From: a bacterium | GTDB lineage: Bacteria; Auribacterota; Tritonobacteria; UBA1439 | Length of the DNA: 64,000 nt | Assembly (NCBI GenBank): GCA_028716845.1 | Contig: JAQUPF010000001.1 | Location: forward strand, 216,167 to 280,166 | Direction: 5' to 3' | Shown: one piece after another, positions 1 through 64,000 of the stretch | Layout of the letters: the number at the start of each line of letters is the position of its first letter | Numbering within the stretch: the first letter of the stretch is position 1 | The notes under the pieces: generated by a model | Databases searched by the model: none | Told to the model about the DNA's origin: nothing | Seen by the model: the letters and a program-made list of their open reading frames with translations, nothing else | Made by a program: the position numbers and the translations under genes

Positions 1-1086
1 GTCGAAGAGGACGACGGCGTAGGGGGCCCCGTACCGGGCGAACCGCCTGTATTGGGCGTCGAGCTCCATGTCCGCGAACCGCCTGTTCCGCACGCCGGTG
101 AGCGCGTCGGTCACCGAGAGCCGCGCGAGCTCGCGCCGGGCCTGGACGATCTGCTGGTAGAGGATCGAGAAGAGGTAGATGCCCGTGCAGGAGAGGAAGC
201 CGATGATCGCGAGGAGGATGTCCTGCGCCCGCCGGTTGAAGCGGAGGCGGTCAAGGAGCGTCGAGGCGAGGCCCCAGGCCCGCGACTCCTCGAGCAGGTC
301 GATGTGGCGCTCGGCGCCGAAGCCGATGGCGACGGCCACGAGAATGGGCATGACGAGCGAGGCGATGAGGGCGACGGTGATCCGCTCGATCGAATCGCCG
401 GCGGCGGGGACGAGGTATTCGCGCGCCCCCTTCCACGCGGCGACCCGGCGGCCCGTCAAGCGGAGGACGGGGCCGACGATGACGATGAAGTAGAGGACGT
501 TGTTCAGGACCCACCCCTCCCAGAGGGGGAAGAACTCGCTCGCCTCGCCGCCGCCGCGGAGCGCCCAGAGGAATGCGGCCGACGAGGAGGCGGAGGCCCC
601 GAGGAGGACGCAGCCCGCGAAGACGCGCATGCTCCGGCCGTCGGAGAGGTCCGGCTCGATCCGGAAGGCCGACACGAGCGTGTGGATGACGAAGAGGCCG
701 ACGGGGTTGGCGAGCGCGAAGACGAGGGCGAGCGGGATCGACATGCCGGCGTCGTACGAGACGAGGAGGGTGCTCGCATAGGCGACCAGCACGCCCCACG
801 GGAGGCCGAGCCAGAAGGTGAGGATGCCGCTGATGATGATCGGGGGGTAGAAGGTGAAATAGATCGGCATCCCCCGCATCTCGAGGATCTTCACCGCGTC
901 GAGGCCGAGCCGCCGGGAGGCGACGCCGAGGAGGGAGGCGACGCAGACGGCGGCGAGCAGCGTCCAGCCCAGCACGCGCCGGTCGCGCGGAGGGACGCGC
1001 GGGGAGAAGAGGAGGCGGAGCGGGATGGGCCTGAGCCGGTCCGCCCAGGGCTCCTCCAAGACCGCCATCAGGTGCCGCGGCGTCAT
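1..1086 (-). CDS. Membrane-anchored diguanylate cyclase (GGDEF), C-terminus beyond window start
   Basis: Hand translation of minus strand from ATG at 1086: hydrophobic N-terminal segments, then RRELARLSVTDALTGVRNRRFADMELDAQYRRFARYGAPYAVVLFD at the window edge (typical start of a GGDEF domain). Absent from ORF track because no stop lies in the window. Confidence 0.6.
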   Translation of the reverse strand, partial: MTPRHLMAVLEEPWADRLRPIPLRLLFSPRVPPRDRRVLGWTLLAAVCVASLLGVASRRLGLDAVKILEMRGMPIYFTFYPPIIISGILTFWLGLPWGVLVAYASTLLVSYDAGMSIPLALVFALANPVGLFVIHTLVSAFRIEPDLSDGRSMRVFAGCVLLGASASSSAAFLWALRGGGEASEFFPLWEGWVLNNVLYFIVIVGPVLRLTGRRVAAWKGAREYLVPAAGDSIERITVALIASLVMPILVAVAIGFGAERHIDLLEESRAWGLASTLLDRLRFNRRAQDILLAIIGFLSCTGIYLFSILYQQIVQARRELARLSVTDALTGVRNRRFADMELDAQYRRFARYGAPYAVVLFD

Positions 1087-1223
1087 CTGCCTCTTTCCTT
1101 TGAATATAGTTTACACGATATATACCGCCGCTTCAAATCGGGCGCCCCGGAAACGGGTGAAAATCCGCAACGCGGGGCGCGCGTTAATTGTTATGATGAT
1201 TGCTCAAACATCGGGGGCCGGCG

Positions 1224-1763
1224 ATGGGGATCAACCTCGGGCGGCTCGTCCGCGGGGACAAGGCGGCGTGGGACGCGTTCGTCGAGCGCTTCTCGCCGGT
1301 CATCTACGCGGGGGTCAGCCGGACGCTCTTTGCCCGCTCCTCGCGCGCGACGGAGGAGGACGTGCGCGACCTCGCGCAGTCGGTCTTCATCCGCCTCCTG
1401 AAGGACGACTGCCGGCTGCTGCGGCGGTACGACCCGTCGAGGGCCTCGCTCGTGACGTGGCTCACCATCGTCTCGCGGAGCGCCGCCCTCGACTTCCTCC
1501 GCAGGAAGACCCTCTCCACGGTCCCGCTCGACGGCGAGGCGCTCCAGGTCAGCGACGGGAAGGCGGCCCGGCCGGTCCTCCCGCTCTCGATACCGGAGGG
1601 ACTCCTCTCGCCGCGCCAGGCCCTCGTCCTGCACCTCCTCTTCGATCGGGACATGGCGGTCGAGGAGGCCGCGGGGCTCCTGGGCGTGGAACCGCAGACC
1701 GTCCGGAGCATCAACCACAAGGCGCTCACGAAGCTCCGCGCCTTTTTCAGGGAGCCGACGTGA
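1224..1763 (+). CDS. ECF-type RNA polymerase sigma factor (sigma-70 regions 2 and 4)
   Basis: Track ORF 1200..1763; ATG at 1224 gives MGINLGRLVRGDKAAWDAFVERFSPVIYAG... with C-terminal helix-turn-helix (QTVRSINHKALTKLR); size about 180 aa. Confidence 0.8.
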   Translation: MGINLGRLVRGDKAAWDAFVERFSPVIYAGVSRTLFARSSRATEEDVRDLAQSVFIRLLKDDCRLLRRYDPSRASLVTWLTIVSRSAALDFLRRKTLSTVPLDGEALQVSDGKAARPVLPLSIPEGLLSPRQALVLHLLFDRDMAVEEAAGLLGVEPQTVRSINHKALTKLRAFFREPT

Positions 1764-1821
1764 CCGGTTTTTCCCGGGGATGCGGCGTCCCCCCGGCGCG
1801 TATAACGGAATGGAGGATCGC

Positions 1822-2328
1822 ATGATGTCGCCCGACCGTTCAGACGACAGGCGCCTGTGGGAGCGCGCCCGCGAAGCGGGTGCGCCGCCGGGAGGGTCCC
1901 CGTGCCCGGAGGCGATGGACCTCGCCGCCTGGGCGGACGGCCGGGCGGGCCGGGCGCTCGAGGAGGCCGTCGACGCCCACCTCGCCCGCTGCCCCGCCTG
2001 CCTGGAATCCCTCCGCGAGGTCCGGGCGCTCGCCCGGGAGGGCACGGCGGCGGCGCCGGCGGCGGTCAGGGCGAGGGCGAAGGCGCTCGTCCCGGAGCCG
2101 GCCGGAACCGTCTCCCCGTTCCGGATCCTGCTGGAGCGCCTCTCGGCGCGGACGGCGGCCGGGTGGGCTGCGGCGGCCGTGCTCGTCGCGACCGCCTGCG
2201 CGGCCGGGTACCGCATGGGGCAGGGTCCAGCCTCCCCGTCGCCGCCCGCCGTCTCGGCCTATTTCGCGCCGGCATTCGGCCTGAACGGCCCGGCGGCCGA
2301 CCCGCTCCTCATGGGAGGTGCGCTGTGA
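1822..2328 (+). CDS. Anti-sigma factor, zf-HC2 type with one transmembrane helix
   Basis: Track ORF 1780..2328; HLARCPACL (H-x3-C-x2-C) motif, hydrophobic segment WAAAAVLVATACAAGY; GGAGGA 5 nt upstream of ATG 1822; immediately downstream of the ECF sigma gene. Confidence 0.7.
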   Translation: MMSPDRSDDRRLWERAREAGAPPGGSPCPEAMDLAAWADGRAGRALEEAVDAHLARCPACLESLREVRALAREGTAAAPAAVRARAKALVPEPAGTVSPFRILLERLSARTAAGWAAAAVLVATACAAGYRMGQGPASPSPPAVSAYFAPAFGLNGPAADPLLMGGAL

Positions 2329-2777
2329 GCGCGCGTCTGAACAGGGTCATGGGCATCGCCCTCGCGGCGAGCGTCTGCTTCAACGCGTTCTTCGTCATCG
2401 GGTACTGGCGCGCGCGGACGACGATCGGTGAGCTCGCGACGGACGAGGGCCGCGTGCGGCTCATCGCGCGCCGGCTCGGCCTGTCGGAGGAGCAGGAGGA
2501 GCGGTTCCTCGCCCTCAGGAGGCGCTTCGAGGAGGAGCGGGCCCTGTACGACGCCGAGCACGCCGCCGAGGCCGACGCCTTCTGGGAGGAGATGAGCAGG
2601 GACGACCCCGACATGGAGCTGATCAGGGAGATGCTCGCCTACTCGGCGGAGATGCGCCGGGAACTGCGGGACCGGGGGACCGAGTACATGCGCGAGGCGT
2701 TCCACCTCCTCTCGAGGGAGCAGCGGCAGGCGCTCGCGAGGATGATCCGGGAGAGGAGTTACCTCAGGGGGCTGTGA
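2325..2777 (+). CDS. Periplasmic LTXXQ-motif (Spy/CpxP-like) stress protein
   Basis: C-terminal part of track ORF 1857..2777; GTG at 2325 overlaps the anti-sigma stop (GTGA); N-terminal hydrophobic anchor, then helical Glu/Arg-rich region with LSEEQEERFLALRRRFEEE. Confidence 0.5.
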   Translation: MSARLNRVMGIALAASVCFNAFFVIGYWRARTTIGELATDEGRVRLIARRLGLSEEQEERFLALRRRFEEERALYDAEHAAEADAFWEEMSRDDPDMELIREMLAYSAEMRRELRDRGTEYMREAFHLLSREQRQALARMIRERSYLRGL

Positions 2778-2825
2778 GCCGCGCCCGGCGGTGAAGCGCG
2801 CGGCCGGAAAGGGGGGAGGATCGGA

Positions 2826-3098
2826 ATGAGAAGGGCGATCGTGGCGGCGGGGCTGATTTCGGCGCTCGCGGCGGCGCCCGCCTTCTCATGGAGCGGGCGG
2901 GGGCACTGCCGGCCGGGGCCGCGGAGGCATTCCTACGGGCACTGGGAGCGGGGCGGGTGGCACCGCAGGCCGCGGCCGTACCGGTATGACAGGGCGTACT
3001 ACCGGTACCGGCGGCCGTATCCGGCGTACCCGGTGGTCTGGGCGCCGCGGCCGGTGTACGTCGTGCCCCAATACTACCCGCCGCCGGTCTGGTGGTAG
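2826..3098 (+). CDS. Small secreted Arg/Tyr/Pro-rich protein
   Basis: Track ORF; signal-peptide-like N-terminus (AAGLISALAAAPAFS), GGGAGGA RBS just upstream; product unknown. Confidence 0.4.
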   Translation: MRRAIVAAGLISALAAAPAFSWSGRGHCRPGPRRHSYGHWERGGWHRRPRPYRYDRAYYRYRRPYPAYPVVWAPRPVYVVPQYYPPPVWW

Positions 3099-3139
3099 AA
3101 ACGCCGGTCCCCGTTCCGTCGCGAGAGGCGCGCCTCCCC

Positions 3140-3601
3140 TCACCGCGTTCCGGCGCGCGTCCTGAAGTAGTCCGACAGGATGGCGCGGTGGTCGAAGGCG
3201 ATCTCGCTCGGCAGTTCGTCCTCGGCGAATATCCCCGCCTCCGCGGCGTCCGAGTCGGCCCGCGGCTCCCCCTCCCCCTCCGCCGTGTAGACGGCGGAGA
3301 CGGTGTGGACGCGGGGGTCGCGCGACGGGTCGGAATACACGCCGAGGAGGCCCGTGAGCGTCACCTCGATCCCCGTCTCCTCGAGGGCCTCGCGGACGGC
3401 GCAGTCCTCGGCCCGCTCGCCGTACTCGAGAAAGCCGCCGGGGATCGCCCAGCCGTGCGGCGGGTTCTTCCGCCGGACGAGGACGACCGCCTCGCGCCCC
3501 TCCTTCACCCGCCGGATGAGAATGTCCACGGTGGGGACCGGATGCTCCCGTGAGAGGAACTCCGTCCCGCACGACGGGCACCTGACGCGGCCTTTCATCA
3601 T
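3140..3601 (-). CDS. NUDIX hydrolase
   Basis: Track ORF; Nudix box GGFLEYGERAEDCAVREALEETGI; N-terminal CPSCG zinc-ribbon-like motif. Confidence 0.8.
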   Translation of the reverse strand: MMKGRVRCPSCGTEFLSREHPVPTVDILIRRVKEGREAVVLVRRKNPPHGWAIPGGFLEYGERAEDCAVREALEETGIEVTLTGLLGVYSDPSRDPRVHTVSAVYTAEGEGEPRADSDAAEAGIFAEDELPSEIAFDHRAILSDYFRTRAGTR

Positions 3602-3616
3602 CCCCTCCCGCGGCTC

Positions 3617-4945
3617 CTAGAACCGCATGATCCTCGCCCGCGGCGTCGGCGTCGGCGTCTCGGGCGTCGGCCCGGCGGGCGGCACCCCCCCCTCGTCCCC
3701 CCCGGCCGGTATCCGGGCGGCGGGGGCGGGGCCGAGGAGCCGGGACACCTCCGGCAGCGACCTTCCCTCCGGCCGGAGCGCGACGTACCGCTCGAACGCC
3801 TCGACCGCCTTCGGCCGATCCTTGAGGTAGTCGCCGTAGACGATCCCCATGTCGAGGTACGCCTCGGCGAAATCCGGCCTGATCTCGACCGCCCGCCGGT
3901 ACTCCTCGACGGCCCGCTCGTACTCGGCCCGCAGGGCGTAGATGGTGCCGAGGTTGTTGCGGAGCGCGGCGTCCTCCGGGAAGAGCGAGACCCCCCGCTC
4001 GCCCGCCGCGGCGGCGGCATCGAGCCGGCCCGAGCGCTGGAGGGCGACGGCGAGGGCGTTGAAGATGTCGGGGCCGACCGCGCCCGCCTCGGCCATCACC
4101 CCGTAGACGGCCGCGGCGGCGGCCGCGTCCCCCCGCTCCTCGTGGGCGCGGGCGAGGGCGAGTGCCGCCGCGGCGCACCGCTCCCGCGTCCCCTCGCTCC
4201 ACCCGGCCCTGATCGCGTCCGCCGCCTCCTCGAGCATGCCGCGCCCGATCCGGTACTCGGCGAGGGCGCAGTGCTCGTCGGGGGTGGCCCCGCCGGAGGC
4301 CGCGAGCGCCGCGAGCTGCCCGGCCGCCCGCTCCCCCTCCCCCGCCCGCGCGAAGAGGTCCATGGCGATCCGCCGCAGGGAGGCGTCGCCGCTCCGGGCG
4401 TCGGCGGCGCGGGCCGCGTAGGCGGCCGCCTTCGCGATGTCGCCCGCGGCGTAAAAGTGCCGCGCGAGCTCCTCCTGGAGGCCGGCGTTCTCCGGCTGGA
4501 GCGCCGCGGCCGCCTCGTATTCCCGCAGCGCCTCCCGGCCGAGGCCCATCTTCCGGTAGAGGGCGCCGAGCCGCTCGTGGAGCGCGCCGCTCGCGGGCAG
4601 GTGCGCCATCGCGTCCTGGTAGTGCGCCGCCGCCTCCTGGAGCTCCCCGCCGGAGAGGGCGACGTCGCCGAGCGAGAGGTGGGCGGAGGCCCGGTAGAGG
4701 CTCCAGTACTTCTCCCGGAGCTCCTCGTCGGGGAGGCAGTCGCCGTAGATATAGCCCAGGTTGAAGAGGGCGGTGCCGTTCATCGGGTCCAGCTCGAGGA
4801 CCTCCTTGAACAGGCGCGCCGCCTCCTCGCACCGCTGCTCCTGGAGGAGCGCCCTCCCCGCCGAGAGGCGCGCGGCGACCAACTCCTGTTCCCCGCCCTC
4901 TGCGAGAACGGCGAGGGCGACGATCAGCGCGACGGACGGCGTCAC
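3617..4945 (-). CDS. Secreted tetratricopeptide-repeat protein with Thr/Pro-rich C-terminal tail
   Basis: Track ORF; GTG start preceded by GGGGAGGAG; signal peptide, then multiple TPR-like units (AEAYLDMGIVYGD..., NNLGTIYALRAEYERAVEEYRRA...). Confidence 0.8.
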   Translation of the reverse strand: MTPSVALIVALAVLAEGGEQELVAARLSAGRALLQEQRCEEAARLFKEVLELDPMNGTALFNLGYIYGDCLPDEELREKYWSLYRASAHLSLGDVALSGGELQEAAAHYQDAMAHLPASGALHERLGALYRKMGLGREALREYEAAAALQPENAGLQEELARHFYAAGDIAKAAAYAARAADARSGDASLRRIAMDLFARAGEGERAAGQLAALAASGGATPDEHCALAEYRIGRGMLEEAADAIRAGWSEGTRERCAAAALALARAHEERGDAAAAAAVYGVMAEAGAVGPDIFNALAVALQRSGRLDAAAAAGERGVSLFPEDAALRNNLGTIYALRAEYERAVEEYRRAVEIRPDFAEAYLDMGIVYGDYLKDRPKAVEAFERYVALRPEGRSLPEVSRLLGPAPAARIPAGGDEGGVPPAGPTPETPTPTPRARIMRF

Positions 4946-5055
4946 CGTTTCTCCTCCCCTTGCCGACGCATGTTCAAGGGTACCACACGGCGGCGGCGGG
5001 TTGAAGCCGTACCGGGACGGCCCTTCCCGGACAAGGTCCCTCTCCCGCCGGCGGC

Positions 5056-5604
5056 ATGTGGCTGACGCCCGGAGGGCGAGGCGGCGATGCCTTCATCCCG
5101 AACCTCCTCTACGACACCTGGGGCTCGTGGGCGATCGGCCAGTACAACGACGCGCTCCAGAACCCCGCGAAGCTCTCCGGCTACGACCTCCTCATCACGA
5201 GCAACTGGGTCGATTTCTACGACCCGAACACGCAGCGTGCGAGGGCCGACCTGATGGCCGACGACGTCCACCCGAACGCGGACGGCTACGGCATCATGGC
5301 GGAGAACTGGTTCGAGGCGGTCTGCTCGTTCCCGTCGATGCGGGACACCGACGAGGACGGCATCTCGGACGCGGAGGAGACCGCGTGCGGCATGGACCCG
5401 GAGAGCGCCGACACGGACGGCGACGGCGTCGGGGACTACGTCGAGTACTCCTGCGCCGGGAGCGCCGCCGCGCAGGACCCGAATGCGACGCCGGCGGCGA
5501 TACGGGTGAACCTGCAGCCGCCCCTCACTGCTTCACTCTCCGGCCACGCCCCCGACCGCGGCCGCCCCTTCAACGCTCCCAAGGGCCTCGGCTGGATCGA
5601 ATAA
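5056..5604 (+). pseudogene. Probable N-terminally truncated SGNH/GDSL hydrolase remnant fused to thrombospondin-type-3-like Ca-binding repeats
   Basis: Track ORF; DDVHPNADGYGIMAENWF resembles SGNH block V (D-x-x-H), but no upstream block I (GDS) can exist because only about 110 nt separate it from the divergent TPR gene; DTDEDGISDAEE and DTDGDGVGDYVE acidic repeats. Confidence 0.4.
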
Positions 5605-5605
5605 T

Positions 5606-5622
5606 TGGGGTCGGACCACGAT
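5606..5622. repeat. 17-bp motif TGGGGTCGGACCACGAT, copy 1
   Basis: Exact match to the reverse complement of 16182..16198; lies in an AT-rich gap between convergent gene ends. Confidence 0.6.
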
Positions 5623-5741
5623 ATCTTGTTGCTTCTCAATAAATTACGCAGCTATTCAGCAGAAAAATAGGCCTTAGACGCGATTTTTCGCGCCGAAAAC
5701 CGCCCGTAAGCCCGCCTGTCGCTCGCACCGCCACGGGAAAG

Positions 5742-6683
5742 TTATAATTGTAAAGGGTTGACCCCGGGGGCCTTCCTGCTCCAGACCTCGGCGAGGACCG
5801 AGGCGGTGATCACGCACCAGGTCGCGAACAGGGCGCTCGGCAGCGCGGCTTCCGCCGAGAAGTGCTTGAGCGCGAGGACCGCCCCCAGGCCCGCGTTCTG
5901 CATCCCCACCTCCAGCGCGAGCGTGCGGCGCCGCTTCAGGTCGAAGCGGTAGAGCGCCCCCGCCGCGTAGCCGAGCAGGAGGCCGAGGGAGTTGTGGAGG
6001 ATGACCGCGGCGAAGATGAGCGCGCTCACGCGGGCGAGGTGGTCCCTGTTCAGGGCGACGACGAGGCCGCAGATGAAGGCGATGAAAAGCGCCGAGAGGG
6101 CCGGGAAGACCGCGGCGAACCCCCGTATCCGCTCGCGGAGGATCCCCTTGATCGCGAAGCCGGCGAGGAGCGGGACGATCACCATCTTGACGATGCTGAG
6201 GACCATCGGCCAAAACGGGATCTCAACGTAGGTCCGGCCGAAGACGGAGGTGCACAGCGGCGTGAGGACCGGCGCGAGGAGCGTCGAGACGCTCGTGAGG
6301 GCGATCGAGTACGCGACATCGGCCCGCGCGAGGTACGAGATCACGTTCGAGGCCATCGCGCCCGGCGCCGACCCGGTCAGGATGACGCCGAGGGCGAGGT
6401 CCGGCGGGAGGCGCAGCCCCCGCGCGACGAGGAACCCCGCCGCCGGCATGATGGCGAACTGGGCGAGCGTCCCCATGAGGACCGTGTGGGGCATCCTCGC
6501 CACGGGGGCGAAATCCGATGCGCGGAGGACCATGCCGATGCCGAGCATGGTGAGGGCGAACAGCCACTCGGTGTGGGGACGGAAGCCGGCGAGGAGGCCC
6601 GGCCGGAGGTACCCCGCGACGACCGCGAGGACCACCCAGAGGACGAGGAGCCGCGTGAACCGTCCGCACCACCTGTTGAACAT
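5742..6683 (-). CDS. Bile acid:sodium symporter (BASS) family transporter
   Basis: Track ORF, 313 aa polytopic membrane protein; EVGMQNAGLGAVLA motif typical of the BASS/ACR3-type fold. Confidence 0.7.
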   Translation of the reverse strand: MFNRWCGRFTRLLVLWVVLAVVAGYLRPGLLAGFRPHTEWLFALTMLGIGMVLRASDFAPVARMPHTVLMGTLAQFAIMPAAGFLVARGLRLPPDLALGVILTGSAPGAMASNVISYLARADVAYSIALTSVSTLLAPVLTPLCTSVFGRTYVEIPFWPMVLSIVKMVIVPLLAGFAIKGILRERIRGFAAVFPALSALFIAFICGLVVALNRDHLARVSALIFAAVILHNSLGLLLGYAAGALYRFDLKRRRTLALEVGMQNAGLGAVLALKHFSAEAALPSALFATWCVITASVLAEVWSRKAPGVNPLQL

Positions 6684-6778
6684 GGTTTCTCCCGAGGACC
6701 GCCGCCCGCGTCACGCCCCGAAACAAATGATTCCAAGGGGGTGACCGCGCGATGCGCGCCCGACCGGCGGCATGAACG

Positions 6779-8299
6779 TCATCGCAGGCGGTAGAGGGCG
6801 TACGTGTGGCGGATCTCCGGGGATTCGTACAGGGCGATGCGCTCATGCCCGGCCAGGAAATCCGAGACCACGGCGTCGTATTCCCCGCCGATATCGGTGA
6901 ACGCGACGTAGCGGAGCCCCTCCCTTTCCCTGAGCCGGCGCATCCTGTCCACGGCCGCCCTCCCCGCGGCGCCGTCTTTCCCCAGCCTCCCCTTCCACCA
7001 GCCGTAGCGGCGGGAGTAGTAGAGCACCTCCGGCCCCCAGCAGTCCGTGAAGAGCAGCTCTCCCTCGGGCACGCTCCTTCCGACCGTCCCCAGGAAATGC
7101 CACAGGTGCCAGTTCACGGGGTAGAAGCGCGCGAGCACCTCCCCGGCGGCGGCGCGGAGGGAGAGGCCGACGACGAGGGCGATCACCGCCCCCCTGCAGA
7201 GCGCGGATCCGCGGAAACGCGGGATCAGTGAGACGCAGGCGTCGAGGCCGCGGGCGAACATGAGGGCGAGCGGCGGGACGAAGGCGAGGAAGTAGTACTC
7301 GTGGAGGACGACGAAGAACGGGTACGAGTCCACCGCCGCGTAGAGAAACGCGGCGGCGAGCCACGCGAGGAACAGGCGGGCCCCCGATCCCTTTTCGCGC
7401 ATGAGGCAGGCGACGCCGGCCGCCGCGAAGAGCACGCCGAGGGGCGACAGCGAACAGCGGCCGAGGAAGACGGCGAGCGCCCCGAAGAACCGCCGGTCGA
7501 CCCACTGCACGTAATAGGCCGGCGACGACCAGTTCCTGAACGTGGCCACGCCGGGCGCGAATGTCTTCGGCAACTGGCCCGCGTTGAGCACGTGCATGTG
7601 GTAGAGGAACCATGCGGCGACCGCGACCGCCACGATGCCGCCGAGCGCCCAGAGCCGCGGCGCCAGGAACCCCCTGGGGCCCCGCCTCCCCGTAAGGTAG
7701 ACGGCCATCGGGATCACCAGGTACGCGTTCGGCGGATTGACCGCGAGGGCGAGCGCGCCGGCCGCCGCGGCCCACGCCATGCTCCGGCGGTCGCCCCTGT
7801 CGACGAACTCGGTGAACCAGTACAGCATCCCGACGGCGAGGAACATCGAGAAGCCCCCCTGCCGCATGAAGCACCGGCTGTAGAAGACGAAGAGCGGGCA
7901 GAGCGAGAAGAGGAGCGCCGAGAGGAGGCTCAGGCGGGCGGGGAAGAACTTCCTCGACAGTTGGAAAAAGAGGATGACCGCCCACAGGGCGAAGAGGATG
8001 CCCACGATCCTCCCCCATATCTCATTCACCCCCGTGAGGTGATAGAAGAGGGCGACGATGTAGGAGTAGAGGGGGAATTCCGGCAGGTTGGTCGTGCCCC
8101 CCCTCCCTGAGACGGTCTTCGGCAGGAGGAGGGAGTTCCGCTCCACGTAGTAGAGCCAGGACTGCATCGCCGTGAGGGTCTGGCGGTATGAATGGTTGTC
8201 AAGGAGCGGGGCGCGGAGGTGGTAGAGCCGTGGCAGGAGGCCGGCGACGAGGACGCCGCAGAGGAGCCACTTCTCGACCGAGCGGGGGACCGTCACCAC
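6779..8299 (-). CDS. GT-C superfamily membrane glycosyltransferase (ArnT/PMT-like), paralog 1
   Basis: Track ORF 506 aa; many TM segments, size and topology like ArnT/protein-mannosyltransferase-type enzymes; first 37 aa identical to paralog at 13107..14636. Confidence 0.7.
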   Translation of the reverse strand: MVTVPRSVEKWLLCGVLVAGLLPRLYHLRAPLLDNHSYRQTLTAMQSWLYYVERNSLLLPKTVSGRGGTTNLPEFPLYSYIVALFYHLTGVNEIWGRIVGILFALWAVILFFQLSRKFFPARLSLLSALLFSLCPLFVFYSRCFMRQGGFSMFLAVGMLYWFTEFVDRGDRRSMAWAAAAGALALAVNPPNAYLVIPMAVYLTGRRGPRGFLAPRLWALGGIVAVAVAAWFLYHMHVLNAGQLPKTFAPGVATFRNWSSPAYYVQWVDRRFFGALAVFLGRCSLSPLGVLFAAAGVACLMREKGSGARLFLAWLAAAFLYAAVDSYPFFVVLHEYYFLAFVPPLALMFARGLDACVSLIPRFRGSALCRGAVIALVVGLSLRAAAGEVLARFYPVNWHLWHFLGTVGRSVPEGELLFTDCWGPEVLYYSRRYGWWKGRLGKDGAAGRAAVDRMRRLREREGLRYVAFTDIGGEYDAVVSDFLAGHERIALYESPEIRHTYALYRLR

Positions 8300-8333
8300 G
8301 ATTCCTTCCTGCGGAGATTGTCCCGCGGGACCG

Positions 8334-9269
8334 CTATGAGAACAGGCCTATCCTCTCCTCGACGATATACGGGGGCCTGTTCTTCCCCTGGATGAACATC
8401 CGCCCGAGGTACTCGCCGATGATCCCCATGCAGAAGAGCTGGACGCCGCCGAGCAGCGTGATGAGGGCGGCGAGCGTCGCCCACCCCAGCACGGGCACCC
8501 CGCTGGTGACCTTCTGCACCATCACGACGGCGAAGTAGAGGATGCTCAGGGCCGCGACGACGAGGCCGGCGACCGAAATGAGCTTCAGGGGCTTCACGGA
8601 GAAGGAGAGGAGGGAGTCGAGGGCGAAGCCGAGCTGGCGCGCGAACGGGTATTTCGTGGTCCCGCGCCCCCTCCTGCCGGAGGCGACCGGGACCCTGGAG
8701 GTCGGGAAGTTGATGAGCCCAATGATGAACGTGATGCTGGGGTCGCGCTCGGAGAAACGGAGCAGCTCGTCGATCGTCCGCCTGCTGATGATCCTGAAGA
8801 GACTGGTCGTGAATTCGATCCTGTGGTCCGAGAGCGCGGCGATGAGCCGGACGAACGCGCGGGAGCACAGATTACGGAACCAGGTCTCGTTCTTCCGCTC
8901 CTTGACGCCGTAGACGACGTCGTACCCCTTCCGCATCTCGGCGTGGAGGGCGGCTATGTCCTCGGGGCGGTCCTGGAGGTCCCCGTCCATGATCACCGCG
9001 GCCCGGCCCGCCGCCTCCCGGAGCCCCGCCAGTATCGCGGCGTGATGCCCGAACCGGTTGGAGAGCTTGAGCGCCTTGAACCGCCGGTCCCGCGCGACGA
9101 GCTCACGGAGGCGGGGCACGGTCTCGTCGCTGTTGATGTCGGTGACGAAGATCACCTCCCATTCGCCCGCGAGACCCTCCAGGGCGCGGGTGAGCCGCGC
9201 GGAGAGCTCGGGGATGTTCTCCGCCTCGTCCCGGACCGGGATCACCACCGAGAGCTCCGCCATGGTCAT
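8334..9269 (-). CDS. Polyprenyl-phosphate sugar glycosyltransferase, GT2 family (ArnC/DPM1-like)
   Basis: C-terminal 311 aa of track ORF 8334..9860; start MTMAELSVVIPVRDEAENI; DGDLQD motif; two C-terminal TM helices; ATGA overlap with upstream acetyltransferase stop. Confidence 0.8.
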   Translation of the reverse strand: MTMAELSVVIPVRDEAENIPELSARLTRALEGLAGEWEVIFVTDINSDETVPRLRELVARDRRFKALKLSNRFGHHAAILAGLREAAGRAAVIMDGDLQDRPEDIAALHAEMRKGYDVVYGVKERKNETWFRNLCSRAFVRLIAALSDHRIEFTTSLFRIISRRTIDELLRFSERDPSITFIIGLINFPTSRVPVASGRRGRGTTKYPFARQLGFALDSLLSFSVKPLKLISVAGLVVAALSILYFAVVMVQKVTSGVPVLGWATLAALITLLGGVQLFCMGIIGEYLGRMFIQGKNRPPYIVEERIGLFS

Positions 9270-9910
9270 CGCCCCTCCCGTCCGGCCGGCGCGCCGGCGC
9301 GCATCTCGCGCGCCGGGACACCCGCCACGACGACGTTGTCGGGGACGTCGCGCGTCACGACGGCCCCCGCCCCCACCGTCGCCCCTTCCCCGACGGTCCT
9401 CCCCGGGAGGATCGTCGCGTTCGCGCCGACGTAGGCGCGGCGCCCGACCCTCGCTCCCCCGAGCAGCACGGCGCGCGGCGCGACGGTGGCGAAGTCCCCG
9501 ATCGACACGTCGTGCATCACGGTCGCGCCGACGTTGATGCGGACGAACTCCCCGATGGTGACGTTGCACGAGATGAAGGCGCCGCTCTGGAGGAGCACCC
9601 CCCTGCCGAGCGAACAGCGCGGCGAGAGCGTCGCGCCGGGCGAGACGAGCTCCGCGAACGCGAAGCCGTGCGCCTCGTAGGCGCGAGAGAGGTGCTCCCG
9701 CGCGGCGGGCGAGTCGGGGGAGATGAACACCGGGACGCCGGGGAGGCGCTCTCGGATCGCGGGGGCGTCGTCGTCGGAGCCGAGGACGGGGCAGCCGAGG
9801 TAGTCGCCCCGGAGCGCCCCGTCGATGATCCCGACCACGCGCCTGCCGCAGCGCGCGCACAGCTCGACGATCTCGTGGAACCCTCCAACAAGTATGAGGT
9901 CAGTTCCCAC
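9266..9910 (-). CDS. Hexapeptide-repeat sugar N-acetyltransferase (PglD/NeuD-like)
   Basis: Track ORF; N-terminal Rossmann-like region followed by left-handed beta-helix repeats (VGATVMHDVSIGDFATVAPRAVLLGGARVG...). Confidence 0.7.
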   Translation of the reverse strand: MGTDLILVGGFHEIVELCARCGRRVVGIIDGALRGDYLGCPVLGSDDDAPAIRERLPGVPVFISPDSPAAREHLSRAYEAHGFAFAELVSPGATLSPRCSLGRGVLLQSGAFISCNVTIGEFVRINVGATVMHDVSIGDFATVAPRAVLLGGARVGRRAYVGANATILPGRTVGEGATVGAGAVVTRDVPDNVVVAGVPAREMRAGAPAGREGR

Positions 9911-11036
9911 GGAGCGCCTCCTTGAATGATCGGATCACGTGCTCCTGCGCCTCCCCGCCGAGCCCGGCGTAGAGCGGCAGGGTGATCTCGCAGTCTGCCG
10001 CGTACTCGGTCAGGGGGAGCTCCGCGGGGAGGTGGCGGTAGATCGAGAAGCGGTGCACCGCCGGGTAGTGGACGCTCGTCGCGATCCCGCGCGCCTTGAG
10101 GGTCTCGCGCACGCGGTCGCGCCGCTCGCGCGTCGAACCATCGAGCACCACCGGGAAGATGTAGTTCGAGACGTATCCCCCGTGCTCCCGGAAGGGGATG
10201 ATGAGCCCCTCCGTGCCGCCGAGGCCGTCAAGGTAGCGGCGCCGCACCGCGGCCCGGTCCTCGATGTCCTCCCGGAGCCGCCCGAGCTGCACGAGACCCA
10301 GGGCGGCCCTGATGTCGTCGAGGCGGTAGTTGTAGCCGAGGTCGACCACGTCGTACGAGGTGCGGTGCCCCATCGCCCGCTCGTACGAGAGGCTGGTCAT
10401 CCCGTGCGATCGCAGGAGGCGCGCCCGCTCGCAATACTCCCGGTTGCCGGTGACGAGCATCCCCCCCTCCCCGGTGCTGATGTTCTTGTTGGAGAAGAAG
10501 CTGAAGCAGCCGATGTCGCCGATGGTCCCGAGCGCCCGGCCGCCGCAGTCGGAGAGGGGGGCGTGGGAGGCGTCCTCGATGACGCCGAGGCGGCGCCGCC
10601 GGGCGATCTCCATGATCCGGCCCATCGCGCAGGGGAAGCCGGCGTAGTGCATGACCACCACCGCCCTCGTCCGCTCCGTGACGAGCCGCTCGAGACGGAC
10701 GGGATCGAGCGTGAGGTCATCCGTTCCTGCGATGTCGCAGAAGACCGGGACGGCGCCCACGTACCGGATCGCGTTCACCGTGGCGACGAAGGTGAGGGAG
10801 GGGGTGATGACCTCGTCCCCCTCGCCGAGGCCGAGGAGCCGGCACGCCATGTGCAGGGCGGCCGTGCAGTTCGTCACGCCGACGGCGTGGGGCGCGCCGA
10901 CCATGGCGGCGAACCGGCGCTCCAGCTCCTCGGTGACGGGACCGGTGGAGATCCACCTCGACCGGAGGACGCGCACGACGGCCTCCTCCTCCTCCGGTCC
11001 GTAATTCAGGTCGAAGAGCGGGATCGTGTAGCCCAT
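9900..11036 (-). CDS. DegT/DnrJ/EryC1/StrS-family nucleotide-sugar aminotransferase
   Basis: Track ORF 378 aa; PLP-enzyme signature FSFFSNKNISTGEGGMLVT and overall DegT-like architecture. Confidence 0.85.
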   Translation of the reverse strand: MGYTIPLFDLNYGPEEEEAVVRVLRSRWISTGPVTEELERRFAAMVGAPHAVGVTNCTAALHMACRLLGLGEGDEVITPSLTFVATVNAIRYVGAVPVFCDIAGTDDLTLDPVRLERLVTERTRAVVVMHYAGFPCAMGRIMEIARRRRLGVIEDASHAPLSDCGGRALGTIGDIGCFSFFSNKNISTGEGGMLVTGNREYCERARLLRSHGMTSLSYERAMGHRTSYDVVDLGYNYRLDDIRAALGLVQLGRLREDIEDRAAVRRRYLDGLGGTEGLIIPFREHGGYVSNYIFPVVLDGSTRERRDRVRETLKARGIATSVHYPAVHRFSIYRHLPAELPLTEYAADCEITLPLYAGLGGEAQEHVIRSFKEALRGN

Positions 11037-11058
11037 GCCCCCCCACCGCCGCGGGAGA

Positions 11059-12042
11059 TCAAACCTCGTACCGGTCGGGACGGTACCGATGTCGGTTCTC
11101 CCTGATCCAGTCGATCGTCTCGCGGAGCCCGGCCTCGAGATCGTAGCGCGGCTCCCACCCGGTCGCCGCCTTCAGCCGGCGGTTGTCGGCCCTGAGCCGT
11201 TCCACCTCCCCCTCCTCCGGCCGCACCCGCGCCGGGGCGAGGACGATCCGCGCCTCCGCCCCCATGAGACGGGCGATCATGCGGGCGAGGTCCCCGACGG
11301 AGATCTCCTCGTCCATCCCGATGTGGACCGCCTCGCCGATAAAGCCGGGCGCGTCATGCGCCGCCAGGAAGCCGTCCACGGTGTCCCGCACGAACGTCAG
11401 GTCCCTCGTCGGCGCGAGGTTCCCCAGCCGGATCTCCCGCGCCCCCGCGAGGAGCTGGATGATGATCGAGGGGATCACGGCGCGCGCCGACTGCCGCGGC
11501 CCGTACGTGTTGAACGGCCGGACGATCTTCACCGGCAGGCCGAACGATCGGTGATAGCTCAGGGCGAGCTGGTCCGCGGCGACCTTGGTGGCGGCGTACG
11601 GCGAACGGGCGTCCGGCGGCTGCCCCTCTCCGATCGGGACCGTCCGGACGTTCCCGTACGTCTCGCTGGTCGAGGTCACGAGCACCTCCCCCGTCCCGCA
11701 CTCGAGGGCCGCCTGCAGGACGTTGTAGGTCCCCTCGACGTTCGTCCGCACGTAGGCCAGCGGCGAGACGTACGAGTACGGGATCCCGATGAGCGCGGCG
11801 AGGTGGAACACGGCGCCGCAGCCGCGCGCCGCCCGCAGCACGGCGTCGTAGTCGCGGATGTCGCCCGCGACCACCTCCAGTTCATTCCGGCAGGGGACGT
11901 CGTCGAGCCAGCCCCACGAGCCGCCGCCGACGTACCGCACGAAGGCGCGGACGCGCATCCCCATCGCCACGCACCGCTCCACGAGGTGCGAGCCGATGAA
12001 GCCCCCGGCCCCCGTGATGAGGACCATCCCGTCGGCGCTCAT
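11059..12042 (-). CDS. NAD-dependent nucleotide-sugar epimerase/dehydratase (SDR family)
   Basis: Track ORF; TGAGGFIGSHL Rossmann motif and Y-x3-K (SPYAATKVAADQL). Confidence 0.8.
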   Translation of the reverse strand: MSADGMVLITGAGGFIGSHLVERCVAMGMRVRAFVRYVGGGSWGWLDDVPCRNELEVVAGDIRDYDAVLRAARGCGAVFHLAALIGIPYSYVSPLAYVRTNVEGTYNVLQAALECGTGEVLVTSTSETYGNVRTVPIGEGQPPDARSPYAATKVAADQLALSYHRSFGLPVKIVRPFNTYGPRQSARAVIPSIIIQLLAGAREIRLGNLAPTRDLTFVRDTVDGFLAAHDAPGFIGEAVHIGMDEEISVGDLARMIARLMGAEARIVLAPARVRPEEGEVERLRADNRRLKAATGWEPRYDLEAGLRETIDWIRENRHRYRPDRYEV

Positions 12043-12737
12043 GGCTCCTCGAAGTGCGTCTTCACGATCTCGTGCGCCCTCTCGTAGTCGCTGACCCGTC
12101 CGATGTCAAGCCAGTACTCCGCGAGCTCGTACTTCATGACGGGCATCTCCCGCTCGAGCATGGTCCTGATCAGCGCGTCCATGCCGAAGTAGGTCCCGTC
12201 CGGGATGAGATCGAGTATGCCGGGCTTCATGACGTAGATGCCCGCGATGATCCAGGTGATGATCTCCGGCTTCTCCTGGATCCCCGTCACGCGGTCCCCG
12301 GAGAAGAAGATGTTGCCGAAGGCGAACGGGAGAATCTCCTTCTTGATGGCGATGGTGAGGAGCGAGTCCGCGGAGAGGCCGAACGCGTACAGCTTCCCGA
12401 AATCGGCCAGGGTGAGGATGTCGCCGTTCATCAGGATGAACGGCTCTGCGAGGCGGTCCCGGAGGAGCGAGAGAGGCCCCGCCGTCCCCAGCGGGACATC
12501 CTCCCTGCTCACGCTGAGCCTGACCCCGTACCGCGAGCCGTCCCCGAAGAACTTCTCGATGTAGTCGGACTTGTAGTTGGTGGTGAGGATGATCTCATCG
12601 AACCCGAATTTCCTGAGGCGATCGATCTGAATCTCGAGGACCGATTTCTCCCCCACCGGAAGGAGGGGCTTGGGGATGACCGAGGTGAACGGTTTGAGGC
12701 GCGTGCCGAGGCCCCCCGCGAGAATGATCGCCTTCAT
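12039..12737 (-). CDS. Sugar-phosphate nucleotidyltransferase
   Basis: C-terminal 232 aa of track ORF 12039..13049; start MKAIILAGGLGTRLKPFT (G-x-G-T-R-L motif); GGAGGGGAG RBS before ATG 12737; 4-bp overlap with epimerase start. Confidence 0.75.
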   Translation of the reverse strand: MKAIILAGGLGTRLKPFTSVIPKPLLPVGEKSVLEIQIDRLRKFGFDEIILTTNYKSDYIEKFFGDGSRYGVRLSVSREDVPLGTAGPLSLLRDRLAEPFILMNGDILTLADFGKLYAFGLSADSLLTIAIKKEILPFAFGNIFFSGDRVTGIQEKPEIITWIIAGIYVMKPGILDLIPDGTYFGMDALIRTMLEREMPVMKYELAEYWLDIGRVSDYERAHEIVKTHFEEP

Positions 12738-12750
12738 CTCCCCTCCGTGT

Positions 12751-12808
12751 CCGTGGCAGATTATATCGTGCCGGCTCCCGCGGAGGCGAGCGGAAATCCG
12801 CCCGCGGC
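12751..12808 (-). promoter_or_regulatory. Conserved promoter/operator-like element, copy 1 (imperfect palindrome + 15 nt + TATAAT)
   Basis: Blocks CCGTGGCAGATTATAT and GGAGGCGAGCGGAAATCCGCCCGCGGC shared with 14719..14776; on the coding (minus) strand a TATAAT hexamer lies about 20 nt upstream of the nucleotidyltransferase ATG. Confidence 0.35.
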
Positions 12809-12822
12809 ACGGGGCCGCCCGA

Positions 12823-13083
12823 TCACTTGAGGAGGAGGAGCCGGACATCCCTGACGCCGAGCTCGTCCCCGGAGCAGGGAAGTTTGCCGGCGAATCCCTC
12901 CGGCACCTTTCTCCTGGTGTCCCGAGTGGCGGAGATGTCCTTCTTCGGGAATGGCGAGGACTCGACCAGTTCCACGATCCCGCGTATGCCGAGACGGTTG
13001 ATGGCCGGGCTGTGGCAGATGGCGTCCACCTCCCGCCTCGCCACCTCATCCTCCGGGCCTTTGGACTTCAGCATGTCTTCCAT
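12823..13083 (-). CDS. 86-aa stand-alone paralog of the C-terminal domain of the methyltransferase at 17803..18978
   Basis: Track ORF; MEDMLKSKGPEDEV...NRLGIRGIVELVESSPFPKKDISATRDT...LLLLK aligns with the last about 86 aa of the 452-aa ORF (roughly 60% identical by eye). Confidence 0.4.
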   Translation of the reverse strand: MEDMLKSKGPEDEVARREVDAICHSPAINRLGIRGIVELVESSPFPKKDISATRDTRRKVPEGFAGKLPCSGDELGVRDVRLLLLK

Positions 13084-13106
13084 TTCCGCATCGGTGAGGA
13101 ACGGCG

Positions 13107-14636
13107 TCAGCGCTCCTTCAACCTGTACAGGGCGTAGTAGATTACGGGCTGCTCGTTCGTTTCCAGCCGGTGGAGCAGCTCGTGCGACGCGAGGTAGTCC
13201 GCTATCAGATTGTCGTAGGGGTAACCCGCGTGGGCCACCATGACGTACCCCAGCCCTTTCGCCGCGCGCAATTCCTCCATCTGCCGCACGACCTCCCCGC
13301 CCCTCGCGTCATCGAGATCGCCCCTGTACCGCCACCAGCCGTACCGGTAGGTGTAGTAGAGGGCCTCCGGCCCCGAGCAAGCCGTGTAGACGAGGGCGTC
13401 CTCGGGAATGCGATCTCTCGCTTCCATCACGAAGGCGTAGAGATTCCAATTGACGCGGTAGAAGACAGGGCGGGTGTCCCTCCAGGCGGGAAGGAAGAAC
13501 AGGCAGGAGAAGGCGCCCAGGACGGCGAGGCGAAACCACCGGACGCCCCGGAACCGCGGCGACAGCGAACAGCACCGATAGACGCCCAGGGCCGCGCAGA
13601 ACGCCAGCGGGGGGGCAAAAACAAGGTAGTAATACTCGTGGGGGCAGATGAAGAACGGATAGCTGTCCAGGACCGCGTCGATGCATGCCGCGGCGAGCCA
13701 TGCGAGGAACAGGCGCGAACCCGCGCTCCTGTCCCGCAGGAGAAACAGAAGCCCCCCGGCAGCGAAGAACACACCCCACGCCGAGAGCATGTAATCGGAG
13801 ATGTGCCGATGGAGGCTGCGGAAGAACGCCGGGTCGATCCACTGGGTGTAGTACGCGAGGGAGGACCAGTCCCGCATCTTCGAGTCCCGCATGAAAAAGG
13901 TGTGGGAGAGAACCCCGCCGCTCAGATAGTGCGCCTGGTAGCACATCCACGCCGCGCTCAGGCAGGCCACGATCGCTCCCAGCACCCAGAGTCGCCACTG
14001 CTTCAATGCGCTCCTCCCGTCCCGGCGGAACAGGTAGCATCCCATGGGGAGGAAGACATAGCCGCTGGGCGGGTGCACGGTGATGCCGAGCGTCGCGGCG
14101 GCGGCGGCCAGCAGCATGCTCTTCGTGGAACGCGTGTCCACGAACTCGACGAAGTAGTAGAGCATCGCGACCGTGAGGAAGGTCGACATCCCTCCCTGCC
14201 GGGTGAAGCTCCGGCTGTAGAAAATGAAAAGGGGGCACAGGGCGAACAGGAGGGAGGCGAAGAGGGAGAGGTCCTCGTCGAAGAACCTCCTCGTCAGACG
14301 GTAGAACCAGAACACGGCGGCAAGGGAGAAGACGATGCTGACGACCCTCCCCCAGATCTCGTCGAATCCGAAGGCCCGGTAGAGGAGGGCCACGAGGTAA
14401 CTGTAGATCGGGAACTCCGGCAGATCGGAGACGCCGCTTCTCCCGGCCATGGTCTTGGGATGGAAGAGGGACGTGCCCTCCCTATAGTAAATGGAGGACT
14501 GCATGGCGGTGAGCGTCTGCCGGAAGGAGTGGTTGTCGAGAAGCGGGGCGCGGAGGTGGTAGAGCCGTGGCAGGAGGCCGGCGACGAGGACGCCGCAGAG
14601 GAGCCACTTCTCGATCGAGCGGGGGAGCGTCACCAC
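13107..14636 (-). CDS. GT-C superfamily membrane glycosyltransferase (ArnT/PMT-like), paralog 2
   Basis: Track ORF 509 aa; same architecture as 6779..8299 with a near-identical 5' end. Confidence 0.7.
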   Translation of the reverse strand: MVTLPRSIEKWLLCGVLVAGLLPRLYHLRAPLLDNHSFRQTLTAMQSSIYYREGTSLFHPKTMAGRSGVSDLPEFPIYSYLVALLYRAFGFDEIWGRVVSIVFSLAAVFWFYRLTRRFFDEDLSLFASLLFALCPLFIFYSRSFTRQGGMSTFLTVAMLYYFVEFVDTRSTKSMLLAAAAATLGITVHPPSGYVFLPMGCYLFRRDGRSALKQWRLWVLGAIVACLSAAWMCYQAHYLSGGVLSHTFFMRDSKMRDWSSLAYYTQWIDPAFFRSLHRHISDYMLSAWGVFFAAGGLLFLLRDRSAGSRLFLAWLAAACIDAVLDSYPFFICPHEYYYLVFAPPLAFCAALGVYRCCSLSPRFRGVRWFRLAVLGAFSCLFFLPAWRDTRPVFYRVNWNLYAFVMEARDRIPEDALVYTACSGPEALYYTYRYGWWRYRGDLDDARGGEVVRQMEELRAAKGLGYVMVAHAGYPYDNLIADYLASHELLHRLETNEQPVIYYALYRLKER

Positions 14637-14703
14637 GATTCCTTCCCGCCCCGGCTTCCCCGCTGCTCGGTCATGAGAATCGGCCTCTCACCGTTGTGGG
14701 GGC

Positions 14704-16107
14704 TTAGTCCTCCCCGGCCCGTGGCAGATTATATATTGCAGGTTTCGAAGGAGGCGAGCGGAAATCCGCCCGCGGCGCCTTCCCGGGGGTTCCCGCGATC
14801 AGCATGAGGAAGCAGCACATCGGGAGCATCCAGACGACGCGCGCGCCGTATCGGTCATCCACGATGGAGAGCGAACTGCAGACGGCGTCGTTCGCCGCGA
14901 CGGCGCAGAGCGAGAAGAGAAGCAGGAAGACGAAGCGGCGGTCGCGGCGGATGCGGGGCAGCCGCATCCCCGCGCCGAGCGCCGCGAGCGAGGCGCACAG
15001 AGCCGCGGCGTGGACGGCGCCGAGGCGGCCGAGGCCGAGCGTTCCCCGCTGCTGCCTCGACCCGGCAAAGGCCTCGAAGCCGCGGGGGTATCTCCTGCGC
15101 AGCACCTTGTAGGCCCACTGGTCCGGCCGTATCGGCGACGTCGCGGCCAAGGCGTTGAACCGGCCGAACTGCCTGAAGGAATCCTTCGCGCAATCGGCCG
15201 CCCACGCGCGCGGGTAGGCCCGGATCGTCGCCCACGCCAGGCGCCTGTACTCGTCGTGGGACGCGTTCCACCCCCCGCCGAGCTGAAAGGGGCTGCGCGG
15301 GTCCCACAGGAAGTAGCCGGCGGGCCCGCGGATCTCTCCCCTTTCCCGGCATAGCTCGTACTCCTCCTCGCCGCAGTGCTCGTCGAGGAACCGCCGCAGC
15401 ATCCCCTTCTCCCAGAGGCGGGCGGTCATGAAGATATGCGAGGACCGCAGCGGTGAGAATCCCGCCCCGAGGCGCCAGTTGAGCGCGGAGAGGAAGACGC
15501 ACGAGGCGCCGACGAGGCACGCGGCGAGCGCGATGCGCCGCGCGGATGTCAGGGGGGCGACCCGCGACGCGAGACACGCGAGACACGCCGCCGCCACGAG
15601 GACCGCGCCGATGAGAAGGTGCGAGGCGTGCGCCGCCGCGGAGAAGACGAACAGCGCCGCGCATGCCGCGGTCGCCGCTCCGCGACGCCCGCCCGGCAGC
15701 AGGAGGAGGAGCAGGCAGAGCATGAAGACGGGAGTGAGCGCGTCTGCGAAGACGGTGCTCTGGACGAGTGGGGCGGTCGTCAGGAGGCCCAGGACCGCGC
15801 AGAGCGCGACCGTCATGGCGTCGTGGCGACGCGCCGTCAGCCGGCAGACGAGCGCGCGGAGCAGGCAGGCAAGGATGCACGCCTGCGCGAGCACCACGGG
15901 CCACAGCGACCGCCCGAGGCCCGCGGCCCTGATGAAGATGCTGTAGCCGATGGTGCGGTCAGGAGGAACGCGGAGCGTGAACGAGCTCTCGACGTAGGTG
16001 CCGGTGTCGGTATACACGAGAGGGTATCCGTTAAAAAATGCCGGCCACGAGAGCAGGAGCGTCCCGAGCAGCACCGAAAGAATGACCTGAACCCGGGGTC
16101 GGATCAC
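14704..16107 (-). CDS. Polytopic integral membrane protein, function unknown (possible glycosyltransferase)
   Basis: Track ORF 467 aa; GTG start preceded by AAGGAG; many hydrophobic segments; last about 25 codons are encoded by the conserved element at 14719..14776. Confidence 0.55.
   Translation of the reverse strand: MIRPRVQVILSVLLGTLLLSWPAFFNGYPLVYTDTGTYVESSFTLRVPPDRTIGYSIFIRAAGLGRSLWPVVLAQACILACLLRALVCRLTARRHDAMTVALCAVLGLLTTAPLVQSTVFADALTPVFMLCLLLLLLPGGRRGAATAACAALFVFSAAAHASHLLIGAVLVAAACLACLASRVAPLTSARRIALAACLVGASCVFLSALNWRLGAGFSPLRSSHIFMTARLWEKGMLRRFLDEHCGEEEYELCRERGEIRGPAGYFLWDPRSPFQLGGGWNASHDEYRRLAWATIRAYPRAWAADCAKDSFRQFGRFNALAATSPIRPDQWAYKVLRRRYPRGFEAFAGSRQQRGTLGLGRLGAVHAAALCASLAALGAGMRLPRIRRDRRFVFLLLFSLCAVAANDAVCSSLSIVDDRYGARVVWMLPMCCFLMLIAGTPGKAPRADFRSPPSKPAIYNLPRAGED
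14719..14776 (-). promoter_or_regulatory. Conserved promoter/operator-like element, copy 2
   Basis: Same two conserved blocks as 12751..12808 with a different 15-nt spacer; about 80 nt upstream of the PMT-like paralog 2 start, overlapping the 3' end of ORF 14704..16107. Confidence 0.35.
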
Positions 16108-16181
16108 GATATCTCCTTGCGGGACAATATATTACACCATTTCCCTTGAAGTATGCGCGTCTTATTGCGCCGTATAGAACA

Positions 16182-16198
16182 ATCGTGGTCCGACCCCA
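16182..16198. repeat. 17-bp motif TGGGGTCGGACCACGAT, copy 2 (inverted)
   Basis: Exact reverse complement of 5606..5622; lies in the AT-rich 107-nt gap upstream of ORF 14704..16107. Confidence 0.6.
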
Positions 16199-16214
16199 CC
16201 ATCCTGGTTGCACG

Positions 16215-17783
16215 CTATGGGGGGGACCCCGGACAATCACCGCGGAGTCGGAAGAGGCGGTACTCGCCGACGCGCTTCTCCCCATACCGCTCCGCGAGAT
16301 GGGCGAGCAGTTCATCGTCGGCGAGATCCCGGCCTGATGTCCCCGTCGCGTAGAGGACGATGCGCCGGCCCCCCGCTTCGGCGAGCGCACGGTCGAAATC
16401 CTCGCGCGTCCGGACGTTGCGGATCAAGTCCCGGTCGGCGTAGTACCTGAATTCCGGCCTCCCATAGAACGATATGACGGTTGTCTCGTCGGGGGCGGTC
16501 ATTGACCCGATGATCCCGCCGAGGCGGTGGCCGTCGTGGAACCGGAGCGCGGCGCGCTCCCGCTCCAGCCCGCGCAGCCCCGAGGCGCCGTGGAGGACGA
16601 GAACTGCCGCGATGAAGAGGGCGCCGAGCGGCCGTGAGAGCCGTGAGAGCGGTTCATACAGCCGCGCCGCCCCGACCGCGGCGAGCAGGGCGAATGACGG
16701 CGTCACGTTGAACAGGACGTACGTGTGGATGTAGGCGGCGTTCGTGAAGACGGCCGGGTGGAGCCAGCCGAGGACGAGGAGATTCAAGGCGACGACCCGC
16801 GCCTCCCGGCTGCCGCCCCGGCGGGCGAAGAGGACGGCGGCGCCGATCCCCGCGAGGATGATGGCCGGCCAGCCGAGGAGTGTCTCGAGGTACGACCGGA
16901 GGCGCAGGGCGTACTCCCGCATCGTGAACGCGTAGGCGGGGGGGGCGCCGATGTTCAAACGGAACAGGAGCGTCTTCATCCAGGCGCCGCCGAACACGCT
17001 CCCGGTCACGGACCTGACCGCCAGGAGAAAGAGGGCGATTCCCGCCGCCCCCGCCGCCAGGTAGTACCTGAGAACCGGGCGCTCTTTTCGATCAGGCCGT
17101 GGACGGGCGATCTCCTCCACCGCGATAAGAACGAGCGCGTAGTAGCCCGTCCATTCCGTCGCGATCGCGAGTACGAAGGCGATCACGCTCAGCGCCGGGA
17201 GGCGCCGCTGCGGCGCGGCCCGCCATGACCGGTAGGAGGCGTATGACATGAGGATGAAGAAGAGGACCATGGAGCCGAAGACCTCGACCTGGGGGCCGTA
17301 GAACAGGTCCATGGTCATGAACGCCGCGAAGCAGACGCCGAGGAGGGCGGCGCCGGGCCCGAGGACCGGCCGCAGGATGAGAAAGAGCAGCATGAGATTC
17401 CCGGCAGAAAAGAGGATGGGGATGGCCCTCGCGGCGGCCTCCGACTCCCCGAGGATTGCGAAGACGCCCGCCGTCACCACGGGGAGGAGCGGCGGATGGT
17501 GGAGGTAGAATGATCGTGGGGGGGCGTGGCCCCCGGCGTCACGAGCCATCACGAAGCGCGTCGCCCGGAAGCCGTAGCGGAGGTGGTTCCGGGCGACATG
17601 GCTGTAGACCGCGCCGTTCCAGCCGTGGTGGCCGCCCGCCCATCTGTCAGTGAGCCCCCAGCAGCGGAGGGCGATGCCCGCCGCGACGATGGCGAGGCAG
17701 AGCGCAACCGGTCCGGATACGGCCCGTTTCACGGCCTTACATCCTGCAGCGCGTGCTCCGCGCACACTGTCCCTCCCCGACAA
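16215..17783 (-). CDS. GT-C-like polytopic membrane glycosyltransferase (ArnT/PMT_2-type topology)
   Basis: Track ORF 522 aa; N-terminal multi-TM domain followed by a soluble C-terminal domain, the layout of GT-C enzymes; no close motif match verified. Confidence 0.55.
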   Translation of the reverse strand: MSGRDSVRGARAAGCKAVKRAVSGPVALCLAIVAAGIALRCWGLTDRWAGGHHGWNGAVYSHVARNHLRYGFRATRFVMARDAGGHAPPRSFYLHHPPLLPVVTAGVFAILGESEAAARAIPILFSAGNLMLLFLILRPVLGPGAALLGVCFAAFMTMDLFYGPQVEVFGSMVLFFILMSYASYRSWRAAPQRRLPALSVIAFVLAIATEWTGYYALVLIAVEEIARPRPDRKERPVLRYYLAAGAAGIALFLLAVRSVTGSVFGGAWMKTLLFRLNIGAPPAYAFTMREYALRLRSYLETLLGWPAIILAGIGAAVLFARRGGSREARVVALNLLVLGWLHPAVFTNAAYIHTYVLFNVTPSFALLAAVGAARLYEPLSRLSRPLGALFIAAVLVLHGASGLRGLERERAALRFHDGHRLGGIIGSMTAPDETTVISFYGRPEFRYYADRDLIRNVRTREDFDRALAEAGGRRIVLYATGTSGRDLADDELLAHLAERYGEKRVGEYRLFRLRGDCPGSPP

Positions 17784-17802
17784 CCCCGGCGCGTCCGGCC
17801 AA

Positions 17803-18978
17803 TCACTTCACGAGGAGCAACTCGACGTCCCTGATGCTGAGATCATCTTCCGAATAGGGGAGCTTCCCCCTGAATTCCTCCGGCACCTCTCTCTTGGTAT
17901 CGCGCGTAAAGGATATGTCCTTCCTCCTGAAGGGCGAGGCCTCGACAATCTGCACGATCTCGCGTATCCCGAGGCGGTTGATGATCGTGCTGCGGTAGAT
18001 GAATTCCACCGCCCGCCTCACCACTTCATCCTCAAGCCCCTTGGACCTCAGCAGGTTCTCCATCTCGGCCTCGGAGTAACGCAGGTGGCCGAAAGGCGGG
18101 ATGTGCGGTGTCGCGCCGTGCCGATCCGTCACGTGGTAATGGTGCCCCACGGCGCTGCTCCAGATGGGGCCGAACGAGGCGTAGAGCCGCCCGCCAGGCT
18201 TCAACACCCGGTGGATCTCGGAGAGGACCCGCCCGAGATCGAGGCAGTGCTCAAAGACGTTGAACGAATACGCCCCGTCGAAGGTATCGTCGTCGAACCC
18301 GAGCGACGAGGCGTCCATCATGACGTACGAATACCGCCGGTGCATGGAGAGGTAGCACTTCGAGAAGTAGTCAATGTCGATGCCGACGATCCTCCTCGGC
18401 CCCGCTCGCAGCAGCTGCCACGCGACGGCGCCGTTCCCGCTGCCGATCTCCAGGATCGTCCTCCCGCGAACCGTCATCCTCCCCGTCAGATCGCGGACGA
18501 ATCGCGCGTTGTACGGCTTGCCGATGAAGTCGTCGTACTCCCCGATGATGTCCGGGAACACCGGCGGGGAGAGCAATCCCCTCCCCGCGAGCCATGCCCT
18601 TGCCCTCTGGAACACACCCGGCGTGATCCGCACCCCCTTCGCGACAAGCGGCCGTGGATTCAATCTGTGCAGATCGGTCCTTCTGAACAGCGTCATTTCC
18701 ATGTCATAGACGCCGGGCGCGATCGTGAAGCTCTTGATGACCTCCACGGGCACGCCGGGCCTCCACGTGTCCGTCCGCGGCCGAATGACGAAGCCGATAT
18801 ACGCGTGCCGTTTCCCGGCAGGGCGGGCACCCGGCGGTTGACCGTTCGCGCGGACAAGCTTGATGCCGAGGGAATATTCACCATCGATCGGCCGCGACGG
18901 GAGAAATTTCAGGCGGATCAGCGCATGCCTTCCGAGGAAGGATACCCGCAGGCCGATGAGTTCGACCGGATCGCTCAT
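17803..18978 (-). CDS. Class I SAM-dependent methyltransferase with extra N- and C-terminal domains
   Basis: Track ORF 17803..19161; ATG at 18978 (MSDPVELIG); motif I LEIGSGNGAVA and LKPGGRLY; C-terminal 86 aa duplicated at 12823..13083. Confidence 0.7.
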   Translation of the reverse strand: MSDPVELIGLRVSFLGRHALIRLKFLPSRPIDGEYSLGIKLVRANGQPPGARPAGKRHAYIGFVIRPRTDTWRPGVPVEVIKSFTIAPGVYDMEMTLFRRTDLHRLNPRPLVAKGVRITPGVFQRARAWLAGRGLLSPPVFPDIIGEYDDFIGKPYNARFVRDLTGRMTVRGRTILEIGSGNGAVAWQLLRAGPRRIVGIDIDYFSKCYLSMHRRYSYVMMDASSLGFDDDTFDGAYSFNVFEHCLDLGRVLSEIHRVLKPGGRLYASFGPIWSSAVGHHYHVTDRHGATPHIPPFGHLRYSEAEMENLLRSKGLEDEVVRRAVEFIYRSTIINRLGIREIVQIVEASPFRRKDISFTRDTKREVPEEFRGKLPYSEDDLSIRDVELLLVK

Positions 18979-19180
18979 CGCCCTGTTCTTCCGCGCGGAA
19001 GTGGAAACGGTTCGATGGTTTGCATCGCTGCGATGGCAATCGCCCCTGCGACGGTGATGGACCTTTCCCCGCAGGAAGCCGGTGTATTCATGATCACGGG
19101 AGAGGCGGCGGCGGTTCCTGTTGGACAGGCGCGGGCTTGTATCTATTGAACCGCACTGCATACGCGATTCGACGCCAAAC

Positions 19181-21226
19181 TCATGGCTTCTTCTCCTGCG
19201 GGAGGAAATCGTGACGGGAGCCCAGCCGGAGGTTGACCAGTGGGTTGACCGCCTCCCAGCGGGGCCCCGGGCGGGGGCGGCGCGCGCCGCCGTAGAGGGA
19301 GGGGTGGTTGCGCTTCATGATCTCCATGAGCTCCGCGTGGCGCTCGATCGCGCGCGCGTCGCGCGTGACGCCGTGCCGGCGGTAGTGGAAGAGCGGCGCG
19401 GGGATGACCTCGCCCCTCCCCCCCGCCTCCGCGACGGAGAGCCAGAAATCCCAGTCCTCGTTGCCGCCCGCCATGTTCGGGTTGAAGCCGCCCACCCGCC
19501 GCCAGATCTCCTTCGTGAAGACCGCCGCCGTCGGGACGCAGTTCCGCCGCGTGAGCGTCCCGATCTCGAACGGCTCCGTCCCCCATTCGCGATCCTCGTC
19601 GCCGAATATCTTCACCCAGGAGTAGCTGATGTCGAGCCGCCGCGCCTCCATGGCGGCGACGCACTTCTTGAGGTAGGCCGGCATGATGCGGTCGTCGGCG
19701 TCGAGGCAGCAGATGTATTTTCCCCACGCCGCGGCGATCGCGTTGTTCCGCGCCCTGCTCACGCCCTGGTTCTCCTGCCGGCGGACCATCAGGTTCGGGA
19801 TGCCGCGGCGCTCGATCTCCGCGAGCTTCTCCACCGTGAACGGGTCGTCGGAGCCGTCGTCGACGATGATGATCTCGATGTTCCGCAGCGTCTGGCCGAG
19901 GGCGCTCTCGAGCGCCTCGTCCAGGAAACGGCCGTAGTTGTGGCAGGGGATGACGACGGTGACGAGCGGCGCCTCCCACGGCTCCAGCCGGAAGAGGCGC
20001 GGGAGGCCGGTGCCGAAGAGCCGCCGGGCCGCGTTCACAACCGGGATGGGGAGCCGCCGCTTCACACGGTCGGGGGCGAGCCGCGCCGCGAGGCGGTACG
20101 GGAACCGGTACAGACCCCGCCGCAGCAGATCCCCCTCCGGGACGAGGAGCAGCCGCCGGGCGACGCGCTTGAAGCGGCGCGGACAGAGGACGTCGATCAC
20201 GCGGAACGGGAGGAGGACGAGCCCCTTCAGCGAGTGGCGCGCGGCGCAGATTGCGCAGGCGAGCGGCCAGGGCCTCGACGACTTGATGCCGCGGAGCTCG
20301 TCCGAGGCGAGGTTGAGCCGGTGCTGCGCGTCGCCGAGCCGGCGCTCGAGCGTGGCGCGTTCCCTCTCGGCCTCCCGCGAGCGTGCCTCGAGGCCGGCGA
20401 CCCGCCGCTCGAGGTCCTCGATCCGGCGCTTCGCCGCCTCGTGGTGGCCGGTCAGCCGCCGCAGCGACTCCTCCCCCGTCTTCCAGTAGTGGCGATACCG
20501 CGCGATGAGGTCGTCCTTGGCGATGAGGACCTCCGGGAAGCGGCGCCGGTAGCTCTCGAGGTGCTTCTCGATGATCCTCCGCCGGAGCCGGCTCGACACC
20601 TCGGGCCTGTCCGCCCCGCGGACCATCGAGTCCTTCCGCACGCGGTACCGGAAGAGGAACTCCGGGATGAGGGCGACCCTGTAGCCCGCCTCGAGGACGC
20701 CGATCCAGAAGTCCCAGTCCTCGTACCCCGGCAGCGTCTCGTCGTAGCCCCCGGCCTTCTCCCACGCCTCCCGCCTGAACGGCGAGGAGCCGCACGCCCT
20801 GTTGGTGACGAGGAAGTCCGCCAGTTCCGTCCCCCGATCCCGCTCCTCCGCCTCCTTCTCGCCGAAGATCCGGTACCAGAACGTCGCCACGCCGACCTCG
20901 GGGCGGGAATCGAGGAGCGCCGCGCACCTCCCGAGGCAGTCCGGCTCGAGGATGTCGTCGGCGTCGAGGCAGCAGATGTACCCGCCGCCCGAGTTCCCGA
21001 TGCCGAGGTTCCGCGCGGCGGAGAGTCCCCGGTTGGGCGAGCGGATGACGCGCGTCTTCGGCCACGGGCAGGCCGAGAGGAGGCGCCCGGTGTCCCCGTC
21101 GGTCGAGCCGTCGTCCACGACGACGATCTCGAAGTCCCGCATCGTCTGCGCGAGGACGGAGTCCACCGCCTCGCCCAGGTACCGGCCGAGGTTGAAGCAG
21201 GGGATGATCACGCTGACTTTCGGCAT
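19181..21226 (-). CDS. Tandem two-domain GT2 glycosyltransferase with coiled-coil linker
   Basis: Track ORF 681 aa; two GT2 cores (VSVIIPCFNLGRYL...DADD and VTVVIPCHNYGRFL...DADD) separated by a Glu/Arg-rich heptad-like segment (EDLERRVAGLEARSREAERERATLERRL). Confidence 0.8.
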   Translation of the reverse strand: MPKVSVIIPCFNLGRYLGEAVDSVLAQTMRDFEIVVVDDGSTDGDTGRLLSACPWPKTRVIRSPNRGLSAARNLGIGNSGGGYICCLDADDILEPDCLGRCAALLDSRPEVGVATFWYRIFGEKEAEERDRGTELADFLVTNRACGSSPFRREAWEKAGGYDETLPGYEDWDFWIGVLEAGYRVALIPEFLFRYRVRKDSMVRGADRPEVSSRLRRRIIEKHLESYRRRFPEVLIAKDDLIARYRHYWKTGEESLRRLTGHHEAAKRRIEDLERRVAGLEARSREAERERATLERRLGDAQHRLNLASDELRGIKSSRPWPLACAICAARHSLKGLVLLPFRVIDVLCPRRFKRVARRLLLVPEGDLLRRGLYRFPYRLAARLAPDRVKRRLPIPVVNAARRLFGTGLPRLFRLEPWEAPLVTVVIPCHNYGRFLDEALESALGQTLRNIEIIIVDDGSDDPFTVEKLAEIERRGIPNLMVRRQENQGVSRARNNAIAAAWGKYICCLDADDRIMPAYLKKCVAAMEARRLDISYSWVKIFGDEDREWGTEPFEIGTLTRRNCVPTAAVFTKEIWRRVGGFNPNMAGGNEDWDFWLSVAEAGGRGEVIPAPLFHYRRHGVTRDARAIERHAELMEIMKRNHPSLYGGARRPRPGPRWEAVNPLVNLRLGSRHDFLPQEKKP

Positions 21227-21290
21227 CTCTCTTTCAGCTCGTCGTTCGTACTTCGTACATCGTACATCGCAAACAGAGGTTAATCCACAC
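21098..21290. repeat. About 190-bp duplicated segment spanning GT2 5' coding end, RBS and upstream hairpin, copy 1
   Basis: Near-identical to 22161..22353 (a few mismatches over about 190 bp, constant offset 1063). Confidence 0.7.
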
Positions 21291-21305
21291 AGTACGATGT
21301 ACGAA

Positions 21306-22289
21306 TCAGCGCCGGAACGGCAATGAAAAGACCGACTTCACCGCGCGCCACGCCCGCTGGACGGCGGAGCCGACCTTCCAGGCCTTGGAGGCGTACACCG
21401 ACCGGAGTTCGTGCTCGCGCTCATCGAGCAGGCGGCGGAGCTCGCCGGGCTCGCCCCTGTTCAGCGCGGTCTCCAGCTCCCGTATGTAGCGGTGCGCGTC
21501 GTCGTGGTGCCCCAGCAGCCAATCGAGCTCCTCCTCCCGGTGCCGCCAGTAGAGGCGGTACTCGCCGAGCAGCCGGTCCTTGCCGCGGATGACCTCGAGG
21601 GCGTGCTCCCGGAACGACGCGGCGTGCCTGGCGATGATCCGGTCCATGATCTCGCCCCGGTACTCGGGGCTGTTGCTCCGGTGGTGCTTCCCCCCCTCCC
21701 TGATCCTGTACCGGAAGAGGAACTCCTCCAGGACGTGCGCGCGGTACCCCCGCTCGAGGATGCCGATCCAGAAGTCCCAGTCCTCGTACCCCGGCAGCGT
21801 CTCGTCGTATCCCCCCACCTCCTCCCACGCCTTCCGCCTGAACAGCGAGGCGGTGCAGGCGCGGTTGTCGACGAGGAAATCGGCGAGCGTCGCGGAGTCC
21901 GGGTCGACCGTGCCGGGCTTGTCGCCGAAGAAGGTGTACCAGAACGTCACGATCCCCACGCCCGGGTCTCCGTTCATGACGGCGCCCGTCTTCTCGAGGC
22001 ACGCCGGCTCGAGGAGGTCGTCCGGGTCGAGGCAGCAGACGTACTCGCCGGAGGACAGCGAGATGCCGTGGTTCCTCGCCGCCCCCGCCCGCTTCCGCTC
22101 CGTGGCGACGACCCTCGTCTTCGGCCGCCGGTAGTCCGCGAGGAGGGCGTTGGTCTCCTCGTCGGTCGAGCCGGGATTCACGACGATGATCTCGAAGTCC
22201 CGCATCGTCTGCGCGAGGACGGAGCCCACCGCCTCGTCCAGGTACCGGCCGAGGTTGAAGCAGGGGATGATCACGCTGACTTTGGGCAT
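21306..22289 (-). CDS. GT2 family glycosyltransferase, paralog of the N-terminal domain of 19181..21226
   Basis: Track ORF 21306..22358; ATG at 22289 gives MPKVSVIIPCFNLGRYLDEAV..., nearly identical over the first about 60 aa to the downstream tandem GT2. Confidence 0.8.
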   Translation of the reverse strand: MPKVSVIIPCFNLGRYLDEAVGSVLAQTMRDFEIIVVNPGSTDEETNALLADYRRPKTRVVATERKRAGAARNHGISLSSGEYVCCLDPDDLLEPACLEKTGAVMNGDPGVGIVTFWYTFFGDKPGTVDPDSATLADFLVDNRACTASLFRRKAWEEVGGYDETLPGYEDWDFWIGILERGYRAHVLEEFLFRYRIREGGKHHRSNSPEYRGEIMDRIIARHAASFREHALEVIRGKDRLLGEYRLYWRHREEELDWLLGHHDDAHRYIRELETALNRGEPGELRRLLDEREHELRSVYASKAWKVGSAVQRAWRAVKSVFSLPFRR

Positions 22290-22353
22290 CTCTCTTTCAG
22301 CTCGTCGTTCGTACTTCGTACATCGTACATCGCAAACAGAGGTTAATCCACAC
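22161..22353. repeat. About 190-bp duplicated segment, copy 2
   Basis: See 21098..21290. Confidence 0.7.
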
Positions 22354-22403
22354 CGCACCCAGAACGAAGTACGAAGTACGATGTACGATGTACGAAGTAC
22401 GAA
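22308..22403 (-). promoter_or_regulatory. Perfect 25-bp inverted repeat (GTAC-rich) with 46-nt loop in the leader of the GT2 gene
   Basis: Arm TTCGTACTTCGTACATCGTACATCG (22308..22332) is the exact reverse complement of 22379..22403; a shorter 14-bp version precedes the next GT2 gene (about 21253..21305). Confidence 0.5.
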
Positions 22404-22409
22404 CCGTAT

Positions 22410-25091
22410 TCATCTGGATCGGGCCATCTCCATGAACCGGAAGAGCCGGAGGAGGTAGCCGGCGTCGTGGAGGAGGAGGCCCTTCTTCTCGAAGATTTCG
22501 GCGTCGTCCTCGCCGGCCCGCCTCGCCGCCCGGAAGGCCCGGAGGCTCCTTCCGAGCCGCCGCGGTCCGTGGCCGATGACGAAACCCAGGCCGAACATCT
22601 TCCGGTGCATGAGGGCGTCCGAGTACCCCCCCCAGAACGCCTTGCGCATGACGTACTTCCTGTTCAGCCGCTCCGGGTCCACGAAGTGGTAAATGACGGC
22701 GTCCGCGGTGTAGTAGATCCTGTAGCCGTTCCTCGAGAGGAAGAAGTTGAGGAGCGTCTCCTCCCCCTGGTAGAGGCGCTTCCCCGTCCGCCCCAGCCGG
22801 CCGTGGAAGCGGGCCCAGGGAAGGTTCAGGAGCTCCTTCCGGTAACAGGAATTCCCCCCGCCGAGGTAGTCGGGGTGCTGGATGCGGATGACCCGCTCCG
22901 GCCGCCCGCGCCGCTCGTAGTCGAGGCCGTAGAAGCCCCAGACGTACGGGGTGTCGAACCAGGGCGGGAGATCGAAGCCCTCGACGGGGACGGGCACCAC
23001 CTTCCCCCCGACGACGTCGGCATGGAATCGCCGGATCGTCTCGTCGAAGGCGGCGAGCCAGCGGCGGTCCGCCGCGGCGTCGTCGTCCAGGTAGGCGACG
23101 AGGTCGTACCTCGAGTGCCGGATGCCCGTGTTCCGCGCGTTCGAGAGGCCGAGGACCGGCTCGAAGCAGTACCGGAAGGGGACGGGGGACGCCTCCCGGA
23201 GGGCGGCGGCCGTCTCGCGGGTGGCGTCGGCGCTGCCGTTGTCCACGACGATGATCTCGTAGCGGTCCCGCGGGTAGTCCAGGGCGAAGAGCGACTCGAC
23301 CGCCTTCCTGAGGTAGTCCGCGCGGTTGTGCGTGCAGACGATGACGGAGAAGCCGCCCGGGCCCGTCGACGACGCCGGCATGGAGAACGGCTCCCGCAGT
23401 TCGAGCGGCCCGATCCCCACGGCGCCGTCGGACGACCCTTCGACGGCCTCCCGGCGCAGCGTGACCGGGTCCAGGAGACCCACGTGGGCGGTGTAGCTCG
23501 CGCGGGGGATGGTTTCGATGAACAGGTCGTCCCTGCAGGCGAGCCCCCGCTTCCATCGCCGGGTCCCGCCGATGGGGGCGTGGTCGAGGTTGAGGAACCC
23601 GACGGATCTCCTCTCTTCCGGCAGCGCGCCGGGATCGTCCGGGTAGAGGTGCGTGAAGACGAGGAAATTGTCGCGGGGCTTCCGGTGCGGGAGGAAGAAG
23701 AGCGTGAGGACGCGGTTCCGCTCCGTCCAGCCGAGGAGGGTGACGGGGCCGATCCGGGCGTTCACCGGGTGGGCGATTTCGGCCCACGCCTCCGCGGGCG
23801 GGAGGGCGCCCCGGCCGCGCGCCGCCTTCGCGCGCCCCTCCCTCCACTCGCGCAGGAACGCCCTCGGCCTCAGGAAGACGCCCCCCGAGCGCCGCAGGCA
23901 GCCGAGGAGCCTCGCGCCCTTGCGGGCGGCCGTGGAGAGGCCGTCCCGCGGGCGGACGAGAGCGCCGAGGAAGTCGCGCGCGAGGGCGCCGAGGTGCCGG
24001 AGCGCGGCCGGACGCCCCTCGCCATCGACCTTCGAGACCGCCTCCGCCATCCCCTCCTCGTATGAGCGCCGCAGGGAATGCCGCCTCGCCGCCCCGGGCG
24101 CCACCCCCTCCCCCGCGGCGAAGACGCGGAGGAGCCGCTCCGGGTCGGGATCCTTCATGGAAACCTGCCTGTTGAATATCAGATCGTGGAGGAACCGGTC
24201 CCGCAGATCGCGGTCGACCTCGAATCGCCGCGCCGCCGGCAGGTCGTAGTTGAATACCCCCTCCTTGCCGGAGCCGATCCCCCGCCCCAGGTAAGTGACC
24301 GGCTTGTCGAAGAGGAGGGCCTCGAGCAGGACGGTGGAGTTGATCCCCACCACGCACCCGCACCGGGCGAGGGAGTCCCTGAGGTCGCCCCCCTCCTCGA
24401 CCCGGACGCCGGGGATCTCCTCCCCGAGGCGGAGGAGGCGCTCCTTGTCGGGATCGAGCGGGTGGCACCTGCACACGATCTCCTCGCCGGGGAGGGCGGA
24501 GGCCATGTGCCGGACGAACGCCGCCATGTCCCTCCAGGGCGAGAACTGCACGATGTTCATGTCATCCGCGATCTGGAGGGGGCAGAAGACGAAGCCGTCG
24601 TCCCCGATGGCGCGCCCGCCGCGGTACCCGCTCCTGAACGCCTCGAGGGCCGGGCGGTCCAGCGGCAGACGCCGCACCTCGGCCGCGGTCATCTCCGCAA
24701 TGCTTGAATCGGCGTTGATCCCCCGCCCGTCGAAGTAGACGTGCTCCCGCTGGGGGAACCAGCCGGCCTCGGCGTAGACGACCCCGCACGCCGGGAGCTC
24801 CTCCCGGATGAACCGGAGCGGCCGCTCGTAGAGCGGATGGTGCTTGTTCCAGCAGAGGACCCTCGACGGCCGGATCCCGGCGAGGATGCGCTCGAGGGCC
24901 TCCCCGCCGAACTCCTCCTCGCCGAGCCGGCGGAAACGGTACGGGGCCAGGATCTCGAGGTCCCCCTCCGCGAACAGCCAGCAGTAGAAGCCGTGGATGC
25001 GGAAGGAACCGCCCAGGATCCGGAGACAGTTCGCCAGGAAGCGGGCGGAATGCTCCGTGCAGGTGTCGAGAACCACGAGATCCGGTTTCAT
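22410..25091 (-). CDS. Fusion protein: capsule-polysaccharide-biosynthesis-like N-terminal domain + C-terminal GT2 glycosyltransferase
   Basis: Track ORF 893 aa; N-terminal half resembles KpsC/LpsZ-type capsule synthesis proteins (FVFCPLQIADDMNIVQFSPW...GINSTVLLEALLFDKPVTYLG); C-terminal GT2 core FSVIVCTHNRADYL...DNGSAD...DDDA. Confidence 0.65.
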   Translation of the reverse strand: MKPDLVVLDTCTEHSARFLANCLRILGGSFRIHGFYCWLFAEGDLEILAPYRFRRLGEEEFGGEALERILAGIRPSRVLCWNKHHPLYERPLRFIREELPACGVVYAEAGWFPQREHVYFDGRGINADSSIAEMTAAEVRRLPLDRPALEAFRSGYRGGRAIGDDGFVFCPLQIADDMNIVQFSPWRDMAAFVRHMASALPGEEIVCRCHPLDPDKERLLRLGEEIPGVRVEEGGDLRDSLARCGCVVGINSTVLLEALLFDKPVTYLGRGIGSGKEGVFNYDLPAARRFEVDRDLRDRFLHDLIFNRQVSMKDPDPERLLRVFAAGEGVAPGAARRHSLRRSYEEGMAEAVSKVDGEGRPAALRHLGALARDFLGALVRPRDGLSTAARKGARLLGCLRRSGGVFLRPRAFLREWREGRAKAARGRGALPPAEAWAEIAHPVNARIGPVTLLGWTERNRVLTLFFLPHRKPRDNFLVFTHLYPDDPGALPEERRSVGFLNLDHAPIGGTRRWKRGLACRDDLFIETIPRASYTAHVGLLDPVTLRREAVEGSSDGAVGIGPLELREPFSMPASSTGPGGFSVIVCTHNRADYLRKAVESLFALDYPRDRYEIIVVDNGSADATRETAAALREASPVPFRYCFEPVLGLSNARNTGIRHSRYDLVAYLDDDAAADRRWLAAFDETIRRFHADVVGGKVVPVPVEGFDLPPWFDTPYVWGFYGLDYERRGRPERVIRIQHPDYLGGGNSCYRKELLNLPWARFHGRLGRTGKRLYQGEETLLNFFLSRNGYRIYYTADAVIYHFVDPERLNRKYVMRKAFWGGYSDALMHRKMFGLGFVIGHGPRRLGRSLRAFRAARRAGEDDAEIFEKKGLLLHDAGYLLRLFRFMEMARSR

Positions 25092-26299
25092 CGGCTCCGG
25101 CCCTCATCCCGCCCCCGGGGCGGGCCGTTCCAGCCCTGAGTGTACCAATTGGAGGTGGATCGATAAAGGGAGGGATGTGCGCCCCCGGCGGCCGCCCCGG
25201 CAAGCCGGCGGAGCAGGTCGTGCAACCGCTCCGCCGCCGCCTCGGGCGAAAAGCCCTCCGCCGCCTTCCGCCGGCCGTACTCGCCCATCCTCGCCCGCGC
25301 GGCGGGGTTCCGGCGCAGAAAATCGAGGCGCTCCTCCCACTCCGCGGGCGTGGCCGCGATGAATCCGTTCAGGCCGTCCTCGACATACTCGGCATACGCC
25401 GGCACGGGGCTCGCGACGACCGGCAGCCGCATGGAGTTGCAGATGACCGCCTTGTGCGGCGGCTTCGCCAGGGCGAAGGGGCAGTCCGTGAAGAGGGGGG
25501 CGATCCCCGCATGGGCGCGCGACATGAGGCCCGCGATCGAGTCCATCCCCCAGACGTGGAACTCCGCGATCTCCCCCAGGATCATCTCCGCGAGTTTCCT
25601 GTTGCTCTTCGTGCCCATGAACTCGTTCCGCCGCTCCTCCGTCGTGGCGACGAGCACCCTGACCGGGGCCCGGCGGGCGATCCTCCGTATCGCCTCCGCG
25701 CAGACGAGCAGGTAGGGCAGGTTGTCGCTGCACCCCTCCCAGACCAGCGTCATGCCCCGATCGGCGCTCTCCGCGGCGGCCGGCGGCGGATGGTACACGT
25801 CCGTGTCGATCGAATCGTGGATCACCTCCACGGGAAGCGAGGGGGCGAGGCGCGCGATCGCCTCCGCCTGCAGCCGCGAGCCCGCGACCACGTGCGGCCG
25901 GCACTGTTCGAGGAACGCGATGAGGCGGCGCCAGTGATCGGGCGGGAACGGCCGCGCGGTCCCGGTGTAGGCGGCGTAGTGGTGCGCGCGGGAGGGGGCT
26001 TCGTATCCCAGGAGGTCGGAGAACGAGAACACCAGCGCTGCCCCGTGCCTCCCGAGACGCGCGGCGTTGCGGAGCCAGAAGCCGTAGTCGCGGTCCTGCG
26101 AGAAGATGACGTCGGCCGGCGTGCCGAGCGCCTCCTCTTTCCCCGAGAAGACGCACTCGACGCCGCGCCTGCGGAGGCAGCGCGCCGGGAGGACCATCCG
26201 CCGGCGGTCCGACGGGTTCCCGAACGGGTCGTCGCTCAGGGGGACGAAGAGAACGCGCAGGGGCCGCGCCCCCCCCGCGGGGCCCGCGCGTTCCGTCAC
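25088..26299 (-). CDS. GT1/GT4-like glycosyltransferase
   Basis: Part of track ORF 25088..26923; GTG at 26299 overlaps the upstream stop (GTGA); C-terminal region resembles glycosyl transferase group 1 (PLFTDCPFALAKPPHKAVICNSMRLPVVASPVPAYAEYVEDGLNGF). Confidence 0.55.
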   Translation of the reverse strand: MTERAGPAGGARPLRVLFVPLSDDPFGNPSDRRRMVLPARCLRRRGVECVFSGKEEALGTPADVIFSQDRDYGFWLRNAARLGRHGAALVFSFSDLLGYEAPSRAHHYAAYTGTARPFPPDHWRRLIAFLEQCRPHVVAGSRLQAEAIARLAPSLPVEVIHDSIDTDVYHPPPAAAESADRGMTLVWEGCSDNLPYLLVCAEAIRRIARRAPVRVLVATTEERRNEFMGTKSNRKLAEMILGEIAEFHVWGMDSIAGLMSRAHAGIAPLFTDCPFALAKPPHKAVICNSMRLPVVASPVPAYAEYVEDGLNGFIAATPAEWEERLDFLRRNPAARARMGEYGRRKAAEGFSPEAAAERLHDLLRRLAGAAAGGAHPSLYRSTSNWYTQGWNGPPRGRDEGRSR

Positions 26300-27561
26300 C
26301 GGAGCGCCTCCGCCAGCGCCGCGTCCAGGTCGCGGTACACGGTCCCGGCCGACATCCTGCGGGCCATGAGCGCGCGCGCCCTCGCGGCGACCTCGGCCCG
26401 CAGCGCCGGCGAATCGAGGAATCGGAGCACCTCGCGCGCGAATTCTTCGTCGTCCCGCGCGACCGCGCAGTGCACGCCCGCCTCGCACTCGATCCCCTCC
26501 GCGCCGACGGGCGTCGTGACGACCGGAACGCCGTGCGCCATCGCCTCGAGCACCTTCATCTTCACCCCGCCCCCGGCGGCGACGGGCGCGATGAAGATCC
26601 TGCCGGAGGCGATGAACGCCGCTGACGACGGGACATATCCCTCGAGGCGCACGCCCGTATCCTTGAAGGCGTTCCCGATCTCGGGCGACTGCGCGACCCG
26701 GCCCGCGACGGCCACGGTGAGCGAGGGGCGCGCCGCGACCAGGCGCGGGAGTATCCGTTCCCGGAACAGGAGCAGGGCGAGGCGGTTCGCCTCGTTGTCC
26801 GCCCCCAGGAAGACGAGGTCGTGGCGCGGCTCCCCGCTCCCCGCCCGCGGGAGGGGGACCTCGACCGGCACGGCGCACAGCCGCGCCCCCGGCAGCTCCC
26901 GCCGGAGTACCGCCTCGTCCCACCGGCTGATTGCGAGCACGAGGTCGTATCGCCGCATGACCGACAGCTCGAGCGCCTTCTCCCCCGCGATATCGGACGG
27001 CGCGCCGGCCCGGAAGGGATCCAGGCGCGATTCCCGCACGTACTGGATGTCGTGCGTGTCGAGGATCATCAGGGGGCGGCGCCGGCGGCCCGGGACCCCC
27101 TCCACGCAGGGGCTCATCCAGACGTAGGAGACGAGCACAACGTCGTACGCGCGGTCACGGAGGAGCGCCCGCACGTGACGGGCGAGCGCGCTTCCGGCGT
27201 ACCGCTCCATCCGGGCGCTCACGAGGCTCGGATGCGGCTTCGGCGCGGCGGCGCCGGGCGCGTCCATCCGCCGGAAGCGGCCCCGGACGCGCTTCGCCAG
27301 GGCGCCGGCCGCCGTCCGCGCGCGCCCGAGAACGGAGGCGCCGGCCGGACCGGGGGCGGCTTCGGGGATGTGGACCGCCGAGAGGAGCCTCGCGTCCTCC
27401 CCCCAGAACCGGGCGTCGCGCGAGCCGGCCGGACAGGCGAACTCGACCTCCCAGCCGAGATCCCCGGCGAAATGCCGCAGGAGGCGGCTCGCGCGCACCT
27501 GCGCGCCGTTCGTGACCGGATGAGTCGTCGACGGGAACAGGTAGAGCAGTCTGGTAGCCAC
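26296..27561 (-). CDS. GT4 family glycosyltransferase (group 1)
   Basis: Track ORF 421 aa; C-terminal GT-B signature GGGVKMKVLEAMAHGVPVVTTPVGAEGI. Confidence 0.75.
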   Translation of the reverse strand: MATRLLYLFPSTTHPVTNGAQVRASRLLRHFAGDLGWEVEFACPAGSRDARFWGEDARLLSAVHIPEAAPGPAGASVLGRARTAAGALAKRVRGRFRRMDAPGAAAPKPHPSLVSARMERYAGSALARHVRALLRDRAYDVVLVSYVWMSPCVEGVPGRRRRPLMILDTHDIQYVRESRLDPFRAGAPSDIAGEKALELSVMRRYDLVLAISRWDEAVLRRELPGARLCAVPVEVPLPRAGSGEPRHDLVFLGADNEANRLALLLFRERILPRLVAARPSLTVAVAGRVAQSPEIGNAFKDTGVRLEGYVPSSAAFIASGRIFIAPVAAGGGVKMKVLEAMAHGVPVVTTPVGAEGIECEAGVHCAVARDDEEFAREVLRFLDSPALRAEVAARARALMARRMSAGTVYRDLDAALAEALR

Positions 27562-27850
27562 GGGGCCTCTCTCCGGCGGCGTGTCCGTGCAGGAGTGTAT
27601 TATCCATGGATCGGGCGGATCCGCACGGACTATTCCCCGCCGCCTGGAATCCGCCTTTGCCCCGCATCGTCCCGGATGCTATATTGATTGCGGGATAGGG
27701 GAACCGTGGGGCGGACCTTCACCGATTCCACTCCCGCCGCCCCCCATGCCGAGAGCCGCGGACCGCCGACCGAGATTCGCGCCGCGAGAGGACGAGGCGC
27801 CGCACGTCCCCGGGCGCGGGCAGCAATTTCTCACCCGTCGAGAGATCGCC

Positions 27851-28834
27851 ATGGACCTGAAGGGCATGCGCCGGAGGCGCGGCATCATCGCCGGCCTCGT
27901 CCTCCTCGTGTTCGCTGTGCCGGCGGTCGCGAGTCCAGAGGACGCCTCCCCCATCGTGGTGGGAGGACCGCCCACCGGGACGCCCGTCATCGAAGGGGCG
28001 CCCCCTCCCCCCGCCCCGCCCGCGACGCCGCTGCGCGTCCATTTCATCGACGTGGGACACGGCGACGCATGCCTCATCAAGTGCCCGGACGGGGAGACGA
28101 TCCTCATCGACGGCGGGGCCGGGTGGGATTTTCGGAGCTCGACGGCGGTCTCCACCGTGAACCGCTACCTGCGGGAGCGGGGGGTCGTGAGGCTCGATCT
28201 CGTGATCGCGAGCCATCCCCACGCCGACCATATCGGCGGCCTCGTCCCCGTGCTGCGGGAATTCCCCGTCTCGATGCTGCTCGAGCCGGGCATGCCGTAC
28301 CATTCCGCCACCTACCGCAGTTTCATGGATGCGATCAGGGCGAAGCCGGAGATGGAGCACCGGATCGCGCGGGCGGGCCAGCAGTACTCGTTCGGTGAAG
28401 TGGCGCTCCAGATCCTCCATCCGGGCCAGTCCCTCCACGAGAGCGCGAACGAATCCTCCATCGTGTGCAGGCTCGAGTACGGGGGGGTCAGCTTCCTCTT
28501 CACGGGAGACGCCGGCATACCCGCCGAGAAGGAGATCCTGCAGCGGCGGCGGCCGGTCAGGAGCACGGTCCTCAAGGTGGGGCACCACGGGAGCACCGGC
28601 TCGTCGGGTGCCCCCTTCCTCGGCGCGGTGTCGCCACGGATCGCCGTGATCAGCTGCGCCCCCCGCAAGACGCAGCAGGCGGAGGTCGTGCGCCGCCTCC
28701 AGGCGCGCCGCGCCTCCGTCTACAAGACCGACGAGCACGGGACGGTGATCGTCGAGACCGACGGGAGGGAACTGCGCGTCATCCTCCCGGACAGGCGGAA
28801 GGACGGCCGGCAGGCATCCCTCCCCTCCTCCTGA
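27851..28834 (+). CDS. Secreted metallo-beta-lactamase-fold protein, ComEC/Rec2 C-terminal-domain-like
   Basis: Part of track ORF 27581..28834; ATG 27851; signal/anchor segment, FIDVGHGDACLI and ASHPHADHIGGL metal-binding motifs, LKVGHHGS. Confidence 0.7.
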   Translation: MDLKGMRRRRGIIAGLVLLVFAVPAVASPEDASPIVVGGPPTGTPVIEGAPPPPAPPATPLRVHFIDVGHGDACLIKCPDGETILIDGGAGWDFRSSTAVSTVNRYLRERGVVRLDLVIASHPHADHIGGLVPVLREFPVSMLLEPGMPYHSATYRSFMDAIRAKPEMEHRIARAGQQYSFGEVALQILHPGQSLHESANESSIVCRLEYGGVSFLFTGDAGIPAEKEILQRRRPVRSTVLKVGHHGSTGSSGAPFLGAVSPRIAVISCAPRKTQQAEVVRRLQARRASVYKTDEHGTVIVETDGRELRVILPDRRKDGRQASLPSS

Positions 28835-28868
28835 TCGGCCCGGGATGGTGTATAATGCCCGTGCCGAC

Positions 28869-29939
28869 ATGAAGCCCGACCTCAAGGGGATGACGCGGGA
28901 GGAGATCGCCGACCTGCTCGTCGGGATGGGCGAGCCGTCCTACCGGGGCGGTCAGATCGCCGCCTGGCTCTACGACCGCGGGGCCGTCTCCTTCGAAGAG
29001 ATGACGAACCTCCCGCGGGGGCTCCGGGGGCGGCTCGACGGGGAGGCGCGCATCGGCAACCTGGAGCTCGCGGCGGAGGCCGCGACCGCGGCGCTCGACG
29101 CGCGGAAGTACCTGTTCCGCCTCGAGGACGGCGAGACGATCGAGACCGTGCTCCTGCGGCTCGCGACGAGCCGCACGGTCTGCCTCTCCAGCCAGGTCGG
29201 GTGCCCCGTCGGCTGCCCGTTCTGCGCCACCGGCATGATCGGCCTCCGCCGCAACCTCTCGACCGGCGAGATCGTGGACCAGTTCCTGCGGGTCCGCGCC
29301 CGCCTCGACGAGGGGGAGCAGCCCACGAACGTCGTCTTCATGGGGATGGGGGAGCCGCTCCTCAACTTCGAGAACGTGCTCAGGACCGTCCGCATCCTCA
29401 CCTCGCGCGAGGGGCCGAGCATGAGCCCGCGCCGCATCACGATCTCCACCTGCGGCATCGTTCCCGGCATCCGGCGGCTCGTGAAGGAGCGCTGCACGAC
29501 CGAGCTCGCCGTCTCGATCGCCGCGGCGGACGAGCGGAAGCGCGCCGAGCTCTTCCCGCTCGCCCGCGAGCACCCGCTGAAGAAGGTCGTCGCCGCCGCG
29601 CGCGACTACGCGCGATGGACGAGGCGGCCGGTGACCTTCGAGTACGTGCTCTTCCGCGGCATCAACGACTCGCGGAGAGACGCGGAGACGCTCGGCCGCC
29701 TCGTGGAGGGCGTCCCGTGCAAGGTCAACATCATCCGCTACAACACCGCGCGTCCGTTCCGGTTCGAGGCGAGCGGCCCCCGGCGCGAGGAGGAGTTCCG
29801 CGAGTGGATCCGGCCCCACTGCGCCGCCGTCACGCTCCGGCGGAGCAAGGGGTCGGAGATCGGGGCGGCGTGCGGCCAGCTCCGCGCGGGATACGCGGGC
29901 GCCGAACCGCCCGCGCGGGCGGAACGGGAGGGGAAATGA
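28869..29939 (+). CDS. rlmN: 23S rRNA (adenine2503-C2)-methyltransferase, radical SAM
   Basis: Track ORF 28845..29939; CPVGCPFCATG radical-SAM cluster motif and RlmN/Cfr-like overall sequence. Confidence 0.85.
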   Translation: MKPDLKGMTREEIADLLVGMGEPSYRGGQIAAWLYDRGAVSFEEMTNLPRGLRGRLDGEARIGNLELAAEAATAALDARKYLFRLEDGETIETVLLRLATSRTVCLSSQVGCPVGCPFCATGMIGLRRNLSTGEIVDQFLRVRARLDEGEQPTNVVFMGMGEPLLNFENVLRTVRILTSREGPSMSPRRITISTCGIVPGIRRLVKERCTTELAVSIAAADERKRAELFPLAREHPLKKVVAAARDYARWTRRPVTFEYVLFRGINDSRRDAETLGRLVEGVPCKVNIIRYNTARPFRFEASGPRREEEFREWIRPHCAAVTLRRSKGSEIGAACGQLRAGYAGAEPPARAEREGK

Positions 29940-30913
29940 TCTCATCGTGGGCGCACCTGGACGACGGCACGTACCTCCAGCACCCCGGGCGGGAGCGGTA
30001 CGGGGAGATCCTCGCCGGGGAGGGCAACCTCCTCTGGATCGACCTCGAGGACCCGAAACCCGACGAGATCGCCATCCTCAGGGACGAGTTCCGCTTCCAC
30101 CCGCTCCTCATCGACGACTGCATCGCCTCCCACAGCCAGCCGAAGATCGACGAGTTCGACGACTACTTCTTCCTCGTCATCCACTCCGTCTTCTTCTACG
30201 CGGAGAAGCGGATGGAGGAGGCGCTGAGCATCCGCGAGCTCGACATCTTCGTCGGCCGCAACTACGTCATCACCCACCACCAGGGGCACATCCGGAGCGT
30301 GAGCACCAACCGGAAGCGCTGCGAGCAGGGGAGCCACATCATGGGCCGGGGCGCCGACTACCTCTTCTACAACATGCTCGACGCCCTCGTGGACAACTAC
30401 TTCCCGATCCTCGACATCCTGGGGGAGCGGCTCGAGGGGATCGAGGAGGAGATCCTCAAGGAGCCGAAGCCGGACGTCCTCGCGAAGATCTTCGCCGCGA
30501 AGCGCAACCTGCTCACGATGCGGAAGATCGTCGGGCCGCAGCGGGAGATCATCGGGCGGTTCATGCGGCCGGGCTTCCCGTTCATCCGCGCCGAGATGCG
30601 GCCCTACTTCAAGGACGTCTACGACCACATCCTCCGGATCTACGACATCTCGGAGAGCTCGAGGGACCTCATCTCCGCCGACATGGAGGCCTACCTCTCC
30701 TCCATCTCCTTCAAGCTCAATGAGATCATGAAGACCCTCACCATCATCGCCACGTTCGTCATGCCGCTCACCCTCATCACGGGCTTCTACGGCATGAACG
30801 TGGAGATCCCGGAGTTCCGGTGGGGGGTCTGGGGCTACCTCACCGCCTGGGTATTCATCATCCTCTCGTCGGTGGGGATGTTCCTCTACTTCAAGCGGAA
30901 GAAGCTCATCTGA
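29936..30913 (+). CDS. corA: Magnesium/cobalt transporter CorA
   Basis: C-terminal 325 aa of track ORF 29201..30913; ATG overlaps rlmN stop (ATGA); YGMN motif and two C-terminal TM helices. Confidence 0.85.
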   Translation: MISSWAHLDDGTYLQHPGRERYGEILAGEGNLLWIDLEDPKPDEIAILRDEFRFHPLLIDDCIASHSQPKIDEFDDYFFLVIHSVFFYAEKRMEEALSIRELDIFVGRNYVITHHQGHIRSVSTNRKRCEQGSHIMGRGADYLFYNMLDALVDNYFPILDILGERLEGIEEEILKEPKPDVLAKIFAAKRNLLTMRKIVGPQREIIGRFMRPGFPFIRAEMRPYFKDVYDHILRIYDISESSRDLISADMEAYLSSISFKLNEIMKTLTIIATFVMPLTLITGFYGMNVEIPEFRWGVWGYLTAWVFIILSSVGMFLYFKRKKLI

Positions 30914-31379
30914 GGGGGGCGCCCCACGCGCGGATCGCGAGCACCCGGAAGCGCCTCGTGCCTCCCGGCGTCTCCACCGCGAACTCCTCCCCCCGCCGCT
31001 TCGTGATCATCCCCCGCGCAAGCGGGCTCAGGTGCGAGATGACGTGCCGGTCCGCGTCCGCGTCCGCCGGCCCGAGGATGACGTACTCGACCTCCTCCCC
31101 GCCGTCCAGGTCGAGGAGGCGGACGGCCGTGGCGATGGAGACGATGTCGCCGGGGACGCGGAGGTCCTCGATGAAGTGGACGCCGGCGAGCTGCTCGGAG
31201 ATCTGCGCGAGACGGGCCTGGAGGAGGTGGAGCCGGTCCCGCGCCGCCTCGTAGCCGGCGTTCTCGCGGAGGTCCCCCTGCGAGGCCGCCTCGAGCTTCT
31301 CCCTCCCGAGGCGCGGTATCTCCACCTCCTTCAGGCGCCTCGCCTCTTCGCTCAAACGCTCGTACGACGCCCTCGTCAT
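30906..31379 (-). CDS. greA: Transcription elongation factor GreA
   Basis: Track ORF 30906..31394; MTRASYERLSEE...GDLRENAGYEAAR coiled-coil N-domain. Confidence 0.8.
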   Translation of the reverse strand: MTRASYERLSEEARRLKEVEIPRLGREKLEAASQGDLRENAGYEAARDRLHLLQARLAQISEQLAGVHFIEDLRVPGDIVSIATAVRLLDLDGGEEVEYVILGPADADADRHVISHLSPLARGMITKRRGEEFAVETPGGTRRFRVLAIRAWGAPLR

Positions 31380-31489
31380 GTAGTTCGCCTGCATGGATGG
31401 ATCCTCCCGGCGCGTCTTTCCCGATTATAGCATCCGAGGGGATCGGCAGCTCGTCGTCCGCATCCCGCGGAGCCGCCGCGCACAATGCA

Positions 31490-31800
31490 CCCCGAACCGC
31501 GGATCTCCACGGATCATTGACGGATTGTCACGGATTGGATTGCAGTAGATACAGGGTTCCGGCCGCGGATTGACGCAGATACAACCGGCCACAGAGGACA
31601 CAGAGAACGCAGAGGATAGTGCCGCTTTCGGCTTTGAACGTTCAACTTTGAACTGTAGTTGTCCTCTGTGCTCTCTGTGGCTGACACATTGTTCCTTCCA
31701 CTCCACGCTCCCGCTTCCGACTCCGGACTGAAGTCGGATCCGCGATAATCCGCGTCGATCCGCGGCAAGAACATTATCCATTCGCGCTGATCTGCGCGGA
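31490..31800. repeat. Mosaic intergenic repeat element, copy a
   Basis: Contains module X (about 31563..31662, forward) and module Y (about 31496..31560, reverse) shared with other copies; lower GC than flanking genes. Confidence 0.7.
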
Positions 31801-31808
31801 AAGCAAAC

Positions 31809-31832
31809 GGGGCCTCTCTCTCGAGAGGCCCC
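31809..31832 (-). terminator. Hairpin terminator downstream of hsp20
   Basis: Perfect 10-bp stem GGGGCCTCTC / GAGAGGCCCC with 4-nt loop, followed on the minus strand by GTTTGCTTTCC. Confidence 0.55.
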
Positions 31833-31855
31833 GTGCCGGACCAGGACCGGGCGGG

Positions 31856-32308
31856 TTACTCCTTCACCTCGATCCTGATCTTCTTCTCCTTCGCCTCCTC
31901 CGCCTTCGGGAGCCGCACCTCGAGGACGCCGCCCTTGTACGAGGCCTTCACCTTGCCCTGGTCGACGGGGAAGGGGAGCTCGAGGCAGCGCTGGAACGAG
32001 CCGTAGTAGCGCTCGCAGCGGTAGAAGTCCTTCTCCTTCACCTCGGACTCCTGCTTCCTCTCCCCCCGGAGCGTGAGCGTGTTGCCCTGGATGGAGATGT
32101 CGACATCCTCCTCCTTCATCCCGGGGAGATCGGCCTTCACCACGATCGACTCCTTGTCCTCGTAGATGTCGAGGGCCGGACTCCACACGACGGCGCCCGG
32201 ATCGCCGAACAGTCGCCCGACCGAGGTGTCGAATACCCTGCTCAAGTCACCGGGGAGGTCGGCGAACGGACTCCACACATCGCGCGGTCTCCAACGTATC
32301 AGCGCCAT
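31856..32308 (-). CDS. Small heat-shock protein, Hsp20/alpha-crystallin family
   Basis: Track ORF 31856..32410; ATG 32308 with AAGGAGG RBS; alpha-crystallin domain (VKADLPGMKEEDVDISIQGNTLTLRGER...GVLEVRLPK). Confidence 0.85.
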   Translation of the reverse strand: MALIRWRPRDVWSPFADLPGDLSRVFDTSVGRLFGDPGAVVWSPALDIYEDKESIVVKADLPGMKEEDVDISIQGNTLTLRGERKQESEVKEKDFYRCERYYGSFQRCLELPFPVDQGKVKASYKGGVLEVRLPKAEEAKEKKIRIEVKE

Positions 32309-32350
32309 GATCCGCACCTCCTTTCTTCCATTTGTCCACATCATAATTAA

Positions 32351-32365
32351 GCATTTCCCGTGCCA
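32351..32365 (-). promoter_or_regulatory. Candidate sigma-54 (-24/-12) promoter for hsp20
   Basis: Minus-strand TGGCACGGGAAATGC (GG and GC separated by 10 nt, as in consensus TGGCACG-N4-TTGC); GC element about 45 nt upstream of the ATG. Confidence 0.45.
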
Positions 32366-32588
32366 GCGGGAGCGCGCGGGCGAAGGCACTCGGCGCAATC
32401 CGCAATACATTGCGGGAGAAGATAATACAAGTTAGACATCGCCATCCGGATTTCCTCACTTCTCCCCCATCCGGGCGCGTGAGCCATATTGACACGGGCC
32501 CGCATCAGACGCGCCGGGCCAGTTTGTCACGCGGGCGGCGCGGCACGGCATCCTTTCAAATGGGAGGAGATTGCGCGGCGGCGCTCCC

Positions 32589-33773
32589 ATGGGATACCAT
32601 ACCGCCATGCCCCCGAGGAATGTCACCCTCAGGCCGAAGGGCCTCCAGTGGTACATGACCGGCCACGCCTGGATCTACCGGGAGGACGTGGCGAACACGG
32701 GCGGCGCCCGCTCGGGCGACATCGTCTCCGTCTCGGACGCCCGCGGCCGCCGCCTCGGCTCGGCGTTCTACGGCGGCGCCTCGAAGATCGCCCTGCGCCT
32801 CCTGACGAGGGGCGAGGCGGTCGCGGACGACCGGCTCCTCGCGGACCGGCTCGCCGAGGCGATCGAGCGCCGGCGGCCGTCGATGGAGGAGGGCGGCGCC
32901 GCCCGGCTCGTCTACTCCGAGGGGGATTTCCTCCCGGGCCTCGTCGCGGACATCTACGACGGGTACGTCGTCCTGCAGGCGCTCATCCCCGCGGTGGACG
33001 CGCGGCTCGGCCTCTTCGCGAACGCGTGCGCCGACATCCTCCGGCCGCGCGGCATCGTCTGCAGGAACGACGCGAGCTCCCGCGCGCTGGAGGGCCTCCC
33101 GCTCGAGAAGAAGATGCTCGCGGGGGAGCAGCCGGGCCCGGTCGAGGTCGCGGAGGGCCCCGTGCGCTACCTCGCCGACCTCTGGAACGGCCACAAGACG
33201 GGGGCCTACCTCGATCAGCGCGACAACCGGCCGGCGGCGGCGCGGTACGCGCGGGGGCGCGTCCTCGACTGCTTCGCCTACCAGGGGCATTTCGCCCTCC
33301 ACTGCGCCCGGCGGGCGGAGACGGTCACGGCGGTCGAGTCGTCCGCGGAGGCGGTCGCGGTCATCGGGAGGAACTGCGCCCTCAACGAGCTCGCGAACGT
33401 GGAGGCCGTCGAGGGGAACGCCTTCGATCTCCTCCGCCGCGCGCACCGGGAGCGCCGGCGCTTCGACATGATCGTCCTCGACCCGCCGCCGCTCGCCCGG
33501 AAGCGGGCCCACGCGGCCGACGCGCTGCGCGGCTACAAGGAGATCAACCTGCGGGCGATGCACATCCTCGCCGAGGGGGGCGTCCTCGCCACCTTCTGCT
33601 GCTCGCACGGCATCCCGCGGGACCTCTTCCTGGAGGTCCTGCGCCGGGCGGCGGCGGACGCCCGCTGCGGATTCCGGGTCATGGAGGAGCTGCGGCAGGC
33701 CGCCGACCACCCGGTCCTCCTCCACGTCCCCGAGACGGCCTACCTCAAGGGCTTCGTCCTCCGGAAGACCTGA
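32589..33773 (+). CDS. Class I SAM-dependent rRNA methyltransferase, RlmI-like (PUA + MTase)
   Basis: Track ORF 32571..33773; LDCFAYQGHFALHCA and DPPPLARKRAH...EGGVLATFCCSH motifs. Confidence 0.7.
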   Translation: MGYHTAMPPRNVTLRPKGLQWYMTGHAWIYREDVANTGGARSGDIVSVSDARGRRLGSAFYGGASKIALRLLTRGEAVADDRLLADRLAEAIERRRPSMEEGGAARLVYSEGDFLPGLVADIYDGYVVLQALIPAVDARLGLFANACADILRPRGIVCRNDASSRALEGLPLEKKMLAGEQPGPVEVAEGPVRYLADLWNGHKTGAYLDQRDNRPAAARYARGRVLDCFAYQGHFALHCARRAETVTAVESSAEAVAVIGRNCALNELANVEAVEGNAFDLLRRAHRERRRFDMIVLDPPPLARKRAHAADALRGYKEINLRAMHILAEGGVLATFCCSHGIPRDLFLEVLRRAAADARCGFRVMEELRQAADHPVLLHVPETAYLKGFVLRKT

Positions 33774-33797
33774 GCGCCCCCGCCGGACCGCGCCCCC

Positions 33798-34316
33798 CTA
33801 CGGGGTGAGGAGCCGCCGGAGCTCCATCGAGAGGAAGAGGCGCGAGATCCCCCAGAAGAGGACGTACCAGGCGATGAGGAGCGGCAGGATGACCGGGTTC
33901 GAAAGGATGAGCACCGCCACGAGGATGTTGACGATGCCGAGGAACGCGAGGAAGAAGTTGCCTCCGAACACCCGGAACGAGCCGACGATCTCCCCCACGC
34001 CCGAGAGGACGAGGAAGAGGGCGACGATGAAGTAGACGAACCCGACGTTGAGGAGCCAGAGGAGGAGCGTGGCGAGGAGGCCGAGGAGGATCGAGAGAAT
34101 GCCCTGCCCGGCGCGGCCGGACCTGATGTAGTGCGCCCCCTCGCTGAACGAGTAGAAGACGATGAAGAGGGAGAGGATGAACTGGAACACCCGGAACGCG
34201 GAGGCCATCAGCAGCATCGTGCCCCCGGGATAGAACAGCATGAGGACGCCGAGGACGATGCCGAGCAGGGCGCCCGCCGTCATGGAGCCGAGCGCCGTCC
34301 TGACCGATCCGTTCAT
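33798..34316 (-). CDS. DUF308/HdeD-family small membrane protein
   Basis: Track ORF 172 aa, almost entirely hydrophobic helices with internal repeat pattern; family assignment tentative. Confidence 0.5.
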   Translation of the reverse strand: MNGSVRTALGSMTAGALLGIVLGVLMLFYPGGTMLLMASAFRVFQFILSLFIVFYSFSEGAHYIRSGRAGQGILSILLGLLATLLLWLLNVGFVYFIVALFLVLSGVGEIVGSFRVFGGNFFLAFLGIVNILVAVLILSNPVILPLLIAWYVLFWGISRLFLSMELRRLLTP

Positions 34317-34509
34317 CTCCCCTCCTTCCGCCCGTCGGGGCGTTTGGCCGGCATCCTACCATCCGCGGGGAGGCGGCGGCAAGGACGCATGAGGACGACG
34401 GGACCGGATCCCCGAACACTGGATTCGCGCGAACATTGACCGCGTGATGGTCAGGTGATAATATTTATTAAAATTTTATCCAGCGCCGCGTCTCGAAGGG
34501 AGGGGTCCC

Positions 34510-37101
34510 ATGCCGCGCCATCTTCGCTCCAGGACGCGTCTCCTTCTTTCCGCACTCGCCATCGCCTTTCTCATCCCGGCCGTCCCGCTCCGCGCCCAGC
34601 CCGCGGCGTCGGCGTGGCCGATGTTCCGCGGGAACCCCGCCCGGACGGGGCTGAGCGCCCACGAGGGGCCGAAGACGGGCAAGCGGCTCTGGCGCGTGAG
34701 CGCCGGGGACGCGATCGACACCTCCCCCGCCATCGGGACCGACGGCACGATCCACGTCGGCTCGTGGGACAGGCGCCTCTACGCCTTCCTTCCCGACCGG
34801 ACGCTCGCCTGGAGCTACGAAACCGGCGACCGGATACTCTCCTCGCCGGCGATCGACGCCGGCGACAGGGTCTATTACGGCTCCTCCGATATGCGCCTCT
34901 ACTGCCTCACGTCGGCGGGCTCGCTGGTGTGGAGCTACGAGGCGGCCGGCGACATCGTCAGCTCGCCGGCGATCGGGCCTGACTCCGAGATCTACTTCGG
35001 CTCCTGGGACAATGCCCTCTACGCCCTCGACTCGGGCGGATCCCTCGCGTGGAGCTACATGACGTCGGGGGGGATCGGCTATTCCTCTCCGGCGCTCGAC
35101 GGCGACGGCGGCGTCTACATAGGATCCTGGGACAGGATCCTGTACGCCCTCTCATCCGAAGGCGCGCTCCGGTGGAGTTACCATGCCGGGGGCTCGGGCA
35201 TCGACACCACCGCCGCCGTCGGTCCCGGGGGGAACATCTATTTCGGGAGTGTCGACACCGGCACGCTCTTCGCCGCCGATTCGACCGGCTCGTTCCTGTG
35301 GAGCTACGAGGCCGGCTGGGGGAGTATCTCCTCCCCCGCCATCGGCGCCGCCGGACGGGTCTACTTCGGCTCATCCGACCACAACGTCTACGCCCTCACG
35401 CACGACGGCGCGCTCGCCTGGAGCTACGAGCTCGCGTACGATCCGCAGTGGTCGGCGCCCGCCGTCGATGCCGAGGAGGGGATATACGCCGCCGGCGGCT
35501 GGCCGGCGAGGGTCTTCTCGTTCGACTCCGCGGGGACGTTCCTCTGGAGCTACAGCACGGGAGGCAACATCAATTCCTCCCCCGCGATCGGGGCTGACGG
35601 GACGCTCTTCATCGGCTCCGGCGACCGGCGGCTCCTCGCGCTCTACGATCCGACACCCACGCCGACGCCGACCGCCCCGACTCCCACGCCGACGGAGACG
35701 CCCACCGCCGGCCCGCCGGAGCCGGTCTTCGCCGTCGGGCGCACCTACGATCCGGCGCTCAGCGTATCCCATCCGGTCATCCTCCAGCGGCACGGCGCGC
35801 GGTGGCTGGACGTCGCCCCCGCCATGGAGGCGTCGCTCTGGCAGGTGGACGTAACCTCATGGAGCGACGCGTGGGCGGCGGGAGACGTCTGGGACCCGGT
35901 CGCCGAGGTGGCGAACATCGTCATCCTCCGGTGGGACGGATCGTCGTGGACGGACGTCTCGCCGCCGGGGATGGAGGGGTACTTCAGCGACATGCACATG
36001 CGCTCCGCCACGGAGGGGCTCGCCGTGGGGTCCTACTGGGACGAGGTCCAGGAGAAGTCCTTCGTCAAGACATGGAGCTGGGACGGGTCTTCATGGACCG
36101 ACGTCTCCCCGGTCATCGAGGGATGGCTCAACGGTGTCGGGATGGTGTCGGCCACTGAGGCGTACGCCGTCGGCAGTTGGTGGGATCCCGTGGATTCCAA
36201 ACAGTACATCAGGATACTCTCCTGGGACGGCTCCTCCTGGACCGCCATCGCCACGCCCGACGCCGAGGGGTATCTCGAGTCGCTGACCATGACCGGGCCG
36301 GGCGAGGGATACGCCGTCGGCAGCCGGTGGGATCCCGTGGCGGGGCAGTCACGCATCGTTATCTTCCGCTGCTCGGGAGGCGCATGGTCGGACGTGTCGC
36401 CCGGCGATGAAGGGTATCTGAATGACATCAGCATGTCCTCATCCGGGGAAGGGTACGCCGTCAGCAGTTTCTGGGACGATGACGAGGAGCTCTCCTACGC
36501 CCTCATCCACCGGTGGGACGGGACGGCCCTCACCGACGTGACGCCCCCGGGCATGCGGGGCTGGCTCGGCAGCGTGGACGTCAGGCCGGGCACGGGGCAT
36601 GCCGTCGGCTCGTGGTACGATCCCGAGACAGAGACGACGTGGTGCCGCATCGCCGATTTCGACGGCTCCTCGTGGACGGAGGCGTCCCCCGATTTCGCGG
36701 TCGATCTCAACGACGTCTCGATCGGGCCGCTGGGACCCTCGCCGACGCCGACGGAGACCCCGTCCCCGACGCCGACCGAGACGCCCTCGCCGACCCCGAC
36801 GCCGACGCCGGAGACGTACTGCTACGGGCCGCTCGGGATCTGCTACCTCCTCCCGCACGGGAATCCGCCGGTGCCGGAGAGCTACCCGGTGAACGACTGC
36901 GACGAGTGCGATACCTACACGCCGACGCCGACCGAGACGCCGGGGGAGACCCCCACGCCGACGCCCACGCCGACGGGCACGCCCGCGCCGGACGGCCCGT
37001 GGGTCAACTTCCAGCCCGATTCCGTCGACGTCCCCTTCGGCTACGTCCTGATGGACGAATCGGCGTACGGCGTCCGCGGCGAGCGGGGCTGGGTGTACTG
37101 A
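34510..37101 (+). CDS. Secreted multi-repeat protein: PQQ-like beta-propeller repeats, Thr/Pro linkers, second propeller-like W-D-G-S-S-W-T repeat domain, Cys-rich C-terminus
   Basis: Track ORF 863 aa; GGGAGGGG RBS; signal peptide; repeated Y-x-x-S-x-D-x-x-L-Y-A-L units; TPTPTPT linkers; at least 6 units of about 47 aa with WDGSSWTDVSP...GYAVGS. Confidence 0.75.
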   Translation: MPRHLRSRTRLLLSALAIAFLIPAVPLRAQPAASAWPMFRGNPARTGLSAHEGPKTGKRLWRVSAGDAIDTSPAIGTDGTIHVGSWDRRLYAFLPDRTLAWSYETGDRILSSPAIDAGDRVYYGSSDMRLYCLTSAGSLVWSYEAAGDIVSSPAIGPDSEIYFGSWDNALYALDSGGSLAWSYMTSGGIGYSSPALDGDGGVYIGSWDRILYALSSEGALRWSYHAGGSGIDTTAAVGPGGNIYFGSVDTGTLFAADSTGSFLWSYEAGWGSISSPAIGAAGRVYFGSSDHNVYALTHDGALAWSYELAYDPQWSAPAVDAEEGIYAAGGWPARVFSFDSAGTFLWSYSTGGNINSSPAIGADGTLFIGSGDRRLLALYDPTPTPTPTAPTPTPTETPTAGPPEPVFAVGRTYDPALSVSHPVILQRHGARWLDVAPAMEASLWQVDVTSWSDAWAAGDVWDPVAEVANIVILRWDGSSWTDVSPPGMEGYFSDMHMRSATEGLAVGSYWDEVQEKSFVKTWSWDGSSWTDVSPVIEGWLNGVGMVSATEAYAVGSWWDPVDSKQYIRILSWDGSSWTAIATPDAEGYLESLTMTGPGEGYAVGSRWDPVAGQSRIVIFRCSGGAWSDVSPGDEGYLNDISMSSSGEGYAVSSFWDDDEELSYALIHRWDGTALTDVTPPGMRGWLGSVDVRPGTGHAVGSWYDPETETTWCRIADFDGSSWTEASPDFAVDLNDVSIGPLGPSPTPTETPSPTPTETPSPTPTPTPETYCYGPLGICYLLPHGNPPVPESYPVNDCDECDTYTPTPTETPGETPTPTPTPTGTPAPDGPWVNFQPDSVDVPFGYVLMDESAYGVRGERGWVY

Positions 37102-37116
37102 GCGGGGGCCGGCCGG

Positions 37117-37572
37117 TCAGCCCCTCGCCCGCGCCGCGCGCGCCATCTCCCGCGCCGCCTCGCGCCGCCGGACGGCCTCGCGCTTGTCGTAGGCCTTCTT
37201 GCCGCGGGCGAGGGCGATCTCGACCTTCGCCACCCCCCCCTTGAAGTAGATCCGAAGGGGGACGCAGGTGAGCCCCTTCCGGGAGACCTGCCCCTCGATG
37301 TGGGCGATCTCGCGGCGGTGGAGGAGGAGCTTGCGCTTCCGGAGCGGGTCGGGGTTCGCCCGGTTGCCGAACTCGTACGGACTCACGTGGGCGTTGCAGA
37401 GGAACGCCTCGCCCCCCTCGACGACGCAGAAGGCGTCGCCGATGTTCGCCCGCCCCCGCCGGAGCGACTTCACCTCGGTCCCCGTGAGGGCGATCCCCGC
37501 CTCGAGCGTCTCGAGGAAGTGGTACTCGTGGCGGGCCTTCCGGTTGGTCGCGACGCTCCGGGGCCGTTCCAT
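37117..37572 (-). CDS. smpB: SsrA-binding protein SmpB
   Basis: Track ORF; ATNRKARHEYHFLETLEAGIALTGTEVKSLR is the canonical SmpB N-terminus. Confidence 0.85.
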   Translation of the reverse strand: MERPRSVATNRKARHEYHFLETLEAGIALTGTEVKSLRRGRANIGDAFCVVEGGEAFLCNAHVSPYEFGNRANPDPLRKRKLLLHRREIAHIEGQVSRKGLTCVPLRIYFKGGVAKVEIALARGKKAYDKREAVRRREAAREMARAARARG

Positions 37573-37587
37573 GGGGCGCGGGGGCGG

Positions 37588-38328
37588 CTAGTCGAGGCCG
37601 CCGATCGTCCCGGGGAAGGAGTCGTGCTCGATCTCGGCCTCCCGCCCCGCCGGGCTCAGCTCGATGTGCGGCTCGGGCGGGGTCAGGTCCTCGATGGGCG
37701 CGTCCTCGGGGACCGGCTCCAGGATGGCGGTGACGGTGAGGTCGTTGTCGGCGAGGACGCCGACGACCTTCGTGTACGGAGCGAAGCCGGGCTTCCGGAC
37801 CTTCAGGATGTAGTTCCCCTCGGGGAGCTTCAGGAGCGAGGTCCTGCCGTTCCCGATGAGGTTGTCGTTCAGGTAGATCTCGGCGTCGGGCTCCTCGGGG
37901 ACGGCCGCGATCAGGATGTTGCCGTGCTTCCGCTCGACGGCCCGCTCCTTCTGGTCGAGGTAGAGGGTGATCTGCCCCCGGTAGCCCTTGACCTGGTCGG
38001 TGACCCCCACCTGCTCGATGTTGAGCTTCCGGTAGCAGTTGGCGACCGTGATGACCTCGACCTCGTCGTCGTACCCCTGCTTCCGGGCCACGATCTCGGA
38101 GAGGCCCCTCGCCACGAAGTGGGCCGAGGAGTCGCCGTCGTTGACGGCGGTGAACTTGTACGGCGTCCGCCCGACGTAGTGCCCGTTGAGGAAGAGGCGC
38201 GCGCCGTGCGGCATGGAGTAGATCCTCACCTCGCAGACCGTCTTCGCCGTTCCGCCGGTGTATCTCCCCGTGCATCCCGCGACCGCGACCGCGGCCAGCA
38301 GCCCCGCCGCCCACACGTTCCGGCTCAT
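37588..38328 (-). CDS. PEGA-domain lipoprotein
   Basis: Track ORF 37588..38475; ATG 38328 with GGAGGGAAC RBS; lipobox AVAGC; LKLPEGNYILKVRKPGFAPY PEGA motif. Confidence 0.65.
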   Translation of the reverse strand: MSRNVWAAGLLAAVAVAGCTGRYTGGTAKTVCEVRIYSMPHGARLFLNGHYVGRTPYKFTAVNDGDSSAHFVARGLSEIVARKQGYDDEVEVITVANCYRKLNIEQVGVTDQVKGYRGQITLYLDQKERAVERKHGNILIAAVPEEPDAEIYLNDNLIGNGRTSLLKLPEGNYILKVRKPGFAPYTKVVGVLADNDLTVTAILEPVPEDAPIEDLTPPEPHIELSPAGREAEIEHDSFPGTIGGLD

Positions 38329-38484
38329 TCCGTTCCCTCCGCGCGACCGGGCCGACGGGGAGGATTCCCCGCCCCCGCAATATGGTACGCCCGGCGGCCG
38401 CTTTTGTTCGGTCCGGCACGGAGTGTAGCACAGGGCGGATGGCGGGGGAACCGTTTTGCCGCGACGGGGGCACAATGAACGACG

Positions 38485-38652
38485 CTACAGTTGAAAGTGG
38501 AAAGTTGAAAGTTCAAATCCGCGGCAGGAACGCCGTTTCTTCGGCTGGAGTCAAATCCGCGGCAAGAGCTCTGATACTTTCAACTTTGAACTTTTAACTT
38601 TGAACAGTTGGATCCGTGGCAATCCGTGGTGGATTCGTTCTTGATACTTACG
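38485..38652. repeat. Mosaic intergenic repeat element, copy b
   Basis: GTGGAAAGTTGAAAGTTCAAA / TTTCAACTTTGAAC internal inverted repeats and terminal CCACGGATTGCCACGGATCC module shared with other copies. Confidence 0.6.
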
Positions 38653-38665
38653 GCTGCGGTTGCGG

Positions 38666-38932
38666 TCAGTGGGCGCGGCGGCCGGGAGGCATGTACAGGT
38701 AGCAGTGCTTGTGGCGGGCGAGGATCGGCTTGAGCTGGTCGGTATCGGGCGGGCTCAGGACCGTGGCGTCGAAATTCCCCCCCACCGACGCGAAGACCAT
38801 CTCCTTGAGACGGTCGACGGCCTCCTCCGCGAACCGGCCCTTCGCCGAGAGGGAGAGCTCCGGGCAGTGCGCCTCGAAGATCCCGTCCTCCCGCTCGTCC
38901 ACCTCAACCGTCAGATGCAGCCGCCGACCCAT
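38666..38932 (-). CDS. Hypothetical small protein at the 3' end of the por operon
   Basis: Track ORF 88 aa; no strong RBS; no recognisable motif. Confidence 0.3.
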   Translation of the reverse strand: MGRRLHLTVEVDEREDGIFEAHCPELSLSAKGRFAEEAVDRLKEMVFASVGGNFDATVLSPPDTDQLKPILARHKHCYLYMPPGRRAH

Positions 38933-38965
38933 GTCGCTCGCGGGGCGCGGGCGTTCGCGACGCCC

Positions 38966-39898
38966 TCACCCGCCCTCCTCTCCGCAGAGGTGCAGGAGCT
39001 CGCTCCATCGCCGGTCCACGCCCGCCTGGATCTCCTCGACGACCTTCGCGTTCTCCGGCTTCGTCAGGTGCGCGAAGCGCTTCTGCGTCCCGAACCACTC
39101 GGTGATCGGGGCCTTCCGCTTCGGCTTGTAGTTGAGGCGCCAGGCCCCGTCCTCGACCTCGAAGAGCGGCCAGTGGCACGTCTCGACGGCCGTCTTGCAG
39201 ACGTCGAGCGAGGTGTGCATCGGGACGCGCCATCCGCGGTGGCAGGAGGAGATGACGTTGATGAACTTCGGCCCCCGGATCCGGAGCGCCTTCCGCACCT
39301 TCTCCATGAGGTCCATCCAGCGGTGCGGCGAGGCCTGGGCCGCGTAGGGGATGCCGTGGGCGACCATGATCTTCGTCAGGTCCTTCGCGTACTGCCGCTT
39401 GCCGATCGACTCCTTCCCCACGGGCGAGGTGGAGGTGGCGGCGCACATCGGCGTGGAGCCCGACCGCTGGATCCCCGTGTTCATGTACGCCTCGTTGTTG
39501 TAGCAGACGTAGAGAAAGTCGTGGCCGCGCTCCATCGCCCCGGAGAGCGCCTGGAGGCCGATGTCGTACGTGCCGCCGTCCCCGCCGAAGGCGATGAACC
39601 TGATCTCCCGGTCGATCCTCCCCTGCTTCCGGAGGGCGCGGTAGGCGGTCTCGATCCCGCTCATCGTCGCGGCGGAGTTCTCGAAGGCATTGTGCATGAA
39701 GGGGACGCGCCAGGCCGTGTACGGGTAGATGGTCGTGACGACCTCCATGCAGCCCGTGGCGCAGGTGCACACCACCGGCTCCTCGGCGGCCATCAGGACG
39801 AGCTTGATGGCGATGATGCTGCCGCAGCCGGCGCAGGCCCGGTGGCCCGGGCTCAGCGGCACCGGCTTCTTCGAGAGCTCCTTCAGATTGATCGCCAT
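38966..39898 (-). CDS. porB: Pyruvate/2-oxoacid:ferredoxin oxidoreductase, beta subunit (TPP-binding)
   Basis: Part of track ORF 38966..40051; ATG 39898 (MAINLKELSK); CAGCGS and GGDGG TPP-binding motifs. Confidence 0.85.
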   Translation of the reverse strand: MAINLKELSKKPVPLSPGHRACAGCGSIIAIKLVLMAAEEPVVCTCATGCMEVVTTIYPYTAWRVPFMHNAFENSAATMSGIETAYRALRKQGRIDREIRFIAFGGDGGTYDIGLQALSGAMERGHDFLYVCYNNEAYMNTGIQRSGSTPMCAATSTSPVGKESIGKRQYAKDLTKIMVAHGIPYAAQASPHRWMDLMEKVRKALRIRGPKFINVISSCHRGWRVPMHTSLDVCKTAVETCHWPLFEVEDGAWRLNYKPKRKAPITEWFGTQKRFAHLTKPENAKVVEEIQAGVDRRWSELLHLCGEEGG

Positions 39899-39920
39899 GT
39901 CCGTCGCCTCGTCCCGGCGG

Positions 39921-41090
39921 TCACGACCGGACGCCGAGATGGATCGCCTCCCGCGGATCCGCCCGCCCCGCCTCGAGATCGTCGAAGACCGACCGGATGA
40001 GGTCGGGCCCGAGGTCCCTCCCGCCGAGGCCGTAGACGTAATTGAAGACATCCGCGCCGCCCGCCTTGTAGAGCGCCGCCTTCACCTCGGGGCAGACCGG
40101 CCCGCCGACGCCGTTGAATCCCTCCGCGCGGTCGAGCACGGCGATCGAGCGGGCGTGGCCGATCGCCCGCGCCAGTTCCTCGGCGGGGAACGGGCGGAAC
40201 ATCCTGAGCTTGAGCACGCCGACCTTCCGGCCCCCGTCGCGGAGCTCGTCGGCGACGGCCTTCGCCGTCCCCGCCGCCGATCCCAGGCAGAGGATGATCT
40301 GTTCGGCGTCCTCGGTGCGGTAGGCGTCGAAGAAGCCGTACGCCCTGCCCGTGCGCGCCCCGTACTCCTCGCCGACCTCCCGGACGACCTCCTTCGCCCT
40401 TTTCATCGCCTCCGCCTGCTGCTTCTTGTGCTCGAAGTAGTAGTCCTGGAGGTCGAGCGGGCCGTAGGTGACGGGGCGATCGATGTCGAGGAGGGAGAAG
40501 CGGGGCTTCGGCTCCCCGACGAACGCCGACGCCTCGTCGTCGCCGATGACGTCCACGCGCTCGAGGGTGTGGCTGATGATGAAGCCGTCGTAGGTCGGCA
40601 TGACCGGGAGGAGGACGTCCGGGTGCTCGGCGATCCGGACCGCCTGGAGCATGTTGTCGTAGACCTCCTGCGGGTTCTCGCCGTAGAGCTGGATCCAGCC
40701 GCTGTCGCGGCAGCCCATGGAGTCGCTGTGGTCGCAGTGGATGTTGATCGGGCCGCTCAGGGCGCGGTTGACGACCGCCATGACGAGGGGGAGCCGGAGG
40801 GAGGCGGCGATGTAGACGATCTCCCACATGAGGGCGAGGCCGTTCGCGCTCGTGGCGGTCATGACGCGCACGCCCGCCGCGGCCGCCCCCACGCAGGCGC
40901 TCATGGCGCTGTGCTCGGACTCGACGAGGATCATCTCCGTCTTCACGGCGCCGTCGGCGACGAGCTGCGTGAAGGCGTGCATGAGCTCCGTCTGGGGCGT
41001 GATCGGGTAGGCGGCGACGACGTCGGGGTTGATCTGCCGCATCGCCTCGGCGGCCGACTCGTTCCCCGTGAGCGCGAGCGTCCGCTTCAT
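39921..41090 (-). CDS. porA: Pyruvate/2-oxoacid:ferredoxin oxidoreductase, alpha subunit
   Basis: Part of track ORF 39921..41321; ATG 41090 (MKRTLALTGNESAAEAM...); typical PorA sequence. Confidence 0.85.
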   Translation of the reverse strand: MKRTLALTGNESAAEAMRQINPDVVAAYPITPQTELMHAFTQLVADGAVKTEMILVESEHSAMSACVGAAAAGVRVMTATSANGLALMWEIVYIAASLRLPLVMAVVNRALSGPINIHCDHSDSMGCRDSGWIQLYGENPQEVYDNMLQAVRIAEHPDVLLPVMPTYDGFIISHTLERVDVIGDDEASAFVGEPKPRFSLLDIDRPVTYGPLDLQDYYFEHKKQQAEAMKRAKEVVREVGEEYGARTGRAYGFFDAYRTEDAEQIILCLGSAAGTAKAVADELRDGGRKVGVLKLRMFRPFPAEELARAIGHARSIAVLDRAEGFNGVGGPVCPEVKAALYKAGGADVFNYVYGLGGRDLGPDLIRSVFDDLEAGRADPREAIHLGVRS

Positions 41091-41461
41091 GCGGTCCGGC
41101 CTCCCCCCCCCGCGCCCTTCTTCGGGGCCCGCTTCTTCCCCGACCGCCAGCATCCGCCCTCGTCCGCCCCGCCGGGCGCCTCGCTCTCGAGGATCATCCG
41201 GATGGCGTGCACGGGGCATATCCGCTCGCAGATGCCGCACCCCTTGCAGTGCGCGTAATCGTACCCGGTCATCCTCCCGTCCTCGACGTTGATGCACATG
41301 TCCGGGCAGAGGAGCCAGCACTGGAGGCAGTCGATGCAGACGTCCTTGTCGACCTGGGGCCGGTACGTCCGCCAGCCCCCCGTGACGTACCGCTCCGCGT
41401 TCCCCGCCTCGAGGATGAGTCCCCCGATGGGGATCTCCCGCCAGCCGCGCTCTTCAGCCAT
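41087..41461 (-). CDS. porD: Pyruvate:ferredoxin oxidoreductase, delta subunit (2x[4Fe-4S] ferredoxin)
   Basis: Track ORF; two Cys clusters CIDCLQCWLLCP and CKGCGICERICP. Confidence 0.8.
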   Translation of the reverse strand: MAEERGWREIPIGGLILEAGNAERYVTGGWRTYRPQVDKDVCIDCLQCWLLCPDMCINVEDGRMTGYDYAHCKGCGICERICPVHAIRMILESEAPGGADEGGCWRSGKKRAPKKGAGGGGRTA

Positions 41462-42020
41462 CCCGCTTCACCTCGTCGTGCGCGCGCCGGAGCGCCCGGA
41501 GATTGCCGTCGAGCGTCTTCCGGCCGAACTTGGCTGCGAAGTCCCTCTCCACGTTCCTGCCGATGGTCTCGATGTCGAGGAGGCCCGTCACTCTCGCGAG
41601 GGCGCCGATCATGGGCATGTTCGGGATCGGCCGGCCGATTTCCTCGAGCGCGATCTTCGTCGCGTCCACCGTCCAGACCGCCCCCGCGCACCGCCCCGCG
41701 AACGCCGACGGCGGCCGGGCGGTGTTGATGATGGCCGTCCCGTCCCGCCCCAGGCCGTCGCAGACGTCCTCCGACACGACGAGGGACTCGTCCAGCACCA
41801 CCACGACGTCCGGATGGTGCACGCCGCAATGCTCCCTGATCGCCTCCCCGCTGATCCTCGTGAAGCCCTTCATCGGGGCCCCCGACCGCTCGGGGCCGTA
41901 CTCGGGGAAGCCCTGGCCGTATTTGCCCTCGCGGATCGCCACGGCGGCGAAGAACTCGCAGGCGGTTTTCACCCCCTGGCCGCCGCGGCCGTGCCACCGG
42001 ATCTCCGTCATATTCTTCAT
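41454..42020 (-). CDS. porG: Pyruvate:ferredoxin oxidoreductase, gamma subunit
   Basis: Track ORF 41454..42047; IRWHGRGGQGVKTA motif; gene order G-D-A-B. Confidence 0.8.
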   Translation of the reverse strand: MKNMTEIRWHGRGGQGVKTACEFFAAVAIREGKYGQGFPEYGPERSGAPMKGFTRISGEAIREHCGVHHPDVVVVLDESLVVSEDVCDGLGRDGTAIINTARPPSAFAGRCAGAVWTVDATKIALEEIGRPIPNMPMIGALARVTGLLDIETIGRNVERDFAAKFGRKTLDGNLRALRRAHDEVKRDG

Positions 42021-42099
42021 CGCCGCCCCGCCCCGGCACGCGCGCACAATGCACAGGGCCTTGCATTATACCACAGCCGCCGCGGGACCCCAAAGCCGA

Positions 42100-42490
42100 A
42101 TCATCCGAATCAGCCCGGCAACAAGAACAAATCCACCACGGATTGGCGCGGATCCAACTACAGTTCAAAGTTAAAAGTTCAAAGCCGAAAGCAGCACTAT
42201 CCTCTGCGTTCTCTGTGTCCTCTGTGGCCGGTTGTATCTGCGTTAATCGGCGGCCGGAACCCTGTATCTACTGCAATCCAATCCGTGACAATCCGTCAAT
42301 GATCCGTGGAGATCCGCGGCTCGTGGTTCATCGTTCCGCTGCGTCTCGCGCGATGGACGAAGGACGAACGACGAACTGCGTGTACAGAATCCGCGCGAAT
42401 TTGCGGCAAACAAGGTCCTCCGTGTTCTCTGTGTGCTCTGCGGCGAACCAGAACCGTGAAGATCCGCGGTTGATTGTGGCTTGATATATG
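42100..42490. repeat. Mosaic intergenic repeat element, copy c
   Basis: Module X reverse (about 42155..42250), module Y forward (about 42279..42378), terminal module ending about 15 nt from the recR stop. Confidence 0.7.
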
Positions 42491-42502
42491 CGGCGGGGGC
42501 GG

Positions 42503-43099
42503 TCAGACGGGGGTGCGGCCCTCGATCGCCCTGCTGATGGTGACCTCGTCGCTGAAGTCGAGGCTGCTCCCCATCGGGATGCCGTGGGCGATGCGTGTCG
42601 CGCGGACGGGGGTCTCTTTCAGCAGGCCGGCGAGGTAGATGGCGGTCGCCTCCCCCTCGACGTCGGAGCCGGTGGCGATGATGACCTCGGCGATGCCGCC
42701 CTTCCGCACGCGCTCGACGAGCTCCCGGACGCGGAGCGCCTCGGGACCGACGCCGTCGAGGGGGGAGAGCCGGCCCGCGAGGACATGGTAGACGCCGCGG
42801 TACGTCCCCGCCTTCTCGACCGCAACCACGTCGGCGGGGCGTTCGACGACGCAGACGAGGCGGGCGTCGCGCCGCCCGTCCGCGCAGATCGGGCACGGGT
42901 CCGTTTCCGCCAGGTTGTAGCAGACCGAGCAGTGGTGGATCGTCGTCCGGAGGTCGGCGACCGCCGCGGCGAGCGCGGCGGCGTCCGCCTCGGGCGCCTT
43001 GAGGAGGTGGAAGACGATCCGCTCGGCGCTCCGCGGTCCGATGCCGGGGAGCTTCGTGAGCTCCGCAATCAGCCGTGCGATGGGACGGGGGTAGCGCAT
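42503..43099 (-). CDS. recR: Recombination protein RecR
   Basis: Track ORF; helix-hairpin-helix N-terminus, C4 zinc finger CSVCYNLAETDPCPIC, Toprim domain. Confidence 0.9.
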   Translation of the reverse strand: MRYPRPIARLIAELTKLPGIGPRSAERIVFHLLKAPEADAAALAAAVADLRTTIHHCSVCYNLAETDPCPICADGRRDARLVCVVERPADVVAVEKAGTYRGVYHVLAGRLSPLDGVGPEALRVRELVERVRKGGIAEVIIATGSDVEGEATAIYLAGLLKETPVRATRIAHGIPMGSSLDFSDEVTISRAIEGRTPV

Positions 43100-43124
43100 G
43101 ACGCGATGACCGGCCGCGCGGCCG

Positions 43125-43430
43125 TCAGGAGGGTCCCGGGAGGCCGCCGGCGAGCGCCCGCATCTTCTCCGCCGCGAGGCGCTGCGCCTTCTCGCGGGCG
43201 TCGTTCGAGGCCTCGAGCACCATCCGCTCGATCGCGTGCGCGTCGCCGCGGGCGAGGAGCTCGGGGGCGATCGAAACGGCGGTGATCCTCATCCGGCCGT
43301 CCATGCCTATCCTGACGGCCCCGCCGCCGGCGATCCCCTCGGCGGAGATCGCCGCGAGGCCGGCGTCGATCCTCCCCATCTCCTTCCGCAGGCTGTGCGC
43401 CTGCTTGAGCATCTCGAACGGATTCCGCAC
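43125..43430 (-). CDS. ybaB: Nucleoid-associated protein YbaB/EbfC
   Basis: Track ORF 101 aa; conserved dnaX-ybaB-recR gene order. Confidence 0.85.
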   Translation of the reverse strand: MRNPFEMLKQAHSLRKEMGRIDAGLAAISAEGIAGGGAVRIGMDGRMRITAVSIAPELLARGDAHAIERMVLEASNDAREKAQRLAAEKMRALAGGLPGPS

Positions 43431-43445
43431 CTCGTTCCCTCCCCG

Positions 43446-45239
43446 CTATTTCTTCACCTCCACCACCTGCGCCTGGAACATCTCGATCGCCTCCTGGATG
43501 ACCGGGTTCCGCTTCAGCGTCTGGACCTCGCGGCGGGCGACCGGCTCGCGTGCCGCCCCCCCCGCCGGCGGCCCGGCGGCGGGCGCCTTCGCGGCGAGAT
43601 CGAACCGGACGCCGACGCCCCTGCCCGCGCACTCCGAGACGATCTTCCTGACGAGCGCCTTCCTGCGGGGCTGCTCGAGGAAGTCGCGGTGATGGATCCC
43701 CTCCGCGGGGAAGGCGATGGTGAGCGTGCCGCCCTCGAGGCCGCCGGGGACGCCCTCGATGAGGTAGGGGCGGAGGATCGGGCTCGCCGCCGAGACGCGC
43801 TCCACGATCTCCCCCCATCCCGCGCGGATCCGCCCGAGGATCTCCTCCTCCTCCTCGCGGGTCGGCGGCGGTCGGTCGTCGCCGGCCGGGTCGGCGGCGG
43901 AGAGCCGCTCCCGGGGGGCGTCCGTCGGCCGCCCGCCGCGGTGCCGCGCCTCGAGGAGATCCGCCGGCCGCTCCCCGCCCCCCCACGGTTTCCCGCGCGG
44001 CGGCTCGGCGCGTCGGCCTCCCGGCCCCCGCGGGGGCGCCGGCGGCGGCTCCTCCCCTCCCCGCGCCTCCCCCTCGCCCCCGCCGAGCCGCGCCTCGAGG
44101 GCGCGGATCTTCTCGAGGATCTCCGCCACCGAGGCGGCGTCCCGCATGGCGACGGCCTTCAGGAACGCCGTCTCGATCGCCACCCTCGGGGAGAGCGACC
44201 GCCGCATCTGCCCCTCCGCCTGCATGAGCGTCTCGATGACGGCGCGTACCTGCTCGAGCGTCAGGGCCTTCGCCGCCGCGGCGGCGTCCTCCCACGCCTG
44301 CGCGGAGACGCCGGCGCTGTTCTCCCCTTCGCCGAGGACGAGGGCGAGCATGACGGAGCGGAGGGAGCCGATCCAGTCCGAGAGGAAGAGCGAGAGATCC
44401 TTCCCCTCCCCCGCGACGGCCGCGATCGTCTCGAGCCCCTTCCGGCAGTCGCCGGCGATGAGGGCGCCGGTCATGTCCCGGAGCGCCGATTCCCGCACGA
44501 GGCCGAGCATGCTGACGACCTCCTCCTCGCCGATGTCTCCCTCGCAGAACGAGGAGAGCTGGTCGAGGATGCTCTCGGCGTCGCGCATGCTCCCCTGGGC
44601 GTACCGCGCGATGGCGTACAGGGCGTCGTCCTCGACGGCGATCTTCTCCGCCTTGGCGATCCGCCCCAGCCGCCCGACGATCTCCCGCGGCGAGATGGCG
44701 CGGAGGTCGAAGCGCTGGCAGCGGGAGAGGATCGTCGCGGGGACCCGGTGCGGCTCGGTCGTGGCGAACAGGAACTTGACGTGCGGGGGGGGCTCCTCGA
44801 GCGTCTTGAGGAGGGCGTTGAAGGCGTCCGCCGTGATCTGGTGCACCTCGTCGATGATGTACACCTTGTACCTCCCGGCGGAGGCGGCGAACTTGACGTT
44901 CTCCCTGAGCGTGCGGATCTCCTCGATGCCGCGGTTGGAGGCGCCGTCGATCTCGATCACGTCCATGCTGCCGCCGCACAGGATCCCCTCGCAGGAGGGG
45001 CAGCGGTCGCACGGCCGCGGCGAGGGGCCCTTCTCGCAGTTGAGCGCCTTGGCGAATATGCGCGCGGTGCTCGTCTTCCCGATGCCGCGGGGGCCGGTGA
45101 AGAGGTAGGCGTGGGCGACGCGCCCCCGCTCGATGGCGTTGGCGATCGTCGTGGTGACGTGCTCCTGCCCCACGACGTCGGCGAACTGCTGGGGGCGCCA
45201 TTTCCGGGCGAGAACCTGGTACTCCACGGCCTTCCTCAC
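43446..45239 (-). CDS. dnaX: DNA polymerase III subunits gamma/tau
   Basis: Part of track ORF 43446..45467; probable GTG start at 45239 (VRKAVEYQVLARKWRPQQF); Walker A GPRGIGKTSTARI; zinc module CDRCPSCEGI. Confidence 0.85.
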   Translation of the reverse strand: MRKAVEYQVLARKWRPQQFADVVGQEHVTTTIANAIERGRVAHAYLFTGPRGIGKTSTARIFAKALNCEKGPSPRPCDRCPSCEGILCGGSMDVIEIDGASNRGIEEIRTLRENVKFAASAGRYKVYIIDEVHQITADAFNALLKTLEEPPPHVKFLFATTEPHRVPATILSRCQRFDLRAISPREIVGRLGRIAKAEKIAVEDDALYAIARYAQGSMRDAESILDQLSSFCEGDIGEEEVVSMLGLVRESALRDMTGALIAGDCRKGLETIAAVAGEGKDLSLFLSDWIGSLRSVMLALVLGEGENSAGVSAQAWEDAAAAAKALTLEQVRAVIETLMQAEGQMRRSLSPRVAIETAFLKAVAMRDAASVAEILEKIRALEARLGGGEGEARGGEEPPPAPPRGPGGRRAEPPRGKPWGGGERPADLLEARHRGGRPTDAPRERLSAADPAGDDRPPPTREEEEEILGRIRAGWGEIVERVSAASPILRPYLIEGVPGGLEGGTLTIAFPAEGIHHRDFLEQPRRKALVRKIVSECAGRGVGVRFDLAAKAPAAGPPAGGAAREPVARREVQTLKRNPVIQEAIEMFQAQVVEVKK

Positions 45240-45787
45240 GGCGTTCCCGGCGACCCGCCCGACCCGGCGGCGCCGATCCTGAAACTCTCGACCGCCCGCT
45301 CGAAATCGCCCAGGTGCCGCATGAAGGACGCGGGCGTCGCGGTGTAGGTGAGCGTGTAGAAGATCCCGTCCCTGATGAACATCACCTGCCTGTTCTGCAG
45401 CTCCAGGCCCGCCTGCGCGTACCGCGCGGAGAGGCAGAAGGCCCGCGCCCCGGCGACCTCCCGCCACTCATCGGCGGTGATCCGGTAGCCCGGATAGGAA
45501 CTGCGGAACGTCTCCTGCATCTCGCGCACCGCCTCCTCCGAGAGCTCCGCCTCGCCCGGCGCCGGGACCCGCGTCACGGTGAAGTTCACGCCCTGGTCGG
45601 CGTCGCAGAAGAAGGCCGCCTCCACGGCCGGGGCGCCGGTCTCGCGGACGGTCCAGCCGTCCGGGCAGTCGAGGCGGTAGGAGCCGTCGGGTCCCGTGAA
45701 CCCGCCGCCTGCCGCCGGGACGGCCGCGGAGGAGAGGAGGCAGGCGCCGAGGGCGGCGCGGACGACTTCCCGAACGGTCATGGGCAT
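45236..45787 (-). CDS. Hypothetical exported protein
   Basis: Part of track ORF 45236..45862; ATG 45787 gives a signal peptide (MPMTVREVVRAALGACLLSSAAVPAAG). Confidence 0.5.
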   Translation of the reverse strand: MPMTVREVVRAALGACLLSSAAVPAAGGGFTGPDGSYRLDCPDGWTVRETGAPAVEAAFFCDADQGVNFTVTRVPAPGEAELSEEAVREMQETFRSSYPGYRITADEWREVAGARAFCLSARYAQAGLELQNRQVMFIRDGIFYTLTYTATPASFMRHLGDFERAVESFRIGAAGSGGSPGTP

Positions 45788-45890
45788 GGCGGCGAGGATC
45801 CCGGGGCGGGGGGGACGCCCCCGACCGCGGGTACTGTAGCACGACCCGGCGCGGGGCGGCAACGGTTTGTTCCCCCGGCGGACGATGTCC

Positions 45891-46487
45891 CTACTCGAAC
45901 ATGCCCTTGATCCGCTCCATCCTGCCGGGCGTGGGCGTGTGGGCCTCGCCGATGAACTTCGCGACGCTCTCCGCCGCCTTCTCCATGAGCGTCGCCTCGT
46001 CCCCCCTGAACATCGTCACGAGGCGCCCCCGGGCGATGGCGCGGCCGATCTCCTCGCCGGTCCCCTTGTCCCGGACGGAGACGTTCACCGAGAAGAGGGA
46101 ATCCTTGCTGATGAGCCGCTTCGCGCCCTCGACGGGCTTCTTGTAATCCGTCACCGCGCCGCCGACGAGGAGCGTCGGCTCCGCCGCCTTCCCCGCCGTC
46201 GCCGGCCCGACGCTCGGGAACAGCCCCCCCTCCCTGATCTTCGCGATGGCCATGCCCCGCAGGCCGTCCACGAGCGCCTCGGGGACGAGGCCGCCGATGC
46301 CGCTCGTGAACTGCTCGACCTCGACGCGCCGGTAGGCCTTGAGGTCGGCCGAGATCGGCCGTATGACCTCCACGTCGGTCTTCTGCCCCGTCGCCTCCTC
46401 GAGGCCCATCTTGATGGCGCTCGTGCAGGAGATCAGCGAGACGGCGAGCGCGGTCGCGCCGATTGCAAGCCGGATCCCTCTCATGCG
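45891..46487 (-). CDS. Hypothetical lipoprotein
   Basis: Part of track ORF 45891..46595; ATG 46487; lipobox LISC. Confidence 0.5.
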   Translation of the reverse strand, partial: RMRGIRLAIGATALAVSLISCTSAIKMGLEEATGQKTDVEVIRPISADLKAYRRVEVEQFTSGIGGLVPEALVDGLRGMAIAKIREGGLFPSVGPATAGKAAEPTLLVGGAVTDYKKPVEGAKRLISKDSLFSVNVSVRDKGTGEEIGRAIARGRLVTMFRGDEATLMEKAAESVAKFIGEAHTPTPGRMERIKGMFE

Positions 46488-46519
46488 GTTCCCCTCCCTT
46501 TTGTGTGACGCGGTCGGAT

Positions 46520-47017
46520 CTACCGTTCGTCGACGGTGATCCTGTCGATGAAATCGAGGCTCCCGAGCGACCGCTGGCACGCCTCCACCATCCACGGATC
46601 GTCGGTGCCGGCGAGAGACCGGAGGAGCGGTTTGATCGCGGCCGGGTCGCCGATCCTGCCGAGGGCCCGGGCGGCGCTCCGCCGCGTGCCGCCGTTCGGA
46701 TCGTTGAGCGCCCTGACGAGGGGCTCGACGGCGCGCCGGTCGCCGATCGCGCCGAGCGCCTCCGCCGCCCGCTCCCGCACGCCGCCGCTCGAATCGCCGC
46801 GGAGGGCGTCGATGAGCGGCGGGACCGCCGCCTCTCCCATGCCGCCCAGCATCTTCGCCGCGTTCTTGCGGTCGGCATCCCTGCCGGTCCTGAGGAACGA
46901 GACGAGCGAATCGAAGGTGACGGCGGCGGCCCCGTCATCCGCCGGCGACGCGACGGGCCGCGCCGCGGAGGCGGCGACGAGGATCGCCGCGAAGACCGCG
47001 CGTCTTCCGATTCCCAT
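46520..47017 (-). CDS. Secreted HEAT-repeat (PBS-lyase-like) protein
   Basis: Track ORF; signal peptide; repeated VRERAAEALGAIGDRRAVEPL / TRRSAARALGRIGDPAAIKPL units; GGAGGGAG RBS and TATAAT box just upstream. Confidence 0.6.
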   Translation of the reverse strand: MGIGRRAVFAAILVAASAARPVASPADDGAAAVTFDSLVSFLRTGRDADRKNAAKMLGGMGEAAVPPLIDALRGDSSGGVRERAAEALGAIGDRRAVEPLVRALNDPNGGTRRSAARALGRIGDPAAIKPLLRSLAGTDDPWMVEACQRSLGSLDFIDRITVDER

Positions 47018-47080
47018 GTGGATCTCCCTCCGGGAGGAATTATAGCACGCCGGCCCGCGCCCGTCACACGATGTCCCCGG

Positions 47081-47400
47081 CCCGCGACCGACCGCCCTTC
47101 CCTGAAGACACGACGCGCCAAGCCACCGCCGCCTATATCAAGCACCAATCAACCACGGATTGGCACGGATCCAAACGACAGTGGAAAGTTGAAGGCATAA
47201 CGCCGAACGTAAAGTCGTTTCCGCCGCGGATGAACGTGAACAGCAGCTCGCTCTTTTCGCCACGGAGATCACAGAGAACAACTCCAGTGCGAAGTTGAAC
47301 GTTCAAAGTCGAAAGCAGCACTATCCTCTGCGTTCTCTGTGTCCTCTGTGGCCGGTTGTATCTGCGTCAATCCGCGGCAAGGCAGTTCATTTCATCGACG
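47081..47400. repeat. Mosaic intergenic repeat element, copy d (begins with 90-bp direct repeat DR1)
   Basis: DR1 47081..47170 is about 91% identical to 47918..48007; module X reverse at about 47291..47380. Confidence 0.7.
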
Positions 47401-47487
47401 GCAATGGTGGATTGGTGCGTGTCGAGTTCGTGCTTTGTGGCGGCGGGCGGAATCGGCTATAGTGTCGTCCGGTCGGGGGAGAGCGCC

Positions 47488-47928
47488 ATGCCGGATCTCG
47501 TCACGCACCTCTGCGCCGCCCAGGTCATCCGGCGCCTCCTCCGGCTCCGCCTCTTCCCCCTCTTCGCCCTCGGCGCCGTCCTCCCGGACCTCCTCTCGCG
47601 GCCGGCGCACATCCTCTTCCCCGGCACCGCCCCGTTCGTCGTCGCGTTCCACTCGCCCGTCGTGCTCCTCCTCTGCTGCCTCCTCGCGAGCCTCCTGTTC
47701 GCGCGGCCGATACGGCGCGCCTGCCTCGGGTACCTCGCGGCCGGCTCGGCGCTCCACCTCGCCCTCGACGTCATGCAGAAGCAGATCTGCCCGGTCTACT
47801 ACTACTGGCTCTTCCCCTTCTCGCGCTGGACGTGGGACGCCGACCTGTTCTGGCCGGAGCAGGCCCTCCTCCTCCTCCCGGTCACCATCGCCGTCACCGC
47901 GCTCGTGACGGTCCTCACCCGCGACTGA
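47488..47928 (+). CDS. Inner-membrane protein, YdjM/DUF457-like putative metal-dependent hydrolase
   Basis: Part of track ORF 47356..47928; ATG 47488 with GGGGGAGAG RBS; MPDLVTHL start and four hydrophobic helices; family assignment tentative. Confidence 0.55.
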   Translation: MPDLVTHLCAAQVIRRLLRLRLFPLFALGAVLPDLLSRPAHILFPGTAPFVVAFHSPVVLLLCCLLASLLFARPIRRACLGYLAAGSALHLALDVMQKQICPVYYYWLFPFSRWTWDADLFWPEQALLLLPVTIAVTALVTVLTRD

Positions 47929-48175
47929 CCGCCCTTCCCTGAAGACGCGACGCACCAATCCACCGCCGCATATATCAAGCACCAATCGACCACGGATCGG
48001 CACGGATTACGACGGATGAGCACGGATCCATACCACAGCCGGGAGCGGCGGTGTTCTTGCCGCGGATTGACGCAGATACAACCGGCCACAGAGGACACAG
48101 AGAACGCAGAGGATAGTGCTGCTTTCGACTTTGAACGTTTAACTGTAGTTGGGATCCGTGATCATCCGCGGCGGC
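47918..48175. repeat. Mosaic intergenic repeat element, copy e (begins with DR2 overlapping the stop codon of the preceding gene)
   Basis: DR2 47918..48007; module X forward at about 48059..48150. Confidence 0.7.
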
Positions 48176-48218
48176 TTTGTCCTTCCGGGTCCGTTCCCTT
48201 CGCGCGCGGCGGGCGGGG

Positions 48219-49493
48219 CTACAGGCCGCGGAGGGACTCGCGGGCGGCGTCTATCGTCCGGTCGATGTCACGGTCGCCGTGGGCCGCCGACAGGAACCAC
48301 GCCTCGAACGGCGACGGGGGGAGGAGGACGCCCCGTTCGAGCATCCCGCGGAAGAAGCGGGCGAAGCGGCCGCGGTCCGCGGCCCGTGCCGACTCGAGGT
48401 CCGTGATCGGCCCTTCGCCGAAGAACAGGGTGAGCATCGAGCCCTCGCGCTGGACCGCGTGCGGCACGCCCGCCTCGCGGCACGCCTCCCCCAGTCCGGC
48501 GGCGAGCCGCCTCCCCTTCTCCTCGAGGACCGGGTAGAGCCGGCGCGTCGAGAGGATCGAGAGCGTCGCGATCCCCGCGGCGGTGGCGAGGGGGTTCCCG
48601 GAGAGCGTCCCCGCCTGGTAGACCGGCCCGGCGGGGGCGAGGAGGTCCATGATCTCCGCCCGGCCGCCGAAGGCGCCGAGCGGCAGGCCGCCGCCGAGGA
48701 TCTTGCCGAGGACGGTGAGGTCCGCCGCCACGCCGAACCGCTCCTGCGCGCCGCCGTAGGCGACCCTGAAACCGGTGATGACCTCGTCGAGGACGAGGAG
48801 CGCGCCGCACTCCCGCGTGCGGTCGCGCAGCGCCTCGAGGAACCCCGGCAGCGGCGGGACGACGCCCATGTTCCCCGCCACCGGCTCGACGATGACGCAG
48901 GCGATCTCGCCGCCGCGCTCGCGAAGGAGCGCCCCGGCGGCGCCGGCGTCGTTGTACGGGAGGGAGACGGTGGCGCGGGCGAAGGACGGCGGCACGCCGG
49001 CGCTCGACGGGACCGAGAAGGTCTCCGCGCCCGAGCCGGCCTCGACGAGCATCCCGTCCGCATGGCCGTGGTAGCAGCCGGAGAACTTGACGACCGTCTC
49101 CCGCCGCGTGAAGGCGCGCGCGAGGCGCACCGCCGCCATCGCCGCCTCGGTGCCGGTGCCCGTCATGCGGAGCCGCTCGACGGAGGGGAAGGCCCCCTGC
49201 ACCAGCTCGGCGAGCGCCACCTCGCCCGGCGACGGCATCCCGAACGTCGTCCCCTTCCGGAGCGCCTCCTCGACGGCCGCGAGAACGACCGGGTGGGCGT
49301 GGCCGAGGATGAGCGGGCCCCACGAGCAGACGTAATCGACGAGCTCGCGGCCGCCGGCGGTCCGGAGCCTGTCTCCCCGCGCGGATACGGCGAAGAACGG
49401 CTCGCCGCCGACGGCGCCGAAGGCGCGCACCGGCGAATTCACGCCGCCGGGGATCGCCGCGAGCGCCCGCCGCCACAGTTCACGCTCGTTCAT
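48219..49493 (-). CDS. hemL: Glutamate-1-semialdehyde 2,1-aminomutase
   Basis: Part of track ORF 48219..49703; ATG 49493 (MNERELWRRALAAIPGGVNSPVRAF); PLP-enzyme motifs of HemL. Confidence 0.85.
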   Translation of the reverse strand: MNERELWRRALAAIPGGVNSPVRAFGAVGGEPFFAVSARGDRLRTAGGRELVDYVCSWGPLILGHAHPVVLAAVEEALRKGTTFGMPSPGEVALAELVQGAFPSVERLRMTGTGTEAAMAAVRLARAFTRRETVVKFSGCYHGHADGMLVEAGSGAETFSVPSSAGVPPSFARATVSLPYNDAGAAGALLRERGGEIACVIVEPVAGNMGVVPPLPGFLEALRDRTRECGALLVLDEVITGFRVAYGGAQERFGVAADLTVLGKILGGGLPLGAFGGRAEIMDLLAPAGPVYQAGTLSGNPLATAAGIATLSILSTRRLYPVLEEKGRRLAAGLGEACREAGVPHAVQREGSMLTLFFGEGPITDLESARAADRGRFARFFRGMLERGVLLPPSPFEAWFLSAAHGDRDIDRTIDAARESLRGL

Positions 49494-49519
49494 GGGGAGG
49501 GGCCATCTTACCCCATCCG

Positions 49520-49810
49520 TCCGCGGCCACAAAGCGCAAACTCGACAACGCACACTCGACACGCACCGATCCGCCACGGACCGGCGCGGATCCAAACGAC
49601 AGCGGAAATTTGAACGCATAAAGCCGAACGTGAGGCCGTTTCCCACGTTGAACTTTTCGCTTTGAACGTTCAACTGTGGTTGGGATCCGTGACAATCCGT
49701 CAATGATCCGCGGAGATCCGCGGCTCGTGGTTCATCGTTCCGCTGCGGCTCGCGCGATGGACGAAGGACGAACGACGAACTTCGTTGACAGAATCCGTGG
49801 CAGGGAGTTC
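49520..49810. repeat. Mosaic intergenic repeat element, copy f
   Basis: Module Y forward (about 49689..49788, about 100 bp with 2 mismatches to copy c) plus AACGTTCAA-type inverted repeats. Confidence 0.7.
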
Positions 49811-49821
49811 ATTGTCATCCC

Positions 49822-51162
49822 TTGGCTGCGGCCGCGGTGGATCGGGAATATGGTACACTTTGCGCCGTGGACAAGGCGAAGGTGGCGATTCTCAGGACGT
49901 CTCCCGCGACGGTGCTCCGGGATTATCACCGGCTGATGAACCTCGCCGGCTACCGCGAGGTCCTGCCGGCGGACGCGGAGACCGCCCTCAAGGTCAACAT
50001 CTCCTGGCACTTCTTCTTCCCCGGCTCCTCCACCCCCCCCTGGCAGCTCGACGGCGTCATCCGCGCGCTGAGGCGTGACGGCTACGACCTCCGCCGCGTC
50101 CACGCCTGCCACAACCGCACCGTGGTCATCGACGCCCGCCTCGGCGAGCGGGAGAACAAGCAGCTCCCGGTGGTCGAGGCGCACGGGATCCGCAACGTTC
50201 ACCTCTACGAGGGCGCCGAGTGGGTCAACGTCCGGGAGGCGGTCGGCCCGCTCGCCGATCGGTTCCTCGCCCTGAACGGCGTCTACCCGCGGGGCTTCAT
50301 GATCCCGCGCCGATTCATCGGGGAGAACATCATCCACCTGCCCACCGTGAAGACCCACGTCTTCACGACGACCACCGGGGCGATGAAGAACGCCTTCGGC
50401 GGCCTCCTCAACGAGAAGCGGCACTGGACGCACCCGGTCATCCACGAGACGCTCGTGGACCTCCTCATGATCCAGAAGGCCATCCACCGGGGCGTCTTCG
50501 CCGTGATGGACGGCACCTTCGCCGGCGACGGCCCCGGCCCCCGCTGCATGACGCCGCACGTGAAGAACGTCATCCTCGCCTCGGCCGACCAGGTCGCCAT
50601 CGACGCCGTCGCCGCCCGCATCATGGGCTTCGACCCGCTCTCCATCCGGTACATCCGGCTCGCCCACGACCTCGGCCTCGGCTGCGGCGATCCGCGCCTG
50701 ATCGAGATCGCCGGCGACGAGGCCGCGGCGGACGAGAACTGGCGGTTCACGGGGCCGCTGGAGCGGCTGACCTTCGCCGGCAGGATGCAGCACCGGATCT
50801 ACTGGGGGGGCCTCCGGCGGCCGGTGGAGTGGACGCTCAAGACCGTCCTCGCCCCCTGGGCCTACGCCGCGAGCGTCCTCTACCACGACGCCTTCTGGTA
50901 CCCGTCACACCAGCGGATCGTCCGCGAGTCGCTCGGGAGCCCCTGGGGGCGACTCTTCAACAACTGGGAGCGGCTCGCCATCCCGCCGGACGACCTCGAT
51001 CGGCCCGGCTGGGAGGACGTCGGGGGAGCGCCGGCGGAGGTGCGGCGGCAGTCGGCGCGGCTCCTCGCGAAATCGGCGCGGATCCTCTGGACCTGCCTCC
51101 GGGAGGCGCCGGAGCTCGGCGCCCGCAGGCGGTGGCGGCGCGCGGCCGGGGGTCCCCGTTAG
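49822..51162 (+). CDS. DUF362-like uncharacterised protein
   Basis: Track ORF 446 aa (TTG at 49822; true start uncertain); family assignment from overall similarity only. Confidence 0.45.
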   Translation: MAAAAVDREYGTLCAVDKAKVAILRTSPATVLRDYHRLMNLAGYREVLPADAETALKVNISWHFFFPGSSTPPWQLDGVIRALRRDGYDLRRVHACHNRTVVIDARLGERENKQLPVVEAHGIRNVHLYEGAEWVNVREAVGPLADRFLALNGVYPRGFMIPRRFIGENIIHLPTVKTHVFTTTTGAMKNAFGGLLNEKRHWTHPVIHETLVDLLMIQKAIHRGVFAVMDGTFAGDGPGPRCMTPHVKNVILASADQVAIDAVAARIMGFDPLSIRYIRLAHDLGLGCGDPRLIEIAGDEAAADENWRFTGPLERLTFAGRMQHRIYWGGLRRPVEWTLKTVLAPWAYAASVLYHDAFWYPSHQRIVRESLGSPWGRLFNNWERLAIPPDDLDRPGWEDVGGAPAEVRRQSARLLAKSARILWTCLREAPELGARRRWRRAAGGPR

Positions 51163-52442
51163 CCGAGGGCGCGGTCGAGATCGGCGATGATGTCGTCGAT
51201 GTGCTCGATGCCGACCGAGAGCCGGACGAGCTCGGGCGTCAGGCCGCTCGCCCGCTGCTGCTCCTCGCTCAATTGCGCGTGCGACGTGCTCGCCGGGTGG
51301 AGGGCGAGGCTCTTGGCGTCGCCGACGTTGGCGAGGTGAGAGAAGAGCCGGAGGCGGTCGATGAACCGCTCGCCCCCCGCGCGACCCTCCCGCGCGCCGA
51401 AGACGACCATCCCCCCGAAGCCGTTCTTCAGGTAGCGGCGCGCCACCGGGTGGGCGGGGTCGTCCTCGAGTCCCGGGTAGCGCACCCAGGCGACCTTCGG
51501 GTGGCGGCGGAGGTGCCGGGCGACGGCCATCGCGTTGTCGCAGTGCCGCTGCATCCGGAGGGGGAGGGTCTCGATCCCCTGGAGGAAGATCCAGGCGTTG
51601 TCGGGGGAGATGCAGGCGCCCAGGTTCCGGAGCGGCACGAGCCGCATCCGCATGATGAACGCGACCGGGTTCAGGTCGCCGAGGTCGCGGGCGTAGCGGA
51701 TGCCGTGGTAGCCCGCGTCGGGCTCGTTGTAGAGTTTGAACTTCGGATCGGTCCAGTCGAAGACCCCCGCGTCCACGACGACGCCGCCGATGCCGGTGCC
51801 GTGACCCCCGAGCCACTTCGTGAGCGAGTGGCAGACGATGTCGGCGCCGTGCTCGACCGGCCGGAGGAGCCAGGGGGTCGTGAAGGTCGAGTCCACGATG
51901 AGCGGCAGGCGGTGCCGCCGCGCGATCTCCGCGACCGCATCGAGGTCGGTGACCTCGAGGACGGGGTTCCCGATCGTCTCCACGTAGAGGGCGCGGGTCC
52001 GCTCGTTGATCGCCGCCTCGAACGCCTCCGGCCGCCGCGGGTCGACGAAGGCGGCCCTGATGCCGAACTGCGGCAGGATGCAATCGAACATCGTGTAGGT
52101 GCCGCCGTAGAGGTTGTTCGCGGAGACGAACTCCTCGCCGGCGGAGCAGATGTTGATGATCGTGTTGAAGATCGCGGCCGTCCCCGAGGCGTGGGCGAGG
52201 GCCGCCTTCCCCCCCTCGAGGGCGGCGACGCGGCGCTCGAGGACGTCCTGCGTCGGGTTCATGAGCCGCGAGTAGATGTTGCCGAACTCCTTCAGGCCGA
52301 ACAGGTCGGCGGCGTGCCGGACGCTCCTGAAGACGTAGGAGCTCGTCCGGTGGACGGGCACGGCGCGCGAGAGCGTCGCCGGGTCCGGCTCCTGCCCCGC
52401 GTGGAGCGCCAGCGTCTCGAACCGGTAGGGTTTCTCGTTCAT
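51159..52442 (-). CDS. metY: O-acetylhomoserine/O-acetylserine sulfhydrylase (PLP-dependent)
   Basis: Track ORF 427 aa; typical Cys/Met-metabolism PLP-enzyme sequence with CHSLTKWLGGHG lysine region. Confidence 0.8.
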   Translation of the reverse strand: MNEKPYRFETLALHAGQEPDPATLSRAVPVHRTSSYVFRSVRHAADLFGLKEFGNIYSRLMNPTQDVLERRVAALEGGKAALAHASGTAAIFNTIINICSAGEEFVSANNLYGGTYTMFDCILPQFGIRAAFVDPRRPEAFEAAINERTRALYVETIGNPVLEVTDLDAVAEIARRHRLPLIVDSTFTTPWLLRPVEHGADIVCHSLTKWLGGHGTGIGGVVVDAGVFDWTDPKFKLYNEPDAGYHGIRYARDLGDLNPVAFIMRMRLVPLRNLGACISPDNAWIFLQGIETLPLRMQRHCDNAMAVARHLRRHPKVAWVRYPGLEDDPAHPVARRYLKNGFGGMVVFGAREGRAGGERFIDRLRLFSHLANVGDAKSLALHPASTSHAQLSEEQQRASGLTPELVRLSVGIEHIDDIIADLDRALG

Positions 52443-52446
52443 GGCG

Positions 52447-53376
52447 TCAGGCCTCTTCGAAGAGCGGCGTGCTCAGGTAGCGCTCGCCCGTGTCGCAGAT
52501 CACGGTCACGATGACCTTCCCCTCGTTCTCGGGGCGGCGGGCGACCGCCGCGGCCGCCCAGACGTTGGCGCCCGCCGATATCCCGGCGAGGATCCCCTCC
52601 TCCCGGGCGAGGCGGCGGGCGGTGCGGAAGGCGTCCTCCCGCGTGACCGTGATGACCTCGTCGATGATCTCCCGCCTGAGGATCTCCGGGACGAACCCCG
52701 CGCCGATCCCCTGGATGGCGTGGGGGCCGGGTGCCCCGCCGGAGAGGACGGGCGAGTCCGCGGGCTCGACGGCGATCACCCGGAAGCCCGGCCGGCGCTC
52801 CTTCATGACCCCGCCGACGCCGCTGATCGTCCCGCCGGTCCCCACCCCGGCCACGAGGATGTCCACCTCGCCGCCGGTGTCCCGCCAGATCTCCTCCGCG
52901 GTGGTCCGCCGGTGGACCTCGACGTTGGCGGGGTTCCGGAACTGCTGCGGCATGAACGCCCCCGGCGTCGCCGCCAGGATCTCCTCGGCGCGCGCGATGG
53001 CGCCCTTCATGCCGAGCGGGCCCGGCGTGAGGACGACCGTCGCGCCGAACGCCTCCACGAGCCGCACCCGCTCCCGGCTCATGGTCTCGGGCATGGTGAC
53101 GACGAGCCGGTAGCCGCGCGCCGCGCAGACGAAGGCGAGGGCGATGCCGGTGTTGCCGCTCGTCGGCTCGACGATCGTGCTCCCCCGCCGGATGAGGCCG
53201 CGCCGCTCGGCGTCGGCGAGCATGCTCACGCCGATCCGGTCCTTGACGCTCGAGCAGGGGTTGCAGGATTCCATCTTGGCGAGGACGGTCGCCCCCGCCC
53301 CGTCCGTGATCCCGCCGAGACGGACGAGCGGCGTGCCGCCGACCGCCTCCGTCACGTCCATCCTGATCCGCTTCAT
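52447..53376 (-). CDS. cysK: Cysteine synthase A
   Basis: Track ORF 309 aa; PLP-lysine motif [16 protein letters not shown] glycine loop. Confidence 0.85.
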
Positions 53377-53435
53377 GGCGCCTCCTCCGGATGCCGCCGC
53401 AGACGGCGTCCGTATGATACACTACCGGCTGCACG

Positions 53436-54980
53436 GTGCGGAAGATGAAACAGGCCAGGCTGCTCCTCGTCCTCCTCGCGGCGGCGCTCGTCGCGCTGTC
53501 GGGCTGCGCGACCCGCGGGCCGGCGCTCTGCGTCCTCCACACGAACGACCTCCACGGCCACATCGCCCCCGCCCGCGTCCCCGGCTGGCGGGAGCGGCGG
53601 GGCGGGGCGGCGGTCCTCGCCGGGTGCGCGCGGGAGATCCGCGCCGAGAACGAGCGCGCGGGCGTTCCGACGCTCCTCCTCGACGCGGGCGACATCTTCA
53701 TGGGGGCCCCCGAGGGGACCATGTCGCGCGGCAGGGCGGTCGTCGAGACGATGAACGCCGCGGGCTACGACGCCATGGCCGTCGGCAACCACGAGTTCGA
53801 CCACGGCGTCGGCGTCCTCGAGGATCTCGCCGCGGCGGCGGCCTTCCCGATCCTCGGCGCGAACGTCCGCGGCCCGGACGGGGGCGTCCCGCCGTTCCTC
53901 GCGCCGCACGTCGTCGTGCGCTTCGACGATATCTCCGTCGGCCTCGCCGGCGTCATCACGGCGCAGACGCCCGCCATCGTGATGCCGGGGAGGGTCGGGG
54001 CGATCGAGTTCGGGGACCCCGCGGAGGCCGCGCGGCGCGCCGTGGCCGAGCTCGAGCGGGAGGGGGTCTCGTTCATCATCCTCATCAGCCACTGCGGCGT
54101 CTCCGAGGACGTCCGGATCGCCCGGGAGGTCGACGGGATCGGCCTCATCGTCGGCGGCCACAGTCACGATCTCCTCGAGCGGCCGCTCAGGGCGGGCCGC
54201 GCGGGAACGCTCATCGTCCAGGCGGGGGATTCCGGCCGCCACCTCGGCCGGCTCGACCTCAGGATCGATCCGCGGCGCCGGCGCGCCCGCCGGCACCGGT
54301 ACGGCCTCATCCCGATCACGGAGGACCGCTGCCCGCCCGACCCGGAGGCGGCGGCGGTCGTCGAGAAGTGGCGCGCGCGCGCGCGGGAGGAGTTCGGCGA
54401 GGCGGTCGGCGTCTCGCTCGACGATTTCGAGGGCGGCGGCGAGACCGAATCGGAACTCGGCAACATGATCGCCGACGGGATGCGCGAGACCGCCCGCGCC
54501 GAGATCGCCTTCCACAACGCATACGGCATCCGGAACCCCCTCCTCGCGGGCCCCGTCACGGTCGCCGACATCTACGCCATCATGCCGTTCGACAACACGA
54601 TCCACACGATGCGGCTTCAGGGGCGGCAGGTCCGGCGGGTCCTCGAGCAGAGCCTCGGCCTCCGGGACGGCCTCCTCCAGGTCTCCGGCCTCACGGTCGT
54701 CTACGATCCGGGGGCGCCCGCCGGGGGGAGGGTGCGCTCGGCGGAGTGCGGCGGCGGGCCGCTCGACGACAACCGGCTCTACACGGTGGCGACGAACTCC
54801 TACCTCGCCGCCGGGGGGGACAACTTCACCGTCTTCGCGGAGGGGCTCGATCCCGTCGACACCGGGATCCTCGACCGGGACTCCTTCGCCGCGTACATCC
54901 GCTCCCGGTCCCCGGTCGGGCCCTCCGCCGGGGGACCGGCGCGGCTCATTCCGCGTCCGGGCCCGTCAGCCGCTCCCTGA
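53436..54980 (+). CDS. Bifunctional metallophosphatase/5'-nucleotidase (UshA-like) lipoprotein
   Basis: Track ORF; lipobox LSGC; LHTNDLHGH and GNHEFD metallophosphatase motifs. Confidence 0.8.
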   Translation: MRKMKQARLLLVLLAAALVALSGCATRGPALCVLHTNDLHGHIAPARVPGWRERRGGAAVLAGCAREIRAENERAGVPTLLLDAGDIFMGAPEGTMSRGRAVVETMNAAGYDAMAVGNHEFDHGVGVLEDLAAAAAFPILGANVRGPDGGVPPFLAPHVVVRFDDISVGLAGVITAQTPAIVMPGRVGAIEFGDPAEAARRAVAELEREGVSFIILISHCGVSEDVRIAREVDGIGLIVGGHSHDLLERPLRAGRAGTLIVQAGDSGRHLGRLDLRIDPRRRRARRHRYGLIPITEDRCPPDPEAAAVVEKWRARAREEFGEAVGVSLDDFEGGGETESELGNMIADGMRETARAEIAFHNAYGIRNPLLAGPVTVADIYAIMPFDNTIHTMRLQGRQVRRVLEQSLGLRDGLLQVSGLTVVYDPGAPAGGRVRSAECGGGPLDDNRLYTVATNSYLAAGGDNFTVFAEGLDPVDTGILDRDSFAAYIRSRSPVGPSAGGPARLIPRPGPSAAP

Positions 54981-56691
54981 ACGGCCTCCGCCGCCCGGGG
55001 GGAACAGTCCGCGTCGGCGCGGGAGGCGAGGGCTCCAGGGCCGTGGCGGGGCTTTCCGTCGGGGCCGGCTCGGGCGTCTCCGTCGGGGCCGGCTCGGGCG
55101 TCTCCGTCGGGGCGGGCGTCGGCGTTCCCGTCGGGGTCGGCGGAGGCGGCGTGCGCCGGAGCTCCGGCTCGCCGATCGCCGCCATGAGATCGGAGCCGCG
55201 GATGAAGGGCGGGAGCGGCCCCGCGTTTCCCATGGCGATGCCGAGCGTCTGTCCGGCCGCGGCGCTGCCGTGCGTCCCCTTCAGGTCGATCGCCCCCGTG
55301 AAGAACGCGCTCCCCGAACAGTAGCCGTCGAGGAGGCTCACGAAGACGTCCGGCACGTTGACGACGTGATTGTGCACCGCCTCGTGGAGCCGCCGCAGGA
55401 CGTCCGGGTAGACGTGCCCCTCCAGCGCCTCGAACCAGGAGGCGTCGTCCGCGAACCCCTCGTCGTCCATCTCCCCGCGCCCCCGCATCGCCTCGATGAT
55501 CGGACCGAGGGCGAGCGGGTCCCCCTCCTCGATGGCGCAGGCATACCGGTCCCCGCGGGCGGAGATCCTCGCACTGCCGCGGGCGCCGATGACGACCGCC
55601 TCGCCTCCCTCCTCGAAGACGGCGAAGTCCGCCCCCTCGAGCGTCGCGAGCGCCTCCGCGAGCGGCCGCCTGTTCCGCGGATCGGCGTAGAGGACGGCGG
55701 CGCCGACGAGGCCGAATCGGGGCGCGACGGCGTCCCGCCCGTCGCGGATGGAGCCGGCGAGAATGAAGCCGTGCCGCGCGAGGTGGCCGTCGAGATCGAC
55801 CAGGCGGCCGCTCGGGACGAAGTTGTTGCCGTGGTCGGAGAAGAGGCTCACACGGATGTCCCCCTCCGTCGCGTGGAGGATCTCGTTCAGCATCTCCTCG
55901 AGCCGGAGGAGCTGGCGGCGCATCCCCTCCCGCCCCTCCCGGTGGCCGATCGCGTCGGTCGAGCCGATGTAGAGGAAGATCGGCTCGTCCGCGGGCCGCT
56001 CACGGTGGAGGCGCCAGAATGTCCTCCGCGCCGCCCGGAGATCGCGGTCGGCGACCATGTACGGGGCGACGTAGATGAGGGCGCCGAAGCGGGGGTGCTG
56101 CTCGTAGTCGAAGGCCGAGTGGAAGGTCCGGTCCGTCCGGGGGTTCGGCCGCACCAGGTGGTCCCGCGCCCCGCCGGTGACCCTGTTGCGGCGCCGGTCG
56201 AAGTAGCGGTTCTCGATGCCCGGCGTCTTCGCCGTCCCGAGGATCTCGGCGAAGGCGGGGTTGGTGTCGGAGGGGAAGGTGGAGATGAGGCGCGACGGGG
56301 GGTTGAAATCCCTGAAGCGGCCCTCCCGCCAGAGCTCCTCCATGAGGGCATGCGGCACCGAGTCGACGCAGATGATGAGGTGCCGCGCGGCGGCGCGCGC
56401 CCGTTCCGCGCGGGAGATGCGCGCGTCGAAGGAGCCGTCGGAATCCCTGTCGACGTGGTAGACGTCGACGACCCCGTCGCCGTCCGTGTCCAGCTTCCGC
56501 CAGTCGGCCCTCCCGTCGCCGTTCGTGTCGTAATCCCATCCCTCGACGGCGACGCCGTGGAATCCCTCCCCCCTGAACCTCGCCGGCTGCGGGAAGACCC
56601 ACCGCGCCCCCGCGGCGGAGGGAAGCGCCGCGAGGAAGAGGAGGGCGGCGGCCGTCCGCCGCGTCCCCGTGCCGATGAAACCGCGCATCAT
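54946..56691 (-). CDS. Secreted alkaline-phosphatase-superfamily protein (phosphodiesterase/sulfatase-like) with Thr/Pro-rich C-terminal tail
   Basis: Track ORF 581 aa; signal peptide; Ca-binding-like DTNGDGRAD / DTDGDGVVD loops; SDHGNNF motif; C-terminal TPTPAPTETPEPAPTETPEPAPT. Confidence 0.5.
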   Translation of the reverse strand: MMRGFIGTGTRRTAAALLFLAALPSAAGARWVFPQPARFRGEGFHGVAVEGWDYDTNGDGRADWRKLDTDGDGVVDVYHVDRDSDGSFDARISRAERARAAARHLIICVDSVPHALMEELWREGRFRDFNPPSRLISTFPSDTNPAFAEILGTAKTPGIENRYFDRRRNRVTGGARDHLVRPNPRTDRTFHSAFDYEQHPRFGALIYVAPYMVADRDLRAARRTFWRLHRERPADEPIFLYIGSTDAIGHREGREGMRRQLLRLEEMLNEILHATEGDIRVSLFSDHGNNFVPSGRLVDLDGHLARHGFILAGSIRDGRDAVAPRFGLVGAAVLYADPRNRRPLAEALATLEGADFAVFEEGGEAVVIGARGSARISARGDRYACAIEEGDPLALGPIIEAMRGRGEMDDEGFADDASWFEALEGHVYPDVLRRLHEAVHNHVVNVPDVFVSLLDGYCSGSAFFTGAIDLKGTHGSAAAGQTLGIAMGNAGPLPPFIRGSDLMAAIGEPELRRTPPPPTPTGTPTPAPTETPEPAPTETPEPAPTESPATALEPSPPAPTRTVPPGRRRPFRERLTGPDAE

Positions 56692-56703
56692 GCCGCCTCT
56701 CCC

Positions 56704-58212
56704 CTACCGGAGCCCGAGGTCCCGCATCATCCGCGAGAGGTACGGCTGCGTGAGCGCGAGCTTCCGCGCCGCGCGCGACTGGTTCCCGCCGCACTCGCGG
56801 AGGGCCCGGGCGACGATCTCCCGCTTGAAATCCTTCACCAGCTCCCTGTACGGCTTCGTGAGCGCGATCTCCGCCGCCGGCGCGGGGGCGAGGTCGAGGA
56901 GGAGGTTGTCCCTGTCGATCGTCTCCTTCGCGCCGAGGACGATCGCCCGCTCGAGCACGTTCTCGAGCTCCCGCACGTTCCCCGGCCAGTTGTAGCCGAG
57001 GATCGCCTTCTGCGCCGCGGGGGTGAGGGCCGGCGCCGGCCGCCCCTCCTCGAGGCAGTAGCGCTCGATGAACTTGTTCGCGATGTAGAGGATGTCCTCC
57101 TCCCGCTCCCTGAGCGGCGGGATGGTCAGGGAGATGACGTTGATCCTGAAGTAGAGATCCTCCCTGAAGGCGCCGCCCGCGACCTCCTCCTTGAGGTCCC
57201 TGTTCGTCGCGGCGATGACGCGGATGTCGGCCGTGATCGTCCCCGTCCCCCCCACCCGCTCGAACTGGCGCTCCTGGAGGACGCGGAGGAACTTCGTCTG
57301 GACGTCGGGCTCCATCTCCCCGATCTCGTCGAGGAAGAGGGTGCCGCCGTCGGCGAGCTCCACTTTCCCCTCCCTCCTGCGGACCGCCCCCGTGAAGGCG
57401 CCCTTCTCGTGGCCGAACAGCTCGCTCTCGAGGAGCTGCTCGGGCAGGGCCGCGCAGTTGATCGCGACGAACGGCCGCTTGCTCCGGTCGCTCCACGTGT
57501 GGATCGACCGGGCGACGATCTCCTTCCCCGTCCCGCTCTCGCCGAGCAGGAGGACCGTGGCGTCGCTCTCCGCCGCCCGCCGCGCCATTTCGATGACCGC
57601 CTTCATCTTCGGGGAATAGCTGGTGAGGAGGCGCGGGGCGGCGTCGAGCTGCTCCCGGAGGAGCTTGTTCTCCCTCGACATCGCGTCGTAGAGGTTCGCA
57701 TTGTCGATGGCGATCGCCACCTGGTCGGCGAACGCGCGGGCGAGGTGCAGGTCGTCGTCGGTGAAACGGCCCCCCTCCGGCTTGTTGATGATGTTGAGGA
57801 CGCCGAGCACCTTCCCGCCCGAGGCGAGCGGGAGACAGAGGATCGACTCGAGCGGCGTGTCGATGATGTGGTTGTAGCGGTCCGAGTACCGCGGATCGCT
57901 CCGGACATTGTTCGAGAGGACCGGCTCACCGTGCTTCGCCACCCATCCGGCGATCCCCTCCCCGATCTTGAACTTCACCTCCCGCATCTTGTCCTTGTTC
58001 GGTCCCACCACGATGCAGGCGACGAGTTCCTTCGTCTCCGGGTGGAGGAGCATGAGGCACGAATCCTTGCAGTCCACGACCTTCGCGGCCGAGCAGACGA
58101 TCGATTCCAGCAGCTTCTCCTTGTCCCGCGTCGAGGAGACCTCCTGCGACGCCTGGAGGAGCGAGAACAACCTGCCGATGATATACTCCCTTTTCCCCGT
58201 CTCCACTGCCAT
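56704..58212 (-). CDS. Sigma-54-dependent transcriptional activator with N-terminal GAF domain (no receiver domain)
   Basis: Track ORF 502 aa; Walker [15 protein letters not shown] motif, C-terminal HTH ([20 protein letters not shown]). Confidence 0.85.
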
Positions 58213-58514
58213 GGCTGGTCTTCGCCTTTCTCCGCGTGGACGCCGTGATGTGCGTCCTTCTTTTTACCTTTCGATCCTTAAAAAGCCGTCATGTTATCCG
58301 AATGATATCCTCAAGTCAATATGCATAATAGATATAATCATGGCATCGTTCGACTATTAACAAAACATATATCTCATTGGTTATATCATATCATCACAAA
58401 GTTATAGACACATTTTCATTTAAGAGGTATACATCGCAGGAAGTTCTATCCGCACTAAGTCACAATACACACTACAAGAGGATATTATGACATTATAATG
58501 GATATATTTCATAG

Positions 58515-58529
58515 TGGCACATAATATGC
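58515..58529 (+). promoter_or_regulatory. Candidate sigma-54 (-24/-12) promoter inside the AT-rich divergent region
   Basis: TGGCACATAATATGC, same GG-N10-GC spacing as consensus; about 55 nt upstream of ATG 58584. Confidence 0.5.
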
Positions 58530-58583
58530 TTATATAAACGAACAGGCACACAAAATGTGCATGCAGAGGAAAGGAGATTGAAA

Positions 58584-58883
58584 ATGATGGCAACAAGATT
58601 CCTCAGGACACTCGCGGCCGTCGTCGCGGCCGCCGCGGTGCTGGCTTCGACGGTCGACGCCGCCGGGAAGGTGAACATCAACACCGCCTCCCGGTGGAGG
58701 CTCGAGAAGCTGCCGGGGGTCGGTCCGGACATCGCGCAGCTGATCATCGCCTACAGGAGGGATTCAGGCGGGTTCAGGAGTGTCTCCGAGCTCGGCCAGA
58801 TACCCGGCATCGGCGGAAAGAAGCTTGAGGGTCTCAAGCGCGTCGCCACCGTCGGCCGGCTCGCGGAGCGCGACCGTCTCTGA
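58584..58883 (+). CDS. ComEA-like secreted helix-hairpin-helix DNA-binding protein
   Basis: Part of track ORF 58557..58883; ATG 58584 with AGGAGA RBS; signal peptide; INTASRWRLEKLPGVGPDIAQLIIAYRRDSGGFRSVSELGQIPGIGGKKLEGL. Confidence 0.7.
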   Translation: MMATRFLRTLAAVVAAAAVLASTVDAAGKVNINTASRWRLEKLPGVGPDIAQLIIAYRRDSGGFRSVSELGQIPGIGGKKLEGLKRVATVGRLAERDRL

Positions 58884-58902
58884 CGGGCGCTGGAGCGGAA
58901 CG

Positions 58903-58936
58903 GGCGGTTCGCCGACGGCGAGCCGCCATTTTTTTT
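58903..58936 (+). terminator. Rho-independent terminator after the ComEA-like gene
   Basis: GGCGGTTCGCC-GACG-GCGAGCCGCC hairpin followed by A and eight T residues. Confidence 0.75.
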
Positions 58937-59115
58937 GCGCGGGCCGGTCCGCGAAAAGCGGCCACCTGTCCACGGCGCCGATGATGTTGCCGTCGACCTT
59001 CAGGACGGCCGGCCCCGACCGCCCTTTCGCGTTGGGCGCGTCGATGATCGGCCGCGAGGGAAAGCCGCGGCGTTCATCGGCGCCCGGCGACGTGTTTCAT
59101 GTTATATTGATTCTC

Positions 59116-62106
59116 GTGAACGTGCGCGCGTGGCATCCCAGCTTGAAGACGATCGTCGCCGCGGCCGCCTCCCTCGCCGCGCTGCAGCCCCTGCCGGGCG
59201 CCGCCGGTCCCGACGAGGGGCCGGACGCCGGTTCCGAGCTCGCGCTCCATTCCCGGGTCATCCGGCCGGGTCCGGCCGACCTCGAGGGGCTCCGCGCCGC
59301 CGCCGCGCGCGCGCACGGGAGATCGCGGATCCACGCCCTCATCCGACTCGACGGGATCCCTTCGCCGGCACGCCGGGCGGCGCTCAGCCGGGAAGGGCTC
59401 TTCCTCCTCTCCTACGTGCCCGACCGCGCCTGGCTCGCCTCGCTCCCCTCGGACGACATCGGCCGTATCGTCGCCCTGCCCGGCGTTCGATGGGCGGGGC
59501 CGCTCGATCCGGCCGACAAGATCAGCCCGATCCTCCGGCGGGGCGGGTTCGGCGGATGGGCGCACGACGGGTCGTCGGGCCGCTGCGTCGTCCTCGTCAC
59601 GCTGTTCCGGGACGTCGGCCTCGAGGAGGGGGAGGAGGCCGTCCGCTCGCTCGGGGGGAGGGTCACGGGGGAGGCGGGTCTCGTCCACACGCTCGTTGCG
59701 GAGATCCCCGTCGCGGCGGTCGAGGCCCTCGCCGCCCATGACATCGTCGAGTGGATCGAGCAGCCGCTCCCGCCGCTCGAGCCGGTCAACGCCGGGAACA
59801 GGGCGGTCGTCGGCGCGGACACGCTCCAGGCCGCGCCGTACAACCTCGCGGGGAGCGGCGTGAACGTCCTCGTCTACGACGCCGGACGGGTGTACGGCCA
59901 CAGCGACCTGGTCGCTCGGATGACGGAGGGCGACTCCTCGCCGTTCCATGAGCACGCCACGCACGTCGCCTGCACGGTCTGCGGCGACGGCACGGTGACG
60001 TTTAACAACCGCGGGATGGCGCCGGCCGCCAATCTCCTCTCGATGGGGTTCGAGTACGACGGGAGCGGCGTCTTCCTCTACACGAACCCGGGCGACATCG
60101 AGGACGATTTCACCTACGCGAAGAACGCCTGGCCCCCCTCCGCCGACCTCCTCAACGCCTCCATCGGGACGAACACGGCCTGGAACGGTTTCCCGTGCTC
60201 CTACGAGGGGAACTACGGCGTCACCGACATCCTCCTCGACTCGATCGTGCGCGGATCGCTCGGGGAGCCGTTCATCATGGCGTGGGCCGCGGGGAACGAG
60301 CGGGGAGACGGCAGGTGCGGCTCATCGTACCGCACAACCGCGCCGCCGGCGTGCGCGAAGAACCCGATCCAGTCCGGGGCGACGAACGAATCCGACGGGA
60401 TGTCCTCCTTCTCGTCATGGGGGCCGACGGACGACGGGCGGATCAAGCCGGTCGTCTGCGCGCCGGGCGTGAACGTCCTCTCGTGCAATCAATCCAACGG
60501 CTACAGGACAATGAGCGGGACATCGATGGCCTCGCCGACGACCGCCGGCGTCATCGCCCTCATGCTCGAGCAGTACCGGATCACGTACGGGACCGCCGTC
60601 GCCTTCCTCCCCTCGTCGGCGAAGGCGCTCCTCATCCACACGGCGGCGGACCTCGGCCCGGCGGGGCCCGATTTCCGCTTCGGCTACGGCCGGATCGACG
60701 CCGTGGCGGCGGCGGACCGGATCATCGCGCGCGACCTCCGCGAGGAGCCGGCCACCGTCCACGACGAGACCCGTGACTACGCGGTGACGGTCGCGCCCGG
60801 GACGCCCGAACTCAGGGCGAGCCTCGCCTGGGACGACCCGCCGGGGACGCTCATGGCGGTGCGGAAGCTCGTCAACGACCTCGACCTCGAGCTGGTTGCC
60901 CCGGGCGGCGCCGTCCACCGCCCCTGGGTCCTCGATCCCGCGAATCCGTCGGACACCGCGACGACGGGCGCGGACAATCTCAACAACCAGGAGCAGGTCG
61001 TCGTGAGCGGCCCCGCCGCCGGCGTCTGGACGGTCCGCGTCCGCGCCTCAGCCCTCCCGGAGCCGCCGCAGGCGTACTCGATCGTCTTCCCCGGGGCGGC
61101 CGACATCGCTCCCGCCGTGACGCCCGGGGCCACGCCCACGCCGACGCCGACGCCGAAGGTGTGCTACGAGGCCGTGACGAACGGCGGCTTCGAGTCGGGC
61201 TCGGATCCCTGGGTCCTGACCGGCTCGGCGGTCCGGAGCGCCCAGCAGGCGCGGTCGGGCTCGTACTCGATGCGGCTCGGGGGCCCGGGCAACGGCAGGA
61301 TGCATCTCGAGGTCGGCGTCCCGCCGTCGGCCGCAGGCGCCACGCTCTCCTACTGGGTCCGGATGCAGACGGCGGAGACCGACCCCGATCCGGACGACTT
61401 CCTGGATGTGGAGATCCACGACGGCGCCGGGAGGACGCTCACGACGCTCCAGTCGCTCTCCGACCGCGATCCGTCCTACAAGGACGCGTGGCGGCAGGAG
61501 TCGTTCACCCTCGGGTCGGACCTCGCGGGAAGAACGATCCGGCTGCATTTCCAGGCGCTGGTGAACAACACCATGGCCACCTATTTCTTCATCGATGACG
61601 TGGGCCTCGAGATCTGCGGATCCGAGCTGCCGCCGACGCCCGCGCCGACGCCGACGCCCGCGCCCAACTACATCAACCTGTCGCTCTCCCCGGTACAGCT
61701 CCGGCCGGGCGGGGCGGTGGAACTCTCCTGGCGCTGCGACTTCAGCCGCTGGGACTACGCGGGCCGGCCGGTGGACGTGTACCTCGCGGCGATCAGGGAC
61801 CCGAAGGCGGCGGGGGCCTCGTCGAGCATCGGGGACGCGCTCGCGGGCGGCGAGGTCCGGCTCTTCGAGGACGGGATGCGGACGTCGTACCGTTTCACCG
61901 GCGCGGTGCGGGCGCCGTGCTGGCGGGGCGTGGTATTCCCGCCGACACCGCTCGCGGGGACGCTCCGGTTCACGGTGCCGCCCGACCCGTCGTTCCACGG
62001 CGACTGGGTGTTCGCGACGGCGTTCTTCCTGAAGGATCCGCCGGGGCCGGTCCGCGACGACGGCCTCCCCGTGGAGAACTCCGACATCGCGACGGTCGCC
62101 CCGTAG
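59116..62106 (+). CDS. Secreted subtilisin-like serine protease (peptidase S8) with propeptide and large C-terminal extension
   Basis: Part of track ORF 58780..62106; start uncertain (candidates between 59044 and 59143); catalytic triad contexts VLVYDAG, HATHVACT, SGTSMASP; Thr/Pro linkers; C-terminal beta-rich domains. Confidence 0.8.
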   Translation: MNVRAWHPSLKTIVAAAASLAALQPLPGAAGPDEGPDAGSELALHSRVIRPGPADLEGLRAAAARAHGRSRIHALIRLDGIPSPARRAALSREGLFLLSYVPDRAWLASLPSDDIGRIVALPGVRWAGPLDPADKISPILRRGGFGGWAHDGSSGRCVVLVTLFRDVGLEEGEEAVRSLGGRVTGEAGLVHTLVAEIPVAAVEALAAHDIVEWIEQPLPPLEPVNAGNRAVVGADTLQAAPYNLAGSGVNVLVYDAGRVYGHSDLVARMTEGDSSPFHEHATHVACTVCGDGTVTFNNRGMAPAANLLSMGFEYDGSGVFLYTNPGDIEDDFTYAKNAWPPSADLLNASIGTNTAWNGFPCSYEGNYGVTDILLDSIVRGSLGEPFIMAWAAGNERGDGRCGSSYRTTAPPACAKNPIQSGATNESDGMSSFSSWGPTDDGRIKPVVCAPGVNVLSCNQSNGYRTMSGTSMASPTTAGVIALMLEQYRITYGTAVAFLPSSAKALLIHTAADLGPAGPDFRFGYGRIDAVAAADRIIARDLREEPATVHDETRDYAVTVAPGTPELRASLAWDDPPGTLMAVRKLVNDLDLELVAPGGAVHRPWVLDPANPSDTATTGADNLNNQEQVVVSGPAAGVWTVRVRASALPEPPQAYSIVFPGAADIAPAVTPGATPTPTPTPKVCYEAVTNGGFESGSDPWVLTGSAVRSAQQARSGSYSMRLGGPGNGRMHLEVGVPPSAAGATLSYWVRMQTAETDPDPDDFLDVEIHDGAGRTLTTLQSLSDRDPSYKDAWRQESFTLGSDLAGRTIRLHFQALVNNTMATYFFIDDVGLEICGSELPPTPAPTPTPAPNYINLSLSPVQLRPGGAVELSWRCDFSRWDYAGRPVDVYLAAIRDPKAAGASSSIGDALAGGEVRLFEDGMRTSYRFTGAVRAPCWRGVVFPPTPLAGTLRFTVPPDPSFHGDWVFATAFFLKDPPGPVRDDGLPVENSDIATVAP

Positions 62107-62164
62107 CCGGCCGCGTCTTCCGCGCCGTCAGCGGCGGGCCGCGTCCCGGGCGATGGCGGCGGCG

Positions 62165-62497
62165 CTACTCCTCCTCCTTGTACTCCTCCCACATCTGCTC
62201 GTAGTCGATCTCCTCGATGGCGGCCTGGCCCCTGGAGACGTCGGGGATCCTGGCCCTGAGATCGGCGATGGGCGGCTCGATCGCCTCGGAGGGGATCACC
62301 TCGAACGATTGGCCGTCGTCCGTCTTGTAGTTGATCTTCCGCTCGAGGCAGAAGTTCATGATCTTCTTCAGGACCCGCCGGTCGCACCGCTCGCGGACGA
62401 ACCGCCTCCGCTTCCGGCTCCACTTCATCTTCAGGTTCTTGAGGATCTCGTCCTTGTACCGCTCGGCGGCGTCACCCCACAGTTGAATGCTCGTCAT
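62165..62497 (-). CDS. Hypothetical small Lys/Arg/Glu-rich protein
   Basis: Part of track ORF 62165..62605; ATG 62497 (MTSIQLWGDAAERYKDEILKNLK...); no recognisable domain. Confidence 0.4.
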   Translation of the reverse strand: MTSIQLWGDAAERYKDEILKNLKMKWSRKRRRFVRERCDRRVLKKIMNFCLERKINYKTDDGQSFEVIPSEAIEPPIADLRARIPDVSRGQAAIEEIDYEQMWEEYKEEE

Positions 62498-62599
62498 GGC
62501 CGTCCTCCCGCGCGCGCCGCGCTGCTTCCGAAAGGCGCGGCACAATAGCCCAACGGCGAAAATGGTGTCAAGCGGAAAGTACGGCGCCGGCCCGGGAGG

Positions 62600-62930
62600 G
62601 AACAATAATGCACTCCACCCTGCGGATCGGCGCGGATCCCGACAACAGTTGAACGTTCAAGGCGAAACGTTCAAAGCGGGAAACGGCGGAAACCCTGTTC
62701 CTTTCGGCCGCCTTCTCATCCGCGTGGATCCGCGTGCATCCAAGGTTGAAAGTGGAAAGCAGGCAAATGCCTTGCCGCCACAGAGATCACAGAGACCACA
62801 GAGGAATCGGAGAGTCCATCTTGTTCAATCCGCGATAATCCGCGTGGATCCGCGGCGAACACCATCCTCCGTGTTCTCTGAGTGCTCTGTGGCGGACTGC
62901 AACCGTGCCGATCCGTGGTGGATTGATGCT
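62600..62930. repeat. Mosaic intergenic repeat element, copy g
   Basis: Shares ATCCGCGATAATCCGCGT-GGATCCGCGGC, AACGTTCAA and CACAGAG-type modules and the terminal CCACGGATCGGCACGG module with other copies. Confidence 0.65.
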
Positions 62931-64000
62931 CCGTTTCCGGCGGGGCGGGGACGATCTCGATCGACTCGATCCGGAGGTCGGCGGCGCCGAGGTGGAGGAC
63001 GGCCACCTCGGCCGCGCTCCTCGCGTGCAGCGCGAAGGGGAGGGTCACGGTCCCGTACCGGCCGGCCCGGAGGGGGTCGCCCGCCTCCACCTCCCCCCGG
63101 ACGACCGCCGCTCCGCCGGCGCGCACCTCGACCGCCGCGACCGCGCCGGCCGCCGCGCGGTCATACCGCATCCTGACCCGCGCCGCGTACGCGCCGCCCT
63201 CGAGCGGGTGGGGAGGCGTCGCCGCGACGGCGCCCGGCGGGTCGTCCTCGCGGCCGGCGAACCGCGCGGGCCCTCCCGTCTCGTCCGCCGGCCGCTGCGT
63301 GCCGGTCTCGAACGCGAGGAGGTGCGCGTCATACTTCCTGCGCCTCGTGAGGGCGACGCGGCAGAGGACCGCCGCGGACCCGTCCGGGAGCGGGCCTGAA
63401 CCGGCGGTGGAGAGGAGCGCCCACGGCCGCCCCCACGCCTCGAGTGCCGCACGGTCGGCATCATCCGACACGCGCGCGAAGACGAGGCGCGCCTCCTCGG
63501 GGGGCGCGAAGACCGCACGCATCCCCCCGCGCTCTATCCGGTACAGGAACGTCTCCCCGCCGGCGCGGCCCGGGTCGACGCGGAAGAGCGAGATGGCGAC
63601 CGGCGCGCCGTCGCCGCCCCGGGCGGGCACCTCGCGCGCGAGTAGAATGCCGAGGGCGTCGGCGAGCGCCGCCTCCTCCGCGGGCGGTTCGCCGCCGCGG
63701 GGAGCCAGCGCCGTCCACGCCATCGCCGCGGCGGCGACCGCGCACGCCGCGCCGAGCCGGAGCCGCCGCGCCGTCCCGCCGCCGACGAGCGACAGCCCGC
63801 CTCCGGCCAGGACCGCGGCCGCCGGGAGGGCGGGGACGAGACGGTCCGCCGACGCGACGCCGGCGAGCGGGAGGCCGGCGAGCGGGACGGCGATCCAGAG
63901 GAGGAGGGCGGGATGGGCCCTCCGCCGCGCCGCCGCGACCGCGAGGCCGGCGGCGGCCAGGATGAGCATCGGCAGCGCCGCGGCGTCCGGGCGCCACGGG
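62716..64000 (-). CDS. Membrane-anchored hypothetical protein, N-terminus beyond window end; 3' end runs into repeat copy g
   Basis: Track ORF 62716..63969 continues in frame to the window edge; hydrophobic N-terminal region; last about 70 codons are translation of the repeat element. Confidence 0.4.
   Translation of the reverse strand, partial: PWRPDAAALPMLILAAAGLAVAAARRRAHPALLLWIAVPLAGLPLAGVASADRLVPALPAAAVLAGGGLSLVGGGTARRLRLGAACAVAAAAMAWTALAPRGGEPPAEEAALADALGILLAREVPARGGDGAPVAISLFRVDPGRAGGETFLYRIERGGMRAVFAPPEEARLVFARVSDDADRAALEAWGRPWALLSTAGSGPLPDGSAAVLCRVALTRRRKYDAHLLAFETGTQRPADETGGPARFAGREDDPPGAVAATPPHPLEGGAYAARVRMRYDRAAAGAVAAVEVRAGGAAVVRGEVEAGDPLRAGRYGTVTLPFALHARSAAEVAVLHLGAADLRIESIEIVPAPPETEHQSTTDRHGCSPPQSTQRTRRMVFAADPRGLSRIEQDGLSDSSVVSVISVAARHLPAFHFQPWMHADPRG

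Follow-up and report, generated by a model that had tools for sequence, protein, structure and literature searches.

Remnants of wzy genes and a partial wzy duplication have been documented in the O-antigen clusters of Salmonella (PMC3715488). The small open reading frame described here (small ORF) lies in the window, that is, in the whole 64-kb stretch of bacterial DNA that was analysed. It resembles the remnants in surface-polysaccharide clusters (PMC3715488) in that a truncated piece of a gene is found between intact, co-oriented glycosylation genes, beside duplicated segments and short repeats, apparently as a leftover from the replacement or insertion of a neighbouring gene block. It differs from the Salmonella O-antigen remnants in two respects. 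No IS or H-repeat is visible at its junction, which is flanked instead by a 58-nt hairpin repeat of uncharacterised type, and the small ORF keeps an uninterrupted ATG frame and is annotated as a protein.

The second point of comparison is a family of class I SAM-dependent methyltransferases (MTs) of about 300 aa (P0003-P0019). The small ORF is homologous to the last 86–91 residues of these enzymes and keeps the INRL and SPF motifs and the VRDV.LLL.K strand. Unlike the members of this family, however, it is without the N-terminal 230 residues, and the conserved W/F, Y, D/E, E and A residues are replaced.

The small ORF and its counterpart in the methyltransferase gene

The features on which the following description depends are listed below in the order of their coordinates in the window.

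6779-8299, minus strand: PMT3, closely paralogous to PMT2; the PMT2 segment probably derives from it or is its sister
12039-12737, minus strand: NTP-transferase gene, 232 aa, with its ATG at 12737; first gene of a conserved module
12751-12808, minus strand: D4b, a 58-nt repeat element between the small ORF and the NTP-transferase gene
12810-13094, minus strand: copy B of the duplicated DNA (repeat D1), reaching from about 11 nt 5′ of the ATG of the small ORF to some 13 nt beyond its stop codon
12823-13083, minus strand: the small ORF, 86 codons plus stop, probably the 3′ remnant of an MT gene copy
13107-14636, minus strand: PMT2, a GT-C/PMT_2-family membrane glycosyltransferase (Pfam; 54% amino-acid identity to PMT3)
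14637-14725, minus strand: ArnC′ scrap, a decayed copy of the 3′ end of an ArnC-like GT2 gene plus spacer, with its source at 8300 to about 8390, upstream of PMT3
14719-14776, minus strand: D4a, the other 58-nt element, preceding the ArnC′ remnant and PMT2
17790-18074, minus strand: copy A of the duplicated DNA, the 3′ end of the intact MT gene plus 13 nt downstream
17803-18753, minus strand: MT gene, 316 aa, class I SAM-dependent (Methyltransf_11/23/25), assigned from Pfam, its SD sequence, the 316-aa NCBI product, AlphaFold2 and Foldseek

In the ORF listing, the small ORF starts with ATG and encodes 86 aa on the minus strand. An earlier note on this DNA had proposed that it corresponds to approximately the last 86 residues of a 452-aa ORF (17803-19161), with its Met matching an internal Met of the longer protein, and both statements were confirmed by BLASTP. 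Residues 1–86 align without gaps to residues 367–452 of the 452-aa ORF, with 56 of 86 identities (65%), 69 positives and an E value of 3e-34, which is far beyond chance, and Met1 aligns to Met367. The position given there, between the PMT_2-family gene at 13107-14636 and the NTP_transferase gene, is likewise correct. In tblastn the match of the small-ORF protein to the MT grows to 91 residues (13098-12826), beginning five codons before the ATG. At the DNA level, the repeat search and the alignment gave 285 nt shared by copies A and B at 75% identity with no indels. The 86-aa product has no match in Pfam, methyltransferase families included, and the public annotation carries it as an 83-aa ‘hypothetical protein PHN82_01125’ starting from Met4 (P0001).

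Gene callers report frameshift-split or truncated ORFs as small ‘hypothetical proteins’, and the small ORF is like them in being called from an inherited internal Met. Unlike truncation and frameshift artefacts, it is not at an edge of its contig, which is 397 kb long, and no N-terminal half of an MT is found upstream. An exact-protein look-up returned, as the sole match, a 3-kb Logan contig from the same organism in which the small ORF had been assembled independently. The small ORF is a genuine genomic fragment. Two ORFs on the opposite strand, 12670-13137 and 12827-13243, were set aside as by-products of the high GC content; the order GC3 > GC1 > GC2 tracks the minus-strand frame inherited from the MT.

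The 452 residues ascribed to the MT in the earlier note are those of the maximal ORF, whereas the gene itself is probably 316 aa long and starts at GTG 18753, as indicated by the GGAGG motif before this codon, the NCBI annotation of the MAG (P0002) and the length of 300–310 aa that is typical of the family. In the 452-aa ORF, the Pfam matches to Methyltransf_11/25/23 fall at residues 221–376. With this start, the GT2 gene and the MT would be separated by 427 nt (18754-19180) with no assigned function and a GC content of about 0.62, below that of the flanks. The MT family, with members of about 300 aa, is sparsely populated, and the nearest non-self relative of the MT is 36% identical. In the family alignment, conservation extends up to the C-terminus, with the signature NR(L/I)FYEDY...ASPF...YPG...VR.VEVVL.K. 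Since the position of Met1 of the small ORF is a conserved M/L across the family, its ATG was inherited and not newly evolved.

Place of the duplicated segment in the methyltransferase fold

An AlphaFold2 model of the MT, built on the family alignment, has a pLDDT of 73 and a pTM of 0.72. It shows β1–β5 at residues 99–194, helices at residues 222–272, β6 at residues 277–284 and β7 at residues 307–315. The small ORF corresponds to residues 231–316 of the 316-aa MT and thus to the three helices after β5 together with β6 and β7. With the MT model as query, Foldseek returned whole-chain matches to single-domain class I MTs such as 3l8d, RebM 3bus and 3bkw. In the canonical class I MT fold, β6 and β7 are the last two strands of one seven-stranded sheet, and the sheet topology of the segment is read from this canonical fold together with the whole-chain Foldseek matches.

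The fragment was also modelled alone, again with the family alignment, as the earlier note had recommended. The same secondary-structure elements are kept, just two strands plus helices, with a pTM of 0.37 and a pLDDT of 68.7, versus block means of pLDDT of 65–97, mostly above 78, for the same region inside the full MT model. The suggestion that the C-terminal region is a discrete module is not supported by these results: in the models, the duplicated segment is predicted to be a fragment of one single class I fold. The small ORF aligns only downstream of β5 and has neither the GxGxG loop nor β1–β5, that is, it is without the SAM-binding half. Because β1–β5 and the SAM-binding motifs are missing, its product cannot be a methyltransferase, and it can neither bind SAM nor catalyse methyl transfer. 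Judging from the model of the fragment alone, the product is probably not a stably folded protein.

Organisation of the surrounding cluster

In minus-strand order, the cluster comprises GT2 genes, the MT, PMT1, a 467-aa membrane protein, D4a, the ArnC′ scrap, PMT2, the MT tail, D4b, the NTP-transferase, an epimerase/dehydratase, a DegT aminotransferase, an acetyltransferase, an ArnC-like GT2 and PMT3. The module of NTP-transferase, epimerase, DegT, acetyltransferase and, in part, ArnC is conserved in metagenomes, with amino-acid identities of 51–68% in the best case (L034). The context of the small ORF is a mosaic of the PMT2/PMT3 paralogues, an ArnC-like scrap with indels, the flanking D4 repeat and triplicated GT2 genes, and the cluster is most likely a set of glycosylation genes that has been repeatedly duplicated and reshuffled.

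On its upstream side, the MT homology of the small ORF ends no more than about 10 nt from the stop codon of PMT2, so that this stop region appears, on the alignment, to mark the 5′ breakpoint of the MT-derived homology. Further MT-family sequence, beyond the intact MT and the tail, was not found by tblastn in the 64-kb window, nor was a partner MT without the β6–β7 tail found there. Hence the small ORF is truncated relative to all full-length homologues, and the missing part is absent from the locus.

PMT2 and PMT3 have a dS of 0.91, and their 5′ regions are 73–79% identical in DNA. The 5′ end is less diverged, with a dS of 0.47 versus about 0.9 elsewhere, which may reflect gene conversion. 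A model in which PMT1 and PMT2 arose by a single duplication was rejected, PMT1 and PMT2 being just about 21% identical. The homology between PMT2 and PMT3 reaches some 70–90 nt upstream of the PMT2 start, and this extension is the ArnC′ scrap. It carries alignment gaps of 10 nt and 7 nt, and the D3 repeat (8043-8342 and 14380-14679), at 79% identity, belongs to the same pair of segments. The scrap overlaps the last codons of the ORF of the 467-aa membrane protein, whose C-terminus is therefore encoded by repeat-derived DNA.

D4a and D4b are direct repeats of 58–70 nt at 86% identity with an identical core of 27 nt. The element contains a conserved 8-bp hairpin, GCGGGCGG-AUUU-CCGCUCGC, followed by TATAAT, and has neither a canonical -35 box nor a U-tract. 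It occurs in exactly two copies in the window, which bracket the ArnC′ scrap, PMT2 and the MT tail. A search of Rfam with the region and with the whole window yielded no family for D4 or for anything else. D4 could be a promoter or UTR element, an RNA-stability element or a recombination hotspot.

Several other features of the window were recorded. The GT2 genes are multiplied at 19181-22400, where a two-domain 681-aa gene and a further copy are found; the repeats are spaced by 1063 and 1254–1263 nt and reach 89% identity (21044-21305 versus 22107-22368). The GC content is about 0.62–0.65 in 12000-14800 (NTP-transferase, small ORF and PMT2) and in 17600-19200 (MT), and about 0.70–0.72 in the rest of the cluster; the segments of lower GC may be of different origin. 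Interspersed repeats of 90–180 nt, rich in CACGGAT/ATCCGTG and 92–99% identical, occur in both orientations at 31482-31681, 42155-42481, 47081-47381, 47918-48144, 49635-49797 and 62623-62930. These may be MITE- or REP-like elements and have no Rfam match in the window. At 34720-35626 and 36716-37004 there are tandem coding repeats of 120 nt, about six units, and after them 12-nt repeats rich in Pro/Thr; these probably encode a repeat-domain surface protein with PT linkers.

Transcription and translation signals

All its neighbours share the orientation of the small ORF, which is separated by 23 nt from the preceding PMT2 stop codon and by 85 nt from the start of the NTP-transferase gene that follows. 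A consensus scan found no promoter and no terminator adjoining it. Because it is on the same strand, only 23 nt past the PMT2 stop, with no terminator, the small ORF is very probably co-transcribed with its neighbours, as far as can be read from the sequence. An SD sequence is absent at both candidate starts of the small ORF, where the duplex with the anti-SD has energies of -3.5 and -3.7 kcal/mol. The corresponding values for PMT2, PMT3, the 467-aa gene, the epimerase, DegT, the acetyltransferase and the 316-aa MT start are between -6.5 and -11.4, and the NTP-transferase start has a strong SD sequence, GGAGGGGAG.

Divergence and constraint

A pairwise comparison of the small ORF with the MT tail by the Nei-Gojobori method gave dN = 0.218, dS = 0.617 and omega = 0.35, a value that covers both branches together, the nearest outgroup MT being 36% identical. 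The 95% bootstrap interval of omega is 0.18–0.66, and values of 1 or more were obtained in 0.02% of the replicates. For PMT2 and PMT3, a full-length pair presumed to be functional, omega is 0.44, and that of the small ORF is not higher. The 63 differences are evenly spread over the 258 aligned coding positions. By codon position they number 17, 18 and 28, with the third position somewhat enriched but the distribution not significantly non-uniform (chi-square about 3.5, 2 df), and the GC3 of the small ORF is maintained at 0.85. No indel has occurred over 285 nt at 25% divergence, while the adjacent ArnC′ scrap has two in about 90 nt. The 285 nt thus contain neither stops nor indels that would disrupt the frame.

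What does the intact frame tell us about selection? When 20–63 random substitutions were introduced in a neutral simulation, no stop arose in 31–66% of the cases, and as many as 373 stretches in the 64-kb window run for 86 codons or more without a stop. An open frame of 86 codons is therefore uninformative in itself. The value of omega, the absence of indels and the intact, co-oriented frame fit, on the sequence comparison, a second MT copy that had long been part of a complete gene under selection and was truncated recently; the same points would also fit selection on the small product.

In place of a branch-specific dN/dS, amino-acid polarisation, a swap test on profile scores and counts of the direction of GC changes were used. 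When the corresponding 86 residues of each copy were scored against a profile of 15 outgroup family members, the MT tail obtained 35.1 bits and the small ORF 19.4 bits, and random exchange of the 30 differing residues attains this gap of 15.7 bits in 2.2% of the trials. The scores of the small ORF against the outgroup profile, 19.4–24.2 bits, have an E value of about 1e-9 for a single comparison and establish its homology to the C-terminal signature. Wherever the copies disagree at a strongly conserved column, the family residue is present in the MT and has been lost from the small copy, the replacements being W/F to A, Y to C, D/E to G, E to R, A to S, I/A to E, and V/L to P. Of six aromatic residues in the MT tail, two persist in the small ORF, which has Ala or Cys in place of the other four.

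When protein-level selection is lifted in a genome of 70% GC, drift towards GC is expected. At codon positions 1 and 2, the differences from the MT to the small copy are 23 AT-to-GC versus 7 GC-to-AT (P = 0.005), and at position 3 they are symmetric between the copies (11 versus 9). GARP residues amount to 31% in the small ORF versus 23% in the MT tail. By these measures the small copy shows relaxed constraint, as would be seen in a gene remnant, and near-invariant residues of the family have not been retained.

Related sequences in other genomes

Among 5.8 billion proteins, the sole match to the small ORF is the small ORF itself. DNA-level scans of species-representative genomes and JGI metagenomes with the small ORF found nothing, and a scan of genome contigs with PMT2 as the query also found nothing, so that no relative of the small ORF was seen beside PMT2 homologues. 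The search for orthologous loci with the same small ORF that had been advised earlier thus returned none in the protein, genome and metagenome collections searched. Upstream of the NTP-transferase homologues, no MT, PMT or small ORF was found at 80 loci (up to 74% amino-acid identity), which are too distant to inform on adjacency to an MT.

A profile of the family tail was then compared with 1.84 billion representative proteins and matched 326 of them. Most of them are MTs of 250–320 aa or longer fusion proteins in which the MT domain ends with the matching segment. About 25 matches are of 130 aa or less, roughly half of which were examined. Many of these ‘proteins’ of 70–130 aa start at the Met conserved in the family. 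Three begin 55–81 nt from a contig edge and are truncations, and one clusters with a full-length protein of 282 aa. Clusters were looked up for ten short matches; none of the ten is on a contig longer than 3.8 kb, and in eight cases the cluster is a singleton.

One further short match, found on seven contigs, is part of a 302-aa MT that is split by a frameshift in a C7 run. In this other organism, an MT of the same family is divided at 1585-1600 of L004 (also in L005-L009) into ORFs of 214 aa and 88 aa. The sequence is identical in the five contigs that were aligned, and the seven that carry the ORF come from several samples. The split could mean that the gene is a fixed pseudogene or that the tract is phase-variable, or it could stem from a sequencing error that recurs systematically.

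Among the short matches examined, internal, stand-alone tail ORFs with no MT head upstream are two in number, L003 456-716 and L010 2284-2559. The former sits after an unrelated gene. The latter, within L010 1740-2559, is a 91-aa MT-tail ORF immediately preceded by genes for a BrnT toxin and a putative antitoxin of the BrnA type, an arrangement which suggests that the insertion of a toxin-antitoxin module truncated an MT gene. Both fragments look like junction relics comparable to the small ORF, and they do not form a conserved small-protein family. Recurrent conserved homologues with their own starts in several lineages, as a stand-alone small-protein family would have, were not found among the short matches examined.

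Origin of the small ORF

We conclude that the small ORF is probably a gene remnant, the 3′ quarter of a second MT copy that was left at a recombination junction. In the history that we prefer, which we infer from the arrangement of the locus, a complete second MT paralogue would once have been located between the two D4 copies, just upstream of the NTP-transferase gene. A single insertion or replacement would then have pasted in a copy of the segment made up of the ArnC-like 3′ end, the spacer and a PMT gene, and the same event would have removed the 5′ three-quarters of the second MT. The outcome would be the present order of D4a, ArnC′ scrap, PMT2, MT tail, D4b and NTP-transferase, with the MT tail presumably drifting under relaxed constraint since its truncation. 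The frame of the tail stays open because it inherited an in-frame Met at a conserved M/L position and because stops are rare in DNA of 70% GC. Should PMT2 have arisen from PMT3 when the truncation took place (dS 0.5–0.9), the event would be an old one, and it would be harder to explain why no indel has occurred.

Of the two possibilities offered in the earlier note, the decayed duplicate is the better supported, in view of the loss of conserved and aromatic residues, the GC drift, the lack of an SD sequence and of relatives, and the scars of duplication. The other, an independently expressed small domain, agrees with the intact frame, the dN/dS of 0.35 and the lack of indels, yet has no positive evidence in its favour.

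A different history, which seems rather unlikely to us, is that only the 285-nt fragment was duplicated, that a complete second MT was never present, and that the copy has been in neutral decay ever since. Direct repeats of 285 nt could have been left if, for instance, the 4.7-kb block of PMT1, the 467-aa gene and PMT2 had been inserted duplicatively or by a Campbell-type event, and 12810-13094 and 17790-18074 are indeed direct repeats which exactly bracket these three membrane-protein genes. It also agrees with this history that the upstream homology ends sharply at the PMT2 stop and that no further MT-derived sequence is detectable. However, the pairwise omega expected for one neutral and one selected branch is about 0.55–0.6 versus the observed 0.35; values of 0.575 or more occur in 6.5% of the bootstraps, and so such a model is not rejected. 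Indels make up roughly 5–15% of substitutions, a background estimate and not a computed value, and at this rate it would be unlikely to find none after about 30 substitutions on the neutral branch. Moreover, the bracketed block is itself a composite of D4a, the ArnC′ scrap and the PMT2 copy, so that several events would be needed anyway. On account of the omega value, the lack of indels and the composite block, we rate duplication of the fragment alone below the truncation of a complete paralogue.

Might the small ORF instead be translated, for instance by re-initiation after the PMT2 stop codon 23 nt upstream, and work as a small protein of its own? We consider this improbable, and equally so that its helix and β-hairpin dock on or modulate the MT or another enzyme of the cluster, or have taken on a new function. 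The intact ATG frame in the same orientation within an operon-like array with no terminator would favour translation, but no SD sequence precedes it. Selection on a product would be in line with the dN/dS of 0.35, the rejection of omega of 1 or more, the lack of indels and a crude outgroup polarisation that gives, by rough arithmetic, an omega of about 0.4 on the small-ORF branch. Yet four of the six aromatic residues and all the strongly conserved residues that differ have been lost on this branch, codon positions 1 and 2 drift to GC, and the prediction for the fragment alone is poor (pTM 0.37). The two other internal tail ORFs in unrelated metagenome contigs, L003 and L010, could be taken as parallel cases, but they too look like junction relics; there is no homologous small-protein family, and each short match examined is a singleton or an artefact. 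Nor does the window hold a truncated MT partner lacking β6–β7.

A more specific form of this idea, in which the tail is translated in coupling to PMT2 and has been kept free of indels at a dN/dS of about 0.35–0.4 as a protein of the cap helices and the β6–β7 hairpin, is slightly more doubtful again. If it were true, such a tail protein could complete, cap or poison the sheet of the MT or of another enzyme in the cluster, and a new gene would have been born from a duplicated piece of an enzyme core.

It is highly improbable that the similarity is kept up by ongoing gene conversion from the intact MT, in which case divergence and frame would be silent on selection: the copies do stand in one cluster as direct repeats separated by 5 kb, and the lower dS of PMT2/PMT3 at the 5′ end (0.47 versus about 0.9 for the rest) may point to conversion in another part of that cluster, but the 63 differences are even over the 258 positions, dS is 0.62, and identical runs of about a dozen bases at the longest mean that there is no recent conversion tract.

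Implications

The small ORF is most likely a real but ordinary 3′ gene remnant with an open frame. As such it matters little beyond annotation hygiene, in that an inherited Met and a high GC content make scraps of genes resemble small proteins. It would be of interest as a case of gene birth from a fragment only if expression of its product, and selection on it, were demonstrated. Like the ArnC′ scrap, the D4 element and the PMT and GT2 paralogues, the MT tail is part of the record of how this cluster was assembled by duplication and replacement.

Follow-up and report, generated by a model that had tools for sequence, protein, structure and literature searches.

Mosaic intergenic repeats built from tandem arrays of 7-nt cores in a 64-kb bacterial locus, with two array types that recur across phyla, phages and plasmids

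What kind of element is a short, non-coding stretch of DNA that recurs seven times between the housekeeping genes of one locus in an uncultured bacterium, each time with its parts in a different order? Small intergenic repeats affect operon expression, genome rearrangement and assembly quality, and are understood in few model bacteria. The window considered here (the whole stretch of DNA analysed, 64 kb long) had been the subject of a preliminary description from its sequence, which proposed a family of seven mosaic, lower-GC repeats anchored at the 3' ends of genes, and likened them to MITEs, REPs or BIMEs or, alternatively, to structured 3'-UTR RNAs.

Self-BLAST and repeat finding, which also refined the boundaries, recovered all seven copies at or near the places where they had been reported (Table 1). 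The copies are 180-440 bp long, all are intergenic, and their GC content is indeed low (0.475-0.580 vs 0.696 for the window); the region from 1 to 30000 of the window contains neither copies nor arrays of the type described below. Modules are common to copies at 91-99% identity over 90-214 nt and in both orientations, the best pairs extending over 214 nt at 91% (E 1e-68), 113 nt at 96%, 120 nt at 93% and 89 nt at 99%, and a direct repeat of 90 nt joins copy 4 (47081-47170) to copy 5 (47918-48007) at 92% identity. Overall module order differs among the copies, with no two alike. The core of module X occurs exactly four times, in both orientations, as described, and a degenerate triplet pattern matches the window 8 times against 0.00 expected from 100 shuffles. 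Of the three occurrences claimed for module Y, two are full copies, 96% identical to each other; the third is a partial, inverted one. The probability that the copies are chance or low-complexity sequence, or an artefact of assembly, is negligible, and that reading is already refuted: the sequence comes from a metagenome-assembled genome and short-read assemblies are interrupted by these repeats, but against this stand the self-BLAST E-values, the excess of triplet matches and the analogous elements at syntenic sites of independent metagenomes. Furthermore, a contig from a separate Logan assembly (L121) matches 29330-31526 at 100% identity and breaks off within copy 1, which argues against an artefact of a single assembly.

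The reported relationship with stop codons was likewise borne out. Directly after the TGA of recR, of the ydjM-like gene and of an 88-aa ORF comes the terminal module, CCGC...CCGC(C/A)GC..TATCAAG. In the ORF ending at 62716 the stop codon has been replaced: GC3 drops from near 1.0 to near 0.55 around 62945, the start of copy 7, so that some 72 codons of this ORF are read from the repeat. Displacement of a stop codon by copy 7 looks like insertion rather than a designed signal. Nor do the copies bring a transposase with them, as had been noted; no transposase or integrase domain was detected by Pfam among 40 scanned ORFs, 30 of which came from the repeat-bearing half of the window.

Table 1. 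The seven copies with their modules and micro-arrays, in window coordinates. A, B, C and D denote array types, a prime an inverted array, and x the number of units.
Feature	Position	Strand	Composition and surroundings
Copy 1	31451..31810		nested palindrome A4-B3-C-B'2-A'3; hsp20 terminator on one side, greA promoter region on the other
Module Y	31451..31535		partial, inverted
A array	31498..31535	+	CRCGGAY x4, period 10-11
Module X	31556..31647		
B array	31590..31614	+	CACAGAG-type x3, period 9; module X core
C array	31633..31653	-	GTTNAAN x3, period 7
B array	31664..31679	-	x2, partner arm
A array	31738..31764	-	x3
Copy 2	38485..38663		C4 ... C'4-A'2; GC 0.475; stop of 88-aa ORF (38666-38932) and start of PEGA gene
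C array	38490..38517	+	x4
C array	38578..38605	-	x4
A array	38612..38628	-	x2, terminal module
Copy 3	42064..42500		non-palindromic mosaic A2-C3-B'3(X)-A'4(Y)-D3-B'3-A'1; recR stop and POR gamma start
A array	42137..42153	+	x2, terminal module
C array	42163..42183	+	x3
Module X	42169..42260		inverted
B array	42202..42226	-	x3, module X core
Module Y	42281..42393		full
A array	42281..42318	-	x4
D array	42356..42376	+	GACGAAS x3, period 7
B array	42418..42442	-	x3
Copy 4	47081..47451		A2-C2-B2-C-B'3(X)-A'1; HEAT-repeat gene and ydjM-like gene, divergent
A array	47154..47170	+	x2, terminal module
C array	47181..47194	+	x2
B array	47261..47276	+	x2, partner arm
C array	47294..47307	+	x2, AACGTTCAA palindrome
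B array	47326..47350	-	x3, module X core
Copy 5	47918..48186		A4-A1-B3(X)-C'-A'2; ydjM-like gene and hemL, convergent; overlaps final 11 nt of ydjM-like CDS
A array	47991..48027	+	x4, period 10
B array	48087..48111	+	x3, module X core
C array	48130..48143	-	x2
A array	48154..48170	-	x2
Copy 6	49504..49800		A2 ... C'-A'4(Y)-D3-A'1; hemL and DUF362 gene, divergent
A array	49575..49591	+	x2, terminal module
C array	49661..49674	-	x2
Module Y	49685..49797		full
A array	49685..49722	-	x4
D array	49760..49780	+	x3
Copy 7	62598..62945		nested palindrome A2-C-A'2-C-B3-A'3-B'3-A'1; adjoins upstream ORF without native stop, which reads into the copy
A array	62621..62637	+	x2, terminal
C array	62648..62661	+	x2
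A array	62718..62734	-	x2
C array	62745..62758	+	x2
B array	62779..62803	+	x3
A array	62828..62854	-	x3
B array	62867..62891	-	x3, partner arm

Beneath the modules lies a level of organisation that the preliminary description missed: the modules in turn consist of arrayed units of 7-11 nt. Four kinds of micro-array build every element, namely A (CRCGGAY, 2-4 units at a period of 10-11 nt), B (CACAGAG type, 2-3 units, period 9), C (GTTNAAN, period 7) and D (GACGAAS, period 7). All 34 element-type arrays of the window fall within the seven elements, and the only other matches to the search expressions are four GGCGGAC-type stretches outside them. The ends of homology blocks coincide with arrays; as arrays make up about a third of each element's length, this coincidence is only suggestive. 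CRISPR arrays were considered and rejected, as their repeats are expected to be 23-50 nt long with unique spacers of about the same length between them, whereas the units here are of 7 nt with spacers of 0-4 nt and number 2-4.

Two of these array types are common far beyond this lineage, which had also gone unnoticed. Triplet arrays of CACAGAG and CACGGAT are present in no fewer than 15 phyla, as well as in phage contigs and plasmids, where they lie between genes and are unannotated in the records examined. The tally is more than 120 genome loci, distributed over many phyla, along with 32 plasmid or chromid records; stretches of phage contig with such arrays number more than 120 for CACAGAG and more than 85 for CACGGAT. 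Carriers include Acidobacteriota, Planctomycetota, Chloroflexota, Bacteroidota, cyanobacteria, several proteobacterial classes, Gemmatimonadota and many uncultured phages, and, among cultured organisms, Geobacter bemidjiensis, Bacteroides fragilis, B. finegoldii, B. ovatus, Gemmatirosa kalamazoonensis, Pseudoalteromonas shioyasakiensis, Nostoc and Anabaena. A 5' flank, TTTARC, is conserved beside the triplets, and three units were counted in 147/160 and 177/183 arrays under a scan pattern that itself required three units. The contexts of the arrays (76 tandem, 27 convergent and 11 divergent gene pairs) are REP-like; many arrays elsewhere are solitary rather than paired. The same heptamer is found whatever the genomic GC content (37-74%), and the array query matched none of 5,426 E. 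coli genomes, which together would imply a specific recognition partner. No gene family recurs beside the arrays at 120 bacterial and 203 viral loci; all-against-all clustering of the surrounding ORFs returned common families in bacteria and standard structural genes in phages. A metagenome scan for the exact core of module X gave no matches. The window holds a lineage-specific repeat family written in a vocabulary common to many phyla and phages.

Amongst known repeat classes, the closest in architecture are the BIMEs of Escherichia coli and relatives, which are likewise extragenic and non-coding, alternate palindromic units with other conserved motifs in a mosaic, are placed chiefly 3' of genes and inside operons, and are present many times in a genome. 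Mapping the modules of the seven copies reveals the same alternation of palindromic units and conserved linker motifs, with inverted ends and no coding capacity. The BIME-like part of the preliminary description therefore stands for architecture and not for sequence, since homology to PU motifs is lacking: a BIME unit is a single 35-nt palindrome whereas the units here are tandem arrays of 7-nt cores, their sequences differ from the enterobacterial PU consensus (Y, Z1, Z2), and E. coli genomes lack these arrays. Strictly defined REPs are imperfect palindromes of 20-40 nt headed by a conserved tetranucleotide (GTAG or CGTC) and accompanied in the genome by a RAYT (Y1 transposase) gene, which REPs typically flank. 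The window does not bear out that classification, with no recurrent GTAG/CGTC-tagged palindrome in the copies and no Y1_Tnp by tblastn or Pfam in these 64 kb of a contig of at least 397 kb. The elements share with REPs and REPINs the inverted-doublet hairpins, evolution within the genome, lack of coding capacity and bias towards tandem and convergent gene pairs, but they have no GTAG-type tag, the spacers of their arms are scarcely complementary and many arrays elsewhere stand alone. BOX elements of Streptococcus pneumoniae have a fixed boxA-boxB(n)-boxC order, and Correia elements, the MITEs of Neisseria, have defined 26-bp TIRs and TA duplications. Both are small intergenic repeats, modular or TIR-bounded, that can be co-transcribed and alter the expression of neighbours; the elements here show neither the fixed order of the former nor the TIRs and TA duplication of the latter.

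Tandem heptamers are themselves familiar from the short tandem repeats (STRR) of cyanobacteria. Similarly, TAACTGA direct repeats have been described in Beggiatoaceae, Cyanobacteria and Bacteroidetes (MacGregor 2015, PMC4679880). Like the arrays here, both are tandem, intergenic, often placed just 5' of start codons and present in unrelated lineages, with no known mechanism; they differ in being contiguous heptamers of variable number (2-43) with other cores, whereas the elements here have spaced cores, a number fixed at about three, a conserved 5' flank and frequent inverted pairing. Closer still are the "nonanucleotide repeats" of Geobacter bemidjiensis and G. metallireducens, TTT[WCCTCTGTGR0-1Y0-1]nGTGAG (Table S6, PMC2996986), the only prior mention that we found; a search of the literature by sequence string returned just eukaryotic primers and one Bacteroides fragilis primer. 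They appear in a supplementary list for one genus, with a function "to be elucidated" (Aklujkar et al. 2010, PMC2996986), and paired tandem octamer and heptamer arrays are also listed (Aklujkar et al. 2009, 2010; PMC2700814, PMC2996986). The core CTCTGTG (the reverse complement of CACAGAG), the 9-nt period and the intergenic, multicopy and often paired occurrence are shared. These repeats and the B arrays of the window form one array class: the Geobacter type is defined by tandem, intergenic 9-nt units that contain CCTCTGTG and end in GTGAG/GTGG, and the nine B arrays, with a period of 9 and ends reading ...CTCTGTGG, match that definition. The Geobacter papers did not recognise them as cross-phylum, as phage-borne or as parts of larger mosaics.

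Comparison with relatives, of which the nearest named kin are Ca. Auribacterota, reveals turnover at syntenic loci, where elements are either absent or present in versions with other heptamers. Orthologous intergenic sites in one relative (L122) are 90-nt or overlapping junctions with no element, and two others (L125 and L128) carry elements with the cores CACGGAG, CACGAAG and GTTTCTC. The L128 locus also carries a Y1_Tnp gene, with no such arrays in its readable flank; no homolog of this gene was found in the window by tblastn or in the 120 cross-phylum loci, and Pfam detected no DnaA-like C-terminal domain in it. Insertion polymorphism was not observed among near-identical strain contigs, which agree with one another at 100% or 99.9% over the loci.

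It is against this background that the movement and function of the elements must be weighed. As ordinary MITEs they would be deletion derivatives of one insertion sequence, mobilised by its transposase. Their size, inverted array-based ends, presence in both orientations and lack of coding capacity are what such an origin would leave, and copies 1, 3 and 7 do have terminal inverted repeats, albeit imperfect and array-based. We nevertheless consider it very improbable, and the MITE label is not upheld: aligned ends reveal no direct duplication of a target site, the conserved flanks belonging to the palindrome; modules are reshuffled into differing overall orders rather than copied as a unit; no insertion sequence with such ends was seen in the window, in relatives or at more than 320 loci; and the exact terminal module occurs just once in the JGI metagenome collection, in an unrelated match. 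A second possibility is that the elements act in operon mRNAs as RNA-level cis-elements (stabilisers, processing sites, terminators or translation modulators, comparable to REP hairpins and T7 RNase III sites), through either hairpins or single-stranded arrays. Arrays start 2-30 nt past the upstream stop codon and leave 10-40 nt to the start codon that follows, in phage contigs they separate the stop codon of one gene from the ribosome-binding site of the next gene in the same direction, and they are depleted in divergent promoter regions; in Bacteroides finegoldii a perfect 32-bp hairpin follows the nadC stop by 7 nt. Complete copies, with their inverted array ends, adopt a nested-hairpin fold, and as RNA copies 1 and 7 reach -147.9 and -163.2 kcal/mol (z of -4.9 and -5.3 against shuffles), but others are non-palindromic mosaics and copy 3 folds no better than shuffles (z -0.9). 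The arrays give no signal of an RNA strand. Mismatches in the hairpins of related arrays from other genomes are G.U in 28 cases vs A.C in 33, with no bias to the sense strand; spacer dinucleotides between arms are barely complementary (23/99 vs 13 +/- 3.2 expected) while the cores are conserved; a single array may face either way with respect to transcription (41:26, 25:15 and 5:13); and promoter and terminator scans showed no enrichment. Covariance-model searches gave no Rfam match at the gathering threshold across the whole window or in 16 related loci, a search of 31300-50000 at a permissive E-value gave two chance-level matches, neither inside an element, and a scan for tRNA and tmRNA found none. 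An RNA-level role has, in our estimation, a rather small chance of being correct, and the structured 3'-UTR RNA of the preliminary description finds no support.

Unlikely to a similar degree is the view that the arrays serve the host as DNA sites bound by a nucleoid-associated protein, by a global regulator or by a centromere-like system, in the manner of the heptad arrays that ribbon-helix-helix proteins bind or of the "global regulator binding sites" proposed in Geobacter metallireducens. Paired tandem octamer and heptamer arrays have been read in this way by Aklujkar et al. (PMC2700814), and the fixed size of three units, conserved cores, free spacers and conserved flank would suit it; the 10-11-bp period of CRCGGAY would place units on one face of the helix, and symmetric oligomers are compatible with inverted pairs. 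The periods of 7 and 9 nt, however, are not helically phased, one copy destroys a stop codon, and arrays are found inside operons and where genes converge, positions at which regulation is unexpected. Their distribution is also patchy: a relative of 69% GC lacks them at the same sites, and none is present in the E. coli genomes. Several specific motif identities were tried and set aside. TTAACCACA resembles TTATCCACA, a DnaA box, but T is essentially absent (0-1%) where a DnaA box needs it, and the likeness was rejected for that reason. Some flanks resemble a parS half-site (TTTCAC/GTGAAA) while others read TTAGC/GCTAA. CACGGAU resembles the consensus of CsrA GGA sites, but its orientation is not fixed and CACAGAG arrays often have no GGA. 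Likenesses to BoxA, Chi and Csp-binding sites are weak and post hoc.

The reading that we prefer, and hold to be about evenly balanced between right and wrong, is that the copies are a BIME/REPIN-like family of selfish mosaic repeats acting at the level of DNA, in which the array words are putative protein recognition sites. Such a family, non-coding and non-autonomous, would behave like the BIMEs and REPINs of E. coli whilst being built from different blocks. Each element may be viewed as a string of words, each of 2-4 tandem 7-nt cores at fixed periods of 7, 9 or 10-11 nt, and since the words are often set in nested inverted repeats, a complete element is a long imperfect palindrome. The words would be recognised by at least one trans-acting, DNA-acting protein, for instance as the end-binding sites of a recombinase or transposase, and elements would multiply and be reshuffled within the genome through transposition-like copying combined with recombination or template switching at arrays. 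Consequences for adjacent genes (extra 5' or 3' UTR, hairpins in transcripts, one stop codon lost) are probably incidental. Speaking against this reading are the indefinable target-site duplication, the want of a transposase or integrase in the window, the uniformity among near-identical strains, the lack of a recurrent neighbouring gene family and the solitary state of many arrays elsewhere. The tight fit of arrays in phage operons, after a stop codon and ahead of a ribosome-binding site, could just as well point to a role in gene expression.

A wider and more doubtful proposal, which we advance only tentatively, is that the three-unit arrays TTTARC-(CACAGAG NN)3 and TTTAAC-(CACGGAT N3-4)3, with their CACGGAG and CACGAAG siblings, are cis-sites of an unrecognised, sequence-specific and horizontally mobile nucleic-acid-binding system spread across many bacterial phyla and their phages, and that the elements of the window are concatenations of such sites. 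If true, this would amount either to a new, very small mobile element with multi-site ends or to a new intercistronic control signal. As several carriers are in culture, the question is directly testable. At a practical level, the arrays break short-read assemblies and can lengthen or shorten annotated ORFs.

Repeat finding and self-BLAST across the window recovered the seven related intergenic segments of the preliminary description, whose account of the repeats proved accurate and whose finding is real. Among the copies, the best pairs align over 214 nt at 91% identity (E 1e-68), 113 nt at 96%, 120 nt at 93% and 89 nt at 99%. The core of module X occurs exactly four times in the window, as had been counted, with copies matching in both orientations, and its degenerate form gives 8 matches against 0.00 expected from shuffles; of the three occurrences claimed for module Y, two are full copies, whilst the third is partial and inverted. 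The elements have the lower GC ascribed to them (0.475-0.580 versus 0.696 for the window), none of the seven lies in the first 30 kb, and transposase and integrase domains are absent from the 40 ORFs scanned with Pfam, in agreement with the statement that no transposase is encoded.

Positions and gene context of the seven copies of the mosaic repeat (repeat finding and self-BLAST)
Feature	Position in window	Location
Copy 1	31451-31810	between co-directional genes
Copy 2	38485-38663	between co-directional genes
Copy 3	42064-42500	between co-directional genes
Copy 4	47081-47451	between divergent genes
Copy 5	47918-48186	between convergent genes
Copy 6	49504-49800	between divergent genes
Copy 7	62598-62945	between co-directional genes

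Ordinary housekeeping genes, with frames called by GC3 and names by Pfam, flank the copies: greA, hsp20, smpB, a PEGA-domain gene, pyruvate:ferredoxin oxidoreductase (POR) subunits, recR, ybaB, dnaX, a HEAT-repeat gene, a ydjM-like gene, hemL, a DUF362 gene and a sigma-54 activator. HemL of the window is 100% identical to MDD5555861.1, and its nearest named relative is from Candidatus Auribacterota (69% identity). An artefact is excluded. A separate Logan assembly contig has an identical segment over 29330-31526 and ends within copy 1, a break that is the expected effect of a genuine dispersed repeat on short-read assembly.

The modules themselves are micro-arrays, a feature missed in the preliminary description, and four types can be distinguished: A (core CRCGGAY, 2-4 units, period 10-11 nt), B (core of CACAGAG type, 2-3 units, period 9 nt), C (core GTTNAAN, 2-4 units, period 7 nt) and D (core GACGAAS, 3 units, period 7 nt). 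None of the 34 element-type arrays of the window falls outside the seven elements; apart from these, the regex matched only four GGCGGAC-type stretches elsewhere in the window. Written with digits for unit number and primes for inversion, copy 1 reads A4-B3-C-B'2-A'3 (fold z -4.9) and copy 7 is a similar nested palindrome (z -5.3); copy 3 is a string without a palindrome, A2-C3-B'3-A'4-D3-B'3-A', and folds no better than its shuffles (z -0.9). Homology blocks between copies tend to stop at arrays, a pattern that recombination or template switching at these points could produce, although the coincidence is only suggestive because arrays make up about one third of each element.

In terms of these arrays, the terminal module consists of two A units flanked by ..AATC(N)AC. 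Its reported position at stop codons holds for recR, the ydjM-like gene and an 88-aa ORF, where the CCGC...TATCAAG lead-in begins immediately after TGA, and the ORF at 62716-63999(-), said to have its stop replaced, indeed has no native stop codon. GC3 of this ORF falls from ~1.0 to ~0.55 at ~62945, exactly the start of copy 7, and the junction at the corresponding position resembles that of recR without the TGA; about 72 element-derived codons have therefore been appended, and the protein as annotated probably ends in a tail encoded by the element. The junction looks like a footprint of insertion or replacement rather than a designed signal.

Syntenic loci of relatives, obtained through HemL homologs of ~70% identity, differ in their content. 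One (L122, 69% GC) has no element at the locus, with a DUF362-hemL spacer of 90 nt and hemL overlapping ydjM; a second (L125, 63% GC) has a small element 3' of hemL (GTTTCTC x3 and ATCCGCG x2); two strain contigs that are 99.9% identical (L128 and L129, 59% GC) carry full mosaic elements at the same intergenic sites as the window, composed of CACGAAG x3 and CACGGAG x3-4 hairpins, GTTTCTC x3 and AATCCGCG arrays. It follows that the lineage has had this family for a long time, with a presence that varies and heptamers whose identity turns over. No insertion polymorphism was seen among near-identical strain contigs; a 183-nt difference between L128 and L129 within a hypothetical gene (L128 3927-3984, L129 3410-3536; 663 versus 602 aa) looks like a length polymorphism of a coding tandem repeat. 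The array-rich L128 also encodes an IS200-like/RAYT-like Y1_Tnp gene (20377-21284; L129 19803-20615), with no arrays in its readable flank and no homolog in the window. In L122, which lacks the heptamer arrays, a 28-nt unit (...CGCCGCCCCACCGCAA...) is repeated in tandem, in ~5 copies, in intergenic DNA at 19905-20054.

Beyond the lineage, bacterial genomes (one per species) were scanned with CACAGAGNNCACAGAGNNCNCAGAG, a pattern of 20 specified bases for which about one chance match is expected, and at least 120 loci matched. Among the 80 titles listed are Acidobacteriota, Planctomycetota, Chloroflexota, Bacteroidota, Desulfobacterota, Geobacter relatives, Beta- and Gammaproteobacteria, Gemmatimonadota, cyanobacteria, Bacillota, Verrucomicrobiota, Spirochaetota, Cloacimonadota, Ignavibacteriota, WOR-3 and Binatia; among the matches listed, genome GC ranges from 37% to 74% and an inverted partner array lies 13-300 nt away at about half of the loci. 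The array occurred in 0 of 5,426 E. coli genomes. In IMG/VR the same pattern has at least 120 viral matches and the CACGGAT triplet pattern 85 viral stretches; phage contigs, which code for terminases and portals, hold up to seven arrays each, in some cases of both kinds. GenBank phages have the array only in a few uncultured gut contigs. Thirty-two PLSDB records carry it, among them records of Gemmatirosa kalamazoonensis (24 and 16 places), Pseudoalteromonas shioyasakiensis, Bacteroides finegoldii, B. ovatus, Nostoc, Anabaena and Calothrix, with no annotated feature at any match save one hypothetical protein.

Three units are present in 147 of 160 bacterial and 177 of 183 viral arrays among the matches listed, where the signal is the rarity of longer arrays because the scan pattern itself demanded three. 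The six bases ahead of the first CAC read T-T-T-A-R-C, with C at -1 in 86% and T at -2 in 0-1%. Array flavours are also concatenated in other genomes, as at loci L306 ([CACGGAT]3-[CACGAAG]3), L170 and L026 ([CACGGAT]3[CACAGAG]3...[CTCTGTG]3[ATCCGTG]3), and the mosaic habit is thus general. Further flavours include TGGTCAG (locus L013) and CTGCATAAT x7 (locus L009), and in the viral contig L172 long CCAGTAT/CCAGCAT heptamer runs directly adjoin CACAGAG arrays (~1480-1640 and ~10820-10920). The arrays sit in 76 tandem, 27 convergent and only 11 divergent gene contexts; the purine-rich arm begins 2-30 nt past a stop codon, the flank TAA or TAG often being that stop, and the pyrimidine-rich arm ends 10-40 nt ahead of the following start codon.

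Such placement beside stop codons and ribosome-binding sites, together with a perfect 32-bp hairpin 3' of nadC in Bacteroides finegoldii, would suit intercistronic elements acting at the RNA level. However, mismatches in 33 hairpins between co-directional genes show no sense-strand G.U bias (28 versus 33 antisense-only), of the two-base spacers that separate heptamers only 23 of 99 are complementary between the arms (13 +/- 3.2 by shuffling), so that the cores are conserved for their own sake and not for pairing, and solitary arrays have no fixed sense with respect to transcription (41:26 and 25:15 in phage contigs, 5:13 in bacteria). Within the limits set by crude ORF calls at these loci and by the non-independence of matches from related contigs, nothing points to a strand-specific RNA; a covariance-model search found no Rfam 15 counterpart for the structured RNA family proposed earlier, and we regard an RNA-level role as unlikely. 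The interpretation offered in the preliminary description is partly right: of the kinds put forward there (MITE, REP, BIME or structured RNA), BIME/REPIN-like is best supported, RNA stands only as a rival and a classical MITE is very improbable. Selfish, non-coding mosaic repeats of the BIME/REPIN kind are a reading we give about even chances: trans-acting proteins would recognise the array words on DNA, copying and reshuffling of the elements would take place inside the genome, and any effect on neighbouring genes would be incidental. That the arrays instead serve the host as DNA-binding sites seems as doubtful as the RNA role, these two being the main rivals.

Only one description of these arrays was found in the literature, in the supplement to the genome paper on Geobacter bemidjiensis. 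It lists nonanucleotide repeats at dozens of intergenic sites, and the paper states that their implications "remain to be elucidated" (PMC2996986). For G. metallireducens, paired tandem octamer/heptamer arrays have been catalogued as "predicted global regulator binding sites", and certain of these keep a constant distance to IS elements (PMC2700814). The TAACTGA heptamer repeats that Beggiatoaceae, cyanobacteria and Bacteroidetes have in common offer a parallel that likewise lacks an explanation (PMC4679880), and CTCTGTGTTCTCTGTGGTG is contained in a Bacteroides fragilis primer. As the repeat family of one MAG alone, the elements would be a routine addition to the REP, BIME or MITE kind; what lifts them above that is their build from fixed-size heptamer arrays and the wide spread of two array types, conserved flank included, among many phyla and phages, where they are neither annotated nor explained.

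Several other features were seen in the window. GCACAATG (CATTGTGC on the minus strand) lies at 31480-31487, 38470-38477 and 42044-42051, with a variant at 62540, in each of the four cases close to the 5' end of a minus-strand gene (greA, the PEGA gene, POR gamma and a gene starting near 62548) and at variable distance from -10-like boxes; it may be a regulatory site. A ~45-nt block (CGAGTTYGYGCTTTGTGGCSGCGG...) in 47405-47451 and 49516-49576 (85-87% identity) immediately precedes the -10-like boxes of both the ydjM-like gene and hemL, which are adjacent in all relatives, and may be a shared promoter/operator or an outer module of the repeat. The divergent intergenic region 58260-58585, strongly AT-rich (~30-35% GC in a 70% GC genome) and without arrays, has a sigma-54-like TGGCAC-N5-ATGCT at 58515-58530 that precedes a ComEA-like HhH gene (58584-58883) and lies beside a sigma-54 activator gene. 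Three to four tandem paralogous genes spaced 1063-1263 nt apart (19180-23300; repeat families D5, D7, D8, D10-D12) adjoin glycosyltransferase genes within a long minus-strand polysaccharide cluster, and further paralog pairs lie at 8043-8342/14380-14679 and 12810-13094/17790-18074. Finally, CGCCGA-type repeats of 6-24 nt encode a Pro/Thr-rich linker (36716-37004) of a PQQ/BamB-like beta-propeller protein (gene 34510-37101), with a similar stretch in a subtilase gene at 61115-61670.

Follow-up and report, generated by a model that had tools for sequence, protein, structure and literature searches.

A conserved sigma-54-type promoter and an upstream dyad pair precede a small heat-shock gene and suggest an unlinked activator

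The stretch of DNA analysed here (the window, 64 kb in length) carries a single small heat-shock gene, hsp20, and no other chaperone genes, and the question it raises is how the expression of this gene is controlled. A sigma-54 promoter stays silent until an ATP-driven activator acts on it, and placing a holdase chaperone under sigma-54 would therefore imply tight off/on control by a dedicated sensor. The heat response is poorly known outside the Proteobacteria and Firmicutes, and bacteria of the PVC group are a clear gap. An earlier note on this DNA proposed that hsp20 has a sigma-54 promoter and suggested a GAF-type enhancer-binding protein (EBP) of the same window as its partner. Our analysis upholds the promoter and speaks against the partner. 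We consider it likely, from comparisons of orthologous loci, that hsp20 is a single-gene sigma-54 unit controlled by a dyad-bound EBP that is encoded elsewhere and is distinct from the GAF-type protein of the window.

The gene itself and the elements immediately around it are as follows.
31859-32308 (31856-32308 including the stop codon), minus strand: hsp20 coding sequence, 150 aa, an alpha-crystallin-family small heat-shock protein.
32308-32306, minus strand: hsp20 start codon ATG, read from the sequence.
32314-32323, minus strand: strong Shine-Dalgarno sequence AAAGGAGGTG, 5 nt before the hsp20 ATG.
32339, minus strand: predicted transcription start, placed by canonical sigma-54 geometry 12 nt past the C of the GC element.
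31807-31834, minus strand: intrinsic-terminator-like hairpin with a 12-bp stem (9 G-C pairs) and a 4-nt loop, followed by TTGCTTT.

The predicted product matches the full Pfam HSP20 profile (PF00011; E = 8.6e-25, residues 47-148), has a C-terminal I-R-I motif of the IXI type that can be read directly in the translation, and is identical to a deposited protein entitled 'MAG: Hsp20/alpha crystallin family protein [bacterium]'. A longer open reading frame (31856-32410, 184 aa) was rejected as the hsp20 gene, since every orthologue begins MALIRW and the start must accordingly be the ATG at 32308 and not the codon at 32410. In the orthologues the ATG is likewise preceded by a GAAAGGAGG element. The hairpin begins 22 nt past the stop codon, and its resemblance to a terminator suggests that hsp20 is monocistronic. 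The earlier observations that AAGGAGG and an ATG follow the promoter, and that a perfect hairpin terminator follows the gene, were both correct; the former are AAAGGAGGTG at 32323-32314 and the ATG at 32308-32306, and the latter is the 12-bp stem at 31834-31807. Counted from the predicted start at 32339, the leader would be approximately 31 nt long. It folds no better than shuffled sequence (z = -0.85), the Shine-Dalgarno sequence is predicted to be unpaired, and an Rfam scan of the whole 64-kb window returned zero families at gathering score. Control by an RNA thermometer of the ROSE or fourU type, or by a riboswitch, was ruled out on the basis of this unremarkable leader fold and the lack of Rfam matches.

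Upstream of the leader lies the element on which the question of sigma-54 control turns.
32349-32365, minus strand: sigma-54 promoter core TGGCACGGGAAATGCTT, with GG at 32364-32363 (-25/-24) and GC at 32352-32351 (-13/-12).

The core TGGCACGGGAAATGCTT is 57 nt 5' of the hsp20 ATG, on the same strand, and its GG-N10-GC spacing is canonical; the -24 GG / -12 GC arrangement reported earlier is present as described, coordinates included. The element, TGGCACG-GGAA-ATGCT, departs from the consensus YTGGCACG-N4-TTGCW only at the first T of TTGC, and this single mismatch in the -12 region (ATGCTT vs TTGCW) was counted against the sigma-54 model. With up to one mismatch allowed, TGGCAC-N5-TTGCW occurs twice in the window against an expectation of 0.51. 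In order to avoid circularity, the position weight matrix (PWM) was taken from 18 experimentally established E. coli promoters (PMC2831329, Table 1), which themselves score between 14.0 and 24.7 bits. With the base composition of the window as background, the hsp20 site scores 16.6 bits with this matrix and so falls inside the range of the training set, near its low end. The promoter scan that the earlier note had put forward as a check thus ranks the site second among approximately 128,000 positions on both strands. Windows simulated with a Markov model reached 16.6 bits anywhere in their length in 4 of 100 cases. When a uniform background was used the same two sites headed the list, 58515-58532 with 16.3 bits and the hsp20 site with 14.4 bits, the next best scoring 10.7. 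The distance of 57 nt to the start codon can be compared with 18-313 nt in the E. coli promoter set. No protein with an RpoN box was found in the six-frame translation of the 64-kb window, which was also counted against the sigma-54 model; it is very likely that the organism uses sigma-54, because the window encodes an EBP bearing the GAFTGA motif, and a second high-scoring sigma-54 promoter in the window points indirectly in the same direction.

These scores taken by themselves might be reconciled with a functionless chance match, as the consensus with one mismatch is expected 0.5 times per window and 4% of the simulated windows reach the PWM score. However, the site has the correct strand and the correct distance to the start of the gene, and it is the comparison with other lineages that decides the matter. 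The closest Hsp20 homologues (P0002-P0012, 64-79% identical) come from wastewater, digester and sediment metagenomes; the representative-genome collection contained no close relative, its best match being 54% identical. Synteny is kept on the orthologous contigs, with a divergent rlmI-like rRNA methyltransferase gene followed by hsp20, greA, corA and rlmN. All ten orthologous contigs have exactly one TGG-N9-TGC within 330 nt upstream of hsp20, in most cases at -57 to -61 from the ATG and in one case, with a hairpin insertion in the leader, at -99. The gene call of P0002 has a spurious N-terminal extension that swallowed the promoter. In an alignment of nine distinct lineages on the element, TGG.A......TGCT alone is invariant from -25 to +45, and the flanking DNA has diverged. 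As judged by this alignment, the -24/-12 element is a clear phylogenetic footprint. That the element is invariant in nine lineages while its flanks are not conserved, that it occurs together with the conserved pair of dyads described below, and that the same arrangement is found in distant phyla, argue strongly against coincidence; a chance match now appears extremely improbable and may be regarded as effectively refuted by the comparative data. Apart from this -24/-12 element, the intergenic region is conserved only in its ribosome-binding site and in the dyads. A palindrome, CCGCAAT-GT-ATTGCGG (32399-32414), was weighed as a possible regulatory site, but no orthologue has it, and it lies outside the conserved module.

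The second conserved component was seen when the orthologues were anchored on the -24/-12 element, as a 15-bp dyad of the form GNGNCA-N3-TGNCNC that is present in two copies upstream of hsp20.
32481-32495, plus strand GAGCCATATTGACAC, gene strand GTGTCAATATGGCTC: proximal dyad, centred at about -149 from the predicted start; candidate half of an enhancer (upstream activator sequence, UAS).
32516-32530, plus strand GGGCCAGTTTGTCAC, gene strand GTGACAAACTGGCCC: distal dyad, centred at about -184 from the predicted start.

Examples from orthologues are GGGTCATTGTGACCC in locus L005 and GGGTCATCATGACGC in locus L107. A dyad PWM was trained on sites from other contigs only, with the window excluded, and its top two positions in the 64 kb were 32481-32495 (18.1 bits) and 32516-32530 (17.2 bits). 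The next-best match scores 11.3 bits and is situated within a gene, and further members of a dyad regulon in the window were ruled out on this account. In eight of the nine lineages the dyads are found at -130 to -138 and at -165 to -181 from the -24 TGG, the exception being L106 with -110 and -151. The spacing between the two dyads is 35 nt in the window vs 41-44 nt in its relatives, a discrepancy that was counted against the model. An IHF consensus, WATCAANNNNTTR, allowing up to one mismatch, was not found in any lineage in the interval from the dyads to the promoter, which was counted against the model as well; AT content there rises only mildly, to 0.53-0.56 at -40 to -65. The positions of the dyads have the classic geometry of an upstream activator sequence for a sigma-54 EBP, and from this an enhancer role is suggested. 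With the dyads added to the independent PWM and to the invariant -24/-12 element, the earlier proposal that hsp20 is under a sigma-54 promoter is strongly supported.

The dyads could instead be operators for a repressor or activator, or serve to control the rlmI-like gene, with the sigma-54 activator binding elsewhere or not binding DNA at all. They lie approximately 77-125 nt before the start (32607) of the divergent rRNA methyltransferase gene and thereby also in its promoter region, which was counted against the model. Some EBPs do function without binding DNA, among them CtcC of Chlamydia and FlgR of H. pylori, and the dyad is as yet linked to no EBP. Yet the distance from the dyads to the -24 element is fixed, whereas that to the divergent methyltransferase gene varies from approximately 60 to 270 nt across orthologues, and for this reason we consider the dyads to be tied to the hsp20 promoter. 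In more distant lineages, moreover, the neighbouring gene is a different one and the dyads stay with hsp20; all 40 loci that have them also have a GG-N10-GC promoter; and two sites approximately four helical turns apart, 90-190 bp upstream, form a classic enhancer geometry. We therefore think it unlikely that the dyads are operators of this other kind, and retain the enhancer as the preferred reading.

A resemblance to NtrC-type enhancers may offer a lead. Upstream of glnAp2 these consist of tandem dyads, TGCACCA-N3-TGGTGCA. By analogy with that system, the hsp20 locus has two dyads with CA-N3-TG at the junction of their half-sites, a few helical turns apart and 100-190 bp upstream of a sigma-54 promoter. 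The hsp20 half-site differs, however, being GNGNCA, commonly G(G/T)G(T/C)CA, and not GCACCA, and the target is a chaperone gene and not a nitrogen gene.

Analysis of more distant hsp20 homologues (37-54% identity) proved informative as to how widely this arrangement extends. With 10 bits as the minimum score, the E. coli matrix finds a coding-strand site in 19 of 67 non-identical upstream regions, in comparison with none on the opposite strand and 1.4% of shuffled sequences, and most of these matches are 57-90 nt from the ATG. An impression from the strict pattern TGG-N9-TGC, that distant hsp20 genes are without the promoter, was an artefact of that pattern, as the PWM and a relaxed pattern both found many. 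A variant with an AGCT-type -12 element, [TC]GGCA[CT]-N6-[AC]GCT, is present in many distant loci, and with the relaxed pattern a sigma-54-like promoter is found no more than 130 nt from the start in 56 of 88 loci. The dyad is closely confined to hsp20: with 13 bits as the minimum score there are 64 matches in the 30.3 kb made up by the first 330 nt upstream of each hsp20 gene, as against zero in the 425.7 kb that form the rest of the fetched sequence. The relaxed sigma-54 pattern is matched at 38 of 40 dyad-bearing loci; the other two, L004 and L106, have TGGAAC promoters that the pattern excludes, so that a GG-N10-GC promoter is present at all 40. Among loci with a taxonomic label the promoter was found in five of five from Verrucomicrobiota or Chthoniobacterales and in none of nine scored from other phyla, these being Acidobacteriota, Omnitrophota, Chloroflexota, Tectomicrobia, Saccharibacteria, Actinomycetota, Gammaproteobacteria and an archaeon. 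The gene upstream of hsp20 changes in distant lineages and the dyads remain with hsp20. The module of promoter and dyads precedes the same subfamily of small heat-shock proteins in a lineage near the Auribacterota, in Verrucomicrobiota and in numerous metagenomic lineages that bear no label. Since it precedes this subfamily in Verrucomicrobiota and metagenomic lineages, we regard the module, on comparative grounds, as an inherited stress-gene circuit and not a local accident. It may even be, although we offer this only tentatively, that the dyad and sigma-54 promoter represent an ancient circuit shared by several phyla, in which a single unlinked EBP would govern small heat-shock genes and perhaps a wider set of chaperones.

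Even if the sigma-54 site is real, it could be an auxiliary promoter or a roadblock, with hsp20 transcribed chiefly from another promoter, be it of the ECF, the sigma-70 or a lineage-specific heat-shock type. Scanning 31400-32700 with the consensus gave no sigma-70-like site, and no sigma-32-like site (TTGAAA-N13-17-CCCCAT, one mismatch per hexamer) was found in the 300 nt upstream in nine lineages; in both cases the consensus used may not be that of the host, and promoter types peculiar to this lineage could be missed by such scans. An ECF-type sigma gene is located in the window at 1200-1760. There is also precedent for mixed control, as E. coli ibpB combines sigma-32 and sigma-54 (cited in PMC2831329) and tandem promoters have been described at heat-shock operons of Chlamydia (PMC8762339). 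Against this possibility stand the lack of sigma-70-like sites in 31400-32700 and of sigma-32-like sites in the nine lineages, and the fact that intergenic conservation does not go beyond the sigma-54 core, the dyads and the ribosome-binding site. A merely auxiliary role for the sigma-54 promoter therefore seems improbable, and we continue to view it as the principal promoter of hsp20.

It remains to consider which activator the promoter would answer to. The candidate named in the earlier note and its neighbourhood are as follows.
56707-58212, on the strand divergent to the HHH_3 gene: GAF-type EBP (GAF-AAA+-HTH), Pfam Sigma54_activat 3e-73, with GAFTGA and Walker A motifs.
58515-58532, pointing to the ComEA-like gene: best sigma-54 promoter of the window, 22.0 bits, in the AT-rich intergenic region beside the EBP.
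58584-58883, divergent to the EBP: ComEA-like HHH_3 gene, 99 aa.

The GAF-type protein had been called the only EBP in the window, and this proved accurate, no other protein there having both GAFTGA and Walker A. Some circumstances favour the idea that it activates the hsp20 promoter, perhaps alongside the gene next to it. Besides being the sole EBP in 64 kb, it has orthologues (67-79% identity) that share lineages, and even samples, with the hsp20 clade, L005 and L114 for instance both being from sample 3300038831; GAF domains are able to sense small molecules or the state of a protein; and the two sigma-54 promoters of the window share an unusual ATGCTTA -12 region. However, the EBP gene is 25 kb from hsp20, and its constant divergence to an HHH_3/ComEA-like gene with its own high-scoring sigma-54 promoter, seen in four lineages (the window and three more), is what one usually sees with a dedicated local regulator. 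None of the four EBP/HHH_3 intergenic regions has the hsp20 dyad, whose PWM gives no more than 5.8 bits there vs 9-19 bits at hsp20. What these regions share instead is TTATATC, at -124 to -146 from the -24 element, and also TATTGAC, which is most simply read as the -35 box of the EBP gene; in a visual reading TTATATC was not seen in the sequence upstream of hsp20. A GTCAATA shared with the EBP intergenic region is better explained there as the TTGAC -35 box of the sigma-70 promoter of the EBP gene itself (TTGACT-N17-TAACAT). The orthologue group of the EBP is tight, with 67-79% identity and then an abrupt drop to 47%, whereas the dyad module extends to Verrucomicrobiota. For this protein to be the hsp20 activator seems quite unlikely, then, given a dedicated divergent target, the absence of the dyad there and a separation of 25 kb, and in the simplest reading of the locus it serves as a local regulator devoted to the ComEA-like gene. 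The pairing of regulator and target from their co-occurrence in one window was tempting and probably wrong, and is corrected here.

A scan for GAFTGA and Walker A in approximately 110 hsp20 loci found the 3-4 kb around hsp20 to be free of EBP genes, an unusual situation for the target of an EBP; a GSFSGA match at L035/L036 was rejected as not belonging to an EBP. Because the gene is missing from the vicinity in all of these loci, the hsp20 activator would appear to be unlinked everywhere, and in this organism it is probably a different EBP encoded outside the window.

The events at the locus might thus be pictured as follows. Sigma-54 holoenzyme would bind the -24/-12 element (32364-32351) in a closed complex, and an ATP-hydrolysing EBP, bound as an oligomer to the two dyads approximately 149 and 184 bp upstream, would loop over and open it. 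Transcription would then proceed from about 32339 into a short leader that lacks structure and carries a strong ribosome-binding site, and would end at the hairpin 31834-31807. The signal to the EBP is most likely heat or proteotoxic stress, since the hsp20 product is a holdase chaperone. We infer the dependence on sigma-54, the start at 32339, the binding of an EBP to the dyads and the heat or proteotoxic signal from the features described above. The EBP may sense this signal by titration of a chaperone, as in the PspA/PspF system, or by phosphorylation, as is reported for HsfA/HsfB in Myxococcus.

It has been established that a small heat-shock gene can be under sigma-54 control. The sigma-54 promoter of E. 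coli ibpB, credited to Kuczynska-Wisnik et al. 2001 as cited in PMC2831329, was bound by sigma-54 in ChIP, where it was a positive control, and the ibpB transcript responds to deletion and overexpression of rpoN (PMC2831329). In ibpB, as in the window, a GG-N10-GC sigma-54 promoter stands before a gene of the Hsp20/IbpB family. The E. coli site, however, is weak (TGGTAA...TTGCTG), belongs to a different phylum and lies 168-185 nt upstream, inside the ibpAB operon, whereas the window site is 57 nt upstream of a monocistronic gene; and ibpB coexists with sigma-32 control, whereas hsp20 has no detectable sigma-32-like promoter and has a conserved tandem dyad. A non-proteobacterial case is CT0644 (HSP20) of Chlorobaculum tepidum, in the Chlorobiota, which has a mapped primary transcription start site with an RpoN motif (bioRxiv 10.1101/172254). 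The likeness consists in a sigma-54 motif before an HSP20-family gene, with the start mapped there and inferred in the window, and in the available portion of that report neither a UAS nor an EBP is described for the gene.

Within the PVC group the precedents are broader and less specific. A genome-wide PSSM survey of 2025 predicts sigma-54 regulons in which COG0071/IbpA, GroEL/ES, GrpE, DnaJ and DnaK are over-represented, both in Bacteroidota and in Planctomycetota, the latter a PVC phylum as the lineage of the window probably is (PMC12316311). In Chlamydia, another PVC member, sigma-54 is used at a heat-shock operon (PMC8762339). As far as the available parts of these two sources extend, they make statistical or single-operon statements, without describing an enhancer motif or a cognate EBP, and they do not single out the hsp20 genes of Auribacterota-like lineages or Verrucomicrobiota. 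In view of the ibpB, CT0644 and Planctomycetota precedents, the window is a further case of a kind of control that is already known, in a candidate phylum that the portions of the literature available to us had not singled out. Beyond the precedents cited here, the literature that was covered, which is partial, yielded no described heat-shock EBP or hsp20 dyad.

A single promoter of this type would not surprise a sigma-54 specialist, and the conserved dyad, with the common unlinked activator that it implies, is a more novel lead than the promoter. What has been gained is a clean promoter, a putative and precisely placed pair of activator sites, and a matrix that matches only hsp20 upstream regions in the approximately 0.5 Mb scanned. 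The comparative data provide a testable handle on heat-shock control in the PVC group, and an activator responsive to proteotoxic stress in these phyla can now be sought directly by way of the dyad. If the proposal is true, an unlinked EBP would hold the place that sigma-32, HrcA or HspR has in better-studied bacteria, and the window would be one instance of an uncharacterised class of heat-shock regulator, for which the dyad could serve as bait. One orthologue of the window EBP carries the label Candidatus Aureabacteria, a name since replaced by Candidatus Auribacterota, within the PVC group; the organism of the window is therefore probably a PVC bacterium, a placement that fits the connection of the hsp20 module with Verrucomicrobiota.

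At 56704-58883 the window holds a module, followed by a subtilase gene, in which the gene for the GAF-type enhancer-binding protein (EBP) is divergent to the highest-scoring sigma-54 promoter of the whole stretch (TGGCACATAATATGCTTA, 22 bits).

56707-58212, minus strand: GAF-type EBP gene
58515-58532, plus strand: predicted sigma-54 promoter TGGCACATAATATGCTTA
58584-58883, plus strand: HHH_3 gene, 99-aa secreted ComEA-like helix-hairpin-helix protein
58780-62106: subtilase (Peptidase_S8) gene, after the HHH_3 gene

This promoter is predicted to drive the HHH_3 gene. The divergent EBP and HHH_3 pair, together with the sigma-54 promoter, is kept in three other lineages (loci L111, L112 and L114), among them a Candidatus Aureabacteria MAG. 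The genome has 69.6% G+C, against which the region between the two genes (58213-58580) stands out as strikingly AT-rich. Two short motifs are common to these intergenic regions in all four lineages. The first, TTATATC, is found at -124 to -146 from the -24 element and may be where the GAF-type EBP binds. The second, TATTGAC, probably represents the -35 box in the sigma-70 promoter of the EBP gene itself; in the window that promoter reads TTGACT-N17-TAACAT.

In many distant hsp20 genes (loci L013-L017 and L028-L104) the sigma-54 promoter has a -12 region of a variant type, [TC]GGCA[CT]-N6-[AC]GCT, in which AGCT stands instead of TGCW, and in some AT-rich lineages (L065, L072, L089 and L097) TGGCAT-N5-TTGAAA is found with GTGAAATATTTTCAC-type dyads. 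Such variant sites score too low under E. coli-derived matrices.

In the window, the stretch that separates the dyads from the hsp20 promoter contains the following, 35-50 nt upstream of the -24 element.

32399-32414: perfect palindrome CCGCAAT-GT-ATTGCGG

Only the window's lineage has this palindrome; it is absent from all nine orthologous hsp20 upstream regions. In one other lineage, an insertion of about 40 nt in the orthologous hsp20 leader (L005, 3902-4000) shifts the promoter to -99. The inserted sequence makes up a long perfect hairpin (GGAGTCTGTCAGAGTA...TACTCTGACAGGCTCC) and may be either a repeat that was inserted or an RNA element specific to that lineage.

A small intergenic repeat occurs five times in the window, in both orientations.

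31497-31681: repeat copy, an insertion in the gap from the hsp20 terminator to greA
42155-42319: repeat copy
47259-47378: repeat copy
48059-48144: repeat copy
49685-49723: repeat copy

The repeat family, about 120-185 nt in length and 93-97% identical, has internal inverted repeats and looks like a MITE/REP-like element. In orthologous loci the gap from the hsp20 terminator to greA is only about 130-240 nt.

The window has two further loci.

1200-1760: ECF-type sigma factor gene
6782-27561, minus strand: gene block of about 20 kb with glycosyltransferase (GT2, GT1), PMT_2-family, sugar-nucleotide (DegT aminotransferase, epimerase/dehydratase, nucleotidyl transferase) and methyltransferase genes

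The block looks like a large locus for cell-envelope glycans.

Follow-up and report, generated by a model that had tools for sequence, protein, structure and literature searches.

Flanked by rlmI-like and smpB genes, a solitary gene in this stretch of bacterial DNA raises two questions: what kind of protein it encodes and what that protein might do. A sequence-only reading of the window (the whole 64-kb stretch analysed here) had proposed a secreted protein with two different propeller-like repeat domains joined by Thr/Pro linkers. The neighbouring genes are rlmI-like, DUF308, smpB, PEGA and OFOR, and the window contains no Rfam match.

A secreted protein with two different propeller domains

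The open reading frame at positions 34510-37101 encodes an 863-aa protein, exactly as proposed (all features described here lie on the plus strand), and an exact look-up in public assemblies returned no identical protein. Its modules run in the order signal peptide, PQQ/BamB-like propeller, Thr/Pro linker, domain 2, Thr/Pro linker, four-Cys segment, Thr/Pro linker and C-terminal tail. It is a genuine secreted protein of bacterial origin, with flexible Thr/Pro linkers between two different beta-propeller domains, the first identified by Pfam and the second by AlphaFold; with the exception of its small, lineage-specific C-terminal tail, it is largely ordinary.

The proposed secretion is supported by a Sec/SPI-type signal peptide (residues 1-29, MPRHLRSRTRLLLSALAIAFLIPAVPLRA/QP, with the slash marking the putative cleavage site; positions 34510-34596). 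Read by eye, its N terminus contains five Arg among residues 1-10, followed by a hydrophobic core and then PLRA/QP, and paralogues are arranged alike (...SLA/QPS..WPMFRHD). There is no lipobox Cys; the first Cys of the protein is residue 132.

The N-terminal domain (residues 30-380; positions 34597-35649) scored above the gathering cut-offs of two Pfam models, PF13570 (Beta-prop_ACSF4; 223.4 bits versus a cut-off of 133, E = 6e-66) and PF13360 (PQQ_2; 89.1 bits versus 27.6, E = 5e-25), confirming the PQQ/BamB-like repeats seen earlier. Eight 'WSY' blades of about 40 aa span residues 61-380, with anchors at residues 61, 101, 141, 181, 222, 264, 304 and 346 (spacing 40-42 aa) and a mean blade identity of 43%. 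The strong match to PQQ_2 ('BamB'), together with the JGI label 'outer membrane protein assembly factor BamB' on many relatives, would seem to favour a BamB orthologue. However, the NCBIfam BamB equivalog PRK11138 reached only 46 of the 423 bits that its cut-off demands, which effectively refutes this identity. A BamB orthologue is further at odds with the missing lipobox, with a length of 863 aa that includes a second propeller and linkers, unlike BamB at about 390 aa, and with relatives that are large modular extracellular proteins. We therefore consider this assignment highly improbable.

The three linkers between the modules are rich in Thr and Pro, as anticipated: linker 1 (residues 381-402; positions 35650-35715) has a T+P fraction of 0.82 and is encoded by a hexamer DNA repeat, linker 2 (residues 743-768; positions 36736-36813) has a fraction of 0.77 with 24-nt and 6-nt DNA repeats, and linker 3 (residues 803-828; positions 36916-36993) has a fraction of 0.73, also with DNA repeats. 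A near-identical copy of linker 1 occurs in L002 gene B / the P0127 paralogue. An S8 subtilase, likewise TP-linked and secreted, is encoded within the same window.

What had been described as a single Cys-rich tail consists of two separate parts, a 34-aa four-Cys segment and a distinct conserved C-terminal tail. The segment (residues 769-802; positions 36814-36915) does contain the four Cys (771, 778, 797 and 800, in CYGPLGICY...NDCDECD); it has no Pfam match and an AlphaFold2 pLDDT below 50. Paralogues carry a Cys-bounded module of about 110 aa at this place. The Pfam scan returned no match for the two modules that replace the Cys segment in paralogues, and a PPC-like identity of the first of them is unsupported.

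Domain 2 and its relatives

Domain 2 (residues 403-742; positions 35716-36735) is the second repeat region. Its repeats had been put at six or more, each of about 47 aa; they are real, but number seven and measure 48-49 aa, with anchors at residues 427, 475, 524, 572, 621, 669 and 717. One unit aligned to the other copies with Smith-Waterman scores of 53-140, compared with 39 ± 6 for shuffles; the final, partial copy scored 53, within the shuffle range (maximum 63). Mean blade identity is 37%. AlphaFold modelled the domain as a closed 7-bladed propeller of 28 strands (pLDDT 89-98), in which blade 7 is completed in 3+1 fashion by three N-terminal strands and the last C-terminal strand. The domain is net acidic (51 D/E versus 16 K/R).

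In this model, the WDGxxW motif falls between strands 3 and 4 with the spacing of a short Asp-box, which has the pattern S/t-x-D/n-x-x-x-W/f/y at this very location (PMC2716378). In WDGSSW, the distance from D to W is +4 rather than the canonical +5. Four blades (1, 2, 3 and 6) show the D-x3-W spacing, and two of these (2 and 3) match the full pattern with SWDGSSW; across the family, D-x3-W is the consensus in six of seven repeats.

No Pfam, NCBIfam or PDB-sequence model matched domain 2 directly, which explains why the sequence-only reading reasonably did not recognize it. Within Pfam, there was no match to BNR (canonical S-x-D-x-G-x-T-W), and none at E ≤ 10 to PF14870 (PSII_BNR) or to the WD40, Kelch, YVTN, NHL and FG-GAP profiles; the similarity of the predicted structure to propellers of these last five types is generic. 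Yet the domain 2 family is neither novel nor rare. It is huge, uncurated and unnamed, its profile collecting about 95,000 cluster representatives from many phyla (27,000 at E ≤ 1e-30), and its members often hold several propellers per protein. Family members attract the Pfam labels DUF2510, DUF6087 and Rax2, but we discounted these as evidence of family identity: no individual stretch was significant and only the HWDGxxWT motif was covered.

A relative with a defined function emerged from more distant comparisons. The domain 2 profile matched the Ycf48/HCF136 sequence only weakly when compared directly (E = 0.018), but a transitive path through P0081 and P0110 was significant at every step, and bridging family members passed the PSII_BNR (Ycf48) cut-off and matched solved Ycf48 structures. 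Foldseek also aligned the domain 2 model with Ycf48 (5oj5, E = 5e-6). Together, these sequence comparisons support kinship between domain 2 and the Ycf48/PSII_BNR Asp-box propellers, probably at the level of a superfamily and not of a family. Because intermediates provide this link, the view that the second repeat stands apart from well-known propeller families of defined function is partly weakened, even though a direct family match was not obtained. A literature search returned nothing on DUF2510, nor on Ycf48 in non-photosynthetic bacteria.

This kinship raises the possibility that domain 2 is a periplasmic chaperone, helping to assemble or stabilize a membrane complex in the way that Ycf48 serves photosystem II. 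The syntenic orthologues, which have a lipobox-like LAAS-C at the N terminus, would fit such a role, as cyanobacterial Ycf48 is lipidated (PMC8038367). By contrast, the 863-aa protein itself lacks a lipobox and includes both a further propeller and linkers of the sort typically seen in extracellular proteins, and domain 2 falls below the PSII_BNR model. Ycf48 binds D1 through a conserved Arg patch (PMC10403576), whereas domain 2 is net acidic, and neither a photosystem gene nor another candidate client gene was found adjacent. We regard a chaperone of this type as improbable.

An extracellular enzyme is somewhat less remote, but still unlikely. Here, domain 2 would be catalytic, as a GH33/GH74-like Asp-box glycosidase or a lyase/alkylase of the CylK or Vgb type; alternatively, the N-terminal domain would provide the activity, as a PQQ-dependent dehydrogenase. 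The best structural matches of domain 2 do include the enzymes CylK and virginiamycin B lyase; however, non-catalytic WD40 and designer propellers matched the fold equally well. Identity to any enzyme was at most 14%, and no enzyme family was matched by sequence or profile. The positions conserved in the family are Gly, Trp and Asp of the hairpins and do not form a candidate active site. For the N-terminal domain, a Pfam scan of the whole protein returned no PF01011 PQQ enzyme repeat at E ≤ 1.

A conserved tail at a variable locus

The last 35 residues form a C-terminal tail (residues 829-863, GPWVNFQPDSVDVPFGYVLMDESAYGVRGERGWVY; positions 36994-37101, including the stop codon) that is shared with relatives. 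P0001, L003, P0125, P0127 and L062 all end in the motif [WF][IVF][ND]F-x7-PxG[YWH]-x7-Y[GD]-x5-GW, with fixed spacing and the stop codon directly after it. Only eight metagenome stretches matched the tail, all on domain 2 proteins from one lineage, and it was always at the extreme C terminus, even where other modules or two extra propellers precede it; the sample comes from a single environment and amounts to six or seven different proteins. Neither the full protein nor the tail matched curated NCBIfam or Pfam models of sorting domains (T9SS CTD, PEP-CTERM, LPXTG, GlyGly-CTERM and others). Known C-terminal sorting signals have a transmembrane helix and a basic tail, or a CTD of about 80 aa; by contrast, the tail has neither, being 35 aa long, devoid of a hydrophobic helix and ending in ...GWVY. 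It may bear some likeness to the start of a malectin/CBM-like domain, on which we do not rely.

At the syntenic locus in related MAGs, domain 2 is present in one or three copies, a pattern that fits a rapidly evolving surface or binding protein. The cassette of PQQ propeller, linker and domain 2 recurs in a few other proteins. No partner genes were common to the genomic surroundings of P0162, P0127 and P0085.

A self-assembling surface-layer or array protein could accommodate the tail, which would then serve as ligand of a neighbour's domain 2 or as an envelope anchor, with head-to-tail joining and an array tuned by copy number. Consistent with this, the tail occurs solely on domain 2 proteins and always at their very end in a single lineage, and Ycf48, the nearest characterized relative, binds a C-terminal tail wrapped around its propeller (PMC10403576). 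The fold matches also include propellers of Kelch KLHDC2, which bind C-terminal peptides, and P0162 has the assembly modules cohesin and dockerin. However, AlphaFold left the tail undocked from the propeller at a pLDDT of 31-41 (short tail fragments had been left out of the alignment behind the second AlphaFold run), and the array is pure conjecture from a small sample. We consider it doubtful, slightly more so than an extracellular enzyme. Similarly speculative is the broader proposal that the tail is a previously undescribed C-terminal signal that an uncultured high-GC lineage dedicates to its domain 2 propeller proteins, either a sorting or anchoring tag or a propeller ligand driving head-to-tail assembly, and that the rlmI-smpB locus is a surface-variation hotspot in which propellers are shuffled (1x, 3x, PQQ+1x).

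The analyses above establish the architecture, folds, family relationships and locus variability; as the function of the protein, we infer a non-catalytic extracellular binding scaffold. We assign a probability of about one half to a Sec-exported modular envelope or surface protein with two non-catalytic propeller platforms held apart on flexible Thr/Pro linkers and a lineage-specific 35-aa tail. After export through Sec to the cell envelope or cell surface, the linkers would keep the 8-blade PQQ/BamB-like propeller apart from the 7-blade, acidic, Ycf48-like propeller with its short Asp-boxes. Each propeller may bind a protein, peptide or glycan ligand outside the cell or in the periplasm, and the tail may provide C-terminal attachment or self-association. 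Two observations speak against a binding scaffold: the inconsistent genomic contexts across family members and the presence of CylK and virginiamycin B lyase among the top fold matches.

Significance and comparison with known systems

The value of this analysis lies mostly in annotation. Neither Pfam nor NCBIfam models the domain 2 family, whose representatives number in the tens of thousands and which now draws the misleading, summed sub-threshold labels DUF2510, DUF6087 and Rax2; a curated model in the Asp-box/Ycf48 clan would tidy many 'hypothetical protein' calls. Biologically, the 863-aa protein is a further example of a modular, secreted propeller protein, and only the lineage-restricted tail and the changing number of propellers at one fixed locus might open new ground.

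Among known systems, Ycf48/HCF136 (PF14870; COG4447, 'photosystem II stability/assembly factor-like') shares with domain 2 the seven blades and, in each blade, a conserved hairpin with Asp that joins strands 3 and 4. Two further parallels are the non-catalytic nature of Ycf48 and the lipoprotein-like N terminus of the syntenic orthologues of our protein. By contrast, domain 2 has longer blades of 48-49 aa, whose B-C hairpins are long; their conserved hairpin reads WDGxxW instead of SxDxGxTW, and the domain is strongly acidic without an obvious Arg patch. It also has no photosynthetic context and is fused through TP linkers to a PQQ-like propeller. With the Asp-box (BNR) supercluster (sialidases GH33, GH74 and sortilin/Vps10; PMC2716378, PMC9218822), domain 2 has in common the motif position, the short Asp-box pattern and an extracellular or secreted setting. 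It differs in having no BNR Pfam match and no identified catalytic residues. The short Asp-box of known structures is usually confined to 1-2 blades, whereas domain 2 has D-x3-W in four of seven blades and the full pattern in two; its propeller is also very regular, unlike the irregular ones of Asp-box glycosidases.

As in cellulosome-type and other Pro/Thr-linker extracellular proteins, TP-rich linkers part independently folding modules. The relative P0162 bears both a cohesin and a dockerin, whereas modules of these types, and carbohydrate-active ones, are absent from the 863-aa protein. Finally, compared with PF13570/PF13360 repeat proteins, the N-terminal domain is not a BamB equivalog and has no PQQ-enzyme signature, but with eight blades and scores above the gathering cut-offs it is a full member of this group. 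As in thousands of related cases, it lies at the head of a large, modular and secreted protein, here with domain 2 as its partner module, an unusual pairing that we found in only about four other proteins.

Layout of the exported protein

The ORF at 34510–37101 (+) encodes 863 aa and is coding beyond doubt, given its Pfam scores and protein homologues at 46–48% identity; the public gene-position index has no entry for this protein. The product begins with an export signal, judged by inspection (residues 1–29: Arg-rich n-region, hydrophobic core and 'PLRA|QP', with no Cys before residue 132), followed by eight ~40-aa 'WSY' blades (residues 30–380), a flexible Thr/Pro linker (381–402), a second repeat domain of seven 48–49-aa units, here domain 2 (403–742; anchors at 427, 475, 524, 572, 621, 669 and 717), another Thr/Pro linker (743–768), a 34-aa segment (769–802; Cys 771, 778, 797 and 800), a third Thr/Pro linker (803–828) and a 35-aa tail (829–863). 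This bears out the sequence-only reading of two differing propeller-like domains with Thr/Pro linkers; the 'at least six' repeats of about 47 aa that it counted in domain 2 are real, but number seven and are 48–49 aa long. Aligned with the other copies, the domain 2 repeat unit scores 53–140, compared with 39 ± 6 for shuffles; the lowest score, 53, belongs to the final, partial copy and lies inside the shuffle range (maximum 63). Mean blade identity is 37% in domain 2 and 43% in the N-terminal propeller. At the DNA level, repetition in the gene is limited to the Thr/Pro linkers, so the blades themselves are ancient and divergent.

The N-terminal propeller matched Pfam Beta-prop_ACSF4 (6e-66, 223 bits, cut-off 133) and PQQ_2 (5e-25). 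Its relatives run into thousands (3,131 of 8,000 scored candidates at E ≤ 1e-20): large secreted modular proteins with PKD, FN3, Big or T9SS-tail modules. Their usual name is 'PQQ-binding-like beta-propeller repeat protein' or, more loosely, 'BamB'. That the study protein is itself a BamB, as the looser name would have it, was rejected, since the NCBIfam BamB equivalog gave 46 bits where its cut-off is 423.

Elsewhere in the window (GC about 70%; no Rfam match at gathering threshold over the whole 64 kb), a second Thr/Pro-linked secreted modular protein is encoded at 58780–62106 (+), an S8 subtilase (Peptidase_S8, 1e-36) with weak PPC-like and MAM-like regions after the peptidase domain. Thr/Pro linkers appear to be a habit of the exported proteins of this organism. 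A 442-aa Ala/Leu/Glu-rich repetitive ORF at 3617–4945 (−), TPR-like by eye, also has a short Thr/Pro-rich end (PTPETPTPTP).

Fold and family of the second propeller

Searched alone, domain 2 gave no above-threshold Pfam match (best, Rax2, E = 0.08) and nothing in NCBIfam or among PDB sequences. AlphaFold2 on domain 2 with a 53-sequence alignment returned a pLDDT of 91.5 and a pTM of 0.88. When residues 401–863 were modelled, the entire domain lay at pLDDT 89–98, with 28 strands forming seven four-stranded blades; in the model, the three N-terminal strands join with the final one, 'VDLNDVSI', to make up blade 7 in a 3+1 velcro closure.

A word-index search with domain 2 yielded 308 matches, mostly free-standing 'hypothetical proteins' of ~390 aa, a few of them named 'photosystem II stability/assembly factor-like'. 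The family shares the consensus blade L.GV.A.S..D.WAVG(x10-11)L..HWDG..WT.V..P. An exhaustive hmmsearch of the family profile against 1.84 billion cluster representatives found 94,952 at E ≤ 1e-3, 61,946 at E ≤ 1e-10 and 27,102 at E ≤ 1e-30, and 3–7 matched stretches in many of these proteins indicate several propellers each. In GTDB species genomes, the family spans Actinomycetota, Chloroflexia, Planctomycetota, Myxococcota, Eisenbacteria, Krumholzibacteriia, Bacteroidota, Proteobacteria, Patescibacteria and others. The family (~95,000 cluster representatives) lacks a Pfam model, and NCBIfam has none for its typical members. Precomputed and fresh annotations alike attach DUF2510, DUF6087 and Rax2 labels to members (P0004, P0016, P0018 and others). 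We rejected these as family assignments: they cover the HWDGxxWT motif only, with no individually significant stretch, and as motif echoes they look like systematic motif-level false assignments.

Modular variability, a constant tail and a proposed function

The gene lies in the order rlmI-like, DUF308, study gene, smpB (−), PEGA lipoprotein (−), OFOR (−). The same order, minus the DUF308 gene, recurs at related locus L003, and at L001 as far as its short contig extends. The syntenic genes (L003, 4774–6111; L001, 1827–3137) encode 436–445 aa, with nothing beyond a lipobox-like signal, a single domain 2 and the tail; their lipobox-like 'LAAS-C' N terminus differs from that of the window protein. 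L062 (ERZ1026796.6692, 1–4621), with an identical upstream region, carries three domain 2 propellers separated by Thr/Pro linkers, then the tail. With one domain 2, three, or a PQQ propeller plus one as in the window, the architecture at this locus is hypervariable. Genomic contexts elsewhere had nothing in common.

Few proteins combine both propellers: P0127 (1,028 aa; 48% identity at 81% coverage), P0125 (969 aa; encoded in tandem with P0127) and P0162. The linker and domain 2 start of P0127 are almost identical to those of the study protein. In the position of the four-Cys segment (34 aa), both P0127 and P0125 carry a Cys-bounded module of ~110 aa and one more module, each without a Pfam match, and the segment may be a reduced remnant of these. 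The related MAG has its two-propeller paralogues as a tandem pair (L002, 1378–4287 and ~4400–7130; L054, 781–5554; L059). In one of them the PQQ propeller runs straight into domain 2, whereas the other has a Thr/Pro linker nearly identical to that of the study protein; both carry two Pfam-unmatched extra modules and the tail. P0162, from another environment (1,407 aa; L053, 7288–11511; JGI 3300022593), has the PQQ–linker–domain 2 cassette without the tail, followed by FN3, a dockerin and two cohesin modules, and is a cellulosome-style assembly protein.

The tail (36994–37101), absent from the sequence-only reading, is conserved: all domain 2 proteins of the close clade end in [WF][IVF][ND]F-x7-PxG[YWH]-x7-Y[GD]-x5-GW, with 0–2 further residues before the stop codon. 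A fixed-length degenerate DNA pattern of this motif recovered all six known copies, with no false positive in 817 kb on both strands. In the metagenome collection it hit only eight stretches, which come from a single set of assemblies (one lineage and study); the complete ORFs among these all include domain 2. The tail matched no known sorting domain in Pfam or NCBIfam, and its AlphaFold pLDDT is 31–41. Whether it follows domain 2 directly, other modules or three propellers, it stays at the extreme C terminus, which argues that it works as a C-terminal element and not as a strand of a particular propeller. A self-assembling array, in which the tail would bind a propeller, is a rival, less likely explanation of the protein.

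The reading we favour is an extracytoplasmic, non-catalytic binding scaffold. An enzyme would be one rival; the conserved positions are structural, enzyme families are unmatched, and relatives of the cassette bear cohesin and dockerin modules, all of which point to a scaffold. Domain 2, strongly acidic with 51 D/E to 16 K/R (pI about 4), has long B–C hairpins with the acidic tips EVQE, PVDS, DDEE and PETE. By standard propeller topology, these hairpins would crown one face, suggesting a cationic or metal-mediated ligand.

Relationship to Ycf48 and Asp-box propellers

Against PDB sequences, the family profile gave one sensible match, HCF136/Ycf48, in blade register (E = 0.018). Two bridge members link the families: P0081 (domain 2 match E = 7e-13; PSII_BNR 38.8 bits, cut-off 27; best solved Ycf48 E = 1.2e-7) and P0110 (E = 2e-10; 49.8 bits, same cut-off; E = 1.7e-5), the latter 35% identical to domain 2 over 191 aa (pairwise E = 1e-16). 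This transitive chain would place the family beside Ycf48 in the Asp-box supercluster, which includes sortilin-, PSII- and SGL-like propellers (PMC9218822). In the Pfam scan, domain 2 itself did not score as a member of PF14870. Because repeat proteins can inflate significance, we treat the relationship as one at superfamily level; a Ycf48-like chaperone is a further, unlikely rival to the binding scaffold.

Domain 2 had been noted as an unrecognised repeat. Direct sequence matches are indeed lacking in Pfam, NCBIfam and PDB, but the repeat is not rare and falls within the known range of propellers. The study protein joins two kinds already known, the PQQ-like modular secreted protein and an apparently Ycf48-related short-Asp-box propeller; the remaining interest lies in the very large, uncurated domain 2 family, the lineage-specific tail and the hypervariable locus.

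The conserved hairpin fits the supercluster placement. DSSP on the model assigns 'WDGSSW' to the turn that joins strands 3 and 4, a location shared with Asp-boxes. Blades 2 and 3 carry the full SWDGSSW pattern, while the D-x3-W spacing is found in four blades (1, 2, 3 and 6). With W at +4 from D, the hairpin has the spacing of the short Asp-box, S/t-x-D/n-x-x-x-W/f/y (PMC2716378), unlike the canonical SxDxGxTW.
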